Source: Candidatus Vogelbacteria bacterium
Lineage (GTDB): Bacteria; Patescibacteriota; Minisyncoccia; Phycocordibacterales; XYD1-FULL-46-19
Direction of reading: 5' to 3'
NCBI GenBank assembly: GCA_021414225.1
Contig: JAIOOX010000002.1
Location: forward strand, 342,958 to 406,957
DNA: 64,000 bases
Shown: positions 1-64,000 of the stretch, one piece after another
Position numbering within the stretch: the first letter of the stretch is position 1
How the letters are laid out: the number at the start of each line of letters is the position of its first letter
Program-made: the position numbers and the translations under genes
The notes under the pieces: generated by a model
The model's database searches: none
Seen by the model: only the letters and a program-made list of their open reading frames with translations
What the model was told of the DNA's origin: nothing

Positions 1-184
1 TATTGATGACTTAATAGAGTTAATCGAGCAAAAAGGTAAACAAGTAGCTATCACCGGCGCCAACAATTTTGTAGCCAAGTTATTAGCTGAAGGTTCTGAA
101 CATTTCTCTCGCTTAACTCAGGCTGGCCTAGTGTTCGAAAAAACTGAACAAGCCTTAAAACAATTCGGAGTTAAAATTCAATAA
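1..184 (+). CDS. 3' end of a CDS that starts upstream of the window (frame 2, stop TAA 182-184); product unknown
   Basis: Open frame from the window edge to TAA, followed by a strong hairpin terminator; low-GC host-like composition. Confidence 0.3.
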   Translation, partial: IDDLIELIEQKGKQVAITGANNFVAKLLAEGSEHFSRLTQAGLVFEKTEQALKQFGVKIQ

Positions 185-203
185 CAACTACAAATAAAAA
201 CTT

Positions 204-241
204 AAATCCCACCCCCTCTTGCCGAGGGGGTGGGATTTGTT
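204..241 (+). terminator. Rho-independent terminator (15-bp perfect stem aaatcccaccccctc/gagggggtgggattt)
   Basis: Perfect inverted repeat with 5-nt loop directly after the partial CDS; weak T-tract. Confidence 0.55.
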
Positions 242-294
242 CTACAATATTAACTTCCTGGAATCACCCAGGAAAAACAGGGAGAGAGTTTTAC

Positions 295-648
295 ATGGGT
301 ATCTTTGAGACAAAATGTCCCGGCTGTAACCGGACATACTCAGAAGCTGGAAATCATCCGGATGTGCCTCAGCTTTGCCGAGAATGCGGTGAAGTGGCCC
401 AATCACACGCCGAGTCCCTTGGCGAGCCCTGGCCCAAACCCGATCACACTCTGCACAAGAAATGCTTCACGTGTAGCAAGGTAGAGGTGGCAGACGAGGT
501 CTGGCGAGTACTTGATGCTGCAGAGCGGATCAGCCGGATCTTGTACCCCGTCTATGCCTGCCCGGACTGCAGGGAGAGGATCCATACCAGGAAAACCCCA
601 CTGCAAATGCCAGGAGCGGCAGAAGAGGCAGAAACGGTGGGTGTCTAG
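295..648 (+). CDS. Cys-rich zinc-ribbon protein (four CxxC pairs), GC-rich solitary cassette
   Basis: 117-aa ORF with CPGC...CREC...CFTC...CPDC; GGGAGAG RBS 7 nt upstream; GC content far above flanks; followed by a hairpin and T-run. Confidence 0.55.
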   Translation: MGIFETKCPGCNRTYSEAGNHPDVPQLCRECGEVAQSHAESLGEPWPKPDHTLHKKCFTCSKVEVADEVWRVLDAAERISRILYPVYACPDCRERIHTRKTPLQMPGAAEEAETVGV

Positions 649-677
649 AACCCCCACAGACCCTCTCGACCCTTATA

Positions 678-721
678 GCCAGGAGCCGGACCACAGTGTC
701 CGCGCCCTGGCTTTATTTTTT
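678..721 (+). terminator. Terminator-like hairpin (gccagg...cctggc) plus T9
   Basis: Inverted repeat followed by tttatttttt immediately after the 295..648 ORF. Confidence 0.45.
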
Positions 722-735
722 ACTCCAAAATAATT

Positions 736-1620
736 TTAATCGAACAAGCTAATCAAGTATTTATCAATCTCTCGCTGATCTAAATCATAGAAATTTTTCT
801 TTTCCGAATACAACATCCTCGCCAAATCAACTCCCACAAACCGCCAGTGCCATGGTTCGTATTTATAATAAGTATTACCTTTAGGATAAGACAGAACAAA
901 ACCATACTTGTGAGCGTTTTCAACCAACCAGATATAAGCTGAATCTTTTTCAAAACCAACCAAACCAGGACCAGTTTTGATTGTCGTAAAATCAACCGTC
1001 GTTCCTAGTTGATGCTCCGAGTAACCCTGGTCGGCCGAAAACTGGTTAGCTGTCCCCGCTCCATAAATTATTTTATATTGAGACTTCAAAGAAGCCTGGG
1101 TGGCAAAAGATCGATAAGCAGAAACAATTTGTAGTTTTACACCATCATCTTCAGCTGACTCTAGTAAACGATTCAAATATGAAGCTACTTGAGTTTGAAT
1201 TTGAAGTGGAGTTTTTTTATTTAATAGATAATCTTCATCTATATCAACCAAATTAGCTGGAACATAGTGTTCATTCAAGAAATAAACTTTTGAATACTTT
1301 TCTAGTAACTGCTTATCTGTTTGGCTTAGTTTTTCCAGGGTACCAACCGTACTACTAATATCACTAACCTTTTTACCAAAATCTTCGACCGTCACTTGAG
1401 CTGTCCGTAAAGCTTCTCCTAATTTATAGTTACTGTCAGTGGTGGTTGCCAAAGATAACTCTAATCGATTGATCACTTGTCTCTGGAGAACGTTTTGTTT
1501 ATCCAACAAAAGATATTGATAAGACCCATAAGCAAAAACTCCTCCGACCACTATCATTGAGATCAAAGTGAACCAGAAACTGCCCGTTTTCAATTCATCT
1601 AGAATATCTTTCATGGACAT
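736..1620 (-). CDS. D-alanyl-D-alanine carboxypeptidase, VanY/peptidase M15B family, N-terminal membrane anchor
   Basis: SxHxxGxAxD-like YSEHQLGTTVDF and EPWHWRF motifs typical of M15 D,D-carboxypeptidases; N-terminal TM helix. Confidence 0.7.
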   Translation of the reverse strand: MSMKDILDELKTGSFWFTLISMIVVGGVFAYGSYQYLLLDKQNVLQRQVINRLELSLATTTDSNYKLGEALRTAQVTVEDFGKKVSDISSTVGTLEKLSQTDKQLLEKYSKVYFLNEHYVPANLVDIDEDYLLNKKTPLQIQTQVASYLNRLLESAEDDGVKLQIVSAYRSFATQASLKSQYKIIYGAGTANQFSADQGYSEHQLGTTVDFTTIKTGPGLVGFEKDSAYIWLVENAHKYGFVLSYPKGNTYYKYEPWHWRFVGVDLARMLYSEKKNFYDLDQREIDKYLISLFD

Positions 1621-1682
1621 GATTGTAGCACAAAAAACTATTAGACAAACTCCCCCAGTCTAATCATTAAACTTAGGAACAA

Positions 1683-2045
1683 TTAGTCGTTCAGTTTGTG
1701 ATAATAAATGTACGATACTGCTAAAACCGCCAAGACTCCCAATGGGAAGAAGGTTATTCCAGTAAATCCATCCACCACCGCGAGACTAACAAAAGCAGCA
1801 ATAAAATCAAAAGCAAAACCAGCATAAGCCCACTCTTTCACCCGTTTTGGTATTTGGGGAATGATTAAAGCCAAAGACCCTAGAACTTTAAAGACCGCCA
1901 ACATTGTTCCAAAATAAACCGGATAACCAAGATGGGTAATCCCTTGAACTGCCATCTCACTTTGTGAGGTCAGGGCTGTCATCACCCCTTCAAACAAAAA
2001 TATCGCCCCCGTCGTCACCCAAAAAATTATTTTATCTTTTTTCAT
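1683..2045 (-). CDS. DoxX-family membrane protein
   Basis: 120 aa, four hydrophobic helices, DoxX-like pattern. Confidence 0.5.
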   Translation of the reverse strand: MKKDKIIFWVTTGAIFLFEGVMTALTSQSEMAVQGITHLGYPVYFGTMLAVFKVLGSLALIIPQIPKRVKEWAYAGFAFDFIAAFVSLAVVDGFTGITFFPLGVLAVLAVSYIYYHKLND

Positions 2046-2248
2046 AATTTTAAATTAGCTACTTAATACTATGTTATTTTTTTTGTTAATGATAAAAACC
2101 AACAATCCCATTCTATCACCTTAGATTTATTAGGAATACCAATAAAAGCATCTCGTCTCTTAACTTAAAAACGACCCCATTCAGAATACATCAACTCCCA
2201 GAGCTATTCTCTATATTAAACAAAGGGTGCTACCATGACTAGTAATAC

Positions 2249-2827
2249 ATGCTTAGGAGACTTATTCAAACCCCTTTATCCATCTATATTGCTTTGGCTG
2301 TGCTATTTATTGGCGTCCAAATCATAACTCTAATTATCCTAGGTCAACCTTTTCTGTGCTCATGTGGTTTGAAGTTGTGGGAAGGAGCAGTCTACTCTAT
2401 CGGCAACTCTCAGCAAATAACCGACTGGTATACCTTTTCTCATATTATTCACGGTTTTATTTTTTACCTGTTCTTTTGGATTTTGTTTCCTCGGATGGCC
2501 GCGCCACAAAGACTACTGCTGGCCATCGGCTTGGAAATTGGCTGGGAAATACTAGAGAACACCCCATGGGTAATCAATCTGTATCGTGAGCAAGCATTGG
2601 CTCAAGGTTATATGGGCGACAGTATTATTAACTCAGTCAGTGACACCTTAGCCATGATAACTGGCTTTGTTTTAGCTTGGCGATTACCTGTCCGAGTCAC
2701 TGTTACTCTGGCTCTAATTATGGAAATTTTTACTGGCTACTTTATTCGAGACGGTCTCACTCTTAATATTATTAACTTTATCCATCACTTTGAGTTTATA
2801 GAAAACTGGCAAGGTCGTATTGAATAA
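2249..2827 (+). CDS. Integral membrane protein (DUF2585/UPF0314-like)
   Basis: 192 aa polytopic membrane protein; resembles UPF0314 family. Confidence 0.4.
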   Translation: MLRRLIQTPLSIYIALAVLFIGVQIITLIILGQPFLCSCGLKLWEGAVYSIGNSQQITDWYTFSHIIHGFIFYLFFWILFPRMAAPQRLLLAIGLEIGWEILENTPWVINLYREQALAQGYMGDSIINSVSDTLAMITGFVLAWRLPVRVTVTLALIMEIFTGYFIRDGLTLNIINFIHHFEFIENWQGRIE

Positions 2828-2829
2828 AT

Positions 2830-3543
2830 ATGACCCAAGACAAAATCACCAGCCTTCCTAATTGGCCACTCTATAAAGTCCTTGGTCAAATAACCATCCT
2901 CTGGTCCGGCGCTAATATTGGTTATTACTGGCTTCTGCCTCTCTTTGGTTATCAGTTGAGCTACAACTCCACCCCCATAATAATAGCCTTATACTTCCTC
3001 ATCTTCGCCGTGATTAGTATCTTTCTTTTTTGGGATTTATTTAGTAGTTGGGTCGAACCCGACTATCACATCTGGCTATACATACTATTAAGTCTCGGTT
3101 TTAGCGCCACCATTTCAGTTCTTTTATACGGATTTTCTTTTTTGCCCGTCTTACAAGGTTTTAGATTTCCTCCCTATACAGATATTTTATTTGCTACACC
3201 TTGGTACTTTCTTCCTAAAGCAACCGACATCTTACTTCAACAAGTACTCATCACCGCTCTAATACTGGCTTTTCATTTCCGGTTCGAGTGTCTTAAAAAA
3301 GTAGCAGTGGGTTATATTCTCATTTTTGGTGGCGCTCATATTATTTTATTTATTCTCAACAGCTCCCCCACTCCCTACGCCATATTTATGACCCTAGGTT
3401 CTATAGTTTCTGGATTATTTTTCCCTTACTTATTAATACGAGTCAGGGGTGGATTTGTTTATAACTATGTAATCCACTTTTCTTTTTACCTTATTCTGGC
3501 TACCACCCTTCATCTCTTACCTCCACCTGGTTACGGCAATTAA
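2830..3543 (+). CDS. Integral membrane protein, unknown function
   Basis: 237 aa, 6+ TM helices; starts 3 nt after the previous stop (operon). Confidence 0.5.
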   Translation: MTQDKITSLPNWPLYKVLGQITILWSGANIGYYWLLPLFGYQLSYNSTPIIIALYFLIFAVISIFLFWDLFSSWVEPDYHIWLYILLSLGFSATISVLLYGFSFLPVLQGFRFPPYTDILFATPWYFLPKATDILLQQVLITALILAFHFRFECLKKVAVGYILIFGGAHIILFILNSSPTPYAIFMTLGSIVSGLFFPYLLIRVRGGFVYNYVIHFSFYLILATTLHLLPPPGYGN

Positions 3544-3602
3544 TTTTGAACAGATTAGTCTAATAAAAATCTTTAGCTTGGAATAATACTCGAAAGAGAA
3601 TC

Positions 3603-4031
3603 CTATTCACTAGGAGAAAATTCAATTAGCCACTCAATACCATATTTATCTCTGAACATACCCGCATATGATCCCCAAGGACTATCTCCCATAGGTCCTT
3701 CTATTTCTCCTCCAATAGATAGACCGTCGAATAATCTCCCCGCTTCTTCTTTACTTTCTGCACTTATAACAATTTTACTTCGGTTTTCCCGTTCATTTAC
3801 TTTCCCCATAAAATCTGGAACGTCATTTCCAACCAACACATTGCCCGTACTGATAGGTAAGGCAATATACATAATTTTATTTTCCTCGTTTTCCGGTACA
3901 GGGAACTCAGCACTCGCCAAATCTTTGAAACGAACAATTTTGGTAAATTCTCCACCAAAGACTGATTTGTAAAAGGTAAAAGCTTCTTCGGCGTTGCCAT
4001 TGAAGTTAATCCAAGGATTTATTGTTGTCAT
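3603..4031 (-). CDS. VOC/glyoxalase-like (PhnB-like) protein; terminal cassette of the island
   Basis: 142 aa; MTTINPWINFNGNAEEAFTFYKSVFGG is the typical PhnB/VOC N-terminus. Confidence 0.6.
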   Translation of the reverse strand: MTTINPWINFNGNAEEAFTFYKSVFGGEFTKIVRFKDLASAEFPVPENEENKIMYIALPISTGNVLVGNDVPDFMGKVNERENRSKIVISAESKEEAGRLFDGLSIGGEIEGPMGDSPWGSYAGMFRDKYGIEWLIEFSPSE

Positions 4032-4077
4032 ACTTTAAGGCTATCAAATTACTTTCATTTAATAAAGTGGTTTCTAT

Positions 4078-4130
4078 TTACCCCTGGTTGGATAGGTTCA
4101 GAACTTTGGATTGGATGAGGGTTAAAAGAG
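4078..4130 (+). repeat. Island boundary repeat copy 1 (core cccctggttggataggttcagaac + ctttggattggatgagggttaaaag tail)
   Basis: One of six direct copies of the same 24-27-nt core; the tail is shared with copy 3. Confidence 0.85.
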
Positions 4131-4142
4131 AAGTTGAAGAAC

Positions 4143-5123
4143 TTATCCTATAATTTGTTTTGCGATAACCCTAGACATAACCAGTATTTCTCCTATTGAA
4201 CCTCCTCCTAAACGGCCCTTTCCATGCATACCATAAGCACATTCACCGAGGGCGTACATATTTTTTACTTTCGTTTCTCCTCGTTTATTTATACGGATAC
4301 CCCCTAGAACAAAATGGGGTTCAATATCAAGTTCTATTCTCTGTTTTCCATTTACGGCATACCTCTTGGCTGTTTTTTGATATTCTTTACAAATATCGTC
4401 GAACCGATGGTGAGCGTTATGAGCCCTCACTAAGTCGTGCGTTAGTTTAAGTCTTTTATTTTTCTCATCAATAAAATCAAAACTATACAAATTATCACTA
4501 GGGATGCATACCCCTTTAGAGTAAAACGGGTGCCTCATTACTAAATCTTGATACATAACAGTACACCCAGCCGCCCTAACAATCTCAAACATATTGTTTT
4601 GCACTCTTTCATCAACAAATTTATCTGATAATCTTGCTCTTAGCCCACCAAAACAAAAAACAATTTTCTGGCAATGAATAACACCCTGAGATGTCACAAC
4701 TTCTACATACTTACGACTTTTTTTAACGGAAATAACCTCGGCATAAATTCGACTGAAATCAGACTCTTTTTTTATTTTATTAAGCAGTAACTTGGGGTTG
4801 CTAACCTTTGCACCCAGATAAGAAGGTTCCATTTTTGTTAGGTGACTCAAATAAGTAAGTTCGTCATCAATATTGTTTACAAATATACTAACTAATTGCT
4901 TGTTACTTTTGCCGTAACTAGCCAAACTCATCGATTCTTTTAATGACGTCTGTTTTACTCCTCGTGACCTGATATTAAAGTAGGATTTATCACTAACCGT
5001 TTTCATATCAGGGGCAACAATTAGAAAATCATGTTTACCACCCACAATAAGATGGTGAGCCAAATAAAGACCAGAAAACCCAGCACCCACAATAACAATA
5101 TCTGTTGTTTTAATTTTTTCCAT
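4143..5123 (-). CDS. FAD/NAD(P)-binding oxidoreductase
   Basis: N-terminal Rossmann dinucleotide motif VIVGAGFSGLYLAHHL; 326 aa. Confidence 0.6.
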   Translation of the reverse strand: MEKIKTTDIVIVGAGFSGLYLAHHLIVGGKHDFLIVAPDMKTVSDKSYFNIRSRGVKQTSLKESMSLASYGKSNKQLVSIFVNNIDDELTYLSHLTKMEPSYLGAKVSNPKLLLNKIKKESDFSRIYAEVISVKKSRKYVEVVTSQGVIHCQKIVFCFGGLRARLSDKFVDERVQNNMFEIVRAAGCTVMYQDLVMRHPFYSKGVCIPSDNLYSFDFIDEKNKRLKLTHDLVRAHNAHHRFDDICKEYQKTAKRYAVNGKQRIELDIEPHFVLGGIRINKRGETKVKNMYALGECAYGMHGKGRLGGGSIGEILVMSRVIAKQIIG

Positions 5124-5153
5124 ATTATTTTAATTAATGATTTTAATTTTTAA

Positions 5154-5182
5154 TAAAAAAACTGCCCACAGGCAGTTTTTTT
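5154..5182. terminator. Bidirectional hairpin terminator (ctgcc caca ggcag, flanked by A8 and T7)
   Basis: Perfect stem with A-run 5' and T-run 3'. Confidence 0.6.
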
Positions 5183-5443
5183 ATTAATGTCAGAGATAAG
5201 TTTTTACTTACACATTAGAAAATAACCGCCTATTACGCCAAGCAGTCCACCAAAAAGTATTTTTCTTGTATGTATAATTCATATTTTGAGTGTAAATAAT
5301 TGAAATAAAAAAGTCAATCCTATTTAACAAGGTCGGTTACACTTACCCTTTACAACTAAGACTAAATATGATATAGTTAATCAGGAATAAAAACCGACCT
5401 AGCAATAGGTCACACCGGGCTAAGCCCAAGAAAGGACGTTCCC

Positions 5444-6349
5444 ATGTTCCGCAAGCTCTTTGTTATGTGTCTTATCTGTCTATCGGGAGTGGCTCCAGCC
5501 GACGATTGCTTGTTTGGCGGAAGTCACTCGGCCGACACCAACGGCGACCGCCGGATCAACTTGCCAGAAGTGTTACGGGTCATCCAGATCTACAACAGCC
5601 AAGGGAGTGCCTACCACACCAAGGTCGGCACCGAAGACGGTTTTGCTCCTGGCGAATGCGACCAAGGCTATAATTCGATCACGGTGCCGTACGGCGGCTC
5701 GGTCACCCTCAACCCAACAACGGTGGGTGCTACGGTACAGCCCTACAACTGGTACGCAGCCTTGGGTTTTGGCTACTGGATTTCTAGCCAAACCCCGAGT
5801 CTGACACTTACCAATTGTACTCCGGTAAACACTGGAGCGTACTTCTACCGGTCAACCAGTGGTGAGTATTTCTTCGTTAAGGTCACTGGGGTGGCCGACT
5901 TACAGTTGATCGCCTACCCCAACAACGGTCCCTGGCTCGCGGTAGCCTTCAGCCTAAACGGGTTGAGCCTTGGCCAGTTACTGGCTTCCCCACTTCAAGA
6001 TGGCGAAGTGGTAATCGGCCTCAAAGTCATTATTGAGGTTGGTGACAAGTGCTTCACGGATGTGGGGGTATTCAATTACCAACCACTGCTGACCGGGATT
6101 TACGAGGCCAACGTCGTGAGTTTCGACGGCGAAGGGGTGCTTGATTGTTCGGGCCAGCCGGCTACGAACATTGACTTCACTAATCTGCCGACAGGCACAA
6201 CGGTCAGTTTTCAGTTGGCGGTAAAGAGGTCAGATCTGCCAGACACCTATCAGCACTTTGTCGACATCCGGCCCGAGAACACGTTCTTGAGCCTGAACCA
6301 GACACAGGCCTTGGTCTCTACCGGAACCGGTAGCTGGCTGTACAAGTAA
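5444..6349 (+). CDS. Secreted GC-rich protein with N-terminal dockerin/EF-hand-like Ca-binding repeat
   Basis: Signal peptide MFRKLFVMCLICLSGVAPA; DTNGDRRINLPEVLRVIQ matches the dockerin DxNxDGxxN/D pattern; RBS AAAGGA; GC-rich relative to host. Confidence 0.55.
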   Translation: MFRKLFVMCLICLSGVAPADDCLFGGSHSADTNGDRRINLPEVLRVIQIYNSQGSAYHTKVGTEDGFAPGECDQGYNSITVPYGGSVTLNPTTVGATVQPYNWYAALGFGYWISSQTPSLTLTNCTPVNTGAYFYRSTSGEYFFVKVTGVADLQLIAYPNNGPWLAVAFSLNGLSLGQLLASPLQDGEVVIGLKVIIEVGDKCFTDVGVFNYQPLLTGIYEANVVSFDGEGVLDCSGQPATNIDFTNLPTGTTVSFQLAVKRSDLPDTYQHFVDIRPENTFLSLNQTQALVSTGTGSWLYK

Positions 6350-6376
6350 CAGTCAAAATCGCTATAACACACCTTA

Positions 6377-6416
6377 CCCCGCCGCTTCATTCAGAAGTGG
6401 CGGGGTTGAATTTTTT
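6377..6416 (+). terminator. Rho-independent terminator (ccccgccgcttc/gaagtggcgggg + T-run)
   Basis: 12-bp stem (one G-U) then ttgaatttttt, 28 nt after the stop. Confidence 0.65.
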
Positions 6417-6465
6417 AAATATAGATCAATAATAAAAATTATAACTAAGCCTCTAATACAAAAAA

Positions 6466-6492
6466 ATCACCAAAAACTTGGGTGATTTTTTC
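6466..6492. terminator. Bidirectional hairpin (atcacc...ggtgat) between A6 and T6
   Basis: Seen in sequence immediately left of repeat copy 2. Confidence 0.4.
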
Positions 6493-6497
6493 TACTC

Positions 6498-6536
6498 ACT
6501 CCCCTGGTTGGATAGGTTTAGAACAGTGGAGTGGTC
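6498..6536 (+). repeat. Island boundary repeat copy 2 (core + cagtggagtgg tail)
   Basis: tcccctggttggataggtttagaacagtggagtgg; the tail is shared with copies 5 and 6. Confidence 0.85.
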
Positions 6537-6602
6537 AGTAATTAAAAAAATCTAAATAATATATCTTTACATTTACCTAATTTGAATTAATATCTACTAT
6601 TA

Positions 6603-7211
6603 ATGATAACTTCGGACAAAGAACGACAAGCTCCAACTAAAACTTTAGAAGCGGAACCTTCTCATTTAGCCCGCTATCAATTTGCGCTAAAATTTATAAA
6701 AAATGAAGACATTATATTAGATACTCCATGCGGAAGTGGTTACGGTTCAAATTTATTATCCACTAAAGCAAAAATGGTTACGGGAATAGATATTCATCCT
6801 GGAGCAATTCAACACGCTAAAGAGTTTTTTCACAATGATAAAATAGATTTTTTTGTGGCTGATATGCAAAATCTAGAAATTCATTTTCCAGACAGTAAAA
6901 AATTTAATCTAATTGTTAGTTTTGAAGGAATTGAACATATAAAAGACCAAACTAAATTTTTAAGTAGCGCTTCTAAACTTATAAATAAAGATGGGTACTT
7001 AATCATTTCTACCCCTCGAAAACCACATGGAAGTCCATACCACACCGTAGAATTTTCTTTAGAGAGTTTTAGGGATATATTGTCAAAAAGTTTTGTTATA
7101 GAAAAAATGTTTGGTCAGATATATACGGATATATTTGATATGGAAGAAAGAAAAGAAAATCCCGAAGATTATCACAGATTTAATTTTATTGCTCTTTGTA
7201 AAGCAAAGTAA
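6603..7211 (+). CDS. Class I SAM-dependent methyltransferase
   Basis: Motif I LDTPCGSGYGSNLL; 202 aa; AT-rich, unlike the neighbouring cassettes. Confidence 0.65.
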   Translation: MITSDKERQAPTKTLEAEPSHLARYQFALKFIKNEDIILDTPCGSGYGSNLLSTKAKMVTGIDIHPGAIQHAKEFFHNDKIDFFVADMQNLEIHFPDSKKFNLIVSFEGIEHIKDQTKFLSSASKLINKDGYLIISTPRKPHGSPYHTVEFSLESFRDILSKSFVIEKMFGQIYTDIFDMEERKENPEDYHRFNFIALCKAK

Positions 7212-7276
7212 AGTATTGCTCCCCTGGTTGGATAGGTTTAGAACTTTGGATTGAATGAGGGTTAAAAATGAATTAA
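7193..7276 (+). repeat. Island boundary repeat copy 3 (inverted extension ctttgtaaagcaaagtaaagta overlapping the MTase stop, then core, then the copy-1-type tail)
   Basis: Core 7218-7244 identical to the other copies; the extension is in inverted orientation relative to copies 4-6. Confidence 0.8.
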
Positions 7277-7287
7277 CTTGTCTAAAT

Positions 7288-7608
7288 TTAACACTCTACC
7301 CATTGTCCATCTAAAAAATTGACTACGGAAGTTCCTCCAACACAGTCGCCATTTTCATAATAAGCTACCTGGATGGTTGTAACCAAACTGGAAGCTTCTT
7401 GGTACTGACCTTTTCTGGTATACCTATATTCTGTTACTTCTCCATCTGATGCCCCAGGTACTTCAACTTCCCACAGATAAATACCTTGTTCATCTTCAAG
7501 ACAACGAGTAGTTTTATACTCTCCCTCTATATGTCTTCCAAAAACAGCTGATATTTCATCTTGGTTTGGAATGGATTCTAGACTTCCCTGTTCATAGTTT
7601 TCTTTCAT
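7288..7608 (-). CDS. Hypothetical protein (106 aa)
   Basis: ORF only; no recognisable motif. Confidence 0.4.
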   Translation of the reverse strand: MKENYEQGSLESIPNQDEISAVFGRHIEGEYKTTRCLEDEQGIYLWEVEVPGASDGEVTEYRYTRKGQYQEASSLVTTIQVAYYENGDCVGGTSVVNFLDGQWVEC

Positions 7609-7650
7609 ATAAATAATTCTAGCACAAAATAGTTAAAATTTAGTTACTTA

Positions 7651-7697
7651 TAAAAACAAAAGCCGCCCAACGAGTCGGGAGACTTTCGTGGACGGAC
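7651..7697 (-). terminator. Island-family terminator (imperfect GC hairpin + U-run on the minus strand)
   Basis: aaaaacaaaagccgcccaacgagtcgggagactttcgtggacgg; shares the aatttagtt..tataaaaacaaaa..ccgcc architecture with the terminators at 9225, 10214 and 11447. Confidence 0.4.
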
Positions 7698-7708
7698 ATA
7701 CCTCAAAC

Positions 7709-8173
7709 TTAGAAACTGATAACATCTCCGACGATGATTACACCATCGGTCAGAATGCGGGCCCGAAGACCCCCTCTGCCCTGGAAAGCAGTTTCGAATC
7801 CAGGCTTCTTCGCCAAAGCTGAAGGTCGATTGCACGGAGTGCAGAGTTCTACTCCGAGCATCCTGACATCTCCGACCGAGAACTCTTGGCCGACCAGAGT
7901 GTTTAGATCAACCCTTTCGGTTAGAATATTGCGACGGGTATCTTCTGGAGAAAAAGGAATCTCGACTTCCTTGTTTGCTTCTGCAATTGCCTCGACAGCT
8001 ATCAGAGAAACATCACGAAAGGTTTCGCCTACTCTGTGTTTTGAGAAAGCTCCCCTTCCGTCTTTGTACCGATCGCCCTCCAACCCGCGACCCGTAATGG
8101 CATTAACTGCTTGCACAGATACCATTGGTTGCCCTTTATCAGAGGCAACATATATTGCTCTCACATTTGGCAT
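7709..8173 (-). CDS. MOSC-domain protein
   Basis: 154 aa; conserved GDRY, late conserved Cys (CTPCNRP), MOSC beta-barrel length; RBS AAAGGGG; GC-rich. Confidence 0.6.
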   Translation of the reverse strand: MPNVRAIYVASDKGQPMVSVQAVNAITGRGLEGDRYKDGRGAFSKHRVGETFRDVSLIAVEAIAEANKEVEIPFSPEDTRRNILTERVDLNTLVGQEFSVGDVRMLGVELCTPCNRPSALAKKPGFETAFQGRGGLRARILTDGVIIVGDVISF

Positions 8174-8276
8174 GATTTACCCCTTTCGTAGGACTAAGGT
8201 TTCGGTTTCAATTATGTACTACACTAATAGTATTTCTAGCAGAAAATTTAAGAAAAAGAAAACTGTATAATTCTAA

Positions 8277-8340
8277 TACTTTACTTTGCTTTACAAAAGC
8301 TCCCCTGGTTGGATAGGTTTAGAACAATAAACTGGACGAA
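8277..8340 (+). repeat. Island boundary repeat copy 4 (25-nt tRNA-flank extension + core)
   Basis: tactttactttgctttacaaaagctcccctggttggataggtttagaac; the first 25 nt are identical to the sequence abutting the tRNA-Asn 3' end. Confidence 0.85.
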
Positions 8341-8409
8341 GATTGAGGAAGAATTAAGTATTTTGAGTTTGGTAGAAAAAACTCCGTACCCTCAGGGGCG
8401 CGGAGTTGC

Positions 8410-9147
8410 TTAGAGCACATCTTGTTTCTTGTATTTTTGCAAACTTTGTTTAAGTCTTCCTCTCGCTGTTTTAAGTTGCTGACTAACAGCCGATGAGGAT
8501 GATCGGCCATACATAGCAACGATCTGTTCCTGATTCAAACCCTCGAGATAGTACCAAACCAGCAATTGTCGATGAATCGGTTTTAAATCTTCTAAGGCTC
8601 GCCTGACGATATCCCTCCTTTCTTCCCTTAATATTTGGGCTATGGGATCATGCGTCTGATCATCTTTTACAACTTCAGACAGAGGCGACAACTCTTCTTC
8701 GTGTTGTTTTCCGCCTAAGTGTGCATTTAGAGACAGAATTCCGACATGGGATTTCCCTATCTTTTCCTCTACCCGCTCCAGGGTTAGACCCATCGCTTCA
8801 GCCATTTCATTGAGCGTTGGACGCCTCAATAATTTATGGCTGAGCTGAACTTCTACCTTATCCAGATCTTTCCTGTGACTACGCTGAGTGCGCATACTTA
8901 ACACCAAACCTGGTCGTAAACAGTCGTACATAGCCCCCAGAACATGCCGATAGCAAAAAGTTTTGAAAGTAGCCTTCGATTTTTTACTATCAAAACAATC
9001 CGCTGATTCAATCAGGGCTTCAAGCCCAGCTGAATAGAAATCTTCAAACCGCAGATGAAGTGGCAACTTTTCACACACTTTAAGAGCCAGAGACCGCACA
9101 AAGTCGATCTGGCTGAGAATCAGGACTTCTCGCTCGCTCATGGCCAA
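8410..9147 (-). CDS. RNA polymerase sigma factor, sigma-70 family (regions 2 and 4), located inside the cassette array
   Basis: 245 aa; region 2-like FEDFYSAGLEALIESADCFD and region 4 HTH QLLVWYYLEGLNQEQIVAMYGRSSSSAVSQQLKTARGRL. Confidence 0.65.
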   Translation of the reverse strand: MAMSEREVLILSQIDFVRSLALKVCEKLPLHLRFEDFYSAGLEALIESADCFDSKKSKATFKTFCYRHVLGAMYDCLRPGLVLSMRTQRSHRKDLDKVEVQLSHKLLRRPTLNEMAEAMGLTLERVEEKIGKSHVGILSLNAHLGGKQHEEELSPLSEVVKDDQTHDPIAQILREERRDIVRRALEDLKPIHRQLLVWYYLEGLNQEQIVAMYGRSSSSAVSQQLKTARGRLKQSLQKYKKQDVL

Positions 9148-9224
9148 ACCTCCTTTAAGTTAAGGGCCTTTCTATATTTCAGAATAGTCTTAAGGAAGAG
9201 ACATTGTCAAATTTAGTTTAGTAT

Positions 9225-9264
9225 AAAAACAAAAACCGCCCCCCAACGGTTTCCGTGGTGGACG
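9225..9264 (-). terminator. Island-family terminator
   Basis: aaaaacaaaaaccgccccccaacggtttccgtggtggacgg; U-run on the minus strand after the sigma-70 family factor gene 8410..9147? No - it lies downstream of gene 9270..9620. Confidence 0.4.
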
Positions 9265-9269
9265 GCAAA

Positions 9270-9620
9270 TTACTTCTCAAGTTTAGAAAACCCTCCCTGG
9301 CCGAGCAAGATCCAGACCCAGAAATTTGTCAGTCTGCCTGGCGCCATTTCAGAGACATCATCGGTAATCGCCTGGCTACGCTTTTCCAGAGATTCGCGAC
9401 GTGTTGGATAATCATTGGCGAAGATCAGAATTTCCAAAGGTCGCTTCACAACATCAAAACGGCCAATGTCCATGAAGCGAAGTTCAATATCTTCCGGAGT
9501 AAGAGCACCCTCAGGAACCGAAAGATGTTGGGCGATAATGACTGGTAACTTCTGACGGAGAAGCAGCAGTAGTCCATCGCTGATTTTTGACGGATCTCTG
9601 GTAACAAACGCTACGGGCAT
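9270..9620 (-). CDS. Tautomerase/MIF-like superfamily protein (putative)
   Basis: 116 aa starting Met-Pro (MPVAFVTRDP...DGLLLLLRQKLPVIIAQHLSVP), parallel to the MIF/4-OT N-terminus; AGGAGGTG RBS 6 nt upstream; GC-rich. Confidence 0.4.
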   Translation of the reverse strand: MPVAFVTRDPSKISDGLLLLLRQKLPVIIAQHLSVPEGALTPEDIELRFMDIGRFDVVKRPLEILIFANDYPTRRESLEKRSQAITDDVSEMAPGRLTNFWVWILLGQGGFSKLEK

Positions 9621-9657
9621 ATTCCACCTCCTTTCCGAAGGTTGTTGTTCTGAACAT

Positions 9658-9664
9658 ATTACTA
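9658..9664 (-). promoter_or_regulatory. Cassette promoter -10 element TGnTAGTAAT (minus strand), about 30 nt upstream of the 9620 start
   Basis: Same 10-mer as at 10054 and 11753. Confidence 0.4.
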
Positions 9665-9682
9665 ACAGAAATTCAGGTAAAA

Positions 9683-9725
9683 GAAAAACCGCCTCCTCAA
9701 CGCGGGTTTCCTTGTTGAGGGGCGG
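9683..9725 (-). terminator. Island-family terminator; 25-nt identity with the thrS terminator
   Basis: aagaaaaaccgcctcctcaacgcgg is identical to 44543-44567; hairpin ccgcctcctcaac...gttgaggggcgg. Confidence 0.55.
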
Positions 9726-9752
9726 TACGTGTAGCGATTGAATGAAAAAGGT

Positions 9753-10010
9753 TCAGTTCGTGACGGTCGCTGCGACTTCCGCTGGCTCCTGGTCTGTGAT
9801 CTGGAGCTGGACACTCTTGGCAACACGGCACTGCTGATCGATCCCGAACGCAACAGACTTCGCTGTCCAGGCCTCGATAATAGCCTGATGCCCCTTCGGC
9901 ACCTTGGTTGCCTCGATGAGCTGCCCAAGAACTATCATTTCACCAACCGATGAAGCACTGTTGATTGCATCCACGATAGACTCGTGGAAAGGCTTATGAT
10001 CACTCGGCAA
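9753..10010 (-). CDS. Hypothetical protein; start probably TTG at 10010, the longest ORF extends to GTG 10064
   Basis: The TTGACG-N17-TAGTAAT promoter overlaps the 10064 GTG; AAAAGGAGG lies 4-5 nt before an in-frame TTG. Confidence 0.4.
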   Translation of the reverse strand: MPSDHKPFHESIVDAINSASSVGEMIVLGQLIEATKVPKGHQAIIEAWTAKSVAFGIDQQCRVAKSVQLQITDQEPAEVAATVTN

Positions 10011-10053
10011 GGGACCTCCTTTTAGCCATGGTTGTATGGCTTTTTCTGTACTG

Positions 10054-10083
10054 ATTACTAACACAAATTTATGTATTCGTCAA
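10054..10083 (-). promoter_or_regulatory. Sigma-70-type promoter TTGACG-N17-TAGTAAT (minus strand)
   Basis: -35 at 10078-10083, -10 at 10054-10060, spacing exactly 17. Confidence 0.5.
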
Positions 10084-10109
10084 GTATAGCTTACCGGAAC
10101 AAAAAAAAC

Positions 10110-10213
10110 ACTTTACTTTGCTTTACAAAAGCTCCCCTGGTTGGATAGGTTCAGAACAGTGAATTGGAAAGAAGTTGAAAATGAATTAAATAGATTTAGT
10201 TTTGTATAAAAAG
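10110..10213 (+). repeat. Island boundary repeat copy 5 (extension + core + tail with aatagatttagttttgtataaaaa)
   Basis: About 100 nt alignable with copy 6. Confidence 0.85.
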
Positions 10214-10250
10214 AAAAACCGCCCAACCTGAAACTGCATTGGGCAGTCTT
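10214..10250 (-). terminator. Island-family terminator (gcccaa...ttgggc hairpin + U-run)
   Basis: aaaaaccgcccaacctgaaactgcattgggcag. Confidence 0.5.
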
Positions 10251-10281
10251 CTGGCCTGGCGGCACAACATTGAATCCAACT

Positions 10282-11253
10282 TCACTTCGGCAACCTCTGC
10301 TTAACATCATCGGGCATGGCGGCGCGAACTTTTGTCCGTAACGTGGCAGCACCCGTACAGATGTCTCCCAACTCACTGACAAGGCCAACGTTGTTTCCGA
10401 GGTTCCGACCCGCAAGAGCCTTTCTCAGACGTTCAGGAGCAATCTGTTCTGTGAGGAACTTCATGTCCGCAATAATCCGAGCAATACGGGTCGTAACCAG
10501 TTCAATGTCGTCCGATGGCCGACGATCTCGCCCCCGTGCAGCCCTCTTTACTTCTCCGCCGCGGGCCTCGACTTCCGTGTAGGAGCGACGAATGATTTCC
10601 CTGGCTTCATCAGCTCGCTTTCCCTTGATTCTCGGCACCAAGCTGAGTTGTTCCTCTTTAGGGAGACGAGACAACTCAGAGGCCACCGAGATCGGCAAAC
10701 GTTGATCCCGCGGAGTGTTGGGCTGGAATTTCTGCTGGAGTTCGTACGGTAAGTCAAGCAGTTCGAGATATTTCTTGAGCGTTTGTTCGCCGATCCCCAA
10801 CCGTCGCACGATTTCTGGCCACTTCATGTCGTATTCGGTGAGGAACCGTTGTACAACCTTGGCAATTTCCATTTCCGTATGGGGTTCGCGGTGGAAGTTA
10901 GCGGTCGCAGAGGCCAGGTAGTGTTCCTTGGCATCCTTGACAGAGATCACTATTGCTTTGAGCAAAATCTTGACCTCTTTAGCAGACTTCCAACGACGCT
11001 CTCCGTCAACCAGAAAATACTCGATGCCTTTGTTCCTCTTTCCGTAGGCGGCACAGACAATGATGGGATCTTTCTGTCCATCCGTCTTCATTGAATTACC
11101 GAGATTTTGGAGTGCCACAAGGCCGAAGTGTTTCCGAGGTTGATCGGGGAAGTGATCGATCACACTTGGATCAATCTCCCAGATCACACCAACTTGTTTT
11201 GGTTTGGCCATAAGCCAGAACCCTCCCTTGATACTGTTAAGTAGTTGCGTCAA
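10282..11253 (-). CDS. ParB-like nuclease (ParB/Srx N-terminal) domain protein; probable true start ATG 11211
   Basis: Catalytic-region motif YFLVDGERRWKSAKE (ParB GERRxRA box); AAGGGAGGG RBS 9 nt before the 11211 ATG; GC-rich. Confidence 0.6.
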   Translation of the reverse strand: MTQLLNSIKGGFWLMAKPKQVGVIWEIDPSVIDHFPDQPRKHFGLVALQNLGNSMKTDGQKDPIIVCAAYGKRNKGIEYFLVDGERRWKSAKEVKILLKAIVISVKDAKEHYLASATANFHREPHTEMEIAKVVQRFLTEYDMKWPEIVRRLGIGEQTLKKYLELLDLPYELQQKFQPNTPRDQRLPISVASELSRLPKEEQLSLVPRIKGKRADEAREIIRRSYTEVEARGGEVKRAARGRDRRPSDDIELVTTRIARIIADMKFLTEQIAPERLRKALAGRNLGNNVGLVSELGDICTGAATLRTKVRAAMPDDVKQRLPK

Positions 11254-11340
11254 TGAGCTGAGAAATTCGGCTCTGCATTAAAAACTGCCAGATTTATGGA
11301 ATAAAAGCAAGCGCAAAAAATTATCAAATCTAAGTCTGAA

Positions 11341-11446
11341 TACTTTACTTTGCTTTACAAAAGCTCCCCTGGTTGGATAGGTTTAGAACAGTGGACTGGA
11401 GGAAGGTTAAGTTAGATACAGAAAAATTTAGTTTTATATAAAACAA
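11341..11446 (+). repeat. Island boundary repeat copy 6 (extension + core + tail)
   Basis: tactttactttgctttacaaaagctcccctggttggataggtttagaacagtggactgga... Confidence 0.85.
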
Positions 11447-11450
11447 CAAA

Positions 11451-11491
11451 CCCGCCTCGCGACGACGATTCAGGTTCGTTGTCGGGGCGGG
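11451..11491 (-). terminator. Island-family terminator (cccgcctcgcgacg...cgttgtcggggcggg + U-run)
   Basis: The 15-mer acccgcctcgcgacg and the 13-mer ttgtcggggcggg recur at 35622-35662. Confidence 0.6.
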
Positions 11492-11492
11492 A

Positions 11493-11696
11493 TTAAAATA
11501 ACAGGAGACACCAGATGCTTCCAAATATTCCCCATTGTTCGGTACCACATTCAGAACACGTGTGTGCTTCGGTGTTGTTTACACAATTATCACTATGTTC
11601 CCAAATGTTTCCGCACTTTGGACATTTGTGCTTATGAGTCCGAGACGGATCCATTCTTTCGTCACCAGGACTAGCACAATCTCTCACATTCGCCAT
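11493..11696 (-). CDS. Small Zn-ribbon protein (CPKC...CSEC)
   Basis: 67 aa; RBS AAAGGAGGGAGG; first cassette after tRNA-Asn. Confidence 0.5.
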   Translation of the reverse strand: MANVRDCASPGDERMDPSRTHKHKCPKCGNIWEHSDNCVNNTEAHTCSECGTEQWGIFGSIWCLLLF

Positions 11697-11752
11697 TTGA
11701 CCTCCCTCCTTTCGTAGGGTTTTGGTTTCAGTTGAATAGTTTTTCTGATTTA

Positions 11753-11782
11753 ATTACTAACACGGATATAGGTATCAGTCAA
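11753..11782 (-). promoter_or_regulatory. Sigma-70-type promoter TTGACT-N17-TAGTAAT (minus strand)
   Basis: -35 at 11777-11782, -10 at 11753-11759, spacer 17. Confidence 0.5.
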
Positions 11783-11822
11783 TACTGACATAACGCAACA
11801 ACTTTACTTTGCTTTACAAAAG

Positions 11823-11895
11823 CTCCGCGACCAGGGCTCGAACCTGGGACATCCTCGTTAACAGCGAGGCGCTCTACCGACTGAGCTATCGCGGA
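11823..11895 (-). tRNA. tRNA-Asn (anticodon GTT)
   Basis: Perfect 7-bp acceptor stem UCCGCGA/UCGCGGA; D-arm GCTCAGTCGGTAGAGC; anticodon stem-loop CCTCG-CTGTTAA-CGAGG; T-arm CCAGG-TTCGAGC-CCTGG; no encoded CCA. Confidence 0.9.
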
Positions 11896-12001
11896 ATATA
11901 TTGCCTTCCAGACAACAGCAAAATCATACCAAAAATAGAGAAAAAAGCAAAAGGTCTAATCCTTCTAAAAATCCCCTCCTCAGTGCTATACTAGCCTCAC
12001 C

Positions 12002-13810
12002 ATGAGACATAAATTACCAACCACCTGGGACCTCTCCCCTTTTTACAAAAGTGACACTGACCCCAAAATTGCCCAGGATCTCAAACGCTCCGCGGACAGG
12101 GTTCGAATCTTTGTTAAGACCTGGCAAGCTGATGAATCTTACTTATCAAACCCAACCAGACTCAAACAAGCCCTGGATGAGTACGAGGAACTCGAACGAA
12201 CTACCGGCCTATCTAGTGGTTACGGTTATTACCTGTCTCTACGTTTAGCTCAAGAAGAAAACAATCCCAAACTAAAAGCTGCGGCTAGCAAATTAAAAGA
12301 TCATGCGATTGGTCTGGCTAACGAAATCGAATTTTTCACTATCCGCTTAGCCAAAGTACCAACTAGTATTCAACAAAAATTCTTGGTTGATAAAAACTTA
12401 GCTCCTTATCACTATTTTCTAAAAAAGCTTTTCGAACACGCCAAATATATTCTATCCGAACCAGAAGAAAAGATTATGAATCTTAAGAGTGCTCCGGCTC
12501 ATGGCTACTGGACGGAAATGCGCTCTAACTTGATGGCTGAGGAAATGCTCACCGTCAAAGACGAACAAGGAGTTAGACGATCTCGACCTTTTAGTGAAGC
12601 CTTAAACTTGTCTTCTAGTGCCAAAAAATCTGTCCGCGACGAAGCAGCTAAAGCAGTCCACCAATTAATGAAAACTTACGCCCGGATTGCTGAACACGAA
12701 ATAAACGCTATTTTGGAGGACAAGAAAATAAATGATCAGTTGCGAGGATTCTCCAGACCAGATCAGAGTCGCCACCTATCTGATGACATTGATACCGAGG
12801 TAGTCGATGCCATGATCAAGGCTGTTAGTGACAACTTTGATATTGCTCACAAATTTTATAAATTGAAAGCCAAGCTAGCCAAGCTACCAAAACTCGCCTA
12901 TCACGAACGCAACTTAGCTTACGGACAAACCGATAAAAAAATCACCTATTCGGAATCTGTTGATCTAGTTAGTCGATCTCTACACAACCTAGATTCGGAA
13001 TTTGGCACCATTTTTGACCGTTTCGCTACTAATGGTCAAATAGATGTCTACCCTAAACAAAACCGCTCTGACGGGGCTTTCTGTGCTGGCACTGGCGAAC
13101 TACCGAGTCTACCTACTTACATTCTTCTCAATCATACCGACAAATTGCGCGATACTTTAACTTTAGCCCATGAAGCTGGTCACGGTATCAACAATGAACT
13201 AATCAAACCAAAACAACACTCTCTTTATTACAGCACCCCTCTCTCGACCGCTGAGGTAGCTAGTACTTTTATGGAAGATTTTGTTCTCCAAGAAATAGCC
13301 AAAGAAGCTAATGATGAACTACGTTTAGGTTTAATGATGACCAAACTAAACGATGACATCTCCACTATTTTCCGCCAAGTGGCTTGTTATAAATTTGAGC
13401 AAGAGTTGCACGAGACTTTTCGACAGGAGGGCTTTTTACCCAAAGAAAAGATCGGGCAGATTTTCCAAAAACACATGAAAGCTTACATGGGCCCAAGTGT
13501 CTCTCAAGATCCAGGCTCAGAAAATTGGTGGGTGTATTGGAGTCACATTCGTAATTTCTTTTATGTATATTCTTACGCTTCAGGTTTGATTATCTCTAAA
13601 GCTTTACAAGCCGAAGTGAAGGCAGATAAAAAATTTGTCGAGAAGGTAAAGTACTTCCTCTCCGCCGGCACTTCCAATTCTCCAAAAAATATTTTCAAAA
13701 ATATTGGCATCGATATTACCAAGACTGATTTCTGGACCAGTGGGGTCAAAGAAATCCGGGATTTACTAGCCGAGACAGAAAAACTTGCCAAAAAGTTAAA
13801 AAAGTGTTAG
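12002..13810 (+). CDS. pepF: Oligoendopeptidase F (M3B family)
   Basis: 602 aa; HEAGH zinc motif (TLAHEAGHGINN). Confidence 0.8.
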   Translation: MRHKLPTTWDLSPFYKSDTDPKIAQDLKRSADRVRIFVKTWQADESYLSNPTRLKQALDEYEELERTTGLSSGYGYYLSLRLAQEENNPKLKAAASKLKDHAIGLANEIEFFTIRLAKVPTSIQQKFLVDKNLAPYHYFLKKLFEHAKYILSEPEEKIMNLKSAPAHGYWTEMRSNLMAEEMLTVKDEQGVRRSRPFSEALNLSSSAKKSVRDEAAKAVHQLMKTYARIAEHEINAILEDKKINDQLRGFSRPDQSRHLSDDIDTEVVDAMIKAVSDNFDIAHKFYKLKAKLAKLPKLAYHERNLAYGQTDKKITYSESVDLVSRSLHNLDSEFGTIFDRFATNGQIDVYPKQNRSDGAFCAGTGELPSLPTYILLNHTDKLRDTLTLAHEAGHGINNELIKPKQHSLYYSTPLSTAEVASTFMEDFVLQEIAKEANDELRLGLMMTKLNDDISTIFRQVACYKFEQELHETFRQEGFLPKEKIGQIFQKHMKAYMGPSVSQDPGSENWWVYWSHIRNFFYVYSYASGLIISKALQAEVKADKKFVEKVKYFLSAGTSNSPKNIFKNIGIDITKTDFWTSGVKEIRDLLAETEKLAKKLKKC

Positions 13811-13836
13811 AATAGTGAATAGAAGGAGACCTTGTC

Positions 13837-14016
13837 ATGATTAGACAGTGCTGTGATTGCAAAAAAGTCGAGCTCGAGGGAAGATGGGTTACACCTTGCA
13901 CCGAATCCTTCGTTGAAGGATTACCCATAACCCACACCTACTGTCCAAACTGCTATTCGATAGCGTTGGATGAGCTAAAAAAAGACCGGGACCTTAAACA
14001 GTCCTTGAAGCCCTGA
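13837..14016 (+). CDS. Small Cys-rich zinc-ribbon protein (59 aa; not in the ORF track)
   Basis: MIRQCCDCKK...CPNCYS; AGGAG RBS 8 nt upstream; hairpin ccctgacca...tggtcgggg + T-run directly after the stop. Confidence 0.45.
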   Translation: MIRQCCDCKKVELEGRWVTPCTESFVEGLPITHTYCPNCYSIALDELKKDRDLKQSLKP

Positions 14017-14123
14017 CCACCTACCACGAGGCTGGTCGGGGCTTTTGTTTTTTGGTACAATCCCCTACGTATAATCAACTCAAAGAAATTTAGAAATAAC
14101 CATCCGTAACTCAAAATTAGATA

Positions 14124-14717
14124 ATGACTCTAGATCAGGACTCTCAACTTATTTTCACCATCCAAACCGGTGGAGTAGCCATCATTCCGACAGATACTAT
14201 TTATGGTTTAGTCGCTAAAGCCGACAATAAATTAACTGTAGAAAAAATTTATCAAATCAAAGGTCGTAACCCTATTAAACCATTTATCGTTTTAATTGCT
14301 GATCTGGAACAACTCAGACTATTTGATATTAATCTCGACGATCCAACCAAAAATCTCTTAAGCCGAGTTTGGCCAGGACCAGTTAGTGTCATCTTGTCCT
14401 GCCCTAATCAAGAACTAAACTACCTCCACCGAGACACTAACACCCTCGCTTTCCGCTGGCCGGCGAAACCAGACTTGCAACAATTTCTAGCTAAGGTAGG
14501 ACCCCTGATCGCACCCAGCGCCAACCCAGAAGGGCAACCACCAGCTCAAACAATAGACCAAGCTAAAAAATATTTTGGTGACCAGGTAGACTATTATTTT
14601 CCTAGCGAAGACACCCTGATTGGAGAACCATCAACCTTAGTTGCAATTGAAAACGGACAGTTTATGATAAAAAGACAAGGTCAAGTTATTATTAGCGACG
14701 TAGAGCGAGAAAAATAG
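14124..14717 (+). CDS. tsaC: L-threonylcarbamoyladenylate synthase (TsaC/YrdC/Sua5 domain)
   Basis: YrdC-fold motif IPTDTIYGLVAKA; 197 aa. Confidence 0.75.
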   Translation: MTLDQDSQLIFTIQTGGVAIIPTDTIYGLVAKADNKLTVEKIYQIKGRNPIKPFIVLIADLEQLRLFDINLDDPTKNLLSRVWPGPVSVILSCPNQELNYLHRDTNTLAFRWPAKPDLQQFLAKVGPLIAPSANPEGQPPAQTIDQAKKYFGDQVDYYFPSEDTLIGEPSTLVAIENGQFMIKRQGQVIISDVEREK

Positions 14718-14794
14718 AAAAGCACTCTTTTTTATTTCCAAGCCGAGGAGACTAAGAAAAGGTTTAACACCTTTTATTACCCAACTATAATCTT
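14690..14794 (+). promoter_or_regulatory. Conserved about-105-nt leader, copy A (overlaps the last 9 codons of tsaC)
   Basis: Alignable along its length with 42695-42803, upstream of thrS. Confidence 0.6.
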
Positions 14795-15139
14795 ATGACT
14801 ATTAATTACGACGAGTTTAAAAAAACTGAATTAAAAGTAGCCCAAATTAAAAGTGCCACCCGGGTTGATGGCTCAGACAAGTTATTACAACTAATTGTTG
14901 ACGCCGGCGACCAAGATGAAGCCGGCCAAGCTCTAGACCGTCAGATTATTGCCGGTATTGGCAAAGCTTATGAACCAGAAACTTTAATTGGTAAACAAAT
15001 TATTATTGTGGCCAATCTAGAACCAAGAAAGTTAATGGGCTTAGAAAGCCAAGGAATGCTCCTAGCTGCCAACAGTGAGGCTGGTCCAATTATTATTACC
15101 ACTGAACACGATTCTCTACCTGGTGCTAACATCCAATAA
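14795..15139 (+). CDS. Stand-alone tRNA-binding domain protein (CsaA/Myf/EMAP-like OB fold)
   Basis: 114 aa; ELKVAQIKSATRVDGSDKLLQLIVDAG...ESQGMLLAAN, as in the PheT/MetRS N-/C-terminal tRNA-binding domains. Confidence 0.7.
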   Translation: MTINYDEFKKTELKVAQIKSATRVDGSDKLLQLIVDAGDQDEAGQALDRQIIAGIGKAYEPETLIGKQIIIVANLEPRKLMGLESQGMLLAANSEAGPIIITTEHDSLPGANIQ

Positions 15140-15141
15140 TA

Positions 15142-15717
15142 ATGACTAAAGCTAATATTATCCTTGGCGGTTCATTTGGGGTGGTAGTCCTTCTATTATT
15201 TGGCTGGATTTATATAACCACTCAACCACCAACTGTCACCAATTTTGAAGAATGCGTTAAAATCGGCTATCCAGTATTAAAATCTGATCAAGGCGAAAGC
15301 TACTGCCAAACATCGGACAACCGAAATTTCATCAAAACAAGTATTAAACCTGATACAACTAATACTCAAAATACTTCAACCACCTCTCTCCAAAGCAATA
15401 AAATAATCATTGATAAATTAAAACCCGGAGCTGCTATTACTAGTCCTTTAAAAATCACTGGCCAAGCCAAGGGTAACTGGTTTTTCGAAAGTAGTTTCCC
15501 TATTTTCCTAAAAGACCAAGACGGCCAAGATGTGACTATCGTCATCGCTCAGGCTCAAGGTGATTGGATGACGACCGATTTTGTTCCTTTCGAAGCTACT
15601 CTTAATTTTAAGGTAGCAGCAGATACAACCGGCACTTTGATCTTTCGAAAAGATAACCCCTCAGGCTTACCAGAACACGATGACGAGCTATCTATCCCAG
15701 TTGTAATCAAGAAATAA
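15142..15717 (+). CDS. Membrane-anchored protein with Gmad2/GerMN-like Ig-type domain
   Basis: N-terminal TM helix, T/N-rich linker, PLKITGQAKGNWFFESSFPIFLKDQDG. Confidence 0.45.
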   Translation: MTKANIILGGSFGVVVLLLFGWIYITTQPPTVTNFEECVKIGYPVLKSDQGESYCQTSDNRNFIKTSIKPDTTNTQNTSTTSLQSNKIIIDKLKPGAAITSPLKITGQAKGNWFFESSFPIFLKDQDGQDVTIVIAQAQGDWMTTDFVPFEATLNFKVAADTTGTLIFRKDNPSGLPEHDDELSIPVVIKK

Positions 15718-15792
15718 CCCCTGACTAGCAGATACCGACCTGTATGGTAAAATGTATCCATTACAAATTTAATCTTTTTTTAATTAACCCTT

Positions 15793-16536
15793 ATGGAAAA
15801 AAATAATTATGCTGTTCCTATCGCTATAGTCGTAGCGGGTCTTTTAATCGCTGGCGCTGTCTTGTTTGGCGGTAACAGTGACCGATCTTTATTTAAGTTG
15901 ACTGACACAGACCAAACAGATACTACTTCAACCTTGGTTACCAATCTGACCCCTGTTTCAGCTTCTGATTATATTACCGGCGCTGAAAATCCAACTATTA
16001 CTGTCGTTGAGTATTCCGACCTAGAATGTCCTTTCTGTCAGGTTTTTCACCAAGCAATGAAAAACTCTCTAGCCAACAATCAAACTGTCGCTTGGGTTTA
16101 CCGACATTTCCCATTAGACTCTCTTCACGCCAAAGCCCGCAACGAAGCTGAGTACTCAGCCTGTGTTGGTAAATTAGCTGGTAACGATAAGTTTTGGGCC
16201 TACATCGACAGCATTTTTACCGTCACTCCTTCTAATGATGGTTTAGACCCAGCCCAACTACCAATTTTAGCTGAAAAAATAGGTATCAATAAAACTGATT
16301 TAGAAAACTGCGTCAAAAACGGTGATGGTAAAAAAATAGTTGACGCTGATTATGCTACCGGCCAAGAGATAGATGTTAGTGGTACCCCTTACCCAATTTT
16401 GATCGACACCGACGGCCGAGCTCATGCCATTTTCGAATCAAATTTTAACCCTGACACAGCTCAGATATCCCCAGAAGCTAAAGCCTTCGTGGTTGATCTA
16501 TACGCCGAGTACGAAAAGATTGTTAAAGGAAATTAA
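15793..16536 (+). CDS. DsbA-family thiol:disulfide oxidoreductase
   Basis: CPFC active site within a thioredoxin-like fold; N-terminal TM helix. Confidence 0.7.
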   Translation: MEKNNYAVPIAIVVAGLLIAGAVLFGGNSDRSLFKLTDTDQTDTTSTLVTNLTPVSASDYITGAENPTITVVEYSDLECPFCQVFHQAMKNSLANNQTVAWVYRHFPLDSLHAKARNEAEYSACVGKLAGNDKFWAYIDSIFTVTPSNDGLDPAQLPILAEKIGINKTDLENCVKNGDGKKIVDADYATGQEIDVSGTPYPILIDTDGRAHAIFESNFNPDTAQISPEAKAFVVDLYAEYEKIVKGN

Positions 16537-16544
16537 TTGGTTAA

Positions 16545-16579
16545 CAAAAAAACCGCCAGTATAACTGGCGGTTTTTTTG
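16545..16579. terminator. Bidirectional terminator (accgccagt ata actggcggt flanked by A7 and T7)
   Basis: Perfect 9-bp stem between convergent genes. Confidence 0.8.
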
Positions 16580-17854
16580 TTAGTACCCCATCAACCTCTT
16601 CGCCTTATCATGCAACCGAATCTTTTCATGAGCTTTAGCTTCAATCTGACGAATACGTTCACGAGTCACTCCAAATTCTTTACCCACTTCTTCCAGGGTT
16701 CTCATCACTCCATCTTCCAAACCATGACGCATCTCCAAAATCTTCCTTTCTTTCAAAGTTAAGTCACTCAAGATTTCTTCAATCTGATCACGTAAAATTC
16801 GACGTGATACTTCTTGGTCTGGCGGTGGAATTTTATCATCCGCAATAAATTCACCTAATGATGATTTTTCATCGTCGTCGTCAGTCGGCCGATCAAGTGA
16901 AGCGGTACTTTGGTCAATTTTTTCAATGGTGTGAATTTTGTCTACCTCCAAGCCCATCTCTGTGGCTATCTCTTGAGGTAATGGTTCACGACCTAAGTCT
17001 TGCGACAAGCGACGAACTACTTGTTTGTATTTAGCGATCGTTTCTACCATGTGCACTGGAATACGGATCGTCCGTGATTGGTCAGCTAAAGCACGGGTGA
17101 CCGCCTGACGAATCCACCAAGTAGCATAGGTTGAGAATTTATAACCTTTACGCCAGTCGAACTTTTCGACGGCTTTAAAGAGACCCAGGTTTCCCTCTTG
17201 AATCAAGTCAAGTAGTGTTAAGTCAGATGACCGACCAATATATTTTTTAGCAATCGAGACCACTAAACGTAGGTTGGCATTAGCCAAAGCTTTCCGAGCA
17301 TCATCATCTCCTTCCAAAATTTTTCGAGCAATATCTTTTTCCTCCGCTCCGTTTAATAGTTTATGTTTACCAATTTCTTTCAAATACATTTGAACTGAAT
17401 CTAGAGCTGAATCAGATGAGCGACCAGGTTTAGCTTTCGCCAACACTTCTTTATTATCATCAAGCAAACTACCCTCTTCTAAGATATCTACCCCACCATC
17501 CTCTAACTGAACATATAAACTTTCTAAGAAAATAACATCGTACTCAATGGACGGGAATTCTTTCAGAAGTTCCGAGAAGGTAATAAATCCTCGTTGTCGG
17601 CCACGACTAATTAAACTTTTAACCTTTTGGGCTAAAATTTCTGGACTAGATTTTTCACCAGTAACAGTCTTAATTCCCGGCTTGACCATCTTTTTACTTT
17701 TAATCACTACCTTCTTTTTAGGGACTGGTTTCTTGGTCACCACCTTTTTAGCTTTGACTGGTTTTGCTTTAACTGTCTTTTTCACCTTAGCTTTAACCAC
17801 TGGTTTCTTTTTAGGAGCTGGTTTCTTGGTTGTCTTTTTTTTCTTAATTGGCAT
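16580..17854 (-). CDS. rpoD: RNA polymerase sigma factor RpoD with about-60-aa lysine-rich N-terminal tail
   Basis: Regions 1.2-4 conserved ([31 protein letters not shown] at the C-terminus); KKKPxxK repeats at the N-terminus. Confidence 0.9.
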
Positions 17855-19610
17855 AGTGTTTTTTATTAGTTAAGTCTCTAATCTGTTGTGAAATATCTTG
17901 GCATTTTTTGATATATTTGTCTACGAGTTCTAGATTTTGATCAACTTCGGCCTGTTTCAAATCTCGAGTCAGATCCGCTAATTTTTTGCGTAATAAGGAC
18001 TCTTCTAGTTGGGTTAATAAATGATCAAATTCTATCAAAACTTCCTTGCCCTCGTATAAAATATCAACTTCCAGTAACAGAGAATCTTTTTTGCCACTTA
18101 GCCTCTGTTCTAAATTAGACAAATATTCACCTTCTTCCATTTGCTCTAATTTATCACGACAATTTTTTACAGCCGTTAATGATTCTGGTTTTTCAGCTAG
18201 CCACCACAAAAGCCCAATCAGTCTTTCCTCTATTTTATCCAAACGACTGGACGGTAAAACTTCTGGTAGTAGATTAATACTTTTAATAATACTTGGAGCG
18301 TCTGGTAATTTGTTGTCGAGTAAAGCGGTCGCTCGAACATCCTGCCAAATAATATCTTCCATTAAACCCAGCATTTCACTAATCTTACTAATAAAATAGG
18401 CTTGATCTATTTTGTGAGCTAAGACTGATACTAGTGGATAAATTTCCTCGCGCATCGCTTTACCTTGAGCTCGAACATCACCAGGAAACTTATTCTTAAT
18501 CACTTCCAAATAAAAATCGATAGCGTGAACCGCTTCGTCTACCGCCTTAGACCAGGCCAACGGATCAGCCAGGGCTAAATCAGCTGGATCTTGACCGTTA
18601 GGTAATTTAGCAATTCTTACCTCAAAACCCAAAGCTAAAGCCAACTGTAGGGCTCGTCTAGAGGCATTGATCCCCGCAGCATCAGCATCAAAAGCCATCA
18701 CCAGTTTAGAAGCAATCCTCTTAATAATGGTTAGGTGCCACTGCGTCAGGGCGGTACCAGAAACAGCCACCGCTTCAACTAGACCAGCTTGATGAGACAT
18801 AACCAAATCCATCTGACCTTCAACCAACACACAGCGGTCTTTAGATCGAATAGCTGTCTTGGCTAGATGATAACCATAAAGAGCTTGAGACTTGTCATAC
18901 AGTGGAGTCTGAGGACTATTAACATACTTAGCCTCTTTATCACGTAACCCTTCCGGATCAAACACTCGACCCGAAAAACCAATTACCACCCCTTCCCTAT
19001 CCATAATTGGAAACATCACTCGTCCGCGAAACCGATCGTAATGTTCAGCCGGGTTCTTAGGACTCGGAATAACCAAACCAGCTTTCTCTAACATATCCTT
19101 ACGAATATTTTGCTCTAAACAAAACTGAGTTAAATTCCGCCAACCATCAGGGGCAAGACCAAGTCTAAATTTTTTAATCGTTTCGTCGGTTAAGCCTCGT
19201 TTTTTAAGATAAGCGGTCACTTCTCTTGATTCAGATAACCGTTTTTCAAAGTAACGAGTAGCCACCTCCAACACCCGACGTAAATATTCTTTTTCACCTT
19301 GGTTGTTATCACGAACTTCACCAGACCGAGATTCTAATTTAACGTTAGCTCTGTTAGCCAAAATCTTTAACGCTTCTGGAAAATCCAAACCTTCAATCTC
19401 TTGAGTGAAGGTAAAAATATCTCCCCCTTTATTACAACCAAAACAATGAAAACTTTGACGACCAGGCGACACAAAAAAACTAGGCGTTTTTTCGTTGTGG
19501 AAAGGACAACGGCCCCGAAAATTGGAACCAGCTTTGTCTAATTTCACGTAACCAGAAACCACGTCTACAATACTTAAACGATCTTTGATTTGTTCGACGG
19601 GTGTTGCCAT
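17844..19610 (-). CDS. dnaG: DNA primase
   Basis: Zinc finger [11 protein letters not shown]; TOPRIM EGQMDLV...DAD; 11-nt overlap with rpoD (MMS operon order). Confidence 0.9.
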
Positions 19611-19685
19611 AGTAAATAGATTATAAGCTTGACCTATCGTTCAACCGACAGACCAAAACTCATGCTACTAATTTACAAACTAAAA

Positions 19686-22600
19686 CTAGTTGCTTTCGGC
19701 AATGGCGGTATCACTATAACCAGGAATCAAACCAGTACCAGCTGGAATCAACCGGCCAATAATAACATTCTCCTTCAAACCACGCAGTTTGTCTTCACCA
19801 CCCTTAACAGCAGTATCGATAAGTACTCGAGTTGAGTGCTGGAAGGAAACAGCAGATAAGAAACTTGAGGTAGACAAAGCTACTTCAGAAATACCCAACA
19901 AGACAGGATCGCCCTTTGATTCCTCAGTTCCCTTCTCTGCTACTCGTTTGTTTTCCTCAACCATTTCTACCCACTCCACAATTTCACCAACAGTGAAGGT
20001 TGTACTACCAGGTGTCTTAATCTTACGACGGAAGAACATTTGACGAATAATCAACTCAATGTGTTTACGAGCAATCGATACACCTTGTAATTCGTAAATA
20101 GAGTTAATTTCCTTGATGATATAATCTTCAGTTTTTTCTTGACCAGCCAACTTATGAAGATCTACCAAATCTACTGAACCATCAGTGATTATTTGACCTC
20201 GACTAACTCGTTCACCTTTTTTCACTAAGATATTTCTAAAGGCTGGCACAGCGTAGTCAATCGATCCACCCGCTTTAGCTCCTTTCTTTTTACTCTCAAT
20301 ATCAACCAAAATAGTGATAGTGTGGCCTTTGGCATCACTTTTAACATCCAATACTTCGCCATCAATTTCACAAACAATGGCTGGGTTTTTTGGACTGCGT
20401 CGTTCGAAAATTTCTGTAACTCGAGGCAAACCACCGACGATGTCACCCGCTCCTGAACCGACACCTCCCGCGTGCTTCGTACGCATAGTCAACTGAGTAC
20501 CAGGTTCACCGATCGCTTGAGCCGCTACAATACCAACCGGCTCACCAAGTTTAACCATACCACCACGACCCGGATCCTCACCATAACAAGCTCGACAAAC
20601 ACCCTTCACTGATTTACAGGTCAATGGAGTTCGAACGTGAATATCGGTCAAACCCAATTCTTCAATCTGACGAGCGTCCGCTCGAGTAATCATGTGACCC
20701 TTATCAAACAAAACTTTACCATCAGCATCTTTAATTCCTTTCAATAGAATACGGCCTCGAACTGAATTGCCGATACCATTATCGAAACCAAGAATGTGCT
20801 CTTTCGTCATCACCTTACCTTGAGTATCTTCACAATCTTCTTCATTGGTTACCATATCTTGAGCTACGTCCACCAACTTACGAGTTAGATAACCAGCTTG
20901 AGCGGTGTTCAAAGCCGTGTCCGCCAAACCTTTACGAGAACCGTGAGTAGTAATGAAATATTCTAGTGGAGATAGACCTTCTTTGTATGAAGGAATGATA
21001 GGAAATTCAATTTGACGACCAGCTGGGTTAACAATCAAACCTTTCATACCAACCATCTGAGTCACCTGACTAGTCGAACCGCGGGCCCCAGAGACCAACA
21101 TATCAGTCACTGAACCACCTTTTGGTAAACTAGCTGGAATAATTTTTTCAATTCGACTCTTAGCTCTAGTCCAGATTTCGATCAACATACGATAACGTTC
21201 ACCTTCAGACAATAAACCTTCGCTAAATTCAGTTTCAATTCGAACTGCCTCCTTACGAGCCTCGGTAATGATATCTTTTTTACCTTCCGGTACTTCAACG
21301 TCATCAATACCCCAGGTAATACCTGACTTAGTCGCATATTTGAAACCAAAAGATTTAACGTTATCAAGAATGTCTGGCACTCGATCAACTCCATAAATAT
21401 TGATCATATCCTCCACCAAACGACCAATCTCTTTGTTGGTCACTTCTTTGTTGATAAAAGGAAAATCACTTGGCAAGTTGATGTTGAACAAAATACGTCC
21501 AACGGTTGTCTCAATAATAGTACCGGAAGCTTCTTTGTATTTTTCTGGTTTACCTGCCTTCACTTTAATTTGAGCCTGCAAGTCAACATAACCAAAATCG
21601 TAAGCCATGATCGCCGAGTTTGGACTAGAAAAGATCTTACCTTCCCCTTTAGCGCCAGCGATTATTTTAGTCATCCAATATACACCCAACACAATATCCA
21701 TACGCATGTTCACAATTGGATCTCCCGAACCTGGTTTCATTAAGTTTTTACGAGAAGCAATCAACTCGCGAGCTTCTTTTTGAGCCGCTGCTGATAGTGG
21801 TACGTGGACAGCCATTTGGTCACCATCGAAGTCAGCGTTGAAAGCAGTACATACTAACGGGTGAACTTGAATCGCGTTACCTTCGATCAATAACGGTTGA
21901 AAAGCCTGAATACCAAGACGGTGTAGAGTTGGTGCGCGGTTCAAAAGAACATGTTTATCTTTAATCACATCTTCCAAAATAGCCCATACCTCAGGAATAC
22001 CTTCATCAATTAAGCGTCCAGCGCCACGGATATTGAAAGCTAATTCTTGTTCCAAAATCTTAGCAATCACAAATGGTCGGAATAATTCCAAAGCCATATG
22101 TTTAGGCAAACCACATTGAGATAATTTTAAGTGCGGACCAACAACAATCACTGAACGGCCAGAATAGTCTACTCGCTTACCAAGTAAGTTTTGACGGAAG
22201 CGTCCTTGTTTACCACGAAGAGAGTCGGCTAGAGATTTAAGTGGACGACGTTGAGCTTGGTTCATAACACTATCGTTACCACTTTGGCGAATAGAGTTAT
22301 CAATCAAAGCATCAACTGCTTCTTGTAAAATACGCTTTTCGTTACGCAAGATAACATCCGGAGCATTCAAGTCTACTAGTTTTCGCAATCGATTATTACG
22401 ATTGATCACTCGACGATAAAGATCGTTCACATCTGAAGTAGCGTGACGACCACCATCAAGAGCCACCATTGGACGAAGAGCTGGAGGGATAACTGGTACA
22501 TATTTCATAAACATCCACTCTGGACGAACTCGAGAACGCTTAAGTGATTTAACTAAGTTGTGTCGTCGTTGTAAGCGTTGTTTTTCAACCGAACTAGCTT

Positions 22601-23333
22601 TCTCCATCAAAGTTTCCAGGTCAACCAACATTCCATCGAGATCAATCGAGGAGAAAATCTGGCAGATAGCTTCAGCTCCGATACCAGCCTCGAAGGCAGT
22701 ACCGAATTTCAACGACAAGCGGTGATAAGACATTTCATCAATCACTCGCCATTTGGTAATAGATTCCAGTTGGCGTTTTGCTTCTAGTAAAGATTCTTTA
22801 AGTTTATCTTTATCCTCTTCAGTTTCTAGATTTTTAATTTTAGATTTAAATTCTTCATCTAGTTTTTTGAGAATACTATTTTTTTCGTCTTCGTGAACAG
22901 CGGTCACAATATAGCCAGCAAAATAAATAACTTTCTCCAAGTCAGAAATAGACAAGTCTAACAAAGTTCCCATTCGTGATGGAATATTACGTAAGAACCA
23001 AATATGAGCTACTGGACTAGCTAACTCAATGTGACCCATGCGTTCACGACGAACAATAGATCGAGTAACTTCCACTCCACACTTCTCACAAACAATATCT
23101 TTGTAACGAATGCGCTTGTACTTACCACAGTAACATTCAAAATCTTTTTCTGGTCCGAAAATTCGTTCATCAAACAAACCGCCACGCTCTGAGCGGCCAC
23201 TGCGGTAGTTGATAGTTTCTGGCTTTGTTACTTCGCCATAAGACCATTCCAAGATTCGCTCTGGTGAAGCCAGACGAAGTGAGATGGTATTGAAGTCAGC
23301 AATTGGTGCTTGTTTTTTAGGTATGATATTCAT
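19686..23333 (-). CDS. rpoC: DNA-directed RNA polymerase subunit beta' (the longest ORF extends to 23372 and would overlap rpoB; ATG 23333 preferred)
   Basis: NADFDGD catalytic motif, zinc-binding CxxC clusters, 1215-1228 aa. Confidence 0.9.
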
Positions 23334-23346
23334 GATCGTTATTTGA

Positions 23347-26300
23347 TTAGTCTTCTTTCTTAAGTTCGACATCTAATGACAGACCACGCAATTCATTAAG
23401 CATCACGTTGAACGAAGCTGGAATATTTGGATGCTTGATGTGCTCGCCTTTCACTAACGAATCAAACGCTTGCGAACGACCGACAATATCGTCCGATTTA
23501 ATAGTTAACATTTCACGCAAAGTGTAGGCCGCACCATAACCTTCGAGAGCCCAGACTTCCATTTCTCCAAAACGCTGACCTCCTCCTTGGGAACGACCAC
23601 CGAGTGGTTGTTGAGTAATAAGTGAGTACGGTCCAATTGAACGCATGTGAATCTTGTCTTCTACCATGTGGGCCAACTTCAAGATATACATGTAGCCAAT
23701 CGCGACTGGTTGTTCAAACTTATCTCCAGTCTGGCCATCAAACAAATTAACCTTACCATCTGACGGGAAACCAGCAGTCACCAACTCTTGTTTAATTTCG
23801 TCAGCACCAACACCCATAAACGTTGGAGTGATCGCTTGATAGTTCAACGTGTGAGCCGCTAAACCAAGGTGCATTTCAAAAATTTGACCTAGGTTCATAC
23901 GAGACGGCACGCCCAACGGTGTCAAAATAACATCCACCGGTGTACCATCTGCCATGTATGGCATATCTTCTTCTGGTAACACTTTTGAAATAACACCCTT
24001 GTTACCGTGACGACCAGCCAACTTGTCACCTACTGACACGTTACGCAATTGAGCTACTTGAATATAAATTCTCTTAATAATACCTGATTCTAATTTATCT
24101 CCATGATCGCGAGAGAAAACTTTCACGCCAATTACTCGGCCTTTCTTACCGTGTGGTACACGAAGTGATGAATCTTTAACATCACGTGCTTTCTCACCGA
24201 AAATAGATCGTAACAATCTTTCTTCTGGAGTTAATTCTGTTTCACCTTTCGGGGTAATCTTACCCACCAAAATATCGTTTGGACTAACTTCAGCACCAAT
24301 TCTAACAATACCGTCAACATCCAAGTTTCGCAGTTTGGTCTCACCAACATTTGGAATATCATGAGTTGTTACTTCTGGTCCTAGTTTAGTGTCGCGGACA
24401 TTACATTCAAACTCTTCAATATAGATACTAGAAAACTTACTGTTCTTAACCAGTCGTTCTGACAAAATAATCGCATCTTCATAGTTAGCTCCGTGCCATG
24501 ACATGAAAGCGACGAGTGCATTTTGACCAACCGCTGCTTGACCCTCAACAGTTGAAGAAGCATCGGCCAACAAATCACCTTTCTTCACTTTATCACCAGG
24601 ATTAACCACTGGTCGTTGGTGGAAACAAGTGTTGTCGTTAGTTTTAGAGAAAGAAATAAGAGAATAATTATCTTCTTTTCCAGCGTCGGTCTTGATCACA
24701 ATTTTAGACCCATCAACTTGAGTGATTGTTCCGGCAGTTCGAGCCAAAATCAAACGACCAGAGTCCATCGCAATTTTACCTTCGATGCCTGTCGCTACTA
24801 GTGGTGCTTCTGGCACAATACAAGGCACCGCCTGTTTCTGCATGTTCGAACCCATCAACGCACGGTTAGCATCATCGTGTTCCAAAAATGGAATCATAGA
24901 AGTCGCTACTGAGTAAGCCTGGTTAGGAGCTACGTCAATGAAAGAGATGTCATTTTTTGGCACCAAACCTGGTTTGCCGGCAGTTCTAGCTTCAATCAAA
25001 TCTTCCACCAAATTGTGGTTACTGTCATAAGCAACTCCAGCGTGAGCGATATGATATTTTTCTTCTTCGAGGGCGTTCATGTACACCAACTCGGAAGTAA
25101 TTTTACCTTTTACTACTTTGCGATATGGCGCTTCGATAATACCAAACTCATTAATTCTCGCGTAACTAGATAGACGTAAAATCAAACCAATGTTTGGTCC
25201 TTCTGGTGTGTGAATTGGACAAACACGGGCATAGTGAGAAGTGTGTACATCACGCACTTCTAGACCAGCTCGTTCGCGAGTTAGACCACCAGGTCCGAGA
25301 GCAGACAAAGTTCGCAAGTGTTCCACCTCTTGGAGAATGTTCTCCTGAGACATAAATTGGGACAATTGGTTGGTTGTAAAAAATTCTTTAATACGAGCTT
25401 GTAGTGGACGCGGACTGATCAATTGAATCGGCAACATTGTTACTGAATCAACCGTCGACATTCGATCTTGAATGTTGCGCTTCATCTGAGTCATACCCAC
25501 TTTCAATTTTTGTTGTAACATTTCACCCACACAACGCACACGACGGAAACCTAAGTGGTCAATATCATCCTCTTTAGCTCCTTTGGTGGTATTAAGGTTG
25601 ATGATATTAACAATAATAGTGACCAAGTCGTCAAAACTCACCAAGCGATTCTCACGAGCCTTGGCATCCAAAGAGCCTCCAAATCGTTCATTAAAACGAA
25701 GGCGGCCGACAACGGAAAAGTCATATTTTTCTTTACCAAACAAACCAGACACAAACTCACGAGAGTTGGCCGCTGTTGCCAAGTCTGAGTCACGAAGACG
25801 TTTATAAATTTCAAGATAAGCCTCATCAGCGGTTTTGGCTTGGTCCTTAGCCAAAGTTTGCTTGATGTACATAGTTGATACTCCCTTCTTTTCAAAAATA
25901 TCTAAGATTTGCTCATCAGTTAGTTGTTTACCAGCCAAATCGGCAAATACCCTCAATAAAGCAGAGGCTGGGAATTTTCGCTTACGGTCAATGCGAACAT
26001 ACAGAGCGCCATCTACTTCAGTTTCGATTTCCACCCATACCCCACGAGCTGGAATAATCTTAGCGCCGAAGTGTTTGATCCCTCGAATATCGTTAGCAGT
26101 GAAGAAAACGCCGAAACTACGAGCTAGTTGTGGCACAATAACACGCTCAATACCACTAATAATAAAAGTACCGTGAGCAGTCATCAATGGAAAATCAGAC
26201 AAGAAAATTTCTTGTTCTTTTTCCTGATTGAGAGTCTTGTTGTTTAATTTAACTCGAACTCGCAAAGGAGCATCATAGGATAGTTTATTTTCCTTAGCAT

Positions 26301-26571
26301 AGTGCTCATCATATTTAGGCTCGTCTAGTTGAAAACCAAGAAATTCTAATTCAAATTTCTTTTCTGAATAATCTCTGATCGGCGAAAACTCTTTAAACAA
26401 ATCTTTGATTCCTTCTTTGATCAACCAATTATAAGAATTGGTTTGCAACTCCACTAAATCCGGAATTTCAGCGAACGGCTCTTTATAGCGAGCAAAACGT
26501 TTTTGGGTGATAGCCATGGGTATTGATGACTTATCGATTATTAAAAATCTCGGCTGGGGACCATCCAACAC
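23347..26571 (-). CDS. rpoB: DNA-directed RNA polymerase subunit beta (GTG start at 26571, or ATG at 26517)
   Basis: Conserved rpoB blocks (GEMLQQKL..., NMQRQAVP-like, C-terminal LGGQRFGEME). Confidence 0.9.
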   Translation of the reverse strand: MLDGPQPRFLIIDKSSIPMAITQKRFARYKEPFAEIPDLVELQTNSYNWLIKEGIKDLFKEFSPIRDYSEKKFELEFLGFQLDEPKYDEHYAKENKLSYDAPLRVRVKLNNKTLNQEKEQEIFLSDFPLMTAHGTFIISGIERVIVPQLARSFGVFFTANDIRGIKHFGAKIIPARGVWVEIETEVDGALYVRIDRKRKFPASALLRVFADLAGKQLTDEQILDIFEKKGVSTMYIKQTLAKDQAKTADEAYLEIYKRLRDSDLATAANSREFVSGLFGKEKYDFSVVGRLRFNERFGGSLDAKARENRLVSFDDLVTIIVNIINLNTTKGAKEDDIDHLGFRRVRCVGEMLQQKLKVGMTQMKRNIQDRMSTVDSVTMLPIQLISPRPLQARIKEFFTTNQLSQFMSQENILQEVEHLRTLSALGPGGLTRERAGLEVRDVHTSHYARVCPIHTPEGPNIGLILRLSSYARINEFGIIEAPYRKVVKGKITSELVYMNALEEEKYHIAHAGVAYDSNHNLVEDLIEARTAGKPGLVPKNDISFIDVAPNQAYSVATSMIPFLEHDDANRALMGSNMQKQAVPCIVPEAPLVATGIEGKIAMDSGRLILARTAGTITQVDGSKIVIKTDAGKEDNYSLISFSKTNDNTCFHQRPVVNPGDKVKKGDLLADASSTVEGQAAVGQNALVAFMSWHGANYEDAIILSERLVKNSKFSSIYIEEFECNVRDTKLGPEVTTHDIPNVGETKLRNLDVDGIVRIGAEVSPNDILVGKITPKGETELTPEERLLRSIFGEKARDVKDSSLRVPHGKKGRVIGVKVFSRDHGDKLESGIIKRIYIQVAQLRNVSVGDKLAGRHGNKGVISKVLPEEDMPYMADGTPVDVILTPLGVPSRMNLGQIFEMHLGLAAHTLNYQAITPTFMGVGADEIKQELVTAGFPSDGKVNLFDGQTGDKFEQPVAIGYMYILKLAHMVEDKIHMRSIGPYSLITQQPLGGRSQGGGQRFGEMEVWALEGYGAAYTLREMLTIKSDDIVGRSQAFDSLVKGEHIKHPNIPASFNVMLNELRGLSLDVELKKED

Positions 26572-26713
26572 GAGAAAACCCCGCGTCCACTATTGGATCG
26601 TGAGGATCTTAAAACCAAACTAAAACTAGGGCCTGGACAATCAATCGTAACTCAATCAGGCTGTATGTCGCTAAGTACTATAATCCAAGATCTAAACCCT
26701 GTCAAATAATTAA

Positions 26714-26740
26714 AGCGCCCATAAAGAGCGCTTTAAACGA
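26714..26740. terminator. Bidirectional hairpin aaagcgc ccataaag agcgcttt
   Basis: Perfect 7-bp stem flanked by A/T runs. Confidence 0.5.
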
Positions 26741-26762
26741 TAACTTGGCCCAAAGGGTAGAA

Positions 26763-26912
26763 TCAGTCTTTCTTGTCCTCCGGCTTCAGCAAGCCTTGGC
26801 CCGGATAACCGAGATTGCCCCGACCCGTCAAAATCGAGACTGTCTGGGGTGGTGCTGGATCAGGACGCACCCAACCATTATTAAGTCTTCGGCCAAACGG
26901 ATCCATATACAT
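26763..26912 (-). CDS. Small GC-rich Gly/Pro-rich ORF (49 aa) with strong RBS
   Basis: GGAGGT 8 nt before the ATG; MYMDPFGRRLNNGWVRPDPAPPQ...; local GC is much higher than the flanks; not in the ORF track (below 60 aa). Confidence 0.3.
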   Translation of the reverse strand: MYMDPFGRRLNNGWVRPDPAPPQTVSILTGRGNLGYPGQGLLKPEDKKD

Positions 26913-27012
26913 GATCAAATACCTCCAAAAACTCAAAACCCTATTGTTTTGAGAATACTAATTCGATTATAAGATCATGGAACTAAAAAAACAATGCCCT
27001 GTGTAGTTGGTT

Positions 27013-27687
27013 TTAGACTGTCTTTTTAATGGTTTTGGTGGTTTTGGCTATTTGAGCCACTTTCCACTCTTCTATTTTTTTATGATCGCCCGACAAAAGG
27101 ATTGGTGGAACTTTGTATTTTTTACCTTTATAAGCCACTATTTCTGGTCTAGTATAGATTTCAGTCCCAGCTGGGCGCCCTTCTTCGAGTGATTCCTCTT
27201 TCCCCAACACGCCTTTGATTTGACGAGCTACCGCATCTACCACAATCATGGCCGGTAGTTCCCCACCAGTTAGAATATACGGACCAATAGATAATTCTTC
27301 CGCTTTAAATATTTTTTTAATTCGAGCATCAATCCCCTCGTATCGTCCAGCCACCAAGACAATATGATCAAATTTTTGAGCATAAGTTTTAGCTAACGGA
27401 TTCGTGAAAGATTTTCCTCCTGGAGCGAACAAAACGACTTTCACCTTCTTTTTGTTTTTAATTATTTTATCAATGGCTTTAATTAGTGGTTCTGGTTTGA
27501 AAACCATCCCTGGTCCCCCGCCATATGGTTTGAAATCAACGTGTTGATGTTTATCGACAGTAAAATCGCGCAGATTATAAATCTTGACCGCAATTTTTTT
27601 ACCCTTCACAGCCCGAGCGATCATCGACTCGCCCAGGTAGCCGGTAAACATCTCCGGGAAAATTGTAACGATATGAAATGTAACCAT
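27013..27687 (-). CDS. trmD: tRNA (guanine37-N1)-methyltransferase
   Basis: MVTFHIVTIFPEMF N-terminus, SPOUT knot motifs; the start is taken at the internal ATG 27687 rather than the ORF-track start. Confidence 0.85.
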   Translation of the reverse strand: MVTFHIVTIFPEMFTGYLGESMIARAVKGKKIAVKIYNLRDFTVDKHQHVDFKPYGGGPGMVFKPEPLIKAIDKIIKNKKKVKVVLFAPGGKSFTNPLAKTYAQKFDHIVLVAGRYEGIDARIKKIFKAEELSIGPYILTGGELPAMIVVDAVARQIKGVLGKEESLEEGRPAGTEIYTRPEIVAYKGKKYKVPPILLSGDHKKIEEWKVAQIAKTTKTIKKTV

Positions 27688-27791
27688 TGGCCAAATCCTA
27701 GCATTAAAAAACTTAAAAAGAAATCGCCGCCAGAAAATTCTAGCGGCGACAGGTTTCAAAAAAGTTAAAAGATGGAATTCACCTCACATAT

Positions 27792-28523
27792 TCACTCTAC
27801 CACTTCACGACCACGACAAAGATGACCATAGTCCCGAGCACCCCACAGCTCTATCAGTAAACTGCTTTGGGAAGTCTTCTTTTTCTCACACCATTCAGCT
27901 GAATAGAACATGGAGTAGTCACTGTCCTCTCTGTGGTCTCTGTGGTATGAACCTGAACAAAGTGTTTTGGTTTTAACATCGAGATGTTGCCCTGTCTCCG
28001 AAAAATATACTAGTTCGTAGACAAGACGCTCCCGCAAAGTCATTCCGTTAACACCTCTTTCTTTTAATTCTTTAATTGGAAGACCTGCCAACAAGGGGTC
28101 AGCTTCGATACTATCACGAACCCAAACTCCATAAGTTTCCTCCGCTGTACGATTATTCTTCGCCACCGGCGGAAGCGGGCGTTCATTATCGGCGCTAATG
28201 ATAGTGACGCTGAACATTTGTCGCAATATCACGATGAGATTTTCTTCCAACAGGCCTCCTGGCAACACGAGAAGCCGCTCGAAACCCGACTTCCTTTCTG
28301 GAACAATCACAGAAGAAGGTTTAATCTTCACTCCAAAATCAGCATACACCGAACAAACCCGGTTGAGCTGAGAATCAGTATCCATTGGGTAGACCCATGG
28401 ATCTTCCCGCCTGAGAAACCGCCTGGCTTGTAATGGGGTGATAGCCGCAGTATTCAACTTGTTCATGAAATCAAGACCGAGGCCGAAGAGGTTCGCTCTT
28501 GGGCTGCCGAGCATGTTTGACAT
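27792..28523 (-). CDS. Hypothetical protein (243 aa), GC-rich insert between the KH gene and trmD where rimM is normally found
   Basis: No recognisable motif; compositionally distinct from the neighbours. Confidence 0.45.
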   Translation of the reverse strand: MSNMLGSPRANLFGLGLDFMNKLNTAAITPLQARRFLRREDPWVYPMDTDSQLNRVCSVYADFGVKIKPSSVIVPERKSGFERLLVLPGGLLEENLIVILRQMFSVTIISADNERPLPPVAKNNRTAEETYGVWVRDSIEADPLLAGLPIKELKERGVNGMTLRERLVYELVYFSETGQHLDVKTKTLCSGSYHRDHREDSDYSMFYSAEWCEKKKTSQSSLLIELWGARDYGHLCRGREVVE

Positions 28524-28682
28524 GGTCAGCCTTCCTTTCTTTTATCTTTTCGAGGTGCCACAGCAGTAGATTAGCGAAATGCCAAGTACCCTGTTCTAAT
28601 TATTATTATAGCATATAACCAGTAAAAATGCAAGGCCAAGCACTCACAAGCCAAGTGAGCCTAATTGTTTTGCAAATCAACA

Positions 28683-28716
28683 AAAAAACACCCTTATGTA
28701 AGGTGTTTTTTTGAAA
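28683..28716. terminator. Bidirectional hairpin acacc ttatgtaa ggtgt flanked by A7 and T7
   Basis: Seen in sequence. Confidence 0.55.
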
Positions 28717-28735
28717 CTGAGTTCCAGTAGAGCGA

Positions 28736-28841
28736 ACTATTCCATTTTAGGAGACTTCGCAAGATCGACGGATCGAGACTTGAGGAATTTTCTAGCAAGA
28801 AAATATCCGTGCTCCTAAGATGGAGATAGTGAACGTTTTTT
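28736..28841 (+). ncRNA. Structured element copy A (about 95 nt, 18-bp closing stem, conserved core, then GTGAACG + T6)
   Basis: Core gagRCTTCGCAAGA...CGAGACTTGAGGAATTTTC.AGCA.GAAAATATCCGT.CTCC shared with 36189-36291; the G-U wobble in the closing stem is valid only for a + strand RNA. Confidence 0.5.
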
Positions 28842-29163
28842 AAAATTTCAAATCCTCCATCGCTTGATCCACAGATCGAGAAGCTGACATTGGAGCGGGA
28901 GCCCGAGTACTACCTTCTGGTTCGTTTATTTTTAGGTTTACGCGAGCATTATTTTTCATTCCCACCACTCGGAGTAAAGTACGGATGGCTTTAGCAGTAT
29001 TGCCTTGGCGACCGATAATTTTACCCATATCTTCCGGATGAACATCAAGACTAATCAATACTCCCATTTCATCTACCTTGCGACCAACCTTAACCTCTTC
29101 TGGATGATCGACTAGGGCCTTAACAAGCATTTCTAAGAATTCCTGATCTTTGTGAGCGTCCAT
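28840..29163 (-). CDS. KH-domain RNA-binding protein (YlqC/KhpA-like)
   Basis: GKIIGRQGNTAKAIRTLL KH motif; conserved position downstream of rpsP. Confidence 0.7.
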   Translation of the reverse strand: MDAHKDQEFLEMLVKALVDHPEEVKVGRKVDEMGVLISLDVHPEDMGKIIGRQGNTAKAIRTLLRVVGMKNNARVNLKINEPEGSTRAPAPMSASRSVDQAMEDLKF

Positions 29164-29311
29164 TATAAAATCTATAAACTAAGGCTTATAAATGACCAGG
29201 CAGAATATCTGCCGACCAGTTAATTGTAGACGAGGCCAATACCTTTGTCAAAATAAAATCCCTTCGATTTTTTTATCAAAGGGATTTTATTTTTTAAAAT
29301 TTAAAAAATAT

Positions 29312-29779
29312 TTAAGCGGTTTTTTCTTCAGCAGGAGTTTCAGCTACTACTTCTGGTTCTGGAGTGGTTTCAACTGGAGCTTCAACAGGCGCTTCTTCTA
29401 CTACTGGAGTCTCAGTAGCCACCTCCTCCTCAACCTTCACTTCTTCTACCTTCTCCACTACTGGTGCTTCTGGAGCTTTTTCTTCTACTTTAGGTTCTTC
29501 TGGTTTAACTGGCTTTTGACCAAGCACATTAACTGTCTTACCAGCTACCACCTTAAATTTAACCAACATGTTGTGAACTGTATCAGAAATACCAGCCCCC
29601 ATAGCCAACCAGTGTTTGATACGGTCAGCATTTAGTTGTGGTTTACCAAAACGAGCATTGTAAGATCCAAGTACTTCCAAAAACTTGCCACTTTGTGGAC
29701 CATTTTTAGAGTCGGTCACAACCACCCGGAAAGACGGGTCATTTTTGCGGCCAACACGTTGTAATCGGATCATTAACAT
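29312..29779 (-). CDS. rpsP: 30S ribosomal protein S16 with acidic E/P/V-rich C-terminal extension
   Basis: MLMIRLQRVGRKNDPSFRVVVTDSKNGPQSGKFLEVLGSYN matches the S16 N-terminus; start at internal ATG. Confidence 0.85.
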   Translation of the reverse strand: MLMIRLQRVGRKNDPSFRVVVTDSKNGPQSGKFLEVLGSYNARFGKPQLNADRIKHWLAMGAGISDTVHNMLVKFKVVAGKTVNVLGQKPVKPEEPKVEEKAPEAPVVEKVEEVKVEEEVATETPVVEEAPVEAPVETTPEPEVVAETPAEEKTA

Positions 29780-29966
29780 GACCACGAGATAGTAACATAA
29801 AAGGCCGGCTAAAGGCAAGTAGAAACACTTCTAAACGCCGTCAAACGGAAGGTGGGCACTAAGGAAGGGGGTTTGCCGAGTGGCGACGAGGCAACTTCAG
29901 GATTTTTTAAGCTTCAAAAAATCTGTACCCTTCTCTAGTGCCCACCTGAAGTGCTATACTCGCACC

Positions 29967-31856
29967 ATGTCTGACACTAAACAAACAGGTACCCTCAAAA
30001 TAGGCTATAAAGGCCGAGGGTTCGTTACCTTAGAAAACGACCCAGAAACAATTATTGAAATAGAAGTGGAAAACCTAGGCACTGCCATGCACAACGACAC
30101 TGTTGAGGTGGCAGATAATAAAGTAATCTCTATCGTGAATAGAGCTAAGACTCAATTTGTGGGCCTAGTTTATCGTCGCGATGACGGCCGTTTAACTGTT
30201 ATCCCCGATGACCGCAAATGTTACGCTCCTTTTTGGATCAAGACACCCCCAACCGACATCAAACCTGGCGAGAAAGTAATCATTAATTTTGATCAATGGC
30301 TAGATCCATTAGATTTACCAGAGGCTACAATTATTAAAGATCTTGGTAAGCAGGGTGAACACGAAGTTGAAATCCAATCCATCGTTGCCGAACGCGGACT
30401 ACCCGTCGACTTTCCACCTGAAGTTGACGCTGAAGCGTCCAAAATCGCCGAAACCTGGAAAGAAGATATGGCTCGGGAAGCTCTAACTCGTCGTGATTTT
30501 AGAAAAATTCTCACTTTCACTATCGACCCAGCTGACGCCAAAGATTTTGACGACGCCCTCTCTATTCAAAAATTAGCAAATGGTAATTGGGAAATCGGTG
30601 TTCACATTGCCGACGTATCGCACTATGTCCGCCCTGGCACTATTCTCGACGGCGAATCATCTAAAAGAGCCACTTCGATCTACCTCGTCGATCGAACCAT
30701 CCCCATGTTGCCCGAAGTGCTATCGAATGAAATTTGTAGTCTAAAGCCTCACGAAGACCGCCTGGCTTTTTCCGCGGTTTTTGAAATTACTGACGAAGGT
30801 GACATCAAAAATGAATGGTACGGTAAAACAATTATCTATTCCGACAAACGCTTTACCTACGAAGAAGCTCAACAAATTTTAACTGACGGAAAAGGTCTCC
30901 ATATAGACGAGCTCAATACCATGAATCGTCTAGCTAAGATTTTGCGCGCCCAAAACAAAGCCGCTGGCGCTATTTCTTTTGAAGATAGTGAAGTCAAATT
31001 CAAACTCGATGCCAATAATAAACCAATCGATGTCATCAAAAAAGTCCGTACTGACACCAATCTCCTGATTGAGGACTTTATGCTTCTCGCCAACCGTAAA
31101 GTGGCTGAGTATGCTCATAATAAAAATAATGGCAAAGATCATTCTTTCGTCTACCGTATCCACGACACACCAAATATAGAGAAATTACAAAGTTTAGCCG
31201 TTTTCCTCAAACCACTTGGTTATGATCTCCAAATCGACAACGACACCATTTCCTCGCTCGATTTAAATAAACTACTCGCCAAAGCCGAAGCCGCTGCCGA
31301 AAGTCACATCATTAACCGGGCCACGGTCCGAGCGATGGCTAAAGCGGTCTACTCGACTCGCAACATTGGTCACTGGGGCCTCGCTTTTGATTACTACACT
31401 CACTTCACTTCCCCGATCCGTCGCTACCCCGACTTAATGGTGCACCGCTTATTAGAAATATATTTAGCTGGCGGGACTCCAACCGAAAAAATGATTACCG
31501 ATATTAGCCGCCAAGTTGTTCACTCGACTGACATGGAAATCCGCGCCGCGGATGCTGAGCGTGAATCAATTAAATTCAAGCAAGTGGAATATATGTCGAC
31601 CAAAATCGGTCAGACCTTCGCTGGTATTGTGGCTGGTGTCACCGAGTTTGGTCTGTTTGTTGAAGATGAGTATTCTAAATCAGAAGGAATGGTCCGTCTC
31701 TCAACTCTTGATGATTATTATGAATTCAACGAAGCTACTCTCAGTCTAGTTGGCCGCGCCTCCCAAAACCGAATTCGCCTGGGCGACAAAATTAAAATCA
31801 AACTCCTCAAAGCCGACGTTCCAAAACGCCAACTTGATTTTGAAATAGTTAAATAA
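29967..31856 (+). CDS. rnr: Ribonuclease R / RNB-family 3'-5' exoribonuclease (the longest ORF begins at GTG 29880)
   Basis: RNB catalytic region IDPADAKDFDDALS...HIADVSHYV; C-terminal S1 domain. Confidence 0.8.
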   Translation: MSDTKQTGTLKIGYKGRGFVTLENDPETIIEIEVENLGTAMHNDTVEVADNKVISIVNRAKTQFVGLVYRRDDGRLTVIPDDRKCYAPFWIKTPPTDIKPGEKVIINFDQWLDPLDLPEATIIKDLGKQGEHEVEIQSIVAERGLPVDFPPEVDAEASKIAETWKEDMAREALTRRDFRKILTFTIDPADAKDFDDALSIQKLANGNWEIGVHIADVSHYVRPGTILDGESSKRATSIYLVDRTIPMLPEVLSNEICSLKPHEDRLAFSAVFEITDEGDIKNEWYGKTIIYSDKRFTYEEAQQILTDGKGLHIDELNTMNRLAKILRAQNKAAGAISFEDSEVKFKLDANNKPIDVIKKVRTDTNLLIEDFMLLANRKVAEYAHNKNNGKDHSFVYRIHDTPNIEKLQSLAVFLKPLGYDLQIDNDTISSLDLNKLLAKAEAAAESHIINRATVRAMAKAVYSTRNIGHWGLAFDYYTHFTSPIRRYPDLMVHRLLEIYLAGGTPTEKMITDISRQVVHSTDMEIRAADAERESIKFKQVEYMSTKIGQTFAGIVAGVTEFGLFVEDEYSKSEGMVRLSTLDDYYEFNEATLSLVGRASQNRIRLGDKIKIKLLKADVPKRQLDFEIVK

Positions 31857-31859
31857 AAG

Positions 31860-31912
31860 AAAACCCCCGGATCATTCATCAAACTTAATTGATAATTGAT
31901 CGGGGGGTTTAG
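31860..31912. terminator. Long imperfect hairpin (cccccggatcattcatcaa...ttgataattgatcgggggg) flanked by A/T
   Basis: Between convergent rnr and the 31967 gene. Confidence 0.5.
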
Positions 31913-31966
31913 AAATAAAATTTTGTCTTCCTCTCGAAAGTCAAAATCCCAAGCTGATAGAAGTCG

Positions 31967-32329
31967 CTAGATAGTAACCACTGGTGTGAACAGGTAGAGT
32001 CCGCCGCTGGCGCTCCACACATAATCATCCCAGAAGTCATAAGCAACACCACTGTTGGTATCAACAGCCGGCCGTCCTTCATAGTTGAACAGGAAGACCT
32101 TTTTGCCAGCAGGTAATCCTCTCTGTTCCCGCCAGAAGAGATCGATCAAGGACCCAGATAGACAGAGCTTCTCCAAGCTAATCCCCACCGAACCAAAGAG
32201 GTCCAGAAAACTGCCATCGCCCATTGCTCGATAAACAGCGAAGCCTGAGGATATCGCCAGCCCGCTTTCTGGTGGGACCAGGGTGACACAATCTGGACGA
32301 AGAATCATCCCCTCTTTTATCTCAAACAC
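31967..32329 (-). CDS. Hypothetical protein (120 aa), GC-rich
   Basis: Overlaps the upstream gene by 13 nt (operon). Confidence 0.4.
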   Translation of the reverse strand: MFEIKEGMILRPDCVTLVPPESGLAISSGFAVYRAMGDGSFLDLFGSVGISLEKLCLSGSLIDLFWREQRGLPAGKKVFLFNYEGRPAVDTNSGVAYDFWDDYVWSASGGLYLFTPVVTI

Positions 32330-33237
32330 GGGAACGCCTCCCTTTTTCCACCAAATAGATGGGACAGGAGATCTCCGCCCGCCTGGCTGGTGAATTGAAG
32401 CTGAGTCAGTGAAAGATCCAGCTTGGCTGGCAAGCTCTGCCGCTCTAAGTCTACAGCAGTCAAAGATCTCCCGTTCGCTGGCTGTCCTTCAGGCAAGCGG
32501 AAGAGGACCTTCCAACAAATCTCCTCCGAATGACAGCAGTAGAGCAGTTCCTCCTTCACAGACATTTCAGGCTCCACACTAGAGTAACAGACCCTTGTCT
32601 TTCCGCTGATGCCGCGATCTTTACTCCAATGTTCAAGTACATAGAAGTGATGTTCTCCGTACCAGTTAGTAACGACCCCCTCCGTTGCCACCAGCACCGG
32701 TTGGTGATAAGTGGTCTGATAGCCACAGATTCCCAGAATCGGGATGATCGTGTAGGGGCACTCCAGTAGCCCCATTTCCAAACCCCGCGAATAGACATCC
32801 TGCAGAGACATCGACTTGTCGTCCTTGTCAAAACCAAGGTCTTCAAGAGATACCTCGACAAAAGTCATATCAAAGACATCGCCTTGTGGCTGAAGTAGCA
32901 ACTGGGCAATAATCCCTTCCGCCCCCCGAGCTTGGTGACTGTGCGAATACAAGCGATGGTGACCACCACCATCTCCCCGTCTAAAGCGAAGAGGTATGTG
33001 CCATAAGTCGCTGAAACAGAGGTTTAGCCCCATCTCTTTGACCAAATCGGCCAACTGTTCATAGTCCTCGGGACTGGGAATTGGGTACCTGACCCGAAAG
33101 ACCGGCCCAGATATCAGTCCGGGCAACTTACTATTCGGCCCAGAAAGAAGTCCAGCTGGATCACCGGGTGGGACAACGCCCACTCTCTGTACATTGTTTT
33201 TCACGATTAAGAAGCTCCTTTTTAAAGTCCACGTCAT
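32317..33237 (-). CDS. Hypothetical protein (306 aa), GC-rich
   Basis: No recognisable motif; compositional outlier. Confidence 0.45.
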   Translation of the reverse strand: MTWTLKRSFLIVKNNVQRVGVVPPGDPAGLLSGPNSKLPGLISGPVFRVRYPIPSPEDYEQLADLVKEMGLNLCFSDLWHIPLRFRRGDGGGHHRLYSHSHQARGAEGIIAQLLLQPQGDVFDMTFVEVSLEDLGFDKDDKSMSLQDVYSRGLEMGLLECPYTIIPILGICGYQTTYHQPVLVATEGVVTNWYGEHHFYVLEHWSKDRGISGKTRVCYSSVEPEMSVKEELLYCCHSEEICWKVLFRLPEGQPANGRSLTAVDLERQSLPAKLDLSLTQLQFTSQAGGDLLSHLFGGKREAFPCLR

Positions 33238-33340
33238 AGGTTAACCACATAATTAACCCACAACCAGACCATTTCATACCACACAAATTTAAAAATAGCA
33301 ATGATTATCAATACTTACGGATCTAAGTGATTCTGGATTC

Positions 33341-35581
33341 TTACTTAGCAAATCCAGCTGCCTCATCAAATCTAATTGATAGAAGTTTAGATACCCCATC
33401 AGAACCCATGGTCACACCATAAAGGATACTGGCTCGAGACATTGTTTCCCTATTGTGAGTGATGACGATTAGTTGAGAGTGTTTGGCGAGAGCGGTCACC
33501 ATTTCACCGTATTTGCGAGAGTTGGCTTCATCAAGGGCCGCGTCAGTTTCATCAAGAATCAAAAATGGTGGCGGATTAACTTGCGACATCGCAAAGAGTA
33601 AAGCGATAGAAGTCAGAGCGCGCTCACCACCAGAGAGCATCTGGAGACCTTTTATTTTCTTCCGTGGTAAGTTCACATTAATATCAATCCCCGTTTCCAC
33701 TTCTTTATCGCCTTCAGTTATATCACCCTCCATCTCTTCTCCACTATCATCAGAGAAGACGCTACGCTTGCGCTTCACTTCTTGAACTAACTCTAGCGAA
33801 GCCGATCCCCCGTCGAACATCAGCACAAAGAAGTTATTAAATTCTTTGTTAATTTTTCCAATACCTTCAGCAAATTCGTGTGACAGCTTTTCGCGCAATT
33901 CTTTCATCACATTCTTCAAACTTTCAGAGGCGGTCAACAAATCTTCCAATTCTTTGGCTAAATATTCATCACGCTCAGTCACCTCTTTGTATTCAGTCAG
34001 TACATCAGTCCCTTCCATACCCATATCTTCCAAGCGAATCTTAATGCGCTCGATCGTGCGACGACGGTCTTCTTGTTTATCGCGAGGTTCATTATCTGGC
34101 ACAAAAGAAGCCATAAAGCGATCGTACTCCAGCACTTCCCGATCCACTAAAGTCACCGCCTCATCTAGCTCTCGTTTGAAGTTTTCTTGAAGAACCGCCA
34201 AAGTCCTAGATTCCGCTTCAGTGGCATCAAGAATAGAAGATAACTCCATTTTCTTAGAGCGTAATTCAAACACTTCTCGCTCGGCGCCGCGAGTCGCTTC
34301 GCGCTCTTTTTCTATCGCTTGTTTAAGTTCTAACTGACGACCCAAGTTTTTCTCTTCGTCGGCAATCAATTGAGCCAGTTCCTGATCAAGTTCTACTTTC
34401 TGATTTTTCAGTGAAGCTAAAACTTCTTCTTTATTATCCTCTCTCTTAATCTGGTGTTTAAATTTATCAACAAAATTTCTCAGTAAACTTTTGACTTCAA
34501 TCAAGGCCGAGCGTAAGACTGAGATATTATCAAGCTGAGCCCGACTATCAATATGCGCTTCAATATTAGCCAAGACTGATTTCAACTCTGACATCGGCAC
34601 CGAGGCATCTTCTTCGGTTTTTATTTCCGCCAATTGTTCCGTCTTTATTTCAATCAAACCTTCTAGACGACCAAGTTGCCGAGCAATATCGTCTTTCTTG
34701 GTGCGAATATCGCGAAGGAGGCGCTCCAGCACCGCCAATTCTCCACTGGCCGCTGATTCACTAATATCGCGCTTAAGTGCCTGTTCCGCATCAGCTAAAC
34801 GAGCCAAAACAGCTGTTAGTTCCGCTTGCGGTCCAGACTTTTTGTGAGTCAAGCTATTGGCGGTTTCAATTAAATAAACTGATTCGCGTTTTAAATATTC
34901 AAAATATAATTTCTTGAGTTCCCGACGCATTTCGTCAGCCTTCTCCACTTTCTCGACCTGCTTTTTCAAAAACCGAATATGCGGCGCAATCTCGCGACGG
35001 AGTGATTCTATTTCTTTAACATTTTGCTCGGTCTTATCTAATTTCTTTTCACTTTCGGTAATTTTCCATTGATACACTTTCAAACCTAAAGCCTCTTCAA
35101 TCATTTCTTGCCGATCTTTAATACTGGAATTTAAAATTCGATCAGCTTCGCCTTGAGAAATAATATGATGACCGGTCGAACCAAGCGAGACTGAACCAAG
35201 TAGCTCAATAATATCTTTCAATCGCACAGCTGAACCATTGATCGCGTACTCGTTGGAACCATCGCGATGGACAGTACGGGTGATAACTACTTCATCATAA
35301 TCAATATTGAAACGCTTCGATGTATTATCAAAAGCGACCGAGACTGAGGCTCGATTGAGCCGACCACTGGAACTAGTGCCGTTGAAAATTAAGTCTTCTC
35401 CACGTTTACCACGCAGAGATTTGAGAGACTGCTCACCGAGCACCCAACGAAAGGCTTCGGCCACGTTTGATTTACCAGAGCCATTAGGACCGACAATAGA
35501 TGTAACCGGCGCGTCAAAAGACAAGGTCGTTTTTTTACCAAAAGACTTAAAACCATTTATTTCTAGCCTGGTGAGACGCAT
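33341..35581 (-). CDS. smc: SMC-like chromosome segregation ATPase, short form (about 746 aa from ATG 35581)
   Basis: N-terminal RLTRLEINGFKSF...GPNGSGKSN Walker A, long coiled coil, C-terminal LSGGERALTSIALLFAM signature and Walker B ILDETDAALD. Confidence 0.65.
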   Translation of the reverse strand: MRLTRLEINGFKSFGKKTTLSFDAPVTSIVGPNGSGKSNVAEAFRWVLGEQSLKSLRGKRGEDLIFNGTSSSGRLNRASVSVAFDNTSKRFNIDYDEVVITRTVHRDGSNEYAINGSAVRLKDIIELLGSVSLGSTGHHIISQGEADRILNSSIKDRQEMIEEALGLKVYQWKITESEKKLDKTEQNVKEIESLRREIAPHIRFLKKQVEKVEKADEMRRELKKLYFEYLKRESVYLIETANSLTHKKSGPQAELTAVLARLADAEQALKRDISESAASGELAVLERLLRDIRTKKDDIARQLGRLEGLIEIKTEQLAEIKTEEDASVPMSELKSVLANIEAHIDSRAQLDNISVLRSALIEVKSLLRNFVDKFKHQIKREDNKEEVLASLKNQKVELDQELAQLIADEEKNLGRQLELKQAIEKEREATRGAEREVFELRSKKMELSSILDATEAESRTLAVLQENFKRELDEAVTLVDREVLEYDRFMASFVPDNEPRDKQEDRRRTIERIKIRLEDMGMEGTDVLTEYKEVTERDEYLAKELEDLLTASESLKNVMKELREKLSHEFAEGIGKINKEFNNFFVLMFDGGSASLELVQEVKRKRSVFSDDSGEEMEGDITEGDKEVETGIDINVNLPRKKIKGLQMLSGGERALTSIALLFAMSQVNPPPFLILDETDAALDEANSRKYGEMVTALAKHSQLIVITHNRETMSRASILYGVTMGSDGVSKLLSIRFDEAAGFAK

Positions 35582-35621
35582 GGGTAAATAATACCATAAG
35601 CTTATCTTCCCTAGAAACAAT

Positions 35622-35662
35622 GAACCCGCCTCGCGACGTGTTCATTGTCGGGGCGGGTGTGA
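35622..35662 (-). terminator. Island-family terminator (cccgcctcgcgacg...ttgtcggggcggg)
   Basis: Near-identical arms to 11451-11491. Confidence 0.6.
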
Positions 35663-35670
35663 AATCTGAT

Positions 35671-35976
35671 TTAGTCTTGGTGGACAGGTACGTCCATGAC
35701 TTCGCCAAAACGCGAAATGGCACCTTTGTAATCAATCGTGGCCAAATCCGGGAACAATTCCAGAAGAACCGGCCGCAACTGCTCACGACAGACAAACGCT
35801 GTACCACTCCACGAATCACAACCAGCTGCCACTTCGGATGGCAAAGCGGTCTTCGCCAAATCCATCAACTCTTGGGTTGTGACGGCCACAGTCCCAGGCA
35901 AGGTCTTGGCCGAGCCTACCAACCAAAGTACTCTGGTTGGATGTTTTTTTGTGACCCAACTGGCTACAGAAGACAT
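35671..35976 (-). CDS. Hypothetical protein (101 aa), GC-rich solitary cassette between rnc and smc
   Basis: AAGGAG RBS 9 nt upstream; consensus promoter further upstream; island-type terminator downstream. Confidence 0.5.
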   Translation of the reverse strand: MSSVASWVTKKHPTRVLWLVGSAKTLPGTVAVTTQELMDLAKTALPSEVAAGCDSWSGTAFVCREQLRPVLLELFPDLATIDYKGAISRFGEVMDVPVHQD

Positions 35977-36065
35977 TTTTTCTACTCCTTGTTAGAATTT
36001 AGACTGACCATAAACTGCCACAAAGCAGACCATAAGGCCAACTAAACCCATTTATTCTGTAATTA

Positions 36066-36094
36066 ATTATACACCCAAATAGTCTTTCTGTCAA
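36066..36094 (-). promoter_or_regulatory. Consensus sigma-70 promoter TTGACA-N17-TATAAT (minus strand)
   Basis: -35 at 36089-36094, -10 at 36066-36071, exact consensus in both hexamers, 17-nt spacer. Confidence 0.6.
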
Positions 36095-36188
36095 GGAATT
36101 GGGTTTTTGAAGTAAGCGAAACAAGTTCTCAGACAAAGGCTCGCACAACAGTCGACTAGCCGGTTTTTGCATTTTTGGGCCAAGTGAA

Positions 36189-36291
36189 CCCCTGCTTTTT
36201 GGGAGGCTTCGCAAGACGGGTAGTCGAGACTTGAGGAATTTTTCAGCAGAAAAATATCCGTACTCCCAAAAAGCAGGGGTGAACGATTTTT
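36189..36291 (+). ncRNA. Structured element copy B (perfect 17-bp closing stem cccctgctttttgggag/ctcccaaaaagcagggg)
   Basis: Same core and same GTGAACG + T-run as copy A; compensatory 1-nt insertions in the internal GGAATTTT(T)C/GAAAA(A)TATCC stem. Confidence 0.5.
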
Positions 36292-36985
36292 AATCCCACC
36301 CCTTCTCCTTCAACCCCTTATCTGCCGCATCCTGCTCCGCTTCTTGTTTAGAGTGACCTTCACCAGTCGTCACCTGCTCTTCACCAATAAACAAACCGAC
36401 GGTAAATTTTTTATTATGATCCGGACCAACTTCAGCTAAGACTTGGTAAGCAGGGGTCACACTAAAGTGCTCTTGGGCTTTTTCTTGAAAATAACTTTTT
36501 GAGTCTTGCCATAATTCCCCTTCGACAATTTTATCGGTTTTATTAAAAAGATTATCAGCAATAAATTTGGCTGCCACCTCATAACCTTGATCCAAATAGA
36601 TAGCCCCCACCACCGATTCAAAAGTATTGGCTAAAATATATTGACGAGCTCGGCCGGTATCTTTGGCTTCTCCCCTAGATAGAAGCAAATAATCATTCAA
36701 ACCAAGTTCCGTAGCCACGTCAGATAAAGAGTTGGTATTAACCAAAGCAGCTCGCAAAGCGGTCAACTCTCCTTCTGGTTTAGTCGAATAGCGTTTATAT
36801 AAAAAGTCAGTTACCACCAATTCCAACACCGCATCACCCAAAAATTCTAGCCGTTCGTTATGAGGCAAAGTCACATCTCGATGCTCATTAAGATAAGAAC
36901 GATGAATAAAGGCTTGTTTGAGCAAGTCTTTGTCATTAAAAGTCAGGCCGATACGTTTAGCAAATTGATTGGGGTCTAAAGACAT
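36290..36985 (-). CDS. rnc: Ribonuclease III
   Basis: ERLEFLGDAVL signature; C-terminal dsRBD. Confidence 0.9.
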   Translation of the reverse strand: MSLDPNQFAKRIGLTFNDKDLLKQAFIHRSYLNEHRDVTLPHNERLEFLGDAVLELVVTDFLYKRYSTKPEGELTALRAALVNTNSLSDVATELGLNDYLLLSRGEAKDTGRARQYILANTFESVVGAIYLDQGYEVAAKFIADNLFNKTDKIVEGELWQDSKSYFQEKAQEHFSVTPAYQVLAEVGPDHNKKFTVGLFIGEEQVTTGEGHSKQEAEQDAADKGLKEKGWD

Positions 36986-37004
36986 ATTCTGAACATTACT
37001 AGCA

Positions 37005-37919
37005 TTAAGAAGCCTTGTTTGACAACAACACCTTAATCGCTTTGGTTACCAACGGCACCACATCGTCATACATTTTCAGATCCAGCACTTCTGACAACAG
37101 AAACCAGCGGGCGTCGGTTAACCCACCCTTACCTTCCTCGAGTTTTATCTCCTCCGGATTGCTGGCTACAGCAAGGAAATAAGACACTTGTTTACGCACT
37201 TTACCTAACTCTGGATTGGAAGCAATGTATTCGTTAGTGCCTAAAGTTTCACCTATTGTAATATCTAAAGCCATTTCTTCTTTTATCTCTCTAACGGTTC
37301 CATCCTCCACTTTTTCTCCTGGTTCTATTTTCCCTTTTGATAAAGTCCAATAACCAAAAATATCATGCACTAAGGCAATTTTAATTTGCTGACCAGTTTG
37401 GTGATAGACTACCGCTCCACCTAATTTTTGAATTGGCATCTCTTCATATGACACATCTTTAAATCGTCGCTTCTTAGCTGGAACGTCATGTTTACCCGGT
37501 TCACCCATTTCTTTATACACCGCTCCCAACACTCCATTCACAAACCGGCCAGAGTTTTCTCCACCAAAAGTTTTAGCTAATTCAATAGACTCATTAATCG
37601 CCACTCGAGCCGGCACTTCATTTTTATCACCAAACAATAATTCAAATAATCCAAGACGTAGGACATTTCGATCCACAGCCGCAATCTGATCAATCGGCCA
37701 ATCCGGAGCGGCTTTTTCGATAATAGAATCTAATTTTTCCAATCGAGACACTACTCCTTCCGCTAATTTTTTGGCAAAAATAATTTCCTCTAAACCAGGC
37801 GCAAATTCTTCAGCGTCTCGTTCTAAGACTTCCGTAATATCTGGATGTTTATCATCATAAAAATCCCACTCAAAAAGCGACTGCATCGCAAGACTTCGAG
37901 ATAAGTGCCGATTAGCCAT
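37005..37919 (-). CDS. NusB-like antitermination domain fused to a C-terminal NUDIX hydrolase domain
   Basis: N-terminal NusB fold (RSLAMQSLFEWDF...); C-terminal Nudix box GKIEPGEKVEDGTVREIKEEMAL. Confidence 0.65.
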   Translation of the reverse strand: MANRHLSRSLAMQSLFEWDFYDDKHPDITEVLERDAEEFAPGLEEIIFAKKLAEGVVSRLEKLDSIIEKAAPDWPIDQIAAVDRNVLRLGLFELLFGDKNEVPARVAINESIELAKTFGGENSGRFVNGVLGAVYKEMGEPGKHDVPAKKRRFKDVSYEEMPIQKLGGAVVYHQTGQQIKIALVHDIFGYWTLSKGKIEPGEKVEDGTVREIKEEMALDITIGETLGTNEYIASNPELGKVRKQVSYFLAVASNPEEIKLEEGKGGLTDARWFLLSEVLDLKMYDDVVPLVTKAIKVLLSNKAS

Positions 37920-37983
37920 ATTGAGATAATGAAAGATCTTTTTATAAAAAACGCCCGCAACCTAAACGAAAAAACTGAGAATT

Positions 37984-46990: not shown

Positions 46991-48259
46991 TTAACTTCTG
47001 ACCTCAAAACCACCCTGGTTTTTAAGCTCGGATTCTACCTTATCCATCACCTCTTTAATCTCTCCGTCGGACAATGTTCGCTCTGGTGATTGAAAGACCA
47101 AACGGAAAGCTAATGATACCCGGCCGTCTTTGTGAAATTCGTCAAACAAGACTGGTCCCCTAACCAATAGATCGCCAGCCTGGCTTTTAATCATTTCGGC
47201 TACACTTTCTGGACCAGTACCCTCTGGAACAAACAATGCTATGTCACGTGTAATCCTCGGGAAAGCCGAGAATTTTTTGTAGATTACCGACTGACAATAA
47301 TTTTTTAATAATTCCAGATCTTTTTGATCAACTGTAATTAAGGTTAACGGAAACTCAATTATAGCCGTCGTTTCAGATGTAATCGGCGAAATATTATTCA
47401 CACCCAATTTGGCTAGAGCTTCAGTTAAAAAATCAGACTTGTTAAATTTAGCCTTACTAAAACCAACACCAATTACCACCCTCACCTCTTCTCCACTGCC
47501 AGGAAAAACACTACCAATATCAAACACTTTAACTAACTCACTATCAAATAAAATATTTTTTAGATTTAATTCGATTTTTTCTTTTAACCCATCAATTAGA
47601 TTTGTCCGCAAAAACGGCTTATCTTGTTGTAATGGTTTTAAGACCTGCAGATCTCCCGTCTCGGCAAAAGAGTAACCATAGATTTCAGTAAAACCTAATT
47701 TCACCAACTTAGCCCGAACAATCTGGGTGCGCAAAAAATTGTCAGCATCCGTGACTCTATTAGTCTCAGGTAAATTAGTGACCACTATTTTATCGTAACC
47801 ATAAATCCTCCCCACTTCTTTGATTAAATTTTCAGGCAAAACAATATCTGGACGAGTAGCTGGAACAACACAAGTTACCACCCCACTACCGACTTGTGGT
47901 TTTAAATTGAGACTAGTTAAGATCTCCACCACAACTCCTTCCGGCACCTCCACCCCCAATCGCTCATTTATTAACTGCAGACTAACAGTCACTTCTCTGG
48001 TGCCACCCGTTGAAACCACCCCAAACTCTGTCTTAAGTGGTAGCTTAAAAATAGCACTGACTTCTTTAGCAATCCCGAACTCATCAGCACAATCAAAAGT
48101 GCGATCAGGTAAAACCTTCAGATCTAAAATAGTGTCTTCCCCACTATTAATTAACTCTTCCACCTCAAACGCGTGAAAAATAATTCCCTGCGCCAAATCC
48201 TCCACTTTAGGCAGTGGTTGGTCAAAAAAAGTTTGGAGTTTATTATAGGAAACTTTCAT
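46991..48259 (-). CDS. pheT: Phenylalanine--tRNA ligase beta subunit, short form lacking the N-terminal tRNA-binding domain
   Basis: B3/4 and B5 domains, C-terminal FDX-ACB; 422 aa. Confidence 0.75.
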   Translation of the reverse strand: MKVSYNKLQTFFDQPLPKVEDLAQGIIFHAFEVEELINSGEDTILDLKVLPDRTFDCADEFGIAKEVSAIFKLPLKTEFGVVSTGGTREVTVSLQLINERLGVEVPEGVVVEILTSLNLKPQVGSGVVTCVVPATRPDIVLPENLIKEVGRIYGYDKIVVTNLPETNRVTDADNFLRTQIVRAKLVKLGFTEIYGYSFAETGDLQVLKPLQQDKPFLRTNLIDGLKEKIELNLKNILFDSELVKVFDIGSVFPGSGEEVRVVIGVGFSKAKFNKSDFLTEALAKLGVNNISPITSETTAIIEFPLTLITVDQKDLELLKNYCQSVIYKKFSAFPRITRDIALFVPEGTGPESVAEMIKSQAGDLLVRGPVLFDEFHKDGRVSLAFRLVFQSPERTLSDGEIKEVMDKVESELKNQGGFEVRS

Positions 48260-48261
48260 AA

Positions 48262-49002
48262 CTAAAATTGGTTTATGAATCTTAAATCACCACTATACAA
48301 TAGTCGCACATCATCGATGCCGTATTTAAGCATTGCCAGACGATCTAAACCAACACCAAAAGCGTAGCCTTGCCACTGATTACTCTCTAGACCAACTGAT
48401 TTTAAAACATGAGGGTGCACCAGACCAGCCCCTAAAATTTCAATCCAACCAGTCCCTTTACAAACCGAGCAGGTTGCACCGGGTCCAGCACACTTAAAAC
48501 ATTTAACATCAACCTCTACTCCAGGCTCCACAAATGGAAAGAAGCTAGGTCGAAACCTAATGGCCAATTCTCTACCAAACAGTCGACTAAAAAAAGTTTG
48601 CAACGTACCTTTCAAATGACCAAGACTGACTTGTTTATCAATATACAAACCTTCAAGTTGATAAAATTGAGCACCATGAGTAGCATCAGTTGCTTCATTA
48701 CGAAATACCTTACCAGGCACAATAATTCTAAGTGGTGGCTTATTAGACTGCATATAACGGATCTGAACTGGTGAAGTATGGGTCCGTAGTAATCTTTCCG
48801 GGTCAATCCAAAAAGTATCATGCATGGCTCGGGCCGGATGACCTTCTGGAATGTTTAAAGCGTCGAAGTTATGAAAAGGGGTTTCTAATTCAGGGCCATC
48901 GGCTACATTGAAGCCAAGTTCAGCAAAAATAGCCGCTGACTCGGTAATAATTTTGGACAAAGGATGTAGATGTCCAAGCTTCTGGTCTGGGTATCGTTCC
49001 AT
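48262..49002 (-). CDS. pheS: Phenylalanine--tRNA ligase alpha subunit, catalytic core only
   Basis: Class II motifs (FRNE..., GLDRLAML). Confidence 0.85.
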
Positions 49003-49035
49003 CTGGTTTAGTATACTGAAAAAAGTCTGATTGTA

Positions 49036-49070
49036 AAAACAAAATCCGCCAGATCGGCGGATTTTGTTTT
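49036..49070. terminator. Bidirectional terminator (15-bp perfect stem aaaacaaaatccgcc/ggcggattttgtttt)
   Basis: Seen in sequence. Confidence 0.8.
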
Positions 49071-49288
49071 TACAGCTTCTGCAACTCTTTTAAATCATGG
49101 TCTGGCCAATAAAGTATAGCTAACCCCACCACAATACCACCTAAAGCCGTAATAATCGGACTACCACTAAAAAACAGCTTATCAACCCCATCCAAGACAT
49201 ACCAGATCCCTCGCCAAATCAGAACCAAACCAATCGCAATACTCATATTGCTAGTTAAGTACCTCCAAGTTAATTTATGTTTAGACAT
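49070..49288 (-). CDS. Small two-TM membrane protein
   Basis: 72 aa hydrophobic. Confidence 0.4.
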
Positions 49289-49352
49289 ATTAAACTACAG
49301 TATAACAAATTTATAAGGGAAATGTCGGCCCCTTCACACCCTCTTCTTCCAG

Positions 49353-49425
49353 AGCCACCTGTCAGACTCGAACTGACGACCACCCGTTTACAAAACGGGA
49401 GCTCTACCAACTGAGCTAAGGTGGC
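49353..49425 (-). tRNA. tRNA-Thr (anticodon TGT)
   Basis: Acceptor GCCACCT/AGGTGGC, D-arm GCTCAGTTGGTAGAGC, anticodon loop TTTGTAA, T-arm GTCAG-TTCGAGT-CTGAC. Confidence 0.9.
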
Positions 49426-49482
49426 AAACATGTTGGTTAAAACTCACCTAGATATTCTACACAAAAATCTCAAAAAACCAAA

Positions 49483-49878
49483 TTACATTACTGATTGCGA
49501 ACGAATCCGGTCTTGGTGATTTTTTATTTCTCGTAAAAAATGAGAGGCATCTCCTTGTTTAGACAACTCCTGCTTCCCTTTAACTGAATTAATCACCCGA
49601 CCAAATCTTTTCTCTAATTTGTGAGCAAGGTACTTAACAATCAAAGCTGTCTTTTGACCCATCACCAAAAAATACAAGTAAGCGTGGTGAGCCAAATCTC
49701 GACCAATCACTGTTAAATGAAAAGCCAAGGAGTCAACCTTGTAATCAATCACCTGTCTAACCGACGTTTCGACCAAAACAGACACTCGTCGACGTCTCAT
49801 GGTTAAGACTTTAAACATCAAAGAACCAGCGACTATCGCATAACAAGCGACACTAATCCATAATAATGTTAAAGACAT
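49483..49878 (-). CDS. Hypothetical membrane-anchored protein
   Basis: 131 aa, N-terminal TM. Confidence 0.4.
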   Translation of the reverse strand: MSLTLLWISVACYAIVAGSLMFKVLTMRRRRVSVLVETSVRQVIDYKVDSLAFHLTVIGRDLAHHAYLYFLVMGQKTALIVKYLAHKLEKRFGRVINSVKGKQELSKQGDASHFLREIKNHQDRIRSQSVM

Positions 49879-49892
49879 AGAAAGAAAAACTA

Positions 49893-50345
49893 CTACTCAG
49901 CCACATCAAAACGAACAAATTTAATCAATTCCACTCGTTCACCAAATTTTTGACTAGCCCCCTTAAATAAATCTCCAATTGTTTGATCTGGATTCTTAAT
50001 GAAAGGCTGGGTCATTAATTCCTCTGGAGAGGTTGGCGCCATAGCTGCAATCTGCATAGCCACATCATCAACTATAGCCTTAAATTCTGGATTCTTGGCC
50101 ACAAAATCAGTCTCACAACGAACATCAACCAAACTACCCACTGTTCCACCATGAATGTAAGCTGAGATTACCCCAGCCCCAAATTCTCGATCGGCTTTTT
50201 TGTCAGCAATTATTTCACTTCGAGCTTTCAAAATTTCTAACGCTTTTGCTTCATCACCTTGAGCTTCTTCAAGGGCTTTTTTACATTCAGAAATAGAAAT
50301 TCCTGTTTTTTCTCGAAGAGCTTTTATTTGTTCCGTAGTAACCAT
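49893..50345 (-). CDS. tsf: Elongation factor Ts (short form)
   Basis: UBA-like N-terminus TTEQIKALREKTGISISECKKALEE. Confidence 0.85.
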   Translation of the reverse strand: MVTTEQIKALREKTGISISECKKALEEAQGDEAKALEILKARSEIIADKKADREFGAGVISAYIHGGTVGSLVDVRCETDFVAKNPEFKAIVDDVAMQIAAMAPTSPEELMTQPFIKNPDQTIGDLFKGASQKFGERVELIKFVRFDVAE

Positions 50346-50372
50346 AAAAATAAAGTTACACTAATAATAGCA

Positions 50373-51164
50373 TTAAACTGCCTGACTAGCTGCCCCTTCT
50401 TCCACAATAGGAGCTGGAGCTTTCACTAATTTTTTACCTTCCTTGTAGGCTTCGATCAAAGCCTTAATGAAAAAAGTAATACTAGCCACTTGAGAGTCGT
50501 TAGCTACTACTGGGTAAGCAATGTTGTTGATATCACAATCAGAACCACATAAAGCCACTATTGGTACTCGAGTTTGTTTAGCTTCAGCCACAGCAATACT
50601 TTCAGCTTGAGGGTCAATCACAACAATCGCAGCCGGCAACTTATCCATATCAGCAATCCCAGCAAAATAACGTTCTAGGTTTTTCTTTTCTAGAGCAATT
50701 ACTCCTCGTTCTTTTTTAGTATATTTTGCTAACTCACCCTTTTTATCTTGTTCAGTAATATCGGCCAGTCTTTTAACTCGTTTCTTGATTTCAGGAAAGT
50801 TAGTAAAAGTACCACCAATCCAACGTTCAGCCACATAAGGCATGTCTACTGTTTCGGCGTAGCGCTTGATGATATCTCGAGCTTCGTTTTTATTACCAAC
50901 GAAAAGAACTTTTTTACCCTCACTAGCCAATTTGGTAATAAATTCACTAGCTTGATCTAGAGATTTAACAGTTTCTTCTAAGTTAATAACAGCGGTTTTG
51001 TTTTTAAAACCAAAAATAAACGGCTCCACTGAAGGGTGGCGGCGTTTACGAGAGAATCCAAAGTGAGCGCCAACTTTAAAAAGCTCGCGAATGATAGATT
51101 CTTTACTCTCTTTAGTGTTTTGAGGCATGGGGGGTATTGTAGCAAACAAATATGGCTTTGACAA
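50373..51164 (-). CDS. rpsB: 30S ribosomal protein S2
   Basis: LFKVGAHFGFSRKRRHP motif. Confidence 0.9.
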   Translation of the reverse strand: MSKPYLFATIPPMPQNTKESKESIIRELFKVGAHFGFSRKRRHPSVEPFIFGFKNKTAVINLEETVKSLDQASEFITKLASEGKKVLFVGNKNEARDIIKRYAETVDMPYVAERWIGGTFTNFPEIKKRVKRLADITEQDKKGELAKYTKKERGVIALEKKNLERYFAGIADMDKLPAAIVVIDPQAESIAVAEAKQTRVPIVALCGSDCDINNIAYPVVANDSQVASITFFIKALIEAYKEGKKLVKAPAPIVEEGAASQAV

Positions 51165-51169
51165 TAGTA

Positions 51170-52141
51170 TTATCCTTGATTTTCCAGCTCGGTGGAAGCA
51201 CTTTTTAAAGCTTCTAGAATAGGACCGATTTGACCCTCAAAGATCCTCTCAATCCCATGCCAAGACTCTTTAATCCGATGATCGGTAACTCGGTCCTGAA
51301 GAACGTTATAGGTTCTAATTTTCTCAGAGCGATCCCCCGTTCCAATTTGAGCTTTGCGGTTAGCCGCCTCTGATTTCGCGGCCTCTTGTTCGTTTAAAGC
51401 AATCAACTTACTGAGCAAGATCGCCAAGGCCTTCTCTTTGTTTCGACCTTGAGAACGTTCTGCTTGAGAGCGAACCACGATCCCACTTGGTTTATGGAGA
51501 ACTCGCACCGCTGTTTCTACTTTGTTAACATTTTGACCACCAGCCCCACCCGCTCGCGAAAAATCAATCTCTAGATCAGATGGATTTAAAAAGATATCAG
51601 CCGACTCTTTGATTGGCATAACCGCCACTGACGCTGTCGAGGTATGAACCCGGCCTTGTTTTTCTGTTGAGGGTATTCTCTGAATCCGGTGTACTCCCGT
51701 CTCATAACGAAACTCATCATAAACATTTTTACCTGAAATTTCGATTGATACCTCTTTATAGCCTTCAACCGCACTCTTAGATTCGTCGACAATAGAAAAA
51801 GACCAACCCTTACCTTCACAATAACGAGCATACATCTCAGTCAAAGTAGCCGCAAATAGCGAAGCTTCATCACCACCAGCCCCAGCTCTGATTTCCATAA
51901 TCATGTCATCGGCCCCATCAGTGCCAGTGCTTTCTTTTTTCTTGTTGGCAATTTCTTCTACCTGTTTTAACATCTCATCTTTAGCCTGATTAAGAGTTTG
52001 TAGTTCCTCTACAGCCAGTTCTTTAAAAGATTCATCAGCCTGAGCTAGACTTTCCACCTCAGCAACTTTAAGAACCAACCGATCGTATTCGGCCATCAAA
52101 TAAGTAGTTTTTGGGTTTTGACGATAAGCGTCGAGGTCCAT
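51170..52141 (-). CDS. prfA: Peptide chain release factor 1 (PxT-type)
   Basis: GGQ motif ([11 protein letters not shown]); codon-recognition tripeptide P-S-T. Confidence 0.75.
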
Positions 52142-52198
52142 AAGAATAGGCAGAACACCCCAATTTTTCCTTAGGAAAAATTGGGGTGTTCTAAGTAG

Positions 52199-52447
52199 TT
52201 AAGCTTCGACTTTCTTAGTTTTAGGCTTCTTAACAGTGGGAGCGACAGCTTTTTCTCGGCGAGCCTTGAATTTCTCAACGCGGCCAGCAGTGTCGATAAC
52301 TTTATCATTACCAGTAAAGAAAGGATGGCAGTTAGAGCAGATTTCCACTTGAATTGTCTCCTTAGTAGAACCGACAGTGAAAGAGGCCCCACAAGCGCAG
52401 GTGACCTTAGAATTAATGAAATAGGTTGGATGTATTTCCTTTTGCAT
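52199..52447 (-). CDS. rpmE: 50S ribosomal protein L31
   Basis: MQKEIHPTY...[10 protein letters not shown]. Confidence 0.8.
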
Positions 52448-52510
52448 AGATGGAACTATAGCAAACAAGGCTATTTTTGGCAAGAATTTAGCTTATCAGT
52501 TTAATCCGGC

Positions 52511-53836
52511 CTAGCTCCCCTGCAGAACATTAATCTGAGCCTGGTATTTGGTAGCAATTTGCATCACCGAGTTACCATAAAAGGCGTTTTTAGGATTAGC
52601 CCAATTACCTCCAGCGTAATAACGAAGAGCAGCTCGTCGTTCATCAGAATAGTTTTGAGTGGCTGCCCCTAAGTCACGGACCAACAATGAAGTAGCTGTG
52701 AAGGCATCTCTAGCATTCCAAGGACTAGGTGGCTTATTACCCGTAATAGCTCCAATCTTGTCTTTATACATTATCCAGGTTGAAGGAATAAATTGTGATG
52801 GCCCCATTGCTCCACCATAACCTCCGCCAAATGGACAAGAAACTGGCTGAGTGGATGGATCAATTCCTAACTCTTTAGTGATGGCCAAGAATGGAGCAAT
52901 ATCTCTGGTCGGATGCATTACATTTTTGTAATTTTTACTCTCCGGGTCACCTGGCCGGTTACAGGTGCCTACATTTTGGCCAAGATTTGACTCTTGAGTG
53001 ATGATAGCCAAAATAAAAGCCGCTCTAACCCCTGTCCCCTTTGATGCCACGTTTGCGTACTCTAAAGCTTGACCGAACTGGATCTGCCCACTATCACGAA
53101 GATTAAACAAAGCACTTCTAATACTAGCCCTCTCTGCTTCTTTACTAGCCAAAACAGATTGATAAACTTTAGCCTCACTTTTACTAACTGACAATAGTCG
53201 TTGTTTTTCTTTTTCTGCTTGTTCAATATTTCTCTTTTCTTGTTCAATTACTTGTTTAGCATCCAGTTCAGCGTCACGTTTTTTTTCTAAACCAACTTTT
53301 TCTTTCGTGGTTTGATTTTGATTATTTCTAATAGCCGCAAATGACTGATGCATTGTCTCTTGGACAAAGTTGAACGAATCTAAGTCGGCAAAAATGTCTG
53401 ACACATTATTATTTCCTAAAACAACTTCTGTTACAGAAGCCCTATCTAATTCTCTGGTTTTACGAAGTAACTCAGCTAGAGATAATTTCTCAGCATCAAT
53501 TTTCTGACTTAAAGAAGTAATCACCTGTGACTTTTTATTGATGTCACCACCCAAACGTTGAATTTCCAACTGCTTGGCTTTGATATTTAATTTAGCTTGA
53601 TTAATTTTATAAGTTAAAATATCAATATCACGACTAATACTTGAAGCTTCTTTTTGCTTACTAGACAACAATGACTGATTAGCTGCGATATCTTTTTCCA
53701 CCTGGACCAACTGAGCTTCTAGTTGAGCTTTCCGTTCAGGGGTTAGTTGAGCATTAGCTGGTGTGTAAATACCAAATAATAACAGTCCCACAAGTAAGCT
53801 AAACAAACAGGTTTGGTTTTTTAAATTTAAAATCAT
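52511..53836 (-). CDS. Secreted coiled-coil protein with C-terminal lytic transglycosylase (MltB-like) domain
   Basis: Signal peptide; long coiled coil; GAMGPSQFIPSTW motif. Confidence 0.65.
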   Translation of the reverse strand: MILNLKNQTCLFSLLVGLLLFGIYTPANAQLTPERKAQLEAQLVQVEKDIAANQSLLSSKQKEASSISRDIDILTYKINQAKLNIKAKQLEIQRLGGDINKKSQVITSLSQKIDAEKLSLAELLRKTRELDRASVTEVVLGNNNVSDIFADLDSFNFVQETMHQSFAAIRNNQNQTTKEKVGLEKKRDAELDAKQVIEQEKRNIEQAEKEKQRLLSVSKSEAKVYQSVLASKEAERASIRSALFNLRDSGQIQFGQALEYANVASKGTGVRAAFILAIITQESNLGQNVGTCNRPGDPESKNYKNVMHPTRDIAPFLAITKELGIDPSTQPVSCPFGGGYGGAMGPSQFIPSTWIMYKDKIGAITGNKPPSPWNARDAFTATSLLVRDLGAATQNYSDERRAALRYYAGGNWANPKNAFYGNSVMQIATKYQAQINVLQGS

Positions 53837-53852
53837 GAACCTTTATTATAGC

Positions 53853-53890
53853 AAAAACCACCGGTCCTGAAAATTGACCAGTGGTTTTTG
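53853..53890. terminator. Bidirectional terminator (ccaccggtc...gaccagtgg)
   Basis: Hairpin flanked by A5 and T5. Confidence 0.6.
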
Positions 53891-53914
53891 CTATATATTT
53901 AAATTTTAGAGTGA

Positions 53915-54565
53915 TTATTCAGCTCCTTCTTCCCCTTCTTCATCCTTCTTACCTTTTTTCTCAGTCAACTCAATAGCCGATAAATCAACCGGCTCAGCCG
54001 TTTCTAACACTTCTTCACCAGCCTCACCAGCTAAAGCCACAGTCTCTTCACCGTCAACCATTACTTCAACCCCCTGAGGAATTTTTAGATCTTTAACCAA
54101 AATTCGACTATCGAAATCAACTAGACTAGAAATATCAACTTCAATTTCGTGAGGCAGATCTTTAGGCATCGCTTCAATCTCTAACTCGTGAATAACTTTA
54201 ACTAGAGTACCGTTAAGGTTTTTTACAGCTGGAGATTCACCTACAAACACTAGAGGCACCGCCACTTCCACTTTCTTACCTTTTTCGATGACATAAAAAT
54301 CAACATGAACAGGCTCGCCAGAAACTGGATGCATTGCTACGTCTTTAATAAGAGTATCTTTTTCTCCCTCTGGTGTATCTAAAGTAACAACCGAAGATTC
54401 ACCAGCATTACGAAATACTTTTTTAAATTCTTTAGTTTCTACAAAAAAGTTTTGAGGTGATTCTTTAGGACCATAAATAACCACTGGCAATTTACCAGCT
54501 TCTTTTGGTCCTTTGAGAGCCTTACCAAAGATGGTCCGGGACTCCGCTTTAAGGGTGATAGTCAT
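53915..54565 (-). CDS. rplY: 50S ribosomal protein L25 / general stress protein Ctc
   Basis: N-terminal L25 fold plus acidic C-terminal tail. Confidence 0.8.
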   Translation of the reverse strand: MTITLKAESRTIFGKALKGPKEAGKLPVVIYGPKESPQNFFVETKEFKKVFRNAGESSVVTLDTPEGEKDTLIKDVAMHPVSGEPVHVDFYVIEKGKKVEVAVPLVFVGESPAVKNLNGTLVKVIHELEIEAMPKDLPHEIEVDISSLVDFDSRILVKDLKIPQGVEVMVDGEETVALAGEAGEEVLETAEPVDLSAIELTEKKGKKDEEGEEGAE

Positions 54566-54586
54566 GGTGATAGAGTATATAACAAA

Positions 54587-55252
54587 TTAAGAGATTTGCA
54601 AGTCTTCAGGTGAGGTAATTTGGCGCCATTTAGTGGCTAAAACAGCTTTAATTGGTCTAGTTTCCTTAAAGGTTAAGATTGTCTGAGGTAGGCCATATTC
54701 TTCCTTACCTGACAGTTTAACGGGATCAGCCTGGAAAATATCCGTCGTCAACAAACACAAACTGGTATAAACAAGCCCTGGCTCACCGCCATGATTGGTG
54801 CCTTCAATAATATCGACCAGGTGACCATCGTTATCAATTATCGCTTTACCGCCACAATAGAGGCTGGGAACTTGAGCAAACATCATAACCCAATCAGTGG
54901 CCTCCAACACCCTTACCACATCTTGGGTATCGTAAATATCATCGCCAGCCAAAACTAAAAATCGCCCCTGTAGTAAGTGTTTAGCCTGCCACAACGAGTG
55001 AGCGGTGCCCATTAATTTTTCCTGATAAACGTATTTAATTCTTCGGCCGGCAAAATGATCACCAAAATAGTTTTTAATTACATCAGCTAAATAACCAACC
55101 ACCAAAATTACTTCATCCACTTCTGGTGGCAAAGACTCTAGTTTATGTTCAATTAAATTTTTGTCACCGAACTTAAGCATCGGTTTGGGTATCATATCAG
55201 TCAAATCACCCATCCGTATTCCCCGCCCCGCGGCCAAAATAACTACCTGCAT
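54587..55252 (-). CDS. Sugar-phosphate nucleotidyltransferase (NTP-transferase domain)
   Basis: MQVVILAAGRGIRMG...KPM motif. Confidence 0.65.
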   Translation of the reverse strand: MQVVILAAGRGIRMGDLTDMIPKPMLKFGDKNLIEHKLESLPPEVDEVILVVGYLADVIKNYFGDHFAGRRIKYVYQEKLMGTAHSLWQAKHLLQGRFLVLAGDDIYDTQDVVRVLEATDWVMMFAQVPSLYCGGKAIIDNDGHLVDIIEGTNHGGEPGLVYTSLCLLTTDIFQADPVKLSGKEEYGLPQTILTFKETRPIKAVLATKWRQITSPEDLQIS

Positions 55253-55266
55253 AACAGATTAAACAA

Positions 55267-56235
55267 TTAAACCACCGGGTTGAGAGCAGTTCGACCCTCT
55301 AATACTTCAATAATATTGTTGGCTGCAATTTCCGACATAGCATCACGAGCTTCTTCAGTGGCCGAAGCAATGTGGGGAGTTAAAACGACATTAGGTAAAT
55401 CTTTAAGACCTTGAACAAGTTCAGGCTCAAATTCAAATACGTCCAATCCCGCCCCCCGAATCTGGCCGGCTTTTAAGGTGGTCACCAAAGCTTGCTCATC
55501 AATCACTGGACCGCGTGAAGTATTAACCAAAACAGCTGTCGACTTCATAAGAGCCAATCTTTCAGCGTTAATCAAATGTTTAGTGGAATCTAACAGTGGT
55601 ACATGAACACTAACCACATCGGAAATTTTCATCACCTCGTCGACAGTTTGATAAAAAACAGCACCATAATTTTTTTCTAACTCTTCATTTCGAGCCACGT
55701 CATAGTAGGCCACCTTCATATCAAATCCTTTGACCGCGTGATGAACCACCCTTGAACCAATCCGACCAGTCCCAACAATCCCTAACGTTTTACCTTTAAG
55801 TTCTGTGCCTAATAAAAGCATTGGGGCCCAACCTGTGTACTGACCCGCCCGCACAAAATCATCTGCCTCAACTAGTCTTTTGGTAGTAGAGAAGATTAGC
55901 GCCATAGCAAACTCGGCTACTGCATCAGTCAAAACTCCAGGAGTATTTGTGATCACCACCCCTTTTTCCTTGGCGTCAGCTAAAACGACATTATCAAAAC
56001 CAACTGCATAATTGGCAAAAATTTTAGCTGTTGGTACTGCTTCAAACACCTCTTTATCTATCTTGTCTGTCAAAAGAGACAGGACCGCATCATATGGTTT
56101 ATTTTTTAGAACGGTCAATAATTCCTCTCTAGTTAAAACCCCTTCCTTAGAGCTGACATCAACTTCATATCCCTTACTTCTCAATAAATCGATTCCTTTG
56201 GCTGGAATTTGTCTGGTTACAAAAACAATTGGCAT
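55267..56235 (-). CDS. D-isomer-specific 2-hydroxyacid dehydrogenase
   Basis: NAD-binding GIVGTGRIG; catalytic R/E/H pattern. Confidence 0.75.
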   Translation of the reverse strand: MPIVFVTRQIPAKGIDLLRSKGYEVDVSSKEGVLTREELLTVLKNKPYDAVLSLLTDKIDKEVFEAVPTAKIFANYAVGFDNVVLADAKEKGVVITNTPGVLTDAVAEFAMALIFSTTKRLVEADDFVRAGQYTGWAPMLLLGTELKGKTLGIVGTGRIGSRVVHHAVKGFDMKVAYYDVARNEELEKNYGAVFYQTVDEVMKISDVVSVHVPLLDSTKHLINAERLALMKSTAVLVNTSRGPVIDEQALVTTLKAGQIRGAGLDVFEFEPELVQGLKDLPNVVLTPHIASATEEARDAMSEIAANNIIEVLEGRTALNPVV

Positions 56236-56241
56236 AAAAAA

Positions 56242-57105
56242 TTATTGGTTAAAAAGTTTTAATCTTTCGCTGGTCACTTTTTCAATTGCTTGGACAGCTG
56301 GTTTTAATATTTTGTATGGAGCCACTTCATCTGGAAATTCTTGCAATGACAATCTAAGCGCATCACGATACGCCACGCGTACTTCAGTATTAATGTGAAC
56401 AATCGCCACTCCCGCCTTAATGGCATTGGTAAAATCTTCATTAACAGTCCCTGATCCGCCATGAAGTACCAGTGGAACATTGGTTGATTGATAAATTTTA
56501 CTCACTCGGTCAATATCCAGCCGAGGATCATGGGTAGCTTTTAACATTCCATGAACATTTCCCACCGCCGGAGCAAGAAGATCTACTCCAGTTTTCTCGA
56601 CAAACTCTTGAGCCTGTTCTGGTGTGGTCAAACCTTCCCCCGAAGTGACTACATCCTCAGGAATCTCGTCCAGCAACTTGGAAGATGTGCCGATATAACC
56701 AAGTTCTCCCTCAACAATCATGTTTGGATTTTTACTTTTGGCGTACTCTACACATTTTTTGGTGAAGGCCACATTTTCTTCAAAAGACATTTTACTGCCA
56801 TCAATAGTCACTGCGTCATAGCCAGCATCCACCACTTCTTGAACTCGCTCAAAAGTATAAGTATGATCGGCATTTAAGAAAACCGGGTAGTTAAACTCTT
56901 GTTTTAAAGTATCAACCAAAGCTTTCACTTGCTTAACACCAATAAAATCTCGTTCCCCTTCGGATACCCCAATAATGACCGGAACATTTAGGGCCTGAGC
57001 CGCTCTAAAAACCCCCCACAAACCCTCTGTATTAGAAATATTAAAGTGTCCAATCGCTACTTTTTGAGCCTGCGCCTCGCCAATTACCTCGCGTAAAGTT
57101 TTCAT
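56242..57105 (-). CDS. fba: Class II fructose-bisphosphate aldolase
   Basis: Class II aldolase/TBP aldolase family metal-binding His pattern. Confidence 0.8.
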   Translation of the reverse strand: MKTLREVIGEAQAQKVAIGHFNISNTEGLWGVFRAAQALNVPVIIGVSEGERDFIGVKQVKALVDTLKQEFNYPVFLNADHTYTFERVQEVVDAGYDAVTIDGSKMSFEENVAFTKKCVEYAKSKNPNMIVEGELGYIGTSSKLLDEIPEDVVTSGEGLTTPEQAQEFVEKTGVDLLAPAVGNVHGMLKATHDPRLDIDRVSKIYQSTNVPLVLHGGSGTVNEDFTNAIKAGVAIVHINTEVRVAYRDALRLSLQEFPDEVAPYKILKPAVQAIEKVTSERLKLFNQ

Positions 57106-57119
57106 GCTACAATTCTACC

Positions 57120-58109
57120 ATGTCTAAATTTGATTTTATAGCTATCGGCGACATTACCACCGACGTCTTTATCAGAATTAAAGAAGCTCACGTTAACTGC
57201 CAAATAGACCGTCAAAATTGCCAGATTTGTATGCGTTTTGGCGATAAAATACCTTATGAGTCGGCCACAGTGGTATCAGCGGTGGGTAATAGTCCTAATG
57301 CTACCGTCTCAGCCACTCGACTAGGCTTATCTTCAGCTGTGGTGACCAACATTGGTGAAGATGAGCACGGCCGAGAAGACCTAGCTACTTTGAAAAAAAA
57401 TGGGGTCGAAACTTCGTTAGTAAAAGTAAATCCTGGAAAAAGTTCTAACTATCATTACGTTCTCTGGTACGAAGATGACCGCACTATTTTGATCAAGCAC
57501 GAAGAATTTGATTACGAATTACCAACCTTTGAGCCACCTCGTTTTATTTATCTCAGTTCGTTAGGTGAAAATTCTCTCCCTTTCCATCACACTATTGCCG
57601 AATACATAAAAAATCACCCAGAGACTAAACTAGTTTTTCAGCCAGGTACTTTTCAGATAAAACTGGGAGCGGAAACTTTGAAAGATATTTATGCAGTAAC
57701 GGAAATATTTTTCTGCAACGTTGAGGAGGCCAGAAGAATTATCGACGCCCCGGAAGATACTGTAGCTGATTTACTATCAAAAGTTCACGAACTAGGGCCA
57801 AAAATTGTAGTCATTACCGACGGACCCAAAGGAGCTTACTGTTTCGATGGTACCACTAAATTGTTTATGCCTATTTATCCCGATCCAAAACCACCTCTCG
57901 AACGAACTGGCGCCGGCGACTCTTTCGCTAGCACTTTCACCGCCATGATCGCTTTGGGCAAATCAGTTGAAGAAGCTCTCACTCTGGCGCCGATCAACTC
58001 CATGAATGTCGTTCAGCATGTCGGCGCTCAAGCTGGTTTACTAACAATGGAACAAATTCAAGATTGGCTTACCAAAGCTCCAGCTGACTATAAAGCGCAA
58101 ATAATCTAA
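57120..58109 (+). CDS. PfkB-family carbohydrate kinase
   Basis: C-terminal GAGDSFAS motif. Confidence 0.7.
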   Translation: MSKFDFIAIGDITTDVFIRIKEAHVNCQIDRQNCQICMRFGDKIPYESATVVSAVGNSPNATVSATRLGLSSAVVTNIGEDEHGREDLATLKKNGVETSLVKVNPGKSSNYHYVLWYEDDRTILIKHEEFDYELPTFEPPRFIYLSSLGENSLPFHHTIAEYIKNHPETKLVFQPGTFQIKLGAETLKDIYAVTEIFFCNVEEARRIIDAPEDTVADLLSKVHELGPKIVVITDGPKGAYCFDGTTKLFMPIYPDPKPPLERTGAGDSFASTFTAMIALGKSVEEALTLAPINSMNVVQHVGAQAGLLTMEQIQDWLTKAPADYKAQII

Positions 58110-58110
58110 C

Positions 58111-64000: not shown

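What the first reader, a model, noticed from the sequence alone, without database searches (positions are those of the whole stretch)
295..35976. Dispersed GC-rich single-gene inserts share terminator sequences with the tRNA-Asn island
Compositional outliers (clearly GC-rich against an AT-rich host) occur at 295-648, 5444-6349, 7709-8173, 9270-10010, 10282-11253, 26763-26912, 27792-28523, 31967-33237 and 35671-35976. The terminator after 35671..35976 shares a 15-mer and a 13-mer (acccgcctcgcgacg / ttgtcggggcggg) with the terminator of the first island cassette (11451-11491). The island terminator at 9681-9705 shares an exact 25-mer with the thrS terminator (44543-44567). This implies either one mobile cassette pool seeding several chromosomal sites or recruitment of host terminators by cassettes. 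Inserts fall inside normally conserved neighbourhoods: rimM is missing between the KH gene and trmD, rnc and smc are split, and rnr and smc are split.
Basis: partly seen in the sequence, partly recalled or inferred. Interest (0 to 1): 0.7.

Follow-up and report, generated by a model that had tools for sequence, protein, structure and literature searches.

The report
Foreign single-gene units sharing promoters and terminators
A small-genome groundwater-type bacterium (Candidatus Vogelbacteria) carries about a dozen GC-rich foreign genes, each with its own promoter and terminator, wedged between conserved housekeeping genes and stacked beside a tRNA-Asn gene; their control sequences are related to one another, which points to one source pool, but this is a variation on ordinary horizontal gene transfer.

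Summary
All listed segments are GC-rich (0.47-0.56 against 0.414 for core genes). By GC3 and codon usage most are strong outliers. The quoted 15-mer, 13-mer and 25-mer matches are exact.

The genome is a Candidatus Vogelbacteria (Paceibacteria, CPR) MAG. None of 80 relatives with the same nusB-rnc-smc-rnr-rpsP-KH-trmD-rpoB order has homologues of the four dispersed genes tested. An independent assembly of run SRR15633504 reproduces the junctions of four of the six dispersed units at 100% identity, so they are real, lineage-specific additions.

Each is a self-contained unit: promoter, Shine-Dalgarno sequence, ORF, terminator. Promoter and terminator regions are homologous among the atypical units and hardly ever with native genes. 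This supports a common source pool.

Three points need correction:
- The att-like repeats that delimit the tRNA-Asn island cassettes are absent from the dispersed sites, and no target duplications or inverted ends exist there. A shared insertion mechanism is therefore not shown.
- rimM is absent at this position in all relatives examined.
- The "thrS terminator" belongs to a small atypical minus-strand ORF, which argues against host-terminator recruitment.

No donor was identified. I rate this a new variant of horizontally acquired, moron-like units, of moderate interest.

The parts
295..648 (+). Dispersed unit 1: 117-aa Cys-rich (4x CxxC) ORF, GC 0.56
   Evidence: GC3 z +5.1, codon z -7.6. 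Only a sub-threshold Pfam ADK_lid hit (E 7e-4, 19.9 bits, below the 26.6-bit cutoff); no PHROG, NCBIfam or PADLOC family. Upstream hairpin at 204-238. Shares the intergenic terminator with the convergent VanY gene 736-1620.
26763..26912 (-). Dispersed unit 2: 49-codon ORF with a GGAGG Shine-Dalgarno sequence and a terminator-like inverted repeat (~26704-26737), between trmD and rpoB
   Evidence: The ORF is also called as a gene on the independent Logan contig L001. The region has no significant RNA fold (z -0.07; fold of 26725-26765 is also weak), so the terminator reading rests on the sequence only.
27715..28633 (-). Dispersed unit 3: promoter TTGCAT-17-TATAAT (28605-28633), 243-aa ORFan (27792-28523), terminator (27715-27749), between KH and trmD
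   Evidence: GC3 z +2.4, codon z -2.9. Only a self hit among 5.8 billion proteins. Absent from 80 relatives. Junctions reproduced in L001.
31861..33340 (-). Dispersed unit 4: two overlapping ORFs (32317-33237, 306 aa; 31967-32329, 120 aa) with a strong bidirectional terminator (31861-31910), between smc and rnr
   Evidence: GC3 z +4.3 and +4.1. Four distant homologues at 32-38% identity in other contexts. Terminator dG -28 kcal/mol. Junctions reproduced in L210.
35624..36094 (-). Dispersed unit 5: consensus promoter TTGACA-17-TATAAT with TG (36066-36094), 101-aa ORF (35671-35976), terminator (35624-35657), between rnc and smc
   Evidence: GC3 z +3.7. Its terminator is homologous to that of island cassette 11493-11696 (z 18.8). 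Its upstream region resembles that of unit 3 (z 5.3-5.5). In L210.
44543..44866 (-).
   Evidence: U-tract lies on the minus strand. Codon z -5.0. Terminator matches 9680-9727 over 48 nt at 88% (z 25.9). Upstream region resembles the ParB cassette's (z 5.5). Whether the ORF is real is not established.
11822..11895 (-). tRNA-Asn(GTT), anchor of the island
   Evidence: ARAGORN and Rfam tRNA at 69.7 bits.
4078..11826 (-). tRNA-Asn island: six segments separated by direct repeats at 11339-11452, 10107-10220, 8275-8388, 7195-7289 (core inverted), 6498-6569 and 4078-4149. The 26-nt core GGAGCTTTTGTAAAGCAAAGTAAAGT also abuts the tRNA 3' end at 11801-11826.
   Evidence: The repeats have no significant fold. 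A Logan contig of 1247 bp is exactly one ParB cassette bounded by the repeats. A homologous island exists in a second MAG contig, L082.
5444..6349 (+). Island gene: 301-aa ORFan with a signal-peptide-like N-terminus, the strongest GC outlier; terminator 6376-6406
   Evidence: GC3 0.67, z +6.6. No family hit. Terminator.
7709..8173 (-). Island gene: MOSC-domain protein, a weak outlier
   Evidence: Pfam MOSC 3.6e-11. GC3 z +1.7, codon z -4.1.
8410..9147 (-). Island gene: FliA/WhiG-like sigma factor
   Evidence: NCBIfam TIGR02479 7.4e-33, below cutoff; Pfam sigma-70 regions r2, r3 and r4.
9270..10010 (-). Two island ORFans (9270-9620, 9753-10010), each with promoter ...TGTTAGTAAT and its own terminator (9229-9256, 9681-9727)
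10282..11211 (-). Island gene: orphan ParB/Spo0J-family protein
   Evidence: TIGR00180 3.5e-28; Pfam ParB_N. Homologues at 53% and 43% identity on two other short contigs.
11450..11696 (-). tRNA-proximal island cassette: 67-aa Zn-ribbon-like ORF (11493-11696) and terminator (11450-11491)

Best explanation
The GC-rich segments are horizontally acquired, self-contained transcription units. Each has a sigma-70-type promoter, a 5' UTR with a Shine-Dalgarno sequence, one ORF (once two) and an intrinsic terminator. They resemble phage 'morons' but sit in the chromosome backbone of a 42%-GC Candidatus Vogelbacteria genome.

They were added after this lineage split from all sampled relatives. They entered intergenic gaps of a conserved housekeeping block and a tRNA-Asn integration hotspot.

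Their promoters, UTRs and terminators are homologous to each other and not to native genes. The shared terminators are therefore inherited parts of the incoming DNA, not borrowed host terminators. The units most likely come from one gene pool: a family of GC-richer (~50%) mobile elements of Paceibacteria. In such elements, unrelated genes would be separated by conserved regulatory boundary modules (inferred).

The island units were stacked by repeated site-specific recombination at the 3' end of tRNA-Asn. Each brought the same arm plus a 26-nt core, and the recombinase acted in trans (inferred from anatomy). The dispersed units lack that site and any transposon signature. They probably entered by illegitimate or short-homology recombination (inferred, not shown).
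For: - Foreign composition: GC3 z +2.3 to +6.6 for nine of the ten listed ORFs (7709-8173 only +1.7) and codon z -2.2 to -7.6. Tetranucleotide correlation is 0.31/0.39 with core genes but 0.59 between the dispersed and island sets.
- Lineage-specific: none of 80 relatives with the same gene order has homologues of 27792, 31967, 32317 or 35671. The closest relative, L063, has compact junctions. Median gaps are 72 nt for rnc-smc and 96 nt for KH-trmD.
- Real, not chimeric: independent Logan contigs of SRR15633504 are 100% identical across window 30290-42985 and 24848-28784.
- Autonomous units: promoters, Shine-Dalgarno sequences and terminators are visible. The two shared terminator pairs and the unit-4 hairpin fold at dG -19 to -28 kcal/mol with U-tracts.
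- Shared regulatory DNA: upstream regions reach z > 5 in 6.4% of atypical-atypical pairs, against 0.7% of native-native and 0% of native-atypical pairs. Terminator regions reach z > 5 in 15.4% against 0.7%.
- The terminator at 44543 serves a minus-strand atypical ORF.
- Island att anatomy, and a homologous GC-rich tRNA-Asn island in an AT-rich second genome. That island has a duplicated tRNA 3' end and homologous terminators behind non-homologous ORFs.
- The 32317 family is compositionally native elsewhere, with GC 0.34-0.51 matching its neighbours.
Against: - No donor or intact mobile element was found. There were no viral-contig matches to the repeats, ParB or the sigma factor.
- No integrase is present among the ORFs examined.
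- Similarity between dispersed and island units is confined to 35-60 nt of regulatory DNA, and the ORFs are unrelated.
- One native terminator (16542-16582) shows moderate similarity to the same hairpin family (z 5.6-7.5). Part of the resemblance may therefore reflect a genome-wide terminator style.
- Only 64 kb of the genome was available.
- The nearest relatives are distant (trmD no more than 62% identical), so 'recent' rests mainly on unameliorated composition.
- Several small ORFs (26763, 35671, 44595, 9270, 9753) have no homologues, so their coding status is inferred from signals only.
Confidence: 0.6

Rival explanations
1. The terminator hairpins, and perhaps the promoter modules, are themselves small repeated or mobile intergenic elements (REP- or MITE-like, or spread by gene conversion). 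They would spread independently of the genes next to them. Sharing them would then say nothing about a common origin of the genes.
For: Similarity is restricted to short hairpin-containing stretches, while the adjacent ORFs are unrelated. In L082, homologous terminators follow non-homologous ORFs. A native bidirectional terminator at 16542-16582 is moderately similar to the same family. The 44543 copy has a degraded 5' arm (dG -19.7 against -25.7 kcal/mol), as expected for a decaying repeat.
Against: In this window the strongly similar copies lie only beside compositionally atypical genes. Upstream regions show an independent excess of homology among the same units. No terminal repeats or duplications surround the hairpins.
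Confidence: 0.2
2. This is the reader's strong model: one active cassette system. The tRNA-Asn array would be a reservoir, and the same recombinase would move cassettes to the dispersed sites.
For: The island has integron- or tycheposon-like anatomy with a repeated arm plus core. Dispersed units share terminators and promoters with island cassettes.
Against: The core and arm motifs occur only in the island. There are 0 further matches at up to 2-3 mismatches, and the 4-5 island matches compare with 0.01-0.15 expected by chance. There are no direct or inverted repeats at the dispersed unit ends. No recombinase gene was seen.
Confidence: 0.1
3. The segments are native genes whose composition deviates for reasons other than transfer (amino-acid content, expression level), or they are artefacts of MAG assembly.
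For: rpmF (37984-38208) lies inside a GC-rich 200-nt block although it is native, so GC alone misleads at this scale. 7709 and 8410 are only weak GC3 outliers.
Against: The deviation is at synonymous sites (GC3, codon z). The genes are absent from 80 syntenic relatives. A second assembler gives identical junctions over 12.7 kb and 3.9 kb. Each insert is flanked on both sides by host genes on one contig and sits exactly in an intergenic gap with its own signals.
Confidence: 0.05

Closest known systems
Phage 'morons' (single genes with their own promoter and terminator, inserted between neighbouring genes; described for lambdoid phages; from my own knowledge, not checked in a paper here)
   Same: One ORF flanked by its own promoter and intrinsic terminator. 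Composition differs from the surrounding genome. Inserted precisely between two otherwise adjacent genes. Cargo is mostly of unknown function.
   Different: These units sit in the chromosomal backbone of a CPR bacterium (housekeeping operons), not inside a prophage. Several of them share homologous promoter and terminator sequences.
tRNA-targeting integrative elements that build islands by successive integration, e.g. tycheposons of Prochlorococcus (bioRxiv 10.1101/2020.12.28.424599)
   Same: The island abuts a tRNA gene. It holds repeated copies of the attachment sequence that includes the tRNA 3' end. Newer units would push older ones outward, leaving degenerate remnants. The cargo is heterogeneous in composition. 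The paper describes partial tRNAs flanking elements and subsequent integrations at one site.
   Different: No integrase or replication module is present in the 7.7-kb array or in the 5-kb related contig. The units are only 0.4-2.4 kb. The repeated arm is ~85-114 nt and includes a terminator tail. The dispersed units have no att at all.
Integron gene cassettes with attC sites
   Same: An array of small, mostly single-gene units in one orientation, separated by a repeated ~70-115-nt sequence, with no recombinase inside the units.
   Different: The repeats are not structured (fold z about 0) and lack the R''/L''-L'/R' palindrome with GTTRRRY. The cassettes carry their own promoters. The array starts at a tRNA gene, not at attI/intI.
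Mobile or shared regulatory regions: homologous promoters upstream of unrelated genes, and conserved boundary sequences between modules in mosaic phages (own knowledge)
   Same: Homologous promoter/5' UTR and terminator DNA is attached to unrelated ORFs, within one genome and between two genomes (window against L082).
   Different: Here the sharing is restricted to compositionally foreign units. It includes matched terminator hairpins with conserved mismatches.

Membership tests
Integron cassette array | attC sites: imperfect palindromes folding into a hairpin with R''/L'' and L'/R' boxes (GTTRRRY core) | tested here: not met
   Island repeats fold no better than shuffles (z +1.1 to -1.6). No GTTRRRY/RYYYAAC pair is visible in the alignment.
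Integron cassette array | intI tyrosine recombinase and attI next to the array; cassettes mostly promoterless | tested here: not met
   No integrase domain in any island ORF. The array starts at tRNA-Asn. Cassettes have their own TTGAC-N17-TAGTAAT-type promoters.
tRNA-targeting integrative island (tycheposon-like / tandem accretion) | Location directly 3' of a tRNA gene, with direct repeats of an attachment sequence that overlaps the tRNA 3' end | tested here: met
   The 26-nt core at 11801-11826 overlaps the last 5 nt of tRNA-Asn and recurs at 11342, 10110 and 8278, and inverted at 7195. L082 has an 18-nt duplicate of the tRNA 3' end.
tRNA-targeting integrative island (tycheposon-like / tandem accretion) | Element-encoded integrase (tyrosine or serine recombinase) and, for tycheposons, a replication module | tested here: not met
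   None is present within window 1-12000 or in L082. The rest of the genome could not be read.
tRNA-targeting integrative island (tycheposon-like / tandem accretion) | Excision and integration activity (circular junctions, empty sites) | not testable with these tools
   Needs reads of SRR15633504 or cultures.
Moron-like autonomous transcription unit | Own promoter and own intrinsic terminator flanking a single ORF | tested here: met
   Consensus-level promoters and hairpin plus U-tract terminators for units 3 and 5 and the island cassettes. These are sequence predictions only, with no transcript data.
Moron-like autonomous transcription unit | Composition distinct from the flanking genome, and presence or absence between otherwise adjacent genes in relatives | tested here: met
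Moron-like autonomous transcription unit | Residence inside a phage or prophage genome | tested here: not met
   The neighbours are rpsP, KH, trmD, rpoB, rnc, smc, rnr, gyrB and thrS. PHROGs hits only for ParB.
Transposon / MITE / insertion sequence | Terminal inverted repeats and target-site duplication; transposase for autonomous forms | tested here: not met
   Longest flank-to-flank direct or inverted matches are 8-11 nt of AT-rich sequence, as expected by chance. No transposase domains.

The most novel reading that the evidence does not exclude
Paceibacteria may host a cassette economy in which unrelated genes travel as promoter-ORF-terminator modules. The tRNA-Asn array would act as an integrase-in-trans reservoir. 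The conserved terminator and promoter modules would themselves be the recombination handles that let single modules hop into terminator-proximal gaps of housekeeping operons. That would be a gene-capture system distinct from integrons and tycheposons.
Probability: 0.1. Interest if true: 0.75.

Novelty: new variant of a known kind. Interest (0 to 1): 0.42.

Why it matters
CPR/Patescibacteria have very small genomes, and how they gain genes is poorly documented. About 14% of this 64-kb stretch consists of recently acquired, mostly family-less genes inserted even inside the rpsP-KH-trmD and rnc-smc blocks. These genes carry related control sequences.

If the pattern holds genome-wide, three things would follow:
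- It would give a concrete, countable signature (shared promoter and terminator modules plus deviant GC3) for tracing a mobile gene pool in uncultured bacteria.
- It would define the boundaries of individual transfer events.
- It would flag a tRNA-Asn cassette array conserved in at least two genomes as a candidate gene-capture site.

If it does not hold, this remains a well-documented but ordinary case of horizontal gene islets.

Tried and rejected
1. Link between the ~105-nt structured element and the inserts. Two of its three window copies, and both copies in relative L024, lie next to GC-rich inserts. In 59 independent metagenome copies, however, flanks are no GC-richer than random (Wilcoxon p = 0.95; 5-7% against 3.9% of blocks at or above +0.06). 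I rejected the element as part of the cassettes.
2. attC-like or otherwise structured nature of the island repeats. They show no significant fold.
3. Secondary att sites at the dispersed inserts. None found.
4. Target duplications or inverted ends. None found.
5. Paralogy among the insert proteins. None; all BLASTP E values exceed 0.01.
6. Donor identification.
   - 27792 and 32317 return only themselves in the 5.8-billion-protein set.
   - ParB has two close relatives on short contigs, and only 26-34% identity to annotated phage and plasmid ParBs.
   - Viral-contig scans for the arm, the core, the structured element, ParB and the sigma factor were all empty.
7. Function of the cargo.
   - No PADLOC hits at all.
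   - PHROGs hits only for ParB.
   - NCBIfam hits only for ParB, the sigma factor and a weak MOSC match.
8. Known RNA families for the GC-rich segments. Rfam finds only three tRNAs plus sub-threshold noise. 26720-26960 has no fold signal.
9. tRNA-Asn arrays in other fetched loci (L141, L040). None found.
10. Literature searches for CPR islands or ORFan inserts returned nothing specific.

Full report
**1. What the window is**

The 64-kb window has 41.9% GC. Its proteins identify it as a MAG annotated "Candidatus Vogelbacteria bacterium" (locus tags K8Q91_, contig 409,485 bp). A scan of species-representative genomes with TrmD returned 80 loci from Paceibacteria/Parcubacteria-type MAGs. None had more than 62% TrmD identity, so no close relative was available.

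**2. Checking the observation**

All nine listed segments are GC-rich (0.47-0.56). GC alone is a blunt tool here. 200-nt windows at or above 0.50 also occur inside native genes.

I therefore used synonymous sites. Forty-six core genes have GC3 0.353 +/- 0.047. The listed ORFs lie at z +2.3 to +6.6, except 7709-8173 at +1.7. Synonymous-codon scores are z -2.2 to -7.6. Pooled tetranucleotide profiles correlate 0.31 (dispersed) and 0.39 (island) with core genes, against at least 0.82 for equal-sized core subsets. The dispersed and island sets correlate 0.59 with each other.

The quoted k-mers are exact. They extend to 48 nt at 88% identity (9680-9727 against 44542-44589) and 59 nt at 75% (11441-11499 against 35615-35665).

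**3. Are the inserts real and lineage-specific?**

tBLASTn of window proteins against the 80 loci shows a conserved order: nusB-rnc-smc-(gap)-rnr-rpsP-KH-trmD-(gap)-rpoB-rpoC-dnaG-sigA. There was no hit to the proteins of 27792, 31967, 32317 or 35671.

Median gaps in relatives:
- rnc-smc: 72 nt
- KH-trmD: 96 nt
- trmD-rpoB: 973 nt
- smc-rnr: 1955 nt

The rnc|smc and KH|trmD inserts therefore split normally tight junctions. rimM is simply absent at this position in these relatives. smc-rnr and trmD-rpoB are variable spots in most relatives. Fifteen relatives hold a Peptidase_S11+PGA_cap gene at smc-rnr that this window lacks, and the remaining fillers are mutually unrelated. Fillers in relatives are usually AT-richer than their core genes, so GC-richness is particular to this genome.

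Independent Logan contigs from run SRR15633504 are 100% identical to window 30290-42985 (spanning rnr, both ORFs of unit 4, smc, 35671 and rnc) and to window 24848-28784 (27792, trmD, the 49-codon ORF, rpoB). Chimeric assembly is not a tenable explanation.

**4. Anatomy of the units**

Read in coding orientation, the best-defined units have a sigma-70-type promoter, a 5' UTR with a Shine-Dalgarno sequence and a hairpin plus U-tract terminator. Examples:
- 35671: TTGACA-17-TATAAT with an extended TG.
- 27792: TTGCAT-17-TATAAT.
- Island cassettes: TTGAC(G/T)-17-TAGTAAT.

The two shared terminator pairs and the unit-4 hairpin fold at dG -19 to -28 kcal/mol.

On the thrS strand no U-tract follows it. 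It ends a 56-codon minus-strand ORF (44595-44765) that is codon-atypical (z -5.0). I count this as a sixth dispersed unit, although its coding status is unproven.

**5. Cargo**

The dispersed proteins hit no curated family. The only match is a sub-threshold Pfam ADK_lid hit for 295-648. 27792 and 32317 found only themselves among 5.8 billion proteins.

A full HMMER scan of 1.8 billion representatives gave 32317 four distant homologues at 32-38% identity. These sit in different neighbourhoods, and their GC (0.34-0.51) is close to that of at least one neighbouring gene. The family is therefore real and native to other CPR-like genomes. Here it is 10 GC points above its host.

Island genes include an orphan ParB, a FliA/WhiG-like sigma factor, a MOSC protein and small Zn-ribbon-like proteins. 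The insert proteins are not paralogues of each other.

**6. Shared regulatory DNA, with controls**

Local alignment z-scores against shuffles were computed for all pairs.

| Region compared | Atypical-atypical pairs with z > 5 | Native-native | Native-atypical |
|---|---|---|---|
| Upstream regions | 6.4% (78 pairs) | 0.7% (276 pairs) | 0% (312 pairs) |
| 75 nt downstream of stop codons | 15.4% (91 pairs) | 0.7% | 0.7% |

For the downstream regions, two of the three native-native cases and the top native-atypical case are convergent genes sharing one hairpin.

Individual matches:
- 9753 with 44595: z 25.9.
- 11493 with 35671: z 18.8.
- Upstream of 27792 resembles upstream of 35671.
- Upstream of 44595 resembles upstream of ParB.
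- Upstream regions of 9753, 11493, 9270 and 7709 are clearly homologous.

One native terminator (16542-16582) is moderately similar to the same hairpin type (z 5.6-7.5). Some house style exists, but not at the level of the atypical pairs.

**7. The island**

Six direct copies of a repeat (up to 114 nt) lie at 11339, 10107, 8275, 7195/7218, 6498 and 4078. Three copies end in a 26-nt core, GGAGCTTTTGTAAAGCAAAGTAAAGT. This core also forms the last 5 nt of tRNA-Asn plus the 21 nt that follow it. One copy has the core inverted beside a plus-strand methyltransferase. The two outermost copies have lost it. The repeats are not structured.

The layout is tRNA-core-[unit]-arm-core-[unit]-arm-core and so on. 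This is what successive integrations of circular units carrying arm plus core into the tRNA-proximal site would give, with the youngest unit next to the tRNA (inference).

A Logan contig of 1247 bp is exactly the ParB unit bounded by the repeat. A second MAG contig (L082, GCA_964473855.1) has tRNA-Asn followed by two AT-rich genes, an arm homologue ending in GGGGAGC, an 18-nt duplicate of its own tRNA 3' end, and then GC-rich units (GC 0.52-0.60 against 0.34-0.37). These units include a 53%-identical ParB, and they have terminators homologous to the window's behind non-homologous ORFs.

Island content is heterogeneous. Some units are AT-poorer and some AT-richer than the host. No integrase is present.

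**8. Do the dispersed units use the island's mechanism?**

No evidence supports this. The arm and core motifs occur only in the island, even allowing 2-3 mismatches. The dispersed units have no flanking direct or inverted repeats beyond chance 8-11-mers.

**9. Interpretation**

Shown:
- Foreign composition.
- Lineage-specific presence.
- Autonomy of the units at the sequence level.
- Homology of regulatory segments among atypical units.
- att-type anatomy of the island only.

Inferred:
- A common source, namely a GC-richer mobile-element family of Paceibacteria with conserved boundary modules.
- Site-specific stacking at tRNA-Asn by a recombinase in trans.
- Non-site-specific entry of the dispersed units.

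The main rival is that the hairpins and promoters are an independent repeat family. The 64 kb available cannot exclude this.

**10. Comparison with known systems**

- The units work like phage morons but lie in the chromosome backbone.
- The island resembles tRNA-anchored islands built by successive integrations, as described for tycheposons (bioRxiv 10.1101/2020.12.28.424599), but lacks integrase and replication modules.
- It fails the attC and intI criteria of integrons.

I file the whole as a new variant of horizontally acquired gene islets and cassettes, of moderate interest.

**11. By-product**

A ~105-nt three-way-junction element occurs at 28738-28846, 36190-36296 and 60392-60499, each starting at the stop codon of the upstream gene. 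A covariance model found 99 copies in relatives and metagenomes. Of their cells, 92.6% are paired, with 625 double-sided changes and almost no G-U pairs. No Rfam family matches. It is not associated with GC-rich inserts outside this genome and L024. It deserves its own follow-up.

Noticed in passing
window 28738-28846(-), 36190-36296(-), 60392-60499(-); also L024, L037, L042, L018, L064 and 80 metagenome loci (L086-L165): A ~105-nt three-way-junction element. It has a covarying outer stem and a conserved core, ACGGATA-N6-TGCT-N6-TTCCTC. There are 99 copies, often several per contig. Of their cells, 92.6% are paired, with 625 double-sided compensatory changes and almost no G-U pairs. 57 of the 84 copies that have a flanking upstream ORF of at least 100 codons have that ORF on the same strand, and 34 of those copies start within 12 nt of its stop codon. 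No Rfam 15 family matches. It may be an undescribed CPR 3'-UTR RNA or a DNA palindrome family.
   Followed up: partly
window 14686-14777 and 42695-42785: A 92-nt repeat (83% identity) lies directly upstream of the tRNA_bind-domain gene (14795) and of thrS (42804). A partial T-box match lies at 42596-42658, below the gathering score. This may be a shared leader or attenuator.
   Followed up: no
window 39111-39189(-): A tRNA-like gene that ARAGORN reports with an undetermined, 2-base 'anticodon' (tRNA-???). Rfam scores it as tRNA at 51 bits.
   Followed up: no
window 59146-59487(-): A very AT-rich SnoaL-like gene (GC 0.27, GC3 z -4.1) is wedged between the two transketolase half-genes and overlaps the downstream one by 4 nt. 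It is probably also foreign, but of opposite compositional sign.
   Followed up: partly
window 38340-38440(-), upstream of rpmF (37984-38208): A GC-rich long inverted repeat (CCTTTCCTTCCCTGGCCTCCAGGCGC / GCGCCTGGAGGC...GGGAGGG) in a 250-nt gene-free stretch. No Rfam match. It could be a leader or an unrecognised small RNA.
   Followed up: no
L024 443-1111 and 8017-8724: A related MAG contig has two GC-rich single-gene inserts (windows at 0.57-0.64 against 0.45) in the rnhB-nusB and rnr-rpsP gaps. Their proteins are paralogues (BLASTP E 3e-8), have no Pfam family, and each lies beside a copy of the structured element. The phenomenon of GC-rich islets in this gene block is therefore not unique to the window.
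   Followed up: partly
window 7195-7217 with 6603-7211(+): The island's 23-nt core segment is inverted here and forms the 3' end of a 31%-GC methyltransferase ORF on the opposite strand from the other cassettes. This suggests a site-specific inversion of that unit.
   Followed up: no
L082 1-5079 (GCA_964473855.1, CAYYQM010000028.1): A second genome with a homologous tRNA-Asn island: AT-rich genes, then an arm homologue, an 18-nt duplicate of the tRNA 3' end (2142-2159), and GC-rich units including a 53%-identical ParB and a PRA-CH-domain protein.
   Followed up: partly

Follow-up and report, generated by a model that had tools for sequence, protein, structure and literature searches.

Introduction

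The closest described systems to the locus studied here are the SSV-type "suicidal" tyrosine integrases of archaea and the "gene capture" they cause (She et al. 2001; reviewed in PMC8371274 and PMC7253208). In these elements attP lies inside the integrase ORF. Integration into a tRNA gene splits the integrase gene into two pieces that flank the element. Trapped elements then decay, leaving integrase fragments and captured genes beside the tRNA. The review states that self-disrupting recombinases are found exclusively in archaea.

Phage-type large serine integrases (A118/LI, Bxb1, phiC31) instead use simple att sites of ~40-50 bp. They have a Resolvase, Recombinase and Zn ribbon domain set followed by a coiled-coil region, and an outer motif lies 5 bp closer to the centre in attB than in attP. 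Canonical serine integrases recombine only attP with attB (PMC3783163). They were described as not known to target tRNA genes (PMC4383910), or as doing so only rarely and without proof (14 of 297, PMC7192596). Two further systems build arrays. Integrons (IntI, attI, attC) have a fixed entry point with the newest unit next to the anchor, and unrelated genes are separated by a conserved site. Tandem islands also form at tRNA genes, where integrase-less derivatives flanked by att sites accrete serially at one chromosomal site and may depend on an enzyme supplied in trans (CIMEs with ICEs, and IMEX elements at dif).

Here we describe an array of repeats at a tRNA-Asn(GTT) gene of a Candidatus Vogelbacteria (CPR/Patescibacteria) genome, in a 64,000-nt stretch (the window; assembly GCA_021414225.1, contig JAIOOX010000002.1, positions 342,958 to 406,957). 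Our analysis assigns the repeats to the 3' ends of large serine recombinase (LSR) genes. Like the SSV-type integrases, this family has attP inside the integrase gene and is split on integration. It differs in that the enzyme is a serine rather than a tyrosine recombinase, the host is a bacterium, the split removes only the last ~25-40 codons, and identity with the tRNA is only 5-7 nt rather than tens of nt. Compared with phage-type serine integrases, the domain set, short att sites and 5-bp offset are shared. However, attP overlaps the integrase's own 3' coding end, the target is a tRNA 3' end, and tandem arrays imply repeated use of an occupied site, which canonical integrases do not allow. 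Compared with integrons, the array also has a fixed entry point and its recombinase is not part of the units, the newest unit is inferred to lie next to the anchor, and unrelated genes are separated by a conserved site, but the recombinase family differs, no folded attC is present, the units carry their own promoter-like and terminator elements, and the "site" is a gene fragment. CIMEs and IMEX elements share serial insertion at one chromosomal site and integrase-less derivatives, but they rely on tyrosine recombinases (or host XerCD), and their repeats are tRNA, gene-end or dif sequences. In the literature searched, we found no paper describing an integrase that cuts its own gene on integration for bacteria or for serine integrases.

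Results

A repeat array adjoins tRNA-Asn

A preliminary description, made from the sequence alone, reported six direct copies of a 27-nt core and a 25-nt extension that also abuts tRNA-Asn(GTT). We confirmed that these repeats are real. Six same-strand copies of GCTCCCCTGGTTGGATAGGTTYAGAAC lie at 4078, 6498, 7218, 8299, 10131 and 11363 with 0-3 mismatches, against 0 expected in 100 shuffles. The positions first given were off by 0-3 nt. [quoted passage not shown] Similarity runs about 72 nt beyond the core start, and 114 nt for copies 4-6. An nhmmer search found no other copies in the 64 kb. The features of the array are collected in Table 1.

Table 1. Features of the tRNA-Asn array, in window coordinates
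Coordinates	Strand	Feature	Supporting observations
11822..11895	-	tRNA-Asn(GTT); 3' end GGAGC is the integration point (attB half-site B'); the encoded CCA is missing after the first C	ARAGORN; Rfam, 69.7 bits; the relative L008, which has no insertion, encodes GGAGCCA
11802..11826	+	attL-type junction: integrase P-arm remnant (extension, codons LYFALQKL) fused to the antisense of the tRNA 3' end	ORF ends in QQLYFALQKLRDQGSNLGHPR, then stop; same geometry as the split integrase in locus L107
11343..11441	+	Repeat 6: extension, core and tail, LYFALQKLPWLDRFRTVDWRKVKLDTEKFSFI, then stop; has the form of an unsplit attP (P-O-P')	LSR C-terminal profile, E=6.4e-10
10111..10209	+	Repeat 5: LYFALQKLPWLDRFRTVNWKEVENELNRFSFV, then stop	Profile, E=2.6e-11
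8279..8413	+	Repeat 4: LYFALQKLPWLDRFRTINWTKIEEELSILSLVEKTPYPQGRGVA, then stop	Profile, E=3.6e-12
7218..7254	+	Repeat 3: LPWLDRFRTLD, then stop; the conserved Trp codon has become TGA; preceded by the exact reverse complement of the extension (7195-7217), which supplies the last 6 codons and the stop of the methyltransferase ORF	Profile, E=8.7e-06
6498..6555	+	Repeat 2: LPWLDRFRTVEWSVIKKI, then stop; no extension; left flank (6460-6492) is a terminator hairpin; attR-type junction, or the start of an older unit	Similar hairpins flank the distal junctions in many other loci; profile, E=9.7e-08
4010..4153	+	Repeat 1: longest integrase remnant, ending in YFKAIKLLSFNKVVSIYPWLDRFRTLDWMRVKREVEELIL, then stop; degenerate junction (GGTAA in place of GGAGC)	Profile, E=2.1e-08
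11493..11696	-	Unit 1 cargo: 67-aa protein (first called Zn-ribbon)	No Pfam hit
10282..11211	-	Unit 2 cargo: ParB_N/HTH_ParB protein	Pfam; 53%-identical homologue in another tRNA-Asn array (L011)
8410..10064	-	Unit 3 cargo: 103-aa unknown, 116-aa unknown and sigma-70 family factor, each with its own upstream module; a tail-end remnant at 9209-9241 suggests former junctions inside this unit	Pfam; 103-aa protein has a homologue in the first unit next to tRNA-Asn in locus L075
7288..8173	-	Unit 4 cargo: MOSC-domain protein and 106-aa unknown; tail-end remnant at 7636-7668	Pfam
6603..7211	+	Unit 5 cargo: SAM-dependent methyltransferase, on the opposite strand to the other cargo	Pfam; GC 0.31
4143..6349	.	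Unit 6 cargo: FAD oxidoreductase (minus strand) and 301-aa protein (plus strand)	Pfam for the oxidoreductase, GC 0.36; no Pfam hit for the 301-aa protein, GC 0.54
3603..4031	-	VOC/glyoxalase gene just beyond repeat 1; may belong to an older unit; the outer limit of the island is not defined	Pfam; in the 75% relative L008 the whole stretch between the VanY gene and tRNA-Asn differs

The preliminary description also proposed at least 10 single-gene cassettes, each with its own expression signals. Instead, the six repeats delimit 6-7 units holding 11-12 genes. Shared promoter, UTR and terminator modules exist only among the G+C-rich units, and a consensus promoter/terminator scan was not enriched over shuffles. 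Of the functions first proposed, VOC, FAD oxidoreductase, SAM methyltransferase, MOSC, sigma-70 and ParB-like were confirmed by Pfam. The tautomerase-like, dockerin-like and Zn-ribbon calls have no Pfam support. Gene GC ranges from 0.307 to 0.543, against 0.419 for the window. A Pfam scan of about 40 ORFs showed no Resolvase or Phage_integrase domain, and tblastn with three LSRs found no LSR body in the window.

The first interpretation is partly supported. Iterated site-specific recombination at the tRNA-Asn 3' boundary, and the absence of the recombinase from the 64 kb, both hold. The locus is also polymorphic. The relatives L006/L004, with 90% PepF identity, carry a different first unit followed by the same repeat. 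The integron-like and new-platform parts are not supported. The repeat does not fold as an attC-like hairpin (z-scores between -0.7 and +0.9), no IntI is present among the ORFs scanned, the units have their own promoter-like and terminator elements, and the repeat is protein-coding in origin. A true integron, although suggested by unrelated genes separated by a conserved direct repeat next to a fixed anchor, is thus contradicted and is extremely unlikely.

The repeats are 3' ends of large serine recombinase genes

The preliminary description treated the repeat as a non-coding site. However, on the + strand every repeat reads as the C-terminus of a protein, (LYFALQK)LPWLDRFRTx[DN]W. The + frame is open in all copies, and changes are synonymous or conservative. 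The homologous repeat in L011 differs by many synonymous changes, including AGT to TCT (Ser) and TTG to CTC (Leu). The extension is the adjoining 7-8 codons of the same gene, that is, the other att arm.

We therefore asked which proteins end in this motif. A profile of the window tails found 29 proteins that do. A degenerate DNA pattern found at least 120 metagenome loci, the taxonomy of most of which is undetermined. Full-length ORFs ending in the motif are LSRs: locus L044 has Resolvase, Recombinase and Zn_ribbon_recom domains, and loci L120 and L017 match as well. A profile built only from nine non-window LSR C-termini retrieved exactly the six window repeats out of 3018 six-frame segments (E from 3.6e-12 to 8.7e-06; the next best hit is 0.14). 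The recombinase family can thus be identified in other genomes, but no LSR with the window's exact tail (LPWLDRFRT) was found anywhere, and the cognate enzyme is inferred rather than seen.

The integrase family probably targets the 3' end of tRNA-Asn

Of 28 loci holding any tRNA, 20 hold tRNA-Asn(GTT). In all 20 the tail is on the opposite strand and on the 3' side of the tRNA, as in the window. One metagenome locus, L107, shows the intact case. A 499-aa LSR reads into the tRNA 3' end (ADSPI/RLRR, then stop) and is truncated there. The cargo that follows is a type III restriction-modification system, and the missing tail, LPVLDKFRTLNW, lies 9042 nt away. A 48-nt direct repeat marks the two ends, and rejoining them restores the reading frame.

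The sites have LSR half-site architecture. GTTC lies 22 nt from the junction in the tRNA and 27 nt from it in every tail. This 5-bp shift of the zinc-ribbon-domain motif toward the centre in attB is the published LSR rule (PMC3783163). The Leu codon at the junction covaries with the 3' end of the target tRNA: CTC pairs with Asn GGAGC, CTG with Gln(CTG) GGCAGC, and CTA with Gln(TTG) GGTAGC. There is also DNA-level constraint on top of coding. Across 143 tails, GCTCCC occurs in 75%, the Arg codon is AGA in 97%, and GAAC sits at +19 in 100%. Since the metagenome pattern selects intact motifs only, the apparent conservation of orphan tails is partly ascertainment.

A classical tRNA-linked island made by tyrosine integrases, with displaced tRNA 3' fragments as the direct repeats, is contradicted for the window and very unlikely. 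The site is a tRNA 3' end, and L011 does carry one 18-nt direct copy of its tRNA-Asn 3' end. However, identity with the tRNA in the window is only 5 nt, Rfam finds no tRNA-like match in any repeat at E<=5, the repeat is an LSR gene end, and no tyrosine recombinase is present among the ORFs scanned.

Decay, mobility and homologous recombination

Integrase 3' remnants of graded length sit upstream of unsplit junctions. Lengths are 8, 12, 34, 79, 111, 138 and 217 codons, which is consistent with decay. Four junctions in the window, however, keep an extension with the same outer boundary, about one LSR half-site from the crossover, and independent decay does not explain that. The inverted extension at copy 3 is likewise unexplained.

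These boundaries could be attributed to a working, integron-like cassette system. In this view the integrase-less units are the mobile entity, each with a complete ~52-bp attP and standard promoter, UTR and terminator modules, and an LSR encoded elsewhere excises and inserts them one at a time at the tRNA junction. Extension plus core are almost 100% identical in copies 4-6, while the tails are only 60-80% identical. The modules shared by the G+C-rich units are also visible in L006 and L011. In 18 of 20 tRNA-Asn loci the first tail lies less than 2.2 kb from the tRNA, too close to hold an integrase gene. Yet across 138 junctions the side opposite the tail shows no conserved arm (at most 0.3 bit per position), and L006 has no extension at all. 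A two-armed attP is therefore not general. No circular form or empty site was seen, and the graded remnants point to decay instead. We regard this reading as possible but tentative.

Alternatively, the array may have been assembled or reshuffled mainly by homologous recombination between the conserved 50-110-nt repeats and the shared modules, after one or a few integrase-mediated insertions, as proposed for promoter/stem-loop cassettes in T4-type phages. The 52-nt identical repeats and shared modules give usable homology, and homologous recombination within the P arm would give the same products as site-specific crossover. CPR genomes are thought to take up DNA. However, junctions are sharp at GCTCC in 143 tails from unrelated contigs and covary with the tRNA end, which points to site-specific events. 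In most loci the flank opposite the tail shares no homology with other junctions. This alternative is unlikely as the main process.

Discussion

We conclude with good, though not complete, confidence that the six repeats are recombination junctions left by mobile elements that integrated, one after another, at the 3' end of tRNA-Asn(GTT). The enzyme would be an LSR whose attP lies inside the last ~30 codons of its own gene. We take three points as established by the sequence comparisons, with every recombination step itself inferred from sequence rather than observed. Each repeat is the displaced 3' end of such an integrase gene, the P' half-site followed by the coding tail LPxLDxFRTx[DN]W. 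The crossover falls in GCTCC, the Leu-Pro codons, which is the reverse complement of the tRNA end GGAGC. Integration splits the integrase gene, so that the body ends up next to the tRNA, reading into it, and the tail ends up at the far end of the element.

The remainder of the model is inference. The tRNA-side half-site (T-loop GTTC plus acceptor end) would be the only conserved part of attB. The tRNA junction would therefore stay usable after each integration, so that new elements push older ones outward. Repeated integration at an already occupied tRNA junction is not standard behaviour for serine integrases, and homologous recombination could have contributed. The split integrases would then decay and be deleted while cargo genes persist, as in gene capture. 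In this view all integrase bodies in the window are gone, leaving an integrase-less array of at least six accreted units with captured foreign genes. Copies 4-6 and the tRNA junction keep a 22-25-nt P-arm remnant, and extension plus core then form a 52-nt, almost invariant, attP-sized site. That site may still allow an integrase supplied from elsewhere to move these units.

Repeats beside tRNA-Asn and the genes between them

A 27-nt core occurs six times in the window, all on the + strand, and none is expected by chance. A 25-nt extension, CTTTACTTTGCTTTACAAAAGCTCC, is exact in front of three of these copies (copies 4-6). It occurs a fourth time where it runs into the 3′ end of tRNA-Asn(GTT), and copy 3 is preceded by its exact reverse complement. 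Similarity continues about 45 nt past the core at 60-80% identity, whereas extension plus core are almost invariant. A nucleotide profile of the repeat found no further copy in the 64 kb. The repeats reported in the preliminary description are therefore confirmed. Pfam confirms VOC, FAD oxidoreductase, methyltransferase, MOSC, sigma-70 and ParB-like genes between the repeats, with GC from 0.31 to 0.54 against 0.42 for the window. No recombinase domain, whether Phage_integrase or of the serine type, appears in about 40 window ORFs, and no body of a large serine recombinase (LSR) was found in the window.

The G+C-rich units share homologous upstream modules (TTGAC...TTAGTAAT), a 5′-UTR motif (GAAACC..AAACC..CGAAAGGAGG) and a terminator-plus-tail-end module (GGCGG-T-run-TATA..AAATTT). 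These may be standardised expression signals of the element family. The conserved modules carry TTGAC-type boxes and hairpin terminators, although a consensus scan for such signals was not enriched over shuffles. A perfect 17-bp inverted repeat with a 4-nt loop (TTAATAAAAAAACTGCC/GGCAGTTTTTTTATTAA) lies just upstream of the FAD oxidoreductase start, with a possible 24-aa ORF on the minus strand before it. Only weak, sub-threshold Rfam matches were found there. Elsewhere in the window lies a tRNA (Rfam 51 bits) for which ARAGORN cannot name an anticodon. By eye its anticodon loop has 8 nt (TTTAGCAA) between the stem halves CTAAC/GTTGG, and it may be an unusual or suppressor-type tRNA.

Coordinates of features in the window and in related loci
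Sequence	Position	Strand	Feature
Window	4078	+	Core, copy 1
Window	6498	+	Core, copy 2
Window	7218	+	Core, copy 3
Window	8299	+	Core, copy 4
Window	10131	+	Core, copy 5
Window	11363	+	Core, copy 6
Window	8279, 10111, 11343		Extension, exact, before copies 4, 5 and 6
Window	11802		Extension running into the tRNA-Asn 3′ end
Window	11802-11826		Extension/tRNA junction
Window	7191-7217		Inverted extension before copy 3, flanked by GCTC on both sides
Window	11822-11895	-	tRNA-Asn(GTT)
Window	12002-13810		PepF
Window	9209 and 7636		Tail-end remnants in units 3 and 4
Window	7636-7668, 9209-9241, 9645-9679, 10041-10102, 11740-11801, 8182-8207, 11708-11733		Shared modules of the G+C-rich units
Window	5150-5187 and 5195-5275		17-bp inverted repeat upstream of the FAD oxidoreductase, and possible 24-aa minus-strand ORF
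Window	39111-39189	-	tRNA without a named anticodon
L001 (Subsaxibacter sp. CAU 1640, NZ_JALNMI010000003.1)	6433-6457		Exact match to the core
L011 (GCA_964473855.1, CAYYQM010000028.1)	1954-2160		Region of the LSR-tail junction and copies of the tRNA-Asn 3′ end
L011	2141-2158		18-nt direct copy of the tRNA-Asn 3′ end
L011	about 2025-2075		Inverted, interrupted copy of that end
L014 (IMGVR_UViG_3300008065_000623)	4638-5126		5′-truncated integrase end
L107	45-118		tRNA-Asn

The locus is polymorphic among relatives

We next compared the locus with its relatives. Contigs from strains with 90% PepF identity (L004, L006) keep tRNA-Asn beside pepF. There the first unit after the tRNA is a different 145-aa gene, followed by the same core and tail, and neither junction carries the extension. 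A 75% relative (L008) has tRNA-Asn with an encoded CCA and no repeat. The locus is thus polymorphic, and the constant point is the tRNA end GGAGC. In the short-read assembly of the source sample (SRR15633504; contigs L002 and L003), contigs break exactly at the repeats. A 1247-nt ParB contig is present, and the pepF contig starts inside repeat 6. Such arrays will be under-assembled in metagenomes.

The repeats read as the ends of large serine recombinase genes

Read on the + strand, every copy gives (LYFALQK)LPWLDRFRT[VIL][DNE]W..[VI]..E...stop, and the F and T codons vary only synonymously. One minus-strand frame (...VLNLSNQGSFCKAK, stop) is also open because it shares wobble positions with the + frame. 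We rejected it as a small ORF, since it is low-complexity and has no start or SD, while the + frame matches LSR C-termini. The only homologues of the ParB cargo led to L011, another tRNA-Asn followed by same-strand unrelated genes. L011 contains a diverged copy of the core whose antisense reads LPLLDEFRTLNWTIIESELSFLNL. It differs from the window by many synonymous changes, including Ser AGT to TCT and Leu TTG to CTC, which is protein-level selection.

Exact-core scans of public collections gave a single match in 185,579 species genomes and none in viral contigs or JGI metagenomes. The single match lies in the C-terminus of a 324-aa Subsaxibacter protein (L001) that by appearance alone resembles a metallophosphoesterase (...YSPWLDRFRT..., ending ...KTYSPWLDRFRTEPSHQFEFKDVEF). 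We judge this to be probably chance or motif convergence, as roughly 0.07 random matches were expected. A word-indexed protein search with the tails found nothing. An unindexed profile search of 1.84 billion representatives found 29 proteins, most of them short ORFs ending in the motif, plus two longer fragments. One of these (P0136) matches the PHROGs integrase family phrog_95 at 4e-06. Pfam, NCBIfam and PDB searches with the LSR C-terminal fragments were uninformative.

A hand-made degenerate DNA pattern for LPxLDxFRTx[DN]W found at least 120 loci in one metagenome collection. Among 139 tails in those loci, most have a stop within a few codons upstream of (W/L)LP. L044 (524 aa), L120 (596 aa) and L017 (partial) are long ORFs ending in the motif. 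Pfam shows Resolvase, Recombinase and Zn_ribbon_recom, the domain set of LSRs, and LSR bodies are present in these loci and in L107, a locus holding an intact element. As a non-circular check, we built a profile from nine such C-termini, none from the window. It retrieves exactly the six window repeats out of 3018 six-frame segments (E from 3.6e-12 to 8.7e-06; next best 0.14). A predicted viral contig (L014) carries a 5′-truncated integrase end of 162 aa including the tail. From frame translations read by eye, it follows M23-peptidase-like and CHAP-like lysin ORFs, suggesting that phages also carry or pick up these fragments.

Integration at tRNA 3′ ends splits the integrase gene

Of 28 loci holding any tRNA, 20 hold tRNA-Asn(GTT). 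In all 20 the tail lies on the tRNA's 3′ side and on the opposite strand, as in the window. In L107, tRNA-Asn is followed directly by a 499-aa LSR on the other strand that reads into the tRNA end (...SPFDLVLELADSPI up to the junction, then RLRR and a stop). Type III restriction and modification genes and two unknown genes come next, and the missing tail (LPVLDKFRTLNW...) lies 9042 nt from the tRNA. A 48-nt direct repeat marks both ends, and the reading frame is restored when the ends are joined. Hence attP lies within the integrase's last ~30 codons, and integration splits the gene. The window itself holds tails and a P-arm remnant at the tRNA.

All tail junctions end ...GTTCTRAAC-N13-GGAGC, and all tRNA-Asn genes end GTTCGA..-N8-GGAGC. 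The GTTC motif is 27 nt from the junction in the element arm and 22 nt from it in the tRNA arm, the latter in 21 tRNA-Asn genes. Rutherford et al. showed that in serine-integrase sites the zinc-ribbon-domain motif of attB is shifted 5 bp toward the centre relative to attP (PMC3783163), and these sites follow that rule. Across 143 tails the DNA is more constrained than the protein needs, with GCTCCC in 75%, AGA as the Arg codon in 97% and GAAC at +19 in 143 of 143. LSRs cross over at a 2-bp central dinucleotide shared by attP and attB; the identity shared by the two partners here is GGAGC(CA), which does not single out the exact dinucleotide.

The Leu codon tracks the target tRNA. It is CTC beside tRNA-Asn (GGAGC), CTG beside tRNA-Gln(CTG) (GGCAGC; L076, L128) and CTA beside tRNA-Gln(TTG) (GGTAGC; L069, L044, L051), so that sub-families of the same integrase tail sit next to tRNA-Gln genes. 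In L069 both junctions are followed by nearly the same 45-nt hairpin, which the simple model does not predict. Many distal junctions read GGAGC-CA followed by a terminator hairpin, which is the original tRNA CCA and its terminator, and window copy 2 has such a hairpin. The Trp codon often seen before Leu-Pro (TGG CTC CC) mirrors GG GAG CCA.

Integron, dif and tyrosine-integrase readings

The preliminary description had called the array integron-like. The analogy holds only at the level of outcome. No IntI-type gene was found among the window ORFs scanned. DNA folding of extension plus core plus tail on both strands gave z-scores from -0.71 to +0.92 against shuffles, which rules against an attC-like hairpin. 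Integron cassettes are mostly promoterless and read from a common promoter; the units here have conserved upstream modules with TTGAC-type boxes and hairpin terminators, but the consensus scan for such signals was not enriched over shuffles. By eye the repeats showed no resemblance to the dif arms of a Xer site.

A classical tRNA-gene island made by a tyrosine integrase would leave a displaced tRNA fragment that restores the gene. The repeats loosely resemble a decayed tRNA 3′ half around GTTC, but only 5 nt are shared with the tRNA, Rfam finds no tRNA match in the repeats at E<=5, and the T-arm does not pair. The resemblance is better explained as the shared outer half-site motif. In L011, however, an 18-nt direct copy of the tRNA-Asn 3′ end and an inverted, interrupted copy of that end lie beside the LSR-tail junction. 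Other kinds of element may therefore use the same tRNA.

How the array may have arisen

In this scheme, the junction of extension and tRNA is attL-type, with the P arm joined to the tRNA. Copies 4-6 are unsplit P-O-P′ sites between units. Copy 2 is an attR-type end or the start of an older unit, and copy 1 is an older, degenerate junction with a longer integrase remnant. The tail-end remnants suggest lost junctions inside units 3 and 4. The sequences themselves show that the repeats derive from LSR gene ends and that the integrase gene is split at the tRNA. The route by which the array was built, including any reuse of an occupied junction, is inferred: serial integration by a self-splitting serine integrase at a tRNA end. 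The cognate enzyme of the window, an LSR that would end in ...LYFALQKLPWLDRFRT, is likewise inferred.

The flank opposite the tail is unconstrained across 138 junctions from the window and loci L006-L134 (at most 0.3 bit per position), so no second arm is general. Natural attB flanks differ between genomes, and only the tRNA half seems to be specified. That would leave the tRNA junction usable after each insertion. TTGAC occurs within about 20 nt after the junction (tRNA sense) in 18 of the 138 cases, against 2.7 expected. It is either a cassette promoter placed right at the unit start or a weak inner half-site (compare CTATTGGAC in the tail arm). In 18 of 20 tRNA-Asn loci the first tail lies less than 2.2 kb from the tRNA, too close for an integrase gene. 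Integrase 3′ remnants of 8 to 217 codons sit upstream of unsplit junctions, and loss of the split integrase appears to be the rule. This parallels the gene capture attributed to archaeal SSV-type integrases (PMC8371274).

Not every feature fits. Canonical serine integrases recombine only attP with attB, with excision needing a directionality factor, and repeated entry at an occupied site needs relaxed specificity or help from homologous recombination. The tandem arrays, on sequence evidence alone, argue for relaxed use of the occupied tRNA junction. The four window extensions end at the same base, about one half-site from the crossover, and the G+C-rich units share upstream, 5′-UTR and terminator modules; similar modules occur in L006 and L011. 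This looks more like a family of integrase-less attP cassettes than like independent decay. Yet L006 and most metagenome junctions lack any second arm. The inverted extension at copy 3 provides the last six codons and the stop of the methyltransferase ORF (...ALCKAK, stop), and none of the models considered produces this junction.

A broader reading is possible but doubtful. In this view, CPR bacteria would host a widespread family of large serine integrases that carry attP in their own last ~30 codons and target tRNA 3′ ends (Asn, Gln), thereby cutting their own gene on integration. Because only the tRNA half of attB would be specified, the site would be reusable and would build integron-like arrays. 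Integrase-less units that keep a full 52-bp attP, as in this window, could still be mobilised in trans, and orphan tails could serve as replacement C-termini on excision.

Implications

Serine integrases were reported as not known to use tRNA genes (PMC4383910). Mageeney et al. found 14 of 297 at t(m)RNA genes and called this previously unreported and unproven (PMC7192596). [quoted passage not shown] The family described here does both in bacteria, and with at least 120 loci in one metagenome collection it is common. It differs from the SSV family in being a serine recombinase and, in the window, in having a bacterial host, Candidatus Vogelbacteria, the name NCBI gives for proteins 100% identical to the window's PepF and ParB. 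It joins features of large serine integrase elements with those of self-splitting integrases and gene capture. We found no description of this family in the literature searched, which was incomplete, such that a prior description cannot be excluded.

The family offers natural pairs of att half-sites whose specificity visibly tracks the tRNA end through the Leu codon, and a compact integrase-plus-site module that could interest genome engineers. For annotation, dozens of short hypothetical proteins ending in LPxLDxFRTxDW are integrase scars, not genes. For the biology of reduced genomes, it gives a concrete route by which very small CPR genomes acquire and retain foreign genes at one site, with cargo that includes restriction-modification, ParB-like, sigma-factor and redox genes.

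Follow-up and report, generated by a model that had tools for sequence, protein, structure and literature searches.

Structured palindromes downstream of khpA and rnc as probable members of an uncatalogued MITE-like repeat family of Patescibacteria

Two short palindromes lie just downstream of khpA and rnc, antisense to their flanking genes, and the question raised by this locus is what kind of element would keep a common core while closing it with different stems. A sequence-only reading of the window (the whole 64-kb stretch of DNA analysed here, which belongs to a Candidatus Vogelbacteria genome) had described the pair as structured copies with a shared core and compensatory stem changes, had offered a small RNA, a bidirectional terminator or a MITE-like element as candidates, and had associated each copy with an adjacent GC-rich gene. 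Both structured copies, called A and B hereafter, are present at the places where they had been located, and they are confirmed by the covariation of a whole family. The count of two was real but too low, the window holding two further diverged copies (C and D) and one relic (Table 1). The family makes up about 0.6% of the window's length.

Copies A and B each consist of a closing stem of 17 to 18 bp (P1) capped by the two hairpins P2 and P3. Their closing stems have only the inner GGAG/CUCC in common and are each self-complementary, P1 of copy A including one U.G pair and one bulged G. According to the family alignment, the P3 hairpins of the two copies have the same AGCA loop and differ below it in two base pairs that are swapped (C-G/U-A), a reading that replaces the gain of one T and one A that had been read into the internal stem of copy B. 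The 18-mer CGAGACTTGAGGAATTTT is found on the + strand at 28774 and 36225 and nowhere else in the window, where 0.11 occurrences would be expected by chance. The predicted + strand RNA folds reach -39.3 kcal/mol for A and -47.2 kcal/mol for B (z-scores of -4.6 and -5.5), those of the reverse strand being weaker (-32.5 and -44.1 kcal/mol).

Table 1. Features of the window, with the layout of copies A and B and the scores of covariance models R1 and R2 (bits)
Feature	Position	Strand	R1	R2	Remarks
trmD	27013-27759	-			
ORF243	27792-28523	-			no family match
Terminator hairpin	28681-28713				canonical; separate from copy A
Copy A	28732-28835	+	89.4	68.8	type 1a core; short form without terminal inverted repeats
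Copy A, stem extension	28732-28736/28830-28835				GCGAAC/GUGAAC
Copy A, closing stem P1	28737-28753/28812-28829				
Copy A, junction pair	28754/28811				A.G
Copy A, CUUCG	28755-28759				
Copy A, P2	28760-28782				CAAG-AUC-GACG-GAU-CGAGA-CUUG
Copy A, A	28783				
Copy A, P3	28784-28808				AGCA loop, bulged A
Copy A, 3' T-run	28836-28841				
khpA	28840-29163	-			
rpsP	29312-29818	-			
Copy C	29850-29947	+	35.6	30.9	diverged member; perfect long stem, rearranged P2 domain; fold -47.7 kcal/mol; between divergent rpsP and rnr
Third GC-richer orphan ORF	32317-33237	-			in smc-rnr spacer
SMC gene (759 aa) and NusB-NUDIX gene		-			flank the rnc-ORF101 region
ORF101	35671-35976	-			no family match
Copy B	36184-36284	+	111.8	59.1	type 1a core; short form
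Copy B, stem extension	36184-36188/36280-36284				GUGAAC/GUGAAC
Copy B, closing stem P1	36189-36205/36263-36279				
Copy B, junction pair	36206/36262				G.A
Copy B, P2	36212-36233				
Copy B, P3	36235-36259				
Copy B, tail	36285-36291				GATTTTT; overlaps rnc stop codon
rnc	36290-36985	-			
Relic of a fifth copy	42721-42777	+			decayed; CCGAGCCGAGGAAG still present; intact copy at the L186 orthologous site (2680-2772)
Copy D	60388-60484	+	33.2	57.7	diverged member, intermediate of types 1a and 1b; between rpe and transketolase gene, antisense to both

Both copies end with GTGAACG and a T-run overlapping the TAA of khpA (28840-28842) or of rnc (36290-36292). The recurrence of GTGAAC on both flanks of copy B, taken earlier for a possible target-site duplication, belongs to the fold instead: GUGAAC pairs with GUGAAC (G-C, U-A, G.A, A.G, A-U, C-G) and extends the stem through a tandem G.A, and other subfamilies have different conserved flank motifs at this position (GCGGAGC/GCGGAGC and CGUUGAAG/UGAGAAAG). 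Copy A sits between the khpA stop codon and the canonical terminator hairpin, after which comes ORF243 with its own promoter; copy B is bordered on one side by the rnc stop codon and on the other by the promoter of ORF101, a perfect TTGACA-17-TATAAT. The four intact copies and the relic are all on the + strand, nearly all surrounding genes being on the minus strand, and the rpsP-khpA operon is bracketed by copies A and C in direct orientation.

Family, host range and a covarying fold

A first scan of genomes with the pattern CTTCGCAAG-N6-18-GAGACTTGAGG, which fixes 20 core bases, returned 57 loci. Of these, 6 were chance hits in other phyla and 51 were true matches, all in Patescibacteria (records labelled Saccharibacteria, Parcubacteria, Zambryskii-, Taylor-, Nomura- and Adlerbacteria, and Minisyncoccia); some genomes contained as many as about 9. 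Fixing these 20 bases exaggerated the conservation of the core; once P3 was fixed instead, P2 turned out to be diverse. The second scan, in which only P3 was fixed as the exact 27-mer GGAATTTTTCAGCAGAAAAATATCCGT, was made in metagenomes and gave at least 120 loci from groundwater, lakes, sediment and sludge, the Hainich wells contributing many of the hits. Covariance models were then available from 47 copies of the first scan (R1) and from 69 copies of type 1b (R2). Model R1 newly found the two diverged copies of the window, together with about a dozen diverged copies in other loci, and R2 recovered in the window the same four copies and no others, giving a single hit of 20.9 bits in 0.92 Mb of unrelated DNA used as a specificity control. 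The element is non-coding, 95 to 176 bp long, and forms hairpins between ORFs in nearly all loci, the window alone containing four copies and one relic in 64 kb.

At the gathering threshold, Rfam 15 gave only three tRNAs in the window and no family at the elements. At E<=10, only generic hairpin matches (miRNA precursors), far below threshold, overlapped the elements; besides the window, these searches covered types 1a and 1b and the "type 2" module described below. No score came near the gathering threshold in Rfam 15 for the hammerhead, twister, twister-sister, pistol, hatchet and HDV-like ribozymes, Y RNA or 6S RNA, and full-text literature searches on Patescibacteria/CPR in combination with ncRNA, MITE, repeat or structured RNA yielded nothing relevant. 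No description of the family turned up in Rfam 15 or in the searchable literature, and it had previously been uncatalogued. A phage or plasmid origin was rejected, as BLAST found no match to the element in phage and plasmid collections and the viral collection does not contain the P3 25-mer; an earlier scan of this collection with a 14-mer had given chance matches only.

The centre of the element is predicted to be a three-way junction formed by the long closing stem and the hairpins P2 and P3, some variants having an extra hairpin that makes it a four-way junction. P2 has a G.A-rich internal loop (GGA/GAG or CGA/GAG) and a terminal loop of GACG, GACUG or GGGUA, and P3 has a bulged A and an ANYA tetraloop (AGCA, AACA, ACCA or AGUA). 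Copies A and B are of type 1a, the commonest P2 design in the second set being type 1b, (A/C)-CUUG-(G/C)GA-GCGC-GAC(U)G-GCGC-GAG-CACG-A; a single consensus for the P2 domain was given up, since the two types use different pairings.

Covariation was assessed in two alignments. In the type 1a alignment (A3), 96.4% of the cells were paired, with a covariation of 0.489 against 0.124 after shuffling and none of 500 shuffles as good; 16 of the 17 pairs of P1 and 6 of the 10 pairs of P3 covary, and sliding the 3' partners as a control lowered pairing to 42-54%. The independent type 1b alignment (A4), in which P3 was fixed, was 92.0% paired, again with none of 500 shuffles as good (0.514 against 0.125), and showed covariation in P1, P2a and P2b, with a conserved U.C mismatch within P2a. 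Together, the two alignments support every helix of the predicted fold, and the junction pair swaps between A.G and G.A across the family. The covariance-model search that had been suggested as a check of the structure thus yielded many homologues with strong covariation. The centre is the most conserved part, the ends varying between subfamilies.

The fold is also constrained on one strand. Isolated mismatches in P1, read on the + strand, were of G.U type in 27 cases against 1 of A.C type in the first set, and in 40 against 9 in the independent metagenome set. Moreover, among 162 distinct copies, 154 folded more stably as + strand RNA than as the reverse strand (-41.8 versus -36.8 kcal/mol, p=4e-25). 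The + strand reading drawn earlier from the single G-U wobble of copy A is borne out by this family-wide asymmetry. As neither asymmetry could be produced by a cruciform in duplex DNA, both point to a constraint on the single-stranded + strand, either RNA or DNA. The fold would thus be selected in a single-stranded form of the + strand, most likely RNA.

Two structural proposals were rejected. Insertion of the core into the loops of pre-existing terminators does not fit, since conserved motifs alternate with variable paired segments and since terminal repeats and duplications, where present, bound the whole hairpin. A loop-loop complementarity between P2 and P3, of the kind found in phage pRNA, was inconsistent across subtypes when inspected by eye.

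One subfamily, GCGGAGC-GAAAGAGGTTGGCGGGAGG...CTCCCGCCGGCCTGCTTTC-GCGGAGC, has a stem and flanks that are nearly identical across MAGs with different CPR labels (L013, L017, L031, L039, L041, L042, L044 and L050), and keeps U.G pairs and one bulge on the + strand. This near-identity suggests either a recent horizontal spread or a strong constraint on the whole hairpin.

Termini, target duplications and comparison of strains

Four near-identical copies of 141 to 176 bp in one Parcubacteria genome start with CTTTGAATTACGAAAC and finish with its complement, and all four are flanked by perfect 7-bp direct repeats that are specific to each site (TATAATA, TATTATA, TATTTTA and TAACTTA). The CTTTGAATTACGAAAC terminal repeat was found in 13 copies from several sources, including type 1b copies from unrelated metagenomes, and duplications of 6 to 7 bp flank 7 of these 13, the four Parcubacteria siblings included (other examples are TCATATA, TCATAC and AGAATA). 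An eighth duplication, TCTTGAAA, flanks a copy whose ends have diverged, and terminal inverted repeats are also common to the CALRAJ pair. Full-length members measure about 130 to 160 bp, are intergenic, number many per genome of roughly 1 Mb, and are flanked by 6- to 8-bp duplications of AT-rich target DNA. Many copies, including all four of the window, have no terminal repeat and no clear duplication, and their outer arms differ; mobility is shown for some subfamilies only. A search of about 1.3 Mb of fetched CPR DNA for an autonomous partner or transposase gave none with matching ends, and no repeat-flanked ORF. The idea that the stems are copied from the target DNA was discarded, because sibling copies at different sites have the same arms.

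Close relatives differ in their content of the element. The L186 contig aligns with the window at 91-96% identity over about 17 kb. It does not have copy A, the khpA-trmD spacer being 90 nt long with the same terminator kept, and it retains only half of copy C, and it carries an intact copy at the site where the window has the relic. Copy B is also found after rnc in L178 and L186, with two substitutions. In L181, whose RNase III is 81% identical, an element lies at the end of rnc; its stem is different throughout, and its P3 shows compensatory changes. In L183 and L185 (74% RNase III identity), rnc overlaps smc, the khpA-trmD gap is 42 nt, and there is no element at either site. As judged from these alignments, copies have been gained, half-deleted or decayed between strains that are about 93% identical. 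With terminal inverted repeats, target-site duplications, dispersal in multiple copies and presence or absence between close strains, the MITE-like candidate put forward by the sequence-only reading is the one that gained support. As a separate observation, the element of L181 (4690-4800) is inserted so near the end of rnc that the RNase III frame continues into an arm of the element, where a TAG closes it, the protein ending in ...GWETLA* and not in ...GWD*.

The same comparisons bear on the supposed link between the element and the adjacent ORFs, which fell away. L181 has the element after rnc without an ORF, and L186 has the element with a different ORF; in the window, the native terminator parts copy A from the ORF243 cassette, and conserved DNA parts the cassettes from the elements. 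The element is independent of the neighbouring orphan ORFs and occurs without these inserts. The ORF cassettes are a separate phenomenon, strain-specific orphan genes with their own promoters. As for their composition, the ORFs beside A and B are indeed richer in GC than their surroundings, but only moderately so (0.47-0.52 versus about 0.40-0.43).

Orientation, transcription signals and competing readings

Orientation relative to neighbouring genes was counted for 168 distinct copies. The gene on the 3' side of the element is convergent in 69 cases and co-directional in 36 (p=0.002), and elements lying between co-directional genes are antisense to them in 37 cases and sense in 15 (p=0.003), so that flanking mRNAs mostly contain the strand opposite to the one selected for folding. 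GC skew, taken in the orientation of the element, is negative for 78 copies and positive for 47 (p=0.007). The four copies of the window agree with the orientation pattern or are neutral to it. As judged by eye, 105 flanking ORFs are housekeeping genes, with no recurring mobile-element, integrase or HUH genes seen among them.

Altogether, these findings argue for copies A and B being two of at least four intact window copies of a CPR-confined, MITE-like family of palindromes, in which the fold would be a module that the element needs in order to persist or spread. This is the reading that we hold to be probable, with considerable room left for others. We propose a model in which a DDE-type transposase, suggested by the features of the ends and duplications and not found in the CPR DNA searched, would move the elements in trans. 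The fold would be that of a + strand RNA, less likely of single-stranded DNA, needed by the element itself, and transcription of the element in sense may give an RNA that undergoes processing or to which a factor binds. Such a property of the sense RNA could be harmful (polar) inside operons, so that sense copies would be disfavoured there, which would result in the antisense excess between co-directional genes. The copies of the window, having neither terminal repeats nor a promoter, are probably passengers unable to move, present as reverse complement in the 3' untranslated regions of khpA and rnc. Weighing against the MITE-like reading are the missing autonomous partner in the CPR DNA searched and the many copies with neither a terminal repeat nor a clear duplication. 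A strand-specific fold is also left unexplained by cut-and-paste transposition of the DDE type, and, if the fold is that of a + strand RNA, no promoter accounts for its synthesis and flanking transcription more often yields the other strand.

A more speculative reading is that of a new CPR mobile unit spreading via a folded single strand. This strand could be an active junction RNA that processes itself or recruits a transposase or host factor. Alternatively, the whole palindrome could travel, or be taken into cells, as a single-stranded hairpin able to restore its double-stranded ends by itself, with priming or recognition taking place at the junction. Both versions would account for the one-strand G.U rule, the missing promoter, the conserved centre and the near-identical cores in distant CPR lineages, and in both, integration would still yield target duplications. 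We regard it as unlikely, though it stands first among the alternatives to the MITE-like reading.

The position of the copies brings to mind a cis-acting mRNA element recruited by the host, either a stable 3' hairpin at which upstream transcripts terminate or by which they are protected, or a site between the genes of an operon where RNase III processes the mRNA. Copies are intergenic and often abut a stop codon, a convergent gene neighbours their 3' side 69 times out of 105, A and B lie within the 3' untranslated regions of khpA and rnc, and perfect stems of 17 to 30 bp would suit RNase III in either orientation. Transcription argues the other way, the flanking mRNAs carrying mostly the strand not selected for pairing, and a conserved three-way junction would be superfluous for a plain hairpin; moreover, copy A is followed by a separate canonical terminator, and relatives do without the element at the same sites. 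The bidirectional terminator envisaged for A and B in particular could not be upheld: the terminator scan called none at either copy and found instead the separate hairpin that follows khpA, most members of the family do not have a T-run, and the T-run of the window copies is on the + strand only, the minus strand having none after the hairpin. A recruited mRNA element is next in rank and improbable in our view.

Ranked just behind it, and likewise improbable, are independently transcribed small RNA genes, either trans-acting riboregulators or protein-binding RNAs of the Y-RNA type, which would have been duplicated and whose mobility would be incidental. The strand-specific fold, more stable on the + strand in nearly all copies, with its conserved junction and loop nucleotides and non-canonical pairs, is what such genes would show, as is the + strand T-run after the window copies. 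The signals of transcription speak against them, no sigma-70-like promoter being found upstream of A or B on the + strand and no enrichment of promoters at a constant position in 152 copies, results that also tell against the promoter-driven small RNA considered earlier. T-runs are missing from most copies, the hairpin is exactly bounded by terminal repeats and target duplications where these occur, and close strains do without individual copies. A promoter within the element was likewise rejected: TTGAAT-N15-TATAAT is present in some arms, with a spacing that is too short and no positional enrichment.

Finally, the fold could be that of single-stranded DNA at a recombination or priming site (an attC, an IS200/IS605 end or a single-strand origin) used for movement or second-strand synthesis. 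Here, the strand-specific constraint without a visible promoter, the conservation of structure over variable arm sequences as in attC, the strain-variable ORF cassettes beside A and B and the mild GC-skew bias would all find a place, and G.T is the best-tolerated mismatch in DNA hairpins too. Set against this, HUH and tyrosine recombinases that act on single strands are not known to leave target-site duplications, the skew puts the + strand on the C-rich strand, opposite to the IS608 rule, no integrase or HUH gene was seen by eye in the translations of flanking ORFs, and the cassettes have their own promoters, with conserved DNA lying between them and the elements. A rule of the IS608 type, tied to the replication strand, was rejected after a small sample (28:34) gave nothing and a larger one gave a weak bias in the opposite sense. 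We consider a single-stranded DNA site of this kind doubtful, and the least probable of the readings weighed so far. As for chance or trivial palindromes, or unrelated terminator hairpins sharing some sequence, the position of A and B just past stop codons and ahead of T-runs would fit, but the shared 18-mer, and hundreds of covarying homologues with a clean negative control, refute them.

Related systems, a second module and orphan cassettes

Among described elements, the Correia elements of Neisseria (CREE/NEMIS) are MITEs of about 100 to 155 bp that are intergenic and strain-polymorphic, with conserved inverted ends and a TA duplication, and that are co-transcribed with their neighbours as long hairpins that RNase III can cut. 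The CPR element resembles them as a small non-coding unit with inverted ends, target duplications, many intergenic copies and strain polymorphism, but differs in its 6- to 8-bp duplication, variable ends, conserved structured centre and CPR hosts; to our knowledge, neither a covarying three-way-junction core nor a one-strand G.U bias has been described for Correia elements. ERIC/IRU of enterobacteria and RUP, BOX and SPRITE of Streptococcus pneumoniae are dispersed intergenic imperfect palindromes of about 100 to 130 bp with a stable predicted RNA, and we know of no agreed function for them. The CPR element has no sequence relationship to these repeats of other phyla, no Rfam or BLAST match having been found, and it has a covarying three-helix junction kept across very distant hosts.

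The attC sites of integrons are also reminiscent, since their structure is kept while their sequence varies, one folded strand is selected, and variable cassettes lie nearby. The CPR element, however, has no R and L boxes, its conserved part is central, its copies are single and dispersed, it has terminal repeats and target duplications, and the cassettes beside it have consensus promoters and are not contiguous with it. No integrase or attI was found at the element, nor any integrase among the flanking ORFs inspected by eye. With the REP/BIME palindromes of RAYT systems and the ends of IS200/IS605 (PATEs), the likeness lies in extragenic palindromes and the recognition of single-strand hairpins. 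These are about 35 to 40 nt long or subterminal, depend on a Y1 HUH transposase and are not known to give a target duplication, whereas the CPR element has 95 to 176 nt, target duplications and the opposite sense of GC skew (78 negative versus 47).

Plant retrozymes are reported to be non-autonomous retroelements with hammerhead ribozymes (PMC4918200). They share with the CPR element a small non-coding mobile unit, a conserved structured RNA and flanking target duplications, but they are eukaryotic and move via circular RNA, and the CPR element has no ribozyme match and ends in inverted repeats. By analogy, the closest systems in behaviour appear to be the bacterial MITEs and palindromic repeats (Correia, ERIC, RUP, BOX), with no relationship in sequence or family. 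What distinguishes the CPR element is the combination of a conserved centre with RNA-like covariation, a strand rule and its recurrence in very distant CPR lineages. CPR/Patescibacteria genomes are tiny and have little space for repeats, yet the element is common in metagenomes of groundwater, lakes and sludge. As it is missing from Rfam, annotators can take its copies for terminators or small RNAs, and the two covariance models are usable to mask or annotate them. Strains that are near-identical differ in their insertions, which makes these usable as strain markers and as a record of recent mobility in unculturable organisms. The reason why a repeat resembling a transposon keeps a strand-specific junction, once understood, could uncover either an RNA that takes part in transposition or a new small functional RNA in the CPR.

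A second conserved and structured module, "type 2" (TGAGAAGTGA-loop-TCACTTCGCAAGACCTTG-hairpin-CRAAGGTGTAC-TGCTCC-TGTAA-GGAGAG), was seen at L021 (5690-5880, + strand) and on the reverse strand of L048 (~4870-5050). It also lies inside type 1 elements (L043, L034, L038 and L023), at three different positions and in both orientations. In one Parcubacteria and one Saccharibacteria genome, it forms the 3' domain of an intergenic region of ~190 nt with a covarying 5' hairpin, located in Saccharibacteria just upstream of rnc. The module has no match in Rfam and may be an undescribed CPR ncRNA having the ACUUCGCAAG motif in common with type 1a.

The three moderately GC-richer orphan ORFs of the window occupy spacers of conserved operons (khpA-trmD, rnc-smc and smc-rnr), and promoter-like sites lie upstream of two of the three, that of ORF101 being the perfect consensus. 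Among 5.8 billion proteins, ORF243 had no relative other than itself, while the homologues of rnc are consistent with a Paceibacteria/CPR origin. At the places of the orphan ORFs, L186 (~93% identical) has either other small ORFs, of 119 and 85 aa, or no ORF at all, and a more distant relative has none; these spacers look like hot spots for strain-specific gene cassettes. The gene content around them (27013-29818 and 33341-37919 of the window) is reduced and unusual in a way typical of the CPR: rimM is absent between khpA and trmD, NusB is fused to a NUDIX domain in a protein of 304 aa, SMC has only 759 aa, and the RNase III gene overlaps smc in the relative L183.

Follow-up and report, generated by a model that had tools for sequence, protein, structure and literature searches.

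The structured sequence that adjoins the 3' end of rnc belongs to a family of dispersed, multi-copy, strand-specifically structured intergenic repeats in genomes of some Parcubacteria, tiny bacteria of groundwater. Taking the evidence as a whole, we lean towards viewing it as a REP/REPIN-like dispersed repeat whose copy at rnc is independent of the replaceable gene cassette beside it. The window (the whole 64-kb stretch of DNA that was analysed) carries four copies, here named A to D, all on the + strand (Table 1). The original prediction had recognised the sequence at rnc as a further copy of an element at 28736, and the alignment of copy B with 28731-28846 (copy A), in which all stem differences are compensatory, agrees with this; it had also called copy B the second one, a count that falls short of the four copies present.

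Copies of the structured element

Copy B, which obtained a covariance-model score of 99.6 bits (E 3e-26), consists of an 18-bp stem (P1) with a tandem G.A closure and a three-way junction as its cap. These parts as a whole are followed by GAACGAUUUUU, which extends to the rnc stop codon, and the 3' arm of P1 is followed by GAACGATTTTT, which extends to the TAA of the minus-strand rnc. On the + strand, both copies fold far better than shuffled sequences, copy A with a z-score of -4.8 and copy B with one of -5.5. The cores of these two copies are ~83% identical; their arms are entirely different and still complementary, and the P1 arms are wholly different among all four copies. The 19-mer TCGAGACTTGAGGAATTTT, common to copies A and B, occurs exactly twice in the window as compared to 0.02 expected occurrences. 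The stem arms were also considered as guides against other sequences; with up to four mismatches allowed, the window contains no further match to them.

A three-block core pattern yielded 40 further metagenome loci, all with the same spacing and flanking stem. The covariance model R1, built from an RNAalifold alignment of 32 distinct copies, identified 53 significant copies (E ≤1e-5) in the window and the loci collected to that point; it recovered all input copies together with others, some of them diverged, and seven additional copies were detected in rnc-relative loci. Copy counts are biased, because most loci were collected with a pattern derived from the element itself. Protein names assign the window to a MAG of Candidatus Vogelbacteria, and the element-bearing metagenome loci carry typical Parcubacteria housekeeping genes. 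Applied to species-representative genomes, the pattern CTTCGCAAGA...GACTTGAGGAAT, which was taken from two window copies only and is too strict to say anything on taxonomic spread, gave one chance match (L001).

Scans with Rfam 15 at gathering thresholds detected only tRNAs and 16S rRNA in the window and six loci, and no family for the element; at an E-value cut-off, copy B and twelve other loci gave scattered chance matches, none of which recurred on the element. Viral contigs, GenBank phages and PLSDB plasmids returned chance matches or nothing, and a literature search found no description of the structured element.

Table 1. Features of the window discussed in the text, with positions counted from its first nucleotide.
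Feature	Position	Strand	Remarks
Copy B	36184-36289	+	
Copy B, tandem G.A closure	36184-36187 with 36281-36284	+	GTGA with GAAC
Copy B, P1 5' arm	36188-36205	+	18 nt
Copy B, junction core	36206-36262	+	57 nt
Copy B, junction strands			J1/2 GCUUCG; J3/1 GUA
Copy B, P2			CAAG/CUUG, carrying hairpin P2a and bulge CGAGA
Copy B, P3			AGCA loop and bulged A
Copy B, P1 3' arm	36263-36280	+	
rnc (RNase III)	36290-36985	-	stop codon adjoins the 3' side of copy B
rnc stop codon	36290-36292	-	TAA
Spacer, element to promoter	36100-36183	-	aligns with L049 at ~80-90%, falling towards the -35 box
Predicted promoter TTGACA-N17-TATAAT	36066-36094	-	TTGACA 36094-36089, TATAAT 36071-36066
Shine-Dalgarno sequence AAGGAG	35985-35990	-	8 nt upstream of the ATG of the 101-aa ORF
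101-aa ORFan	35671-35976	-	51.6% GC as compared to 41.9% for the window
Hairpin terminator, then UUUCU	35617-35659	-	folding z -3.2
smc	33341-35581	-	likely start codon ATG 35581-35579
Copy A	28732-28839	+	directly after the khpA stop codon; 100.1 bits
Canonical bidirectional intrinsic terminator	28681-28713	-	between copy A and the promoter of the 243-aa ORFan
Second ORFan cassette	27792-28633	-	beside copy A; TTGCAT-N17-TATAAT 28633-28605
243-aa ORFan	27792-28523	-	in the cassette beside copy A
Copy C, diverged	29847-29950	+	between divergent rpsP and rnr; 29.8 bits, E 3e-6
Copy D, diverged	60385-60487	+	occupies the rpe-tkt intergenic space; 42.4 bits, E 5e-10

Fold, covariation and folding strand

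RNAalifold folded the 32 distinct copies into a three-way junction. In alignment A3 of R1 (48 distinct rows), standard pairs fill 95.2% of the cells as compared to 71.7% in shuffles, and 32 of the 35 base pairs change on both sides among 45-48 distinct copies. The covariation score was 0.571 versus ≤0.119 for controls in which the partners were slid by 1-3 columns. Compensatory changes in diverged copies reach even those parts that were fixed by the search pattern, and the base of P3, GGA/UCC, is replaced in such copies by GAA/UUC, GAG/CUC, GAC/GUC or ACA/UGU. The purines R24 and R81, which flank the junction, switch between A.G and G.A without exception (24 versus 20 copies), and neither A.A nor G.G occurs. 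The A of J2/3 and the bulged A in P3 are invariant, the loop of P3 is AGCA in 33 of 45 copies, and the junction holds ~30 near-invariant nucleotides in a core of ~57 nt. The main stem measures 18-20 bp in most copies; its sequence differs between copies and always pairs. It ends in a symmetric purine loop (GA/GA in the window copies, GNA/GNA elsewhere) closed by a C-G pair, and beyond this pair lies an outer stem whose length varies.

Apparent flanking direct repeats (CGGAG...CGGAG, GTGAAC...GTGAAC) result from this symmetric G.A internal loop with its closing pairs. We rejected a role of CUUCG in J1/2 as a guide to flanking CGRAG pentamers, after the manner of IS608 with its guide and cleavage sites: the pentamers are free at their middle base (G, A, C or U), the flanks are located ~20 bp from the junction, and the symmetric GNA/GNA or GA/GA loop plus closing pairs explains the repeats better. 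A pseudoknot between UUCG and the CGAG bulge was also rejected, as its connecting loops are too short and diverged copies gave no support for it.

At consensus pairs, G.U outnumbers A.C by 49 to 6, which identifies the + strand, antisense to rnc, as the folding one. The summed folding energy is -2327 kcal/mol in the + orientation as compared to -2162 kcal/mol in the reverse one. Copies antisense to NYN, ndk and khpA keep UU in one arm and drift among AA, AG, GA and GG in the other, and the conserved unpaired nucleotides (CGAGA, GACG, AGCA) are purine-rich on the window + strand. The folding strand is the window + strand, antisense to rnc and khpA, whatever the direction in which the neighbours are transcribed.

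Copies located immediately 3' of stop codons, and the long stable hairpin that forms from either strand of the element, would suit a plain intrinsic terminator or a 3' stabilising hairpin of rnc and khpA. We consider this highly improbable, because the selected strand is antisense to both genes, and selection on the + strand would not be predicted by a plain 3'-UTR or terminator function. On the - strand the element is not followed by a U-tract; on the + strand the U-run lies 5 nt past a 2-bp closing stem, and a terminator scan did not call the element. Copies also occur inside operons and between divergent promoters, and an invariant three-way junction is unnecessary for a terminator. Furthermore, a canonical terminator lies 15 nt beyond copy A; since it is separate from this copy and follows it, the element does not itself terminate khpA transcription. 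The same terminator is kept in the sister strain L049, which is without copy A.

The rnc-smc intergenic region and its gene cassette

The backbone order in the relatives is dnaE, rnhB, rpmF, nusB, rnc, smc, rnr, rpsP, khpA, trmD, rpoB. A promoter-ORF unit had been proposed to be inserted between rnc and smc, and the synteny comparison supports this. In L057, L058 and L060 the two genes are adjacent or overlapping, and in L054 and L056 only the element lies between them; in L055 the element directly follows rnc and no cassette was seen, the sequences of L054 and L056 extending further, to smc. The order rnc, element, smc without an ORF was found in an 81% relative. L049 and L050 carry rnc, the element and, after it, a different ~105-aa ORF that has a TATAAT box of its own, an 81-aa ORF is found between rnc and smc in L059, and three other small genes are found there in L028. 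One and the same gene in this position in all relatives, the finding that would have spoken against an insertion, was not encountered.

By whole-gene comparison, the genes common to L049 and the window are 92-99% identical (about 96%). Both sequences have the element and ~80 nt beyond it in common, followed by ~455 nt, comprising promoter and ORF, that are unalignable. From the 5' foot of the terminator hairpin to the smc ATG, 87 nt (window 35573-35659, L049:9303-9389) are again 100% identical. The right junction of the cassette is sharp and located at CACCCGCC, the 5' foot of this hairpin, and the left edge of the variable segment lies ~80-90 nt from the element. The gene-order comparison shows the unit of predicted promoter, Shine-Dalgarno sequence and 101-aa ORFan to be a strain-specific, replaceable and inserted cassette. 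It likewise shows copy B as an older resident that predates this cassette and is independent of it. The element occurs after rnc (L054, L055, L056) and after khpA (L019, L028, L043) without an ORFan; it is therefore resident and outside the inserted unit, and the link between element and cassette that the original prediction implied finds no support. Judged from these alignments, element and terminator form a conserved frame, with the element plus ~80 nt as left flank and the hairpin terminator plus smc leader as invariant right flank. The terminator had been assigned to the ORF as one of an island family; the hairpin and its UUUCU do exist, but they do not travel with the ORF, given that the 87-nt block is identical in L049 despite an unrelated ORF.

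Upstream of the 101-aa ORF, which is GC-rich as originally described, the promoter-like sequence called textbook deserves this term: it is the only 12/12 match to the sigma-70 consensus in the window (both strands, 128 kb) as compared to ~0.02 expected, next to three other matches of 11/12, and AAGGAG and an ATG follow downstream of this predicted promoter. As regards the original statement that most host genes lack obvious -35/-10 or SD signals, a light check brought up only these 11/12 matches. The 101-aa ORF matched no Pfam family and no homologue among 5.8 billion clustered proteins, and an exhaustive phmmer search against 1.84 billion representatives found no homologue either; its AlphaFold model has a mean pLDDT of 53, which is too low to base a fold search on. 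The cassette promoter is predicted to drive its own ORFan and to have no functional tie to the element.

The cassette beside copy A is absent from L049, L019, L028 and L043, and its 243-aa ORF also matched no Pfam family and no homologue among 5.8 billion clustered proteins. In L019, L028 and L043 the order is khpA, element, trmD without this ORFan. Between smc and rnr (31967-33237), the window contains two more homologue-less ORFs of 306 and 120 aa with ~51% GC; L049 has an unrelated 85-aa ORF at this place and L058 has nothing. The khpA|trmD and smc|rnr slots behave like the rnc-smc slot. Cassette ORFs have 47-52% GC as compared to 40-43% for their neighbours and are mutually unrelated. No convincing direct or inverted repeats bound the ORFan cassettes; one 11-nt A/T-rich inverted repeat was seen around the 243-aa ORFan.

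Since copies A and B both adjoin ORFan cassettes and the rnc-smc space is a hotspot with different genes in different strains, the element might be an attachment or recombination site for cassette exchange, comparable to integron attC. Like attC, it is a strand-specific folded hairpin at ORF 3' ends with an internal loop, extrahelical (bulged) bases and sometimes a branched tip, which loosely recalls folded attC bottom strands, and in both cases it is the strand complementary to the coding strand of the adjacent gene that folds. Such a role is largely refuted and in our judgement very improbable. Elements without a cassette occur at rnc (L054, L056), khpA (L019, L028, L043), rpe-tkt, rpsP-rnr, murD, pyk and 16S rRNA, and cassettes occur without an element, e.g. 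at smc|rnr 31967-33237 or as the rnc-smc genes of L028. The left edge of the variable segment is ~80-90 nt away from the element, and its sharp right junction lies at another hairpin. Unlike attC, the element follows housekeeping genes (rnc, khpA, ndk) and comes without an integrase and without RYYYAAC/GTTRRRY core sites, its flanks being GTGAAC/GAACG or CGGAG/GGAGC; its conserved part is apical, whereas in attC the variable part is apical, and the cassettes have their own promoters, in contrast to the promoterless integron cassettes next to intI.

Two other arrangements of small genes were observed. In L028, a distant relative, a duplication of 33 nt of the rnc 3' end (L028:10296-10330 and 10718-10752) brackets a 94-aa gene between rnc and smc, which looks like the footprint of a site-specific insertion at the rnc 3' end. 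Window 4078-11826 contains six direct repeats of ~72-114 nt (GCTCCCCTGGTTGGATAGGTTTAGAAC...) spaced 0.7-2.4 kb apart, the last of which overlaps the 3' end of a tRNA-Asn gene (11822-11895, - strand); the cassette ends have a common A-rich stretch followed by a CCGCC...GGCGG hairpin. This region resembles a series of small cassettes that have been integrated in tandem at a tRNA gene.

Dispersal, gain and loss of copies

The density of the element reaches four copies in 14 kb in L048, three of which have a private deletion in common, as compared to four in the 64 kb of the window; five further loci hold two copies each, two of these five overlapping contigs already counted. Copies are found antisense within tandem gene pairs, between convergent genes, sense after genes and between divergent promoters, with a ratio of antisense to sense orientation relative to genes of roughly 2 to 1. 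They adjoin housekeeping genes that are unrelated to one another (rnc, khpA, rpe, ndk, NYN, yidC, comM, murD, pyk, 16S rRNA).

Copies also differ between closely related strains. L049 keeps copy B at 105 of 107 positions, lacks copy A and has copy C half-deleted by a deletion of 94 nt; a diverged copy downstream of dnaE is present in L049 only, the window having a different sequence there. No copy was found in 73.6 kb of syntenic sequence of four relatives with 69-75% Rnc/RNase III identity, and more distant genomes (50-60% protein identity) carry a copy after khpA. Copies persist, still pairing, at orthologous sites, namely at rnc down to 81% identity and at khpA in several species.

A short hairpin of L049, TTTTAGGAAAGCCTAAA, may be the empty site or the deletion scar of copy A, although either would need three separate indels. 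The khpA gene (28840-29163) shows 92% nucleotide identity to L049 and 77% at third positions, as compared to 98-99% for rnhB and nusB. This suggests a possible recombination import around the segment of khpA, copy A and the 243-aa ORFan.

Multiple copies per genome and the lack of a consistent orientation towards neighbouring genes characterise the "mobile/repeat sequence candidates" of the Breaker laboratory (PMC11109978). For these two reasons, a mobile or repeat candidate is the best available classification of the element. A selfish or domesticated repeat of the REP/REPIN type, with recognition of the junction in trans, appears plausible to us, if not quite probable. Copies would arise by a copying process within genomes, each of them then being retained or lost individually. 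A trans-acting protein would recognise the invariant junction in the single-stranded + strand, either RNA or a single-stranded DNA intermediate, and the two-turn stem would serve as a spacer or ruler of fixed length down to the G.A loop. The host may in addition employ copies as modules for RNA stability, processing or insulation. The neighbours in the sampled loci, which are genome fragments, include no candidate partner gene such as a transposase, RAYT or reverse transcriptase, and neither a target-site duplication nor a clean empty site was recovered. Against a repeat speaks that the terminal stems lack conservation from copy to copy, whereas transposases normally recognise conserved ends. 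Moreover, persistence and pairing at orthologous sites are accounted for by a host function at least as well as by a purely selfish element. No conserved + strand promoter was found upstream of the copies, and several loci offer no space for one owing to a terminator or coding start; the main point left without an explanation is therefore how the + strand becomes single-stranded where it is antisense to operons. The window + strand is C-rich and presumed to be the lagging strand. IS200/IS605 elements prefer the lagging-strand template, and the strand preference of the element in the window is the opposite.

The element could instead be a functional RNA module encoded by the host, either cis-acting or in the form of a small RNA. 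Its + strand would be transcribed and folded, with a conserved factor binding to the junction. Its usefulness in many intergenic spaces, as an insulator against antisense transcription, as a signal for processing or stability, or as a protein sponge, would have led to its multiplication. We regard this as rather unlikely; it overlaps with a REP/REPIN-like repeat. The very strong covariation, together with ~30 nucleotides that are invariant across genomes with only 50-60% identical proteins, argues for such an RNA, and so do the purine-rich loops and bulges and the A.G to G.A switch, which resemble RNA tertiary motifs, the nearly constant stem length and the U-run that follows copies A and B on the + strand. 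Resident orthologous copies keep pairing on the + strand through changes from U-A to U.G, two copies flank the 16S rRNA, and the element lies ~9 nt upstream of a strong promoter in L020, L023 and L029. These points have to be weighed against the missing + strand promoter, the mixed orientation, the lack of a common function of the adjacent genes and the separate terminator of khpA, as well as against copies that are lost or half-deleted between near-identical strains and absent from the four syntenic relatives.

In L048 (L048:10478-12803), the 16S rRNA gene is situated between two element copies in inverted orientation, and a TTGACT-N17-TATACT promoter follows 9 nt after the copy upstream of it. 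A second two-copy structured repeat, TTAGCGACGTAGAGCGAG...CCGAGCCGAGGA, was noted at window 14686-14774 and 42695-42783; at the 42.7-kb site, L049 has a diverged three-way-junction element instead (L049:2173-2275). A T-box-like leader and terminator upstream of thrS (42490-42700) scored 38 bits as compared to the Rfam gathering score of 93 and is ~97% identical to L049 in an alignment judged by eye. The tRNA gene at 39111-39189 has an irregular anticodon loop, to which ARAGORN assigns no anticodon (Rfam tRNA 51 bits); L049 has a syntenic tRNA gene.

Comparison with known repeats

REP/REPIN sequences are similar to the element in being multi-copy and intergenic, often just after stop codons or inside operons and in either orientation, in having strand-specific hairpins with compensatory changes, and in their patchy occurrence across lineages with genome-specific subfamilies. 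A REP is a palindrome of 20-40 nt with a conserved 5' GTAG and conserved stems and is mobilised by RAYT transposases, whereas the element is 100-150 nt long, has a free stem sequence and a conserved three-way junction core, and lacks GTAG. Its many extragenic copies in both orientations are thus as expected for REP/REPIN, and the short GTAG palindrome with a conserved stem is absent.

The Correia/NEMIS repeats of Neisseria, pneumococcal BOX, Bacillus bcr1 and ERIC are MITE-like repeats that are transcribed into mRNA and have conserved terminal inverted repeats and target duplications; their hairpins can influence mRNA processing. The element resembles them in its length, its dispersed intergenic location and its long RNA hairpin; unlike them, it has an invariant junction common to distant genomes and covaries far more strongly. 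Its arms covary and are unconserved, and conserved terminal inverted repeats with a target-site duplication are not found. From the candidates of the Breaker laboratory, which it resembles in copy number per genome and inconsistent orientation (PMC11109978), it differs in that no transposase, integrase or nuclease gene is associated with it in the sampled loci.

The element is new; its kind, structured dispersed intergenic repeats, is already known, and the evidence for its specific fold is unusually strong. A more far-reaching idea, which we consider unlikely, is that it represents a Parcubacteria-specific class of structured nucleic acids in which the junction, two helical turns above the G.A loop, is a catalytic or protein-loading core. 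The system to which this core belongs may be a self-cleaving or self-mobilising ribozyme, or a new machine for mobility or defence that has the RNA or single-stranded DNA as its handle. As a comparison, HEARO repeats proved to be guide RNAs of IscB.

Implications

The genomes of Parcubacteria and of other candidate-phyla bacteria are very small and densely packed, and hardly any of their non-coding elements have been characterised. The family described here, which has covariation of textbook quality and an invariant junction and is absent from Rfam, fills an appreciable part of what little intergenic space there is. This suggests that a partner protein and a mechanism are still to be found. 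The alignment and the covariance model of the element are ready for genome-wide surveys and biochemical tests. In addition, near-identical strains carry unrelated homologue-less genes in the same intergenic slots, each with a strong predicted promoter. These slot-swapped ORFans point to an unexplained route of gene turnover in Parcubacteria-type organisms.
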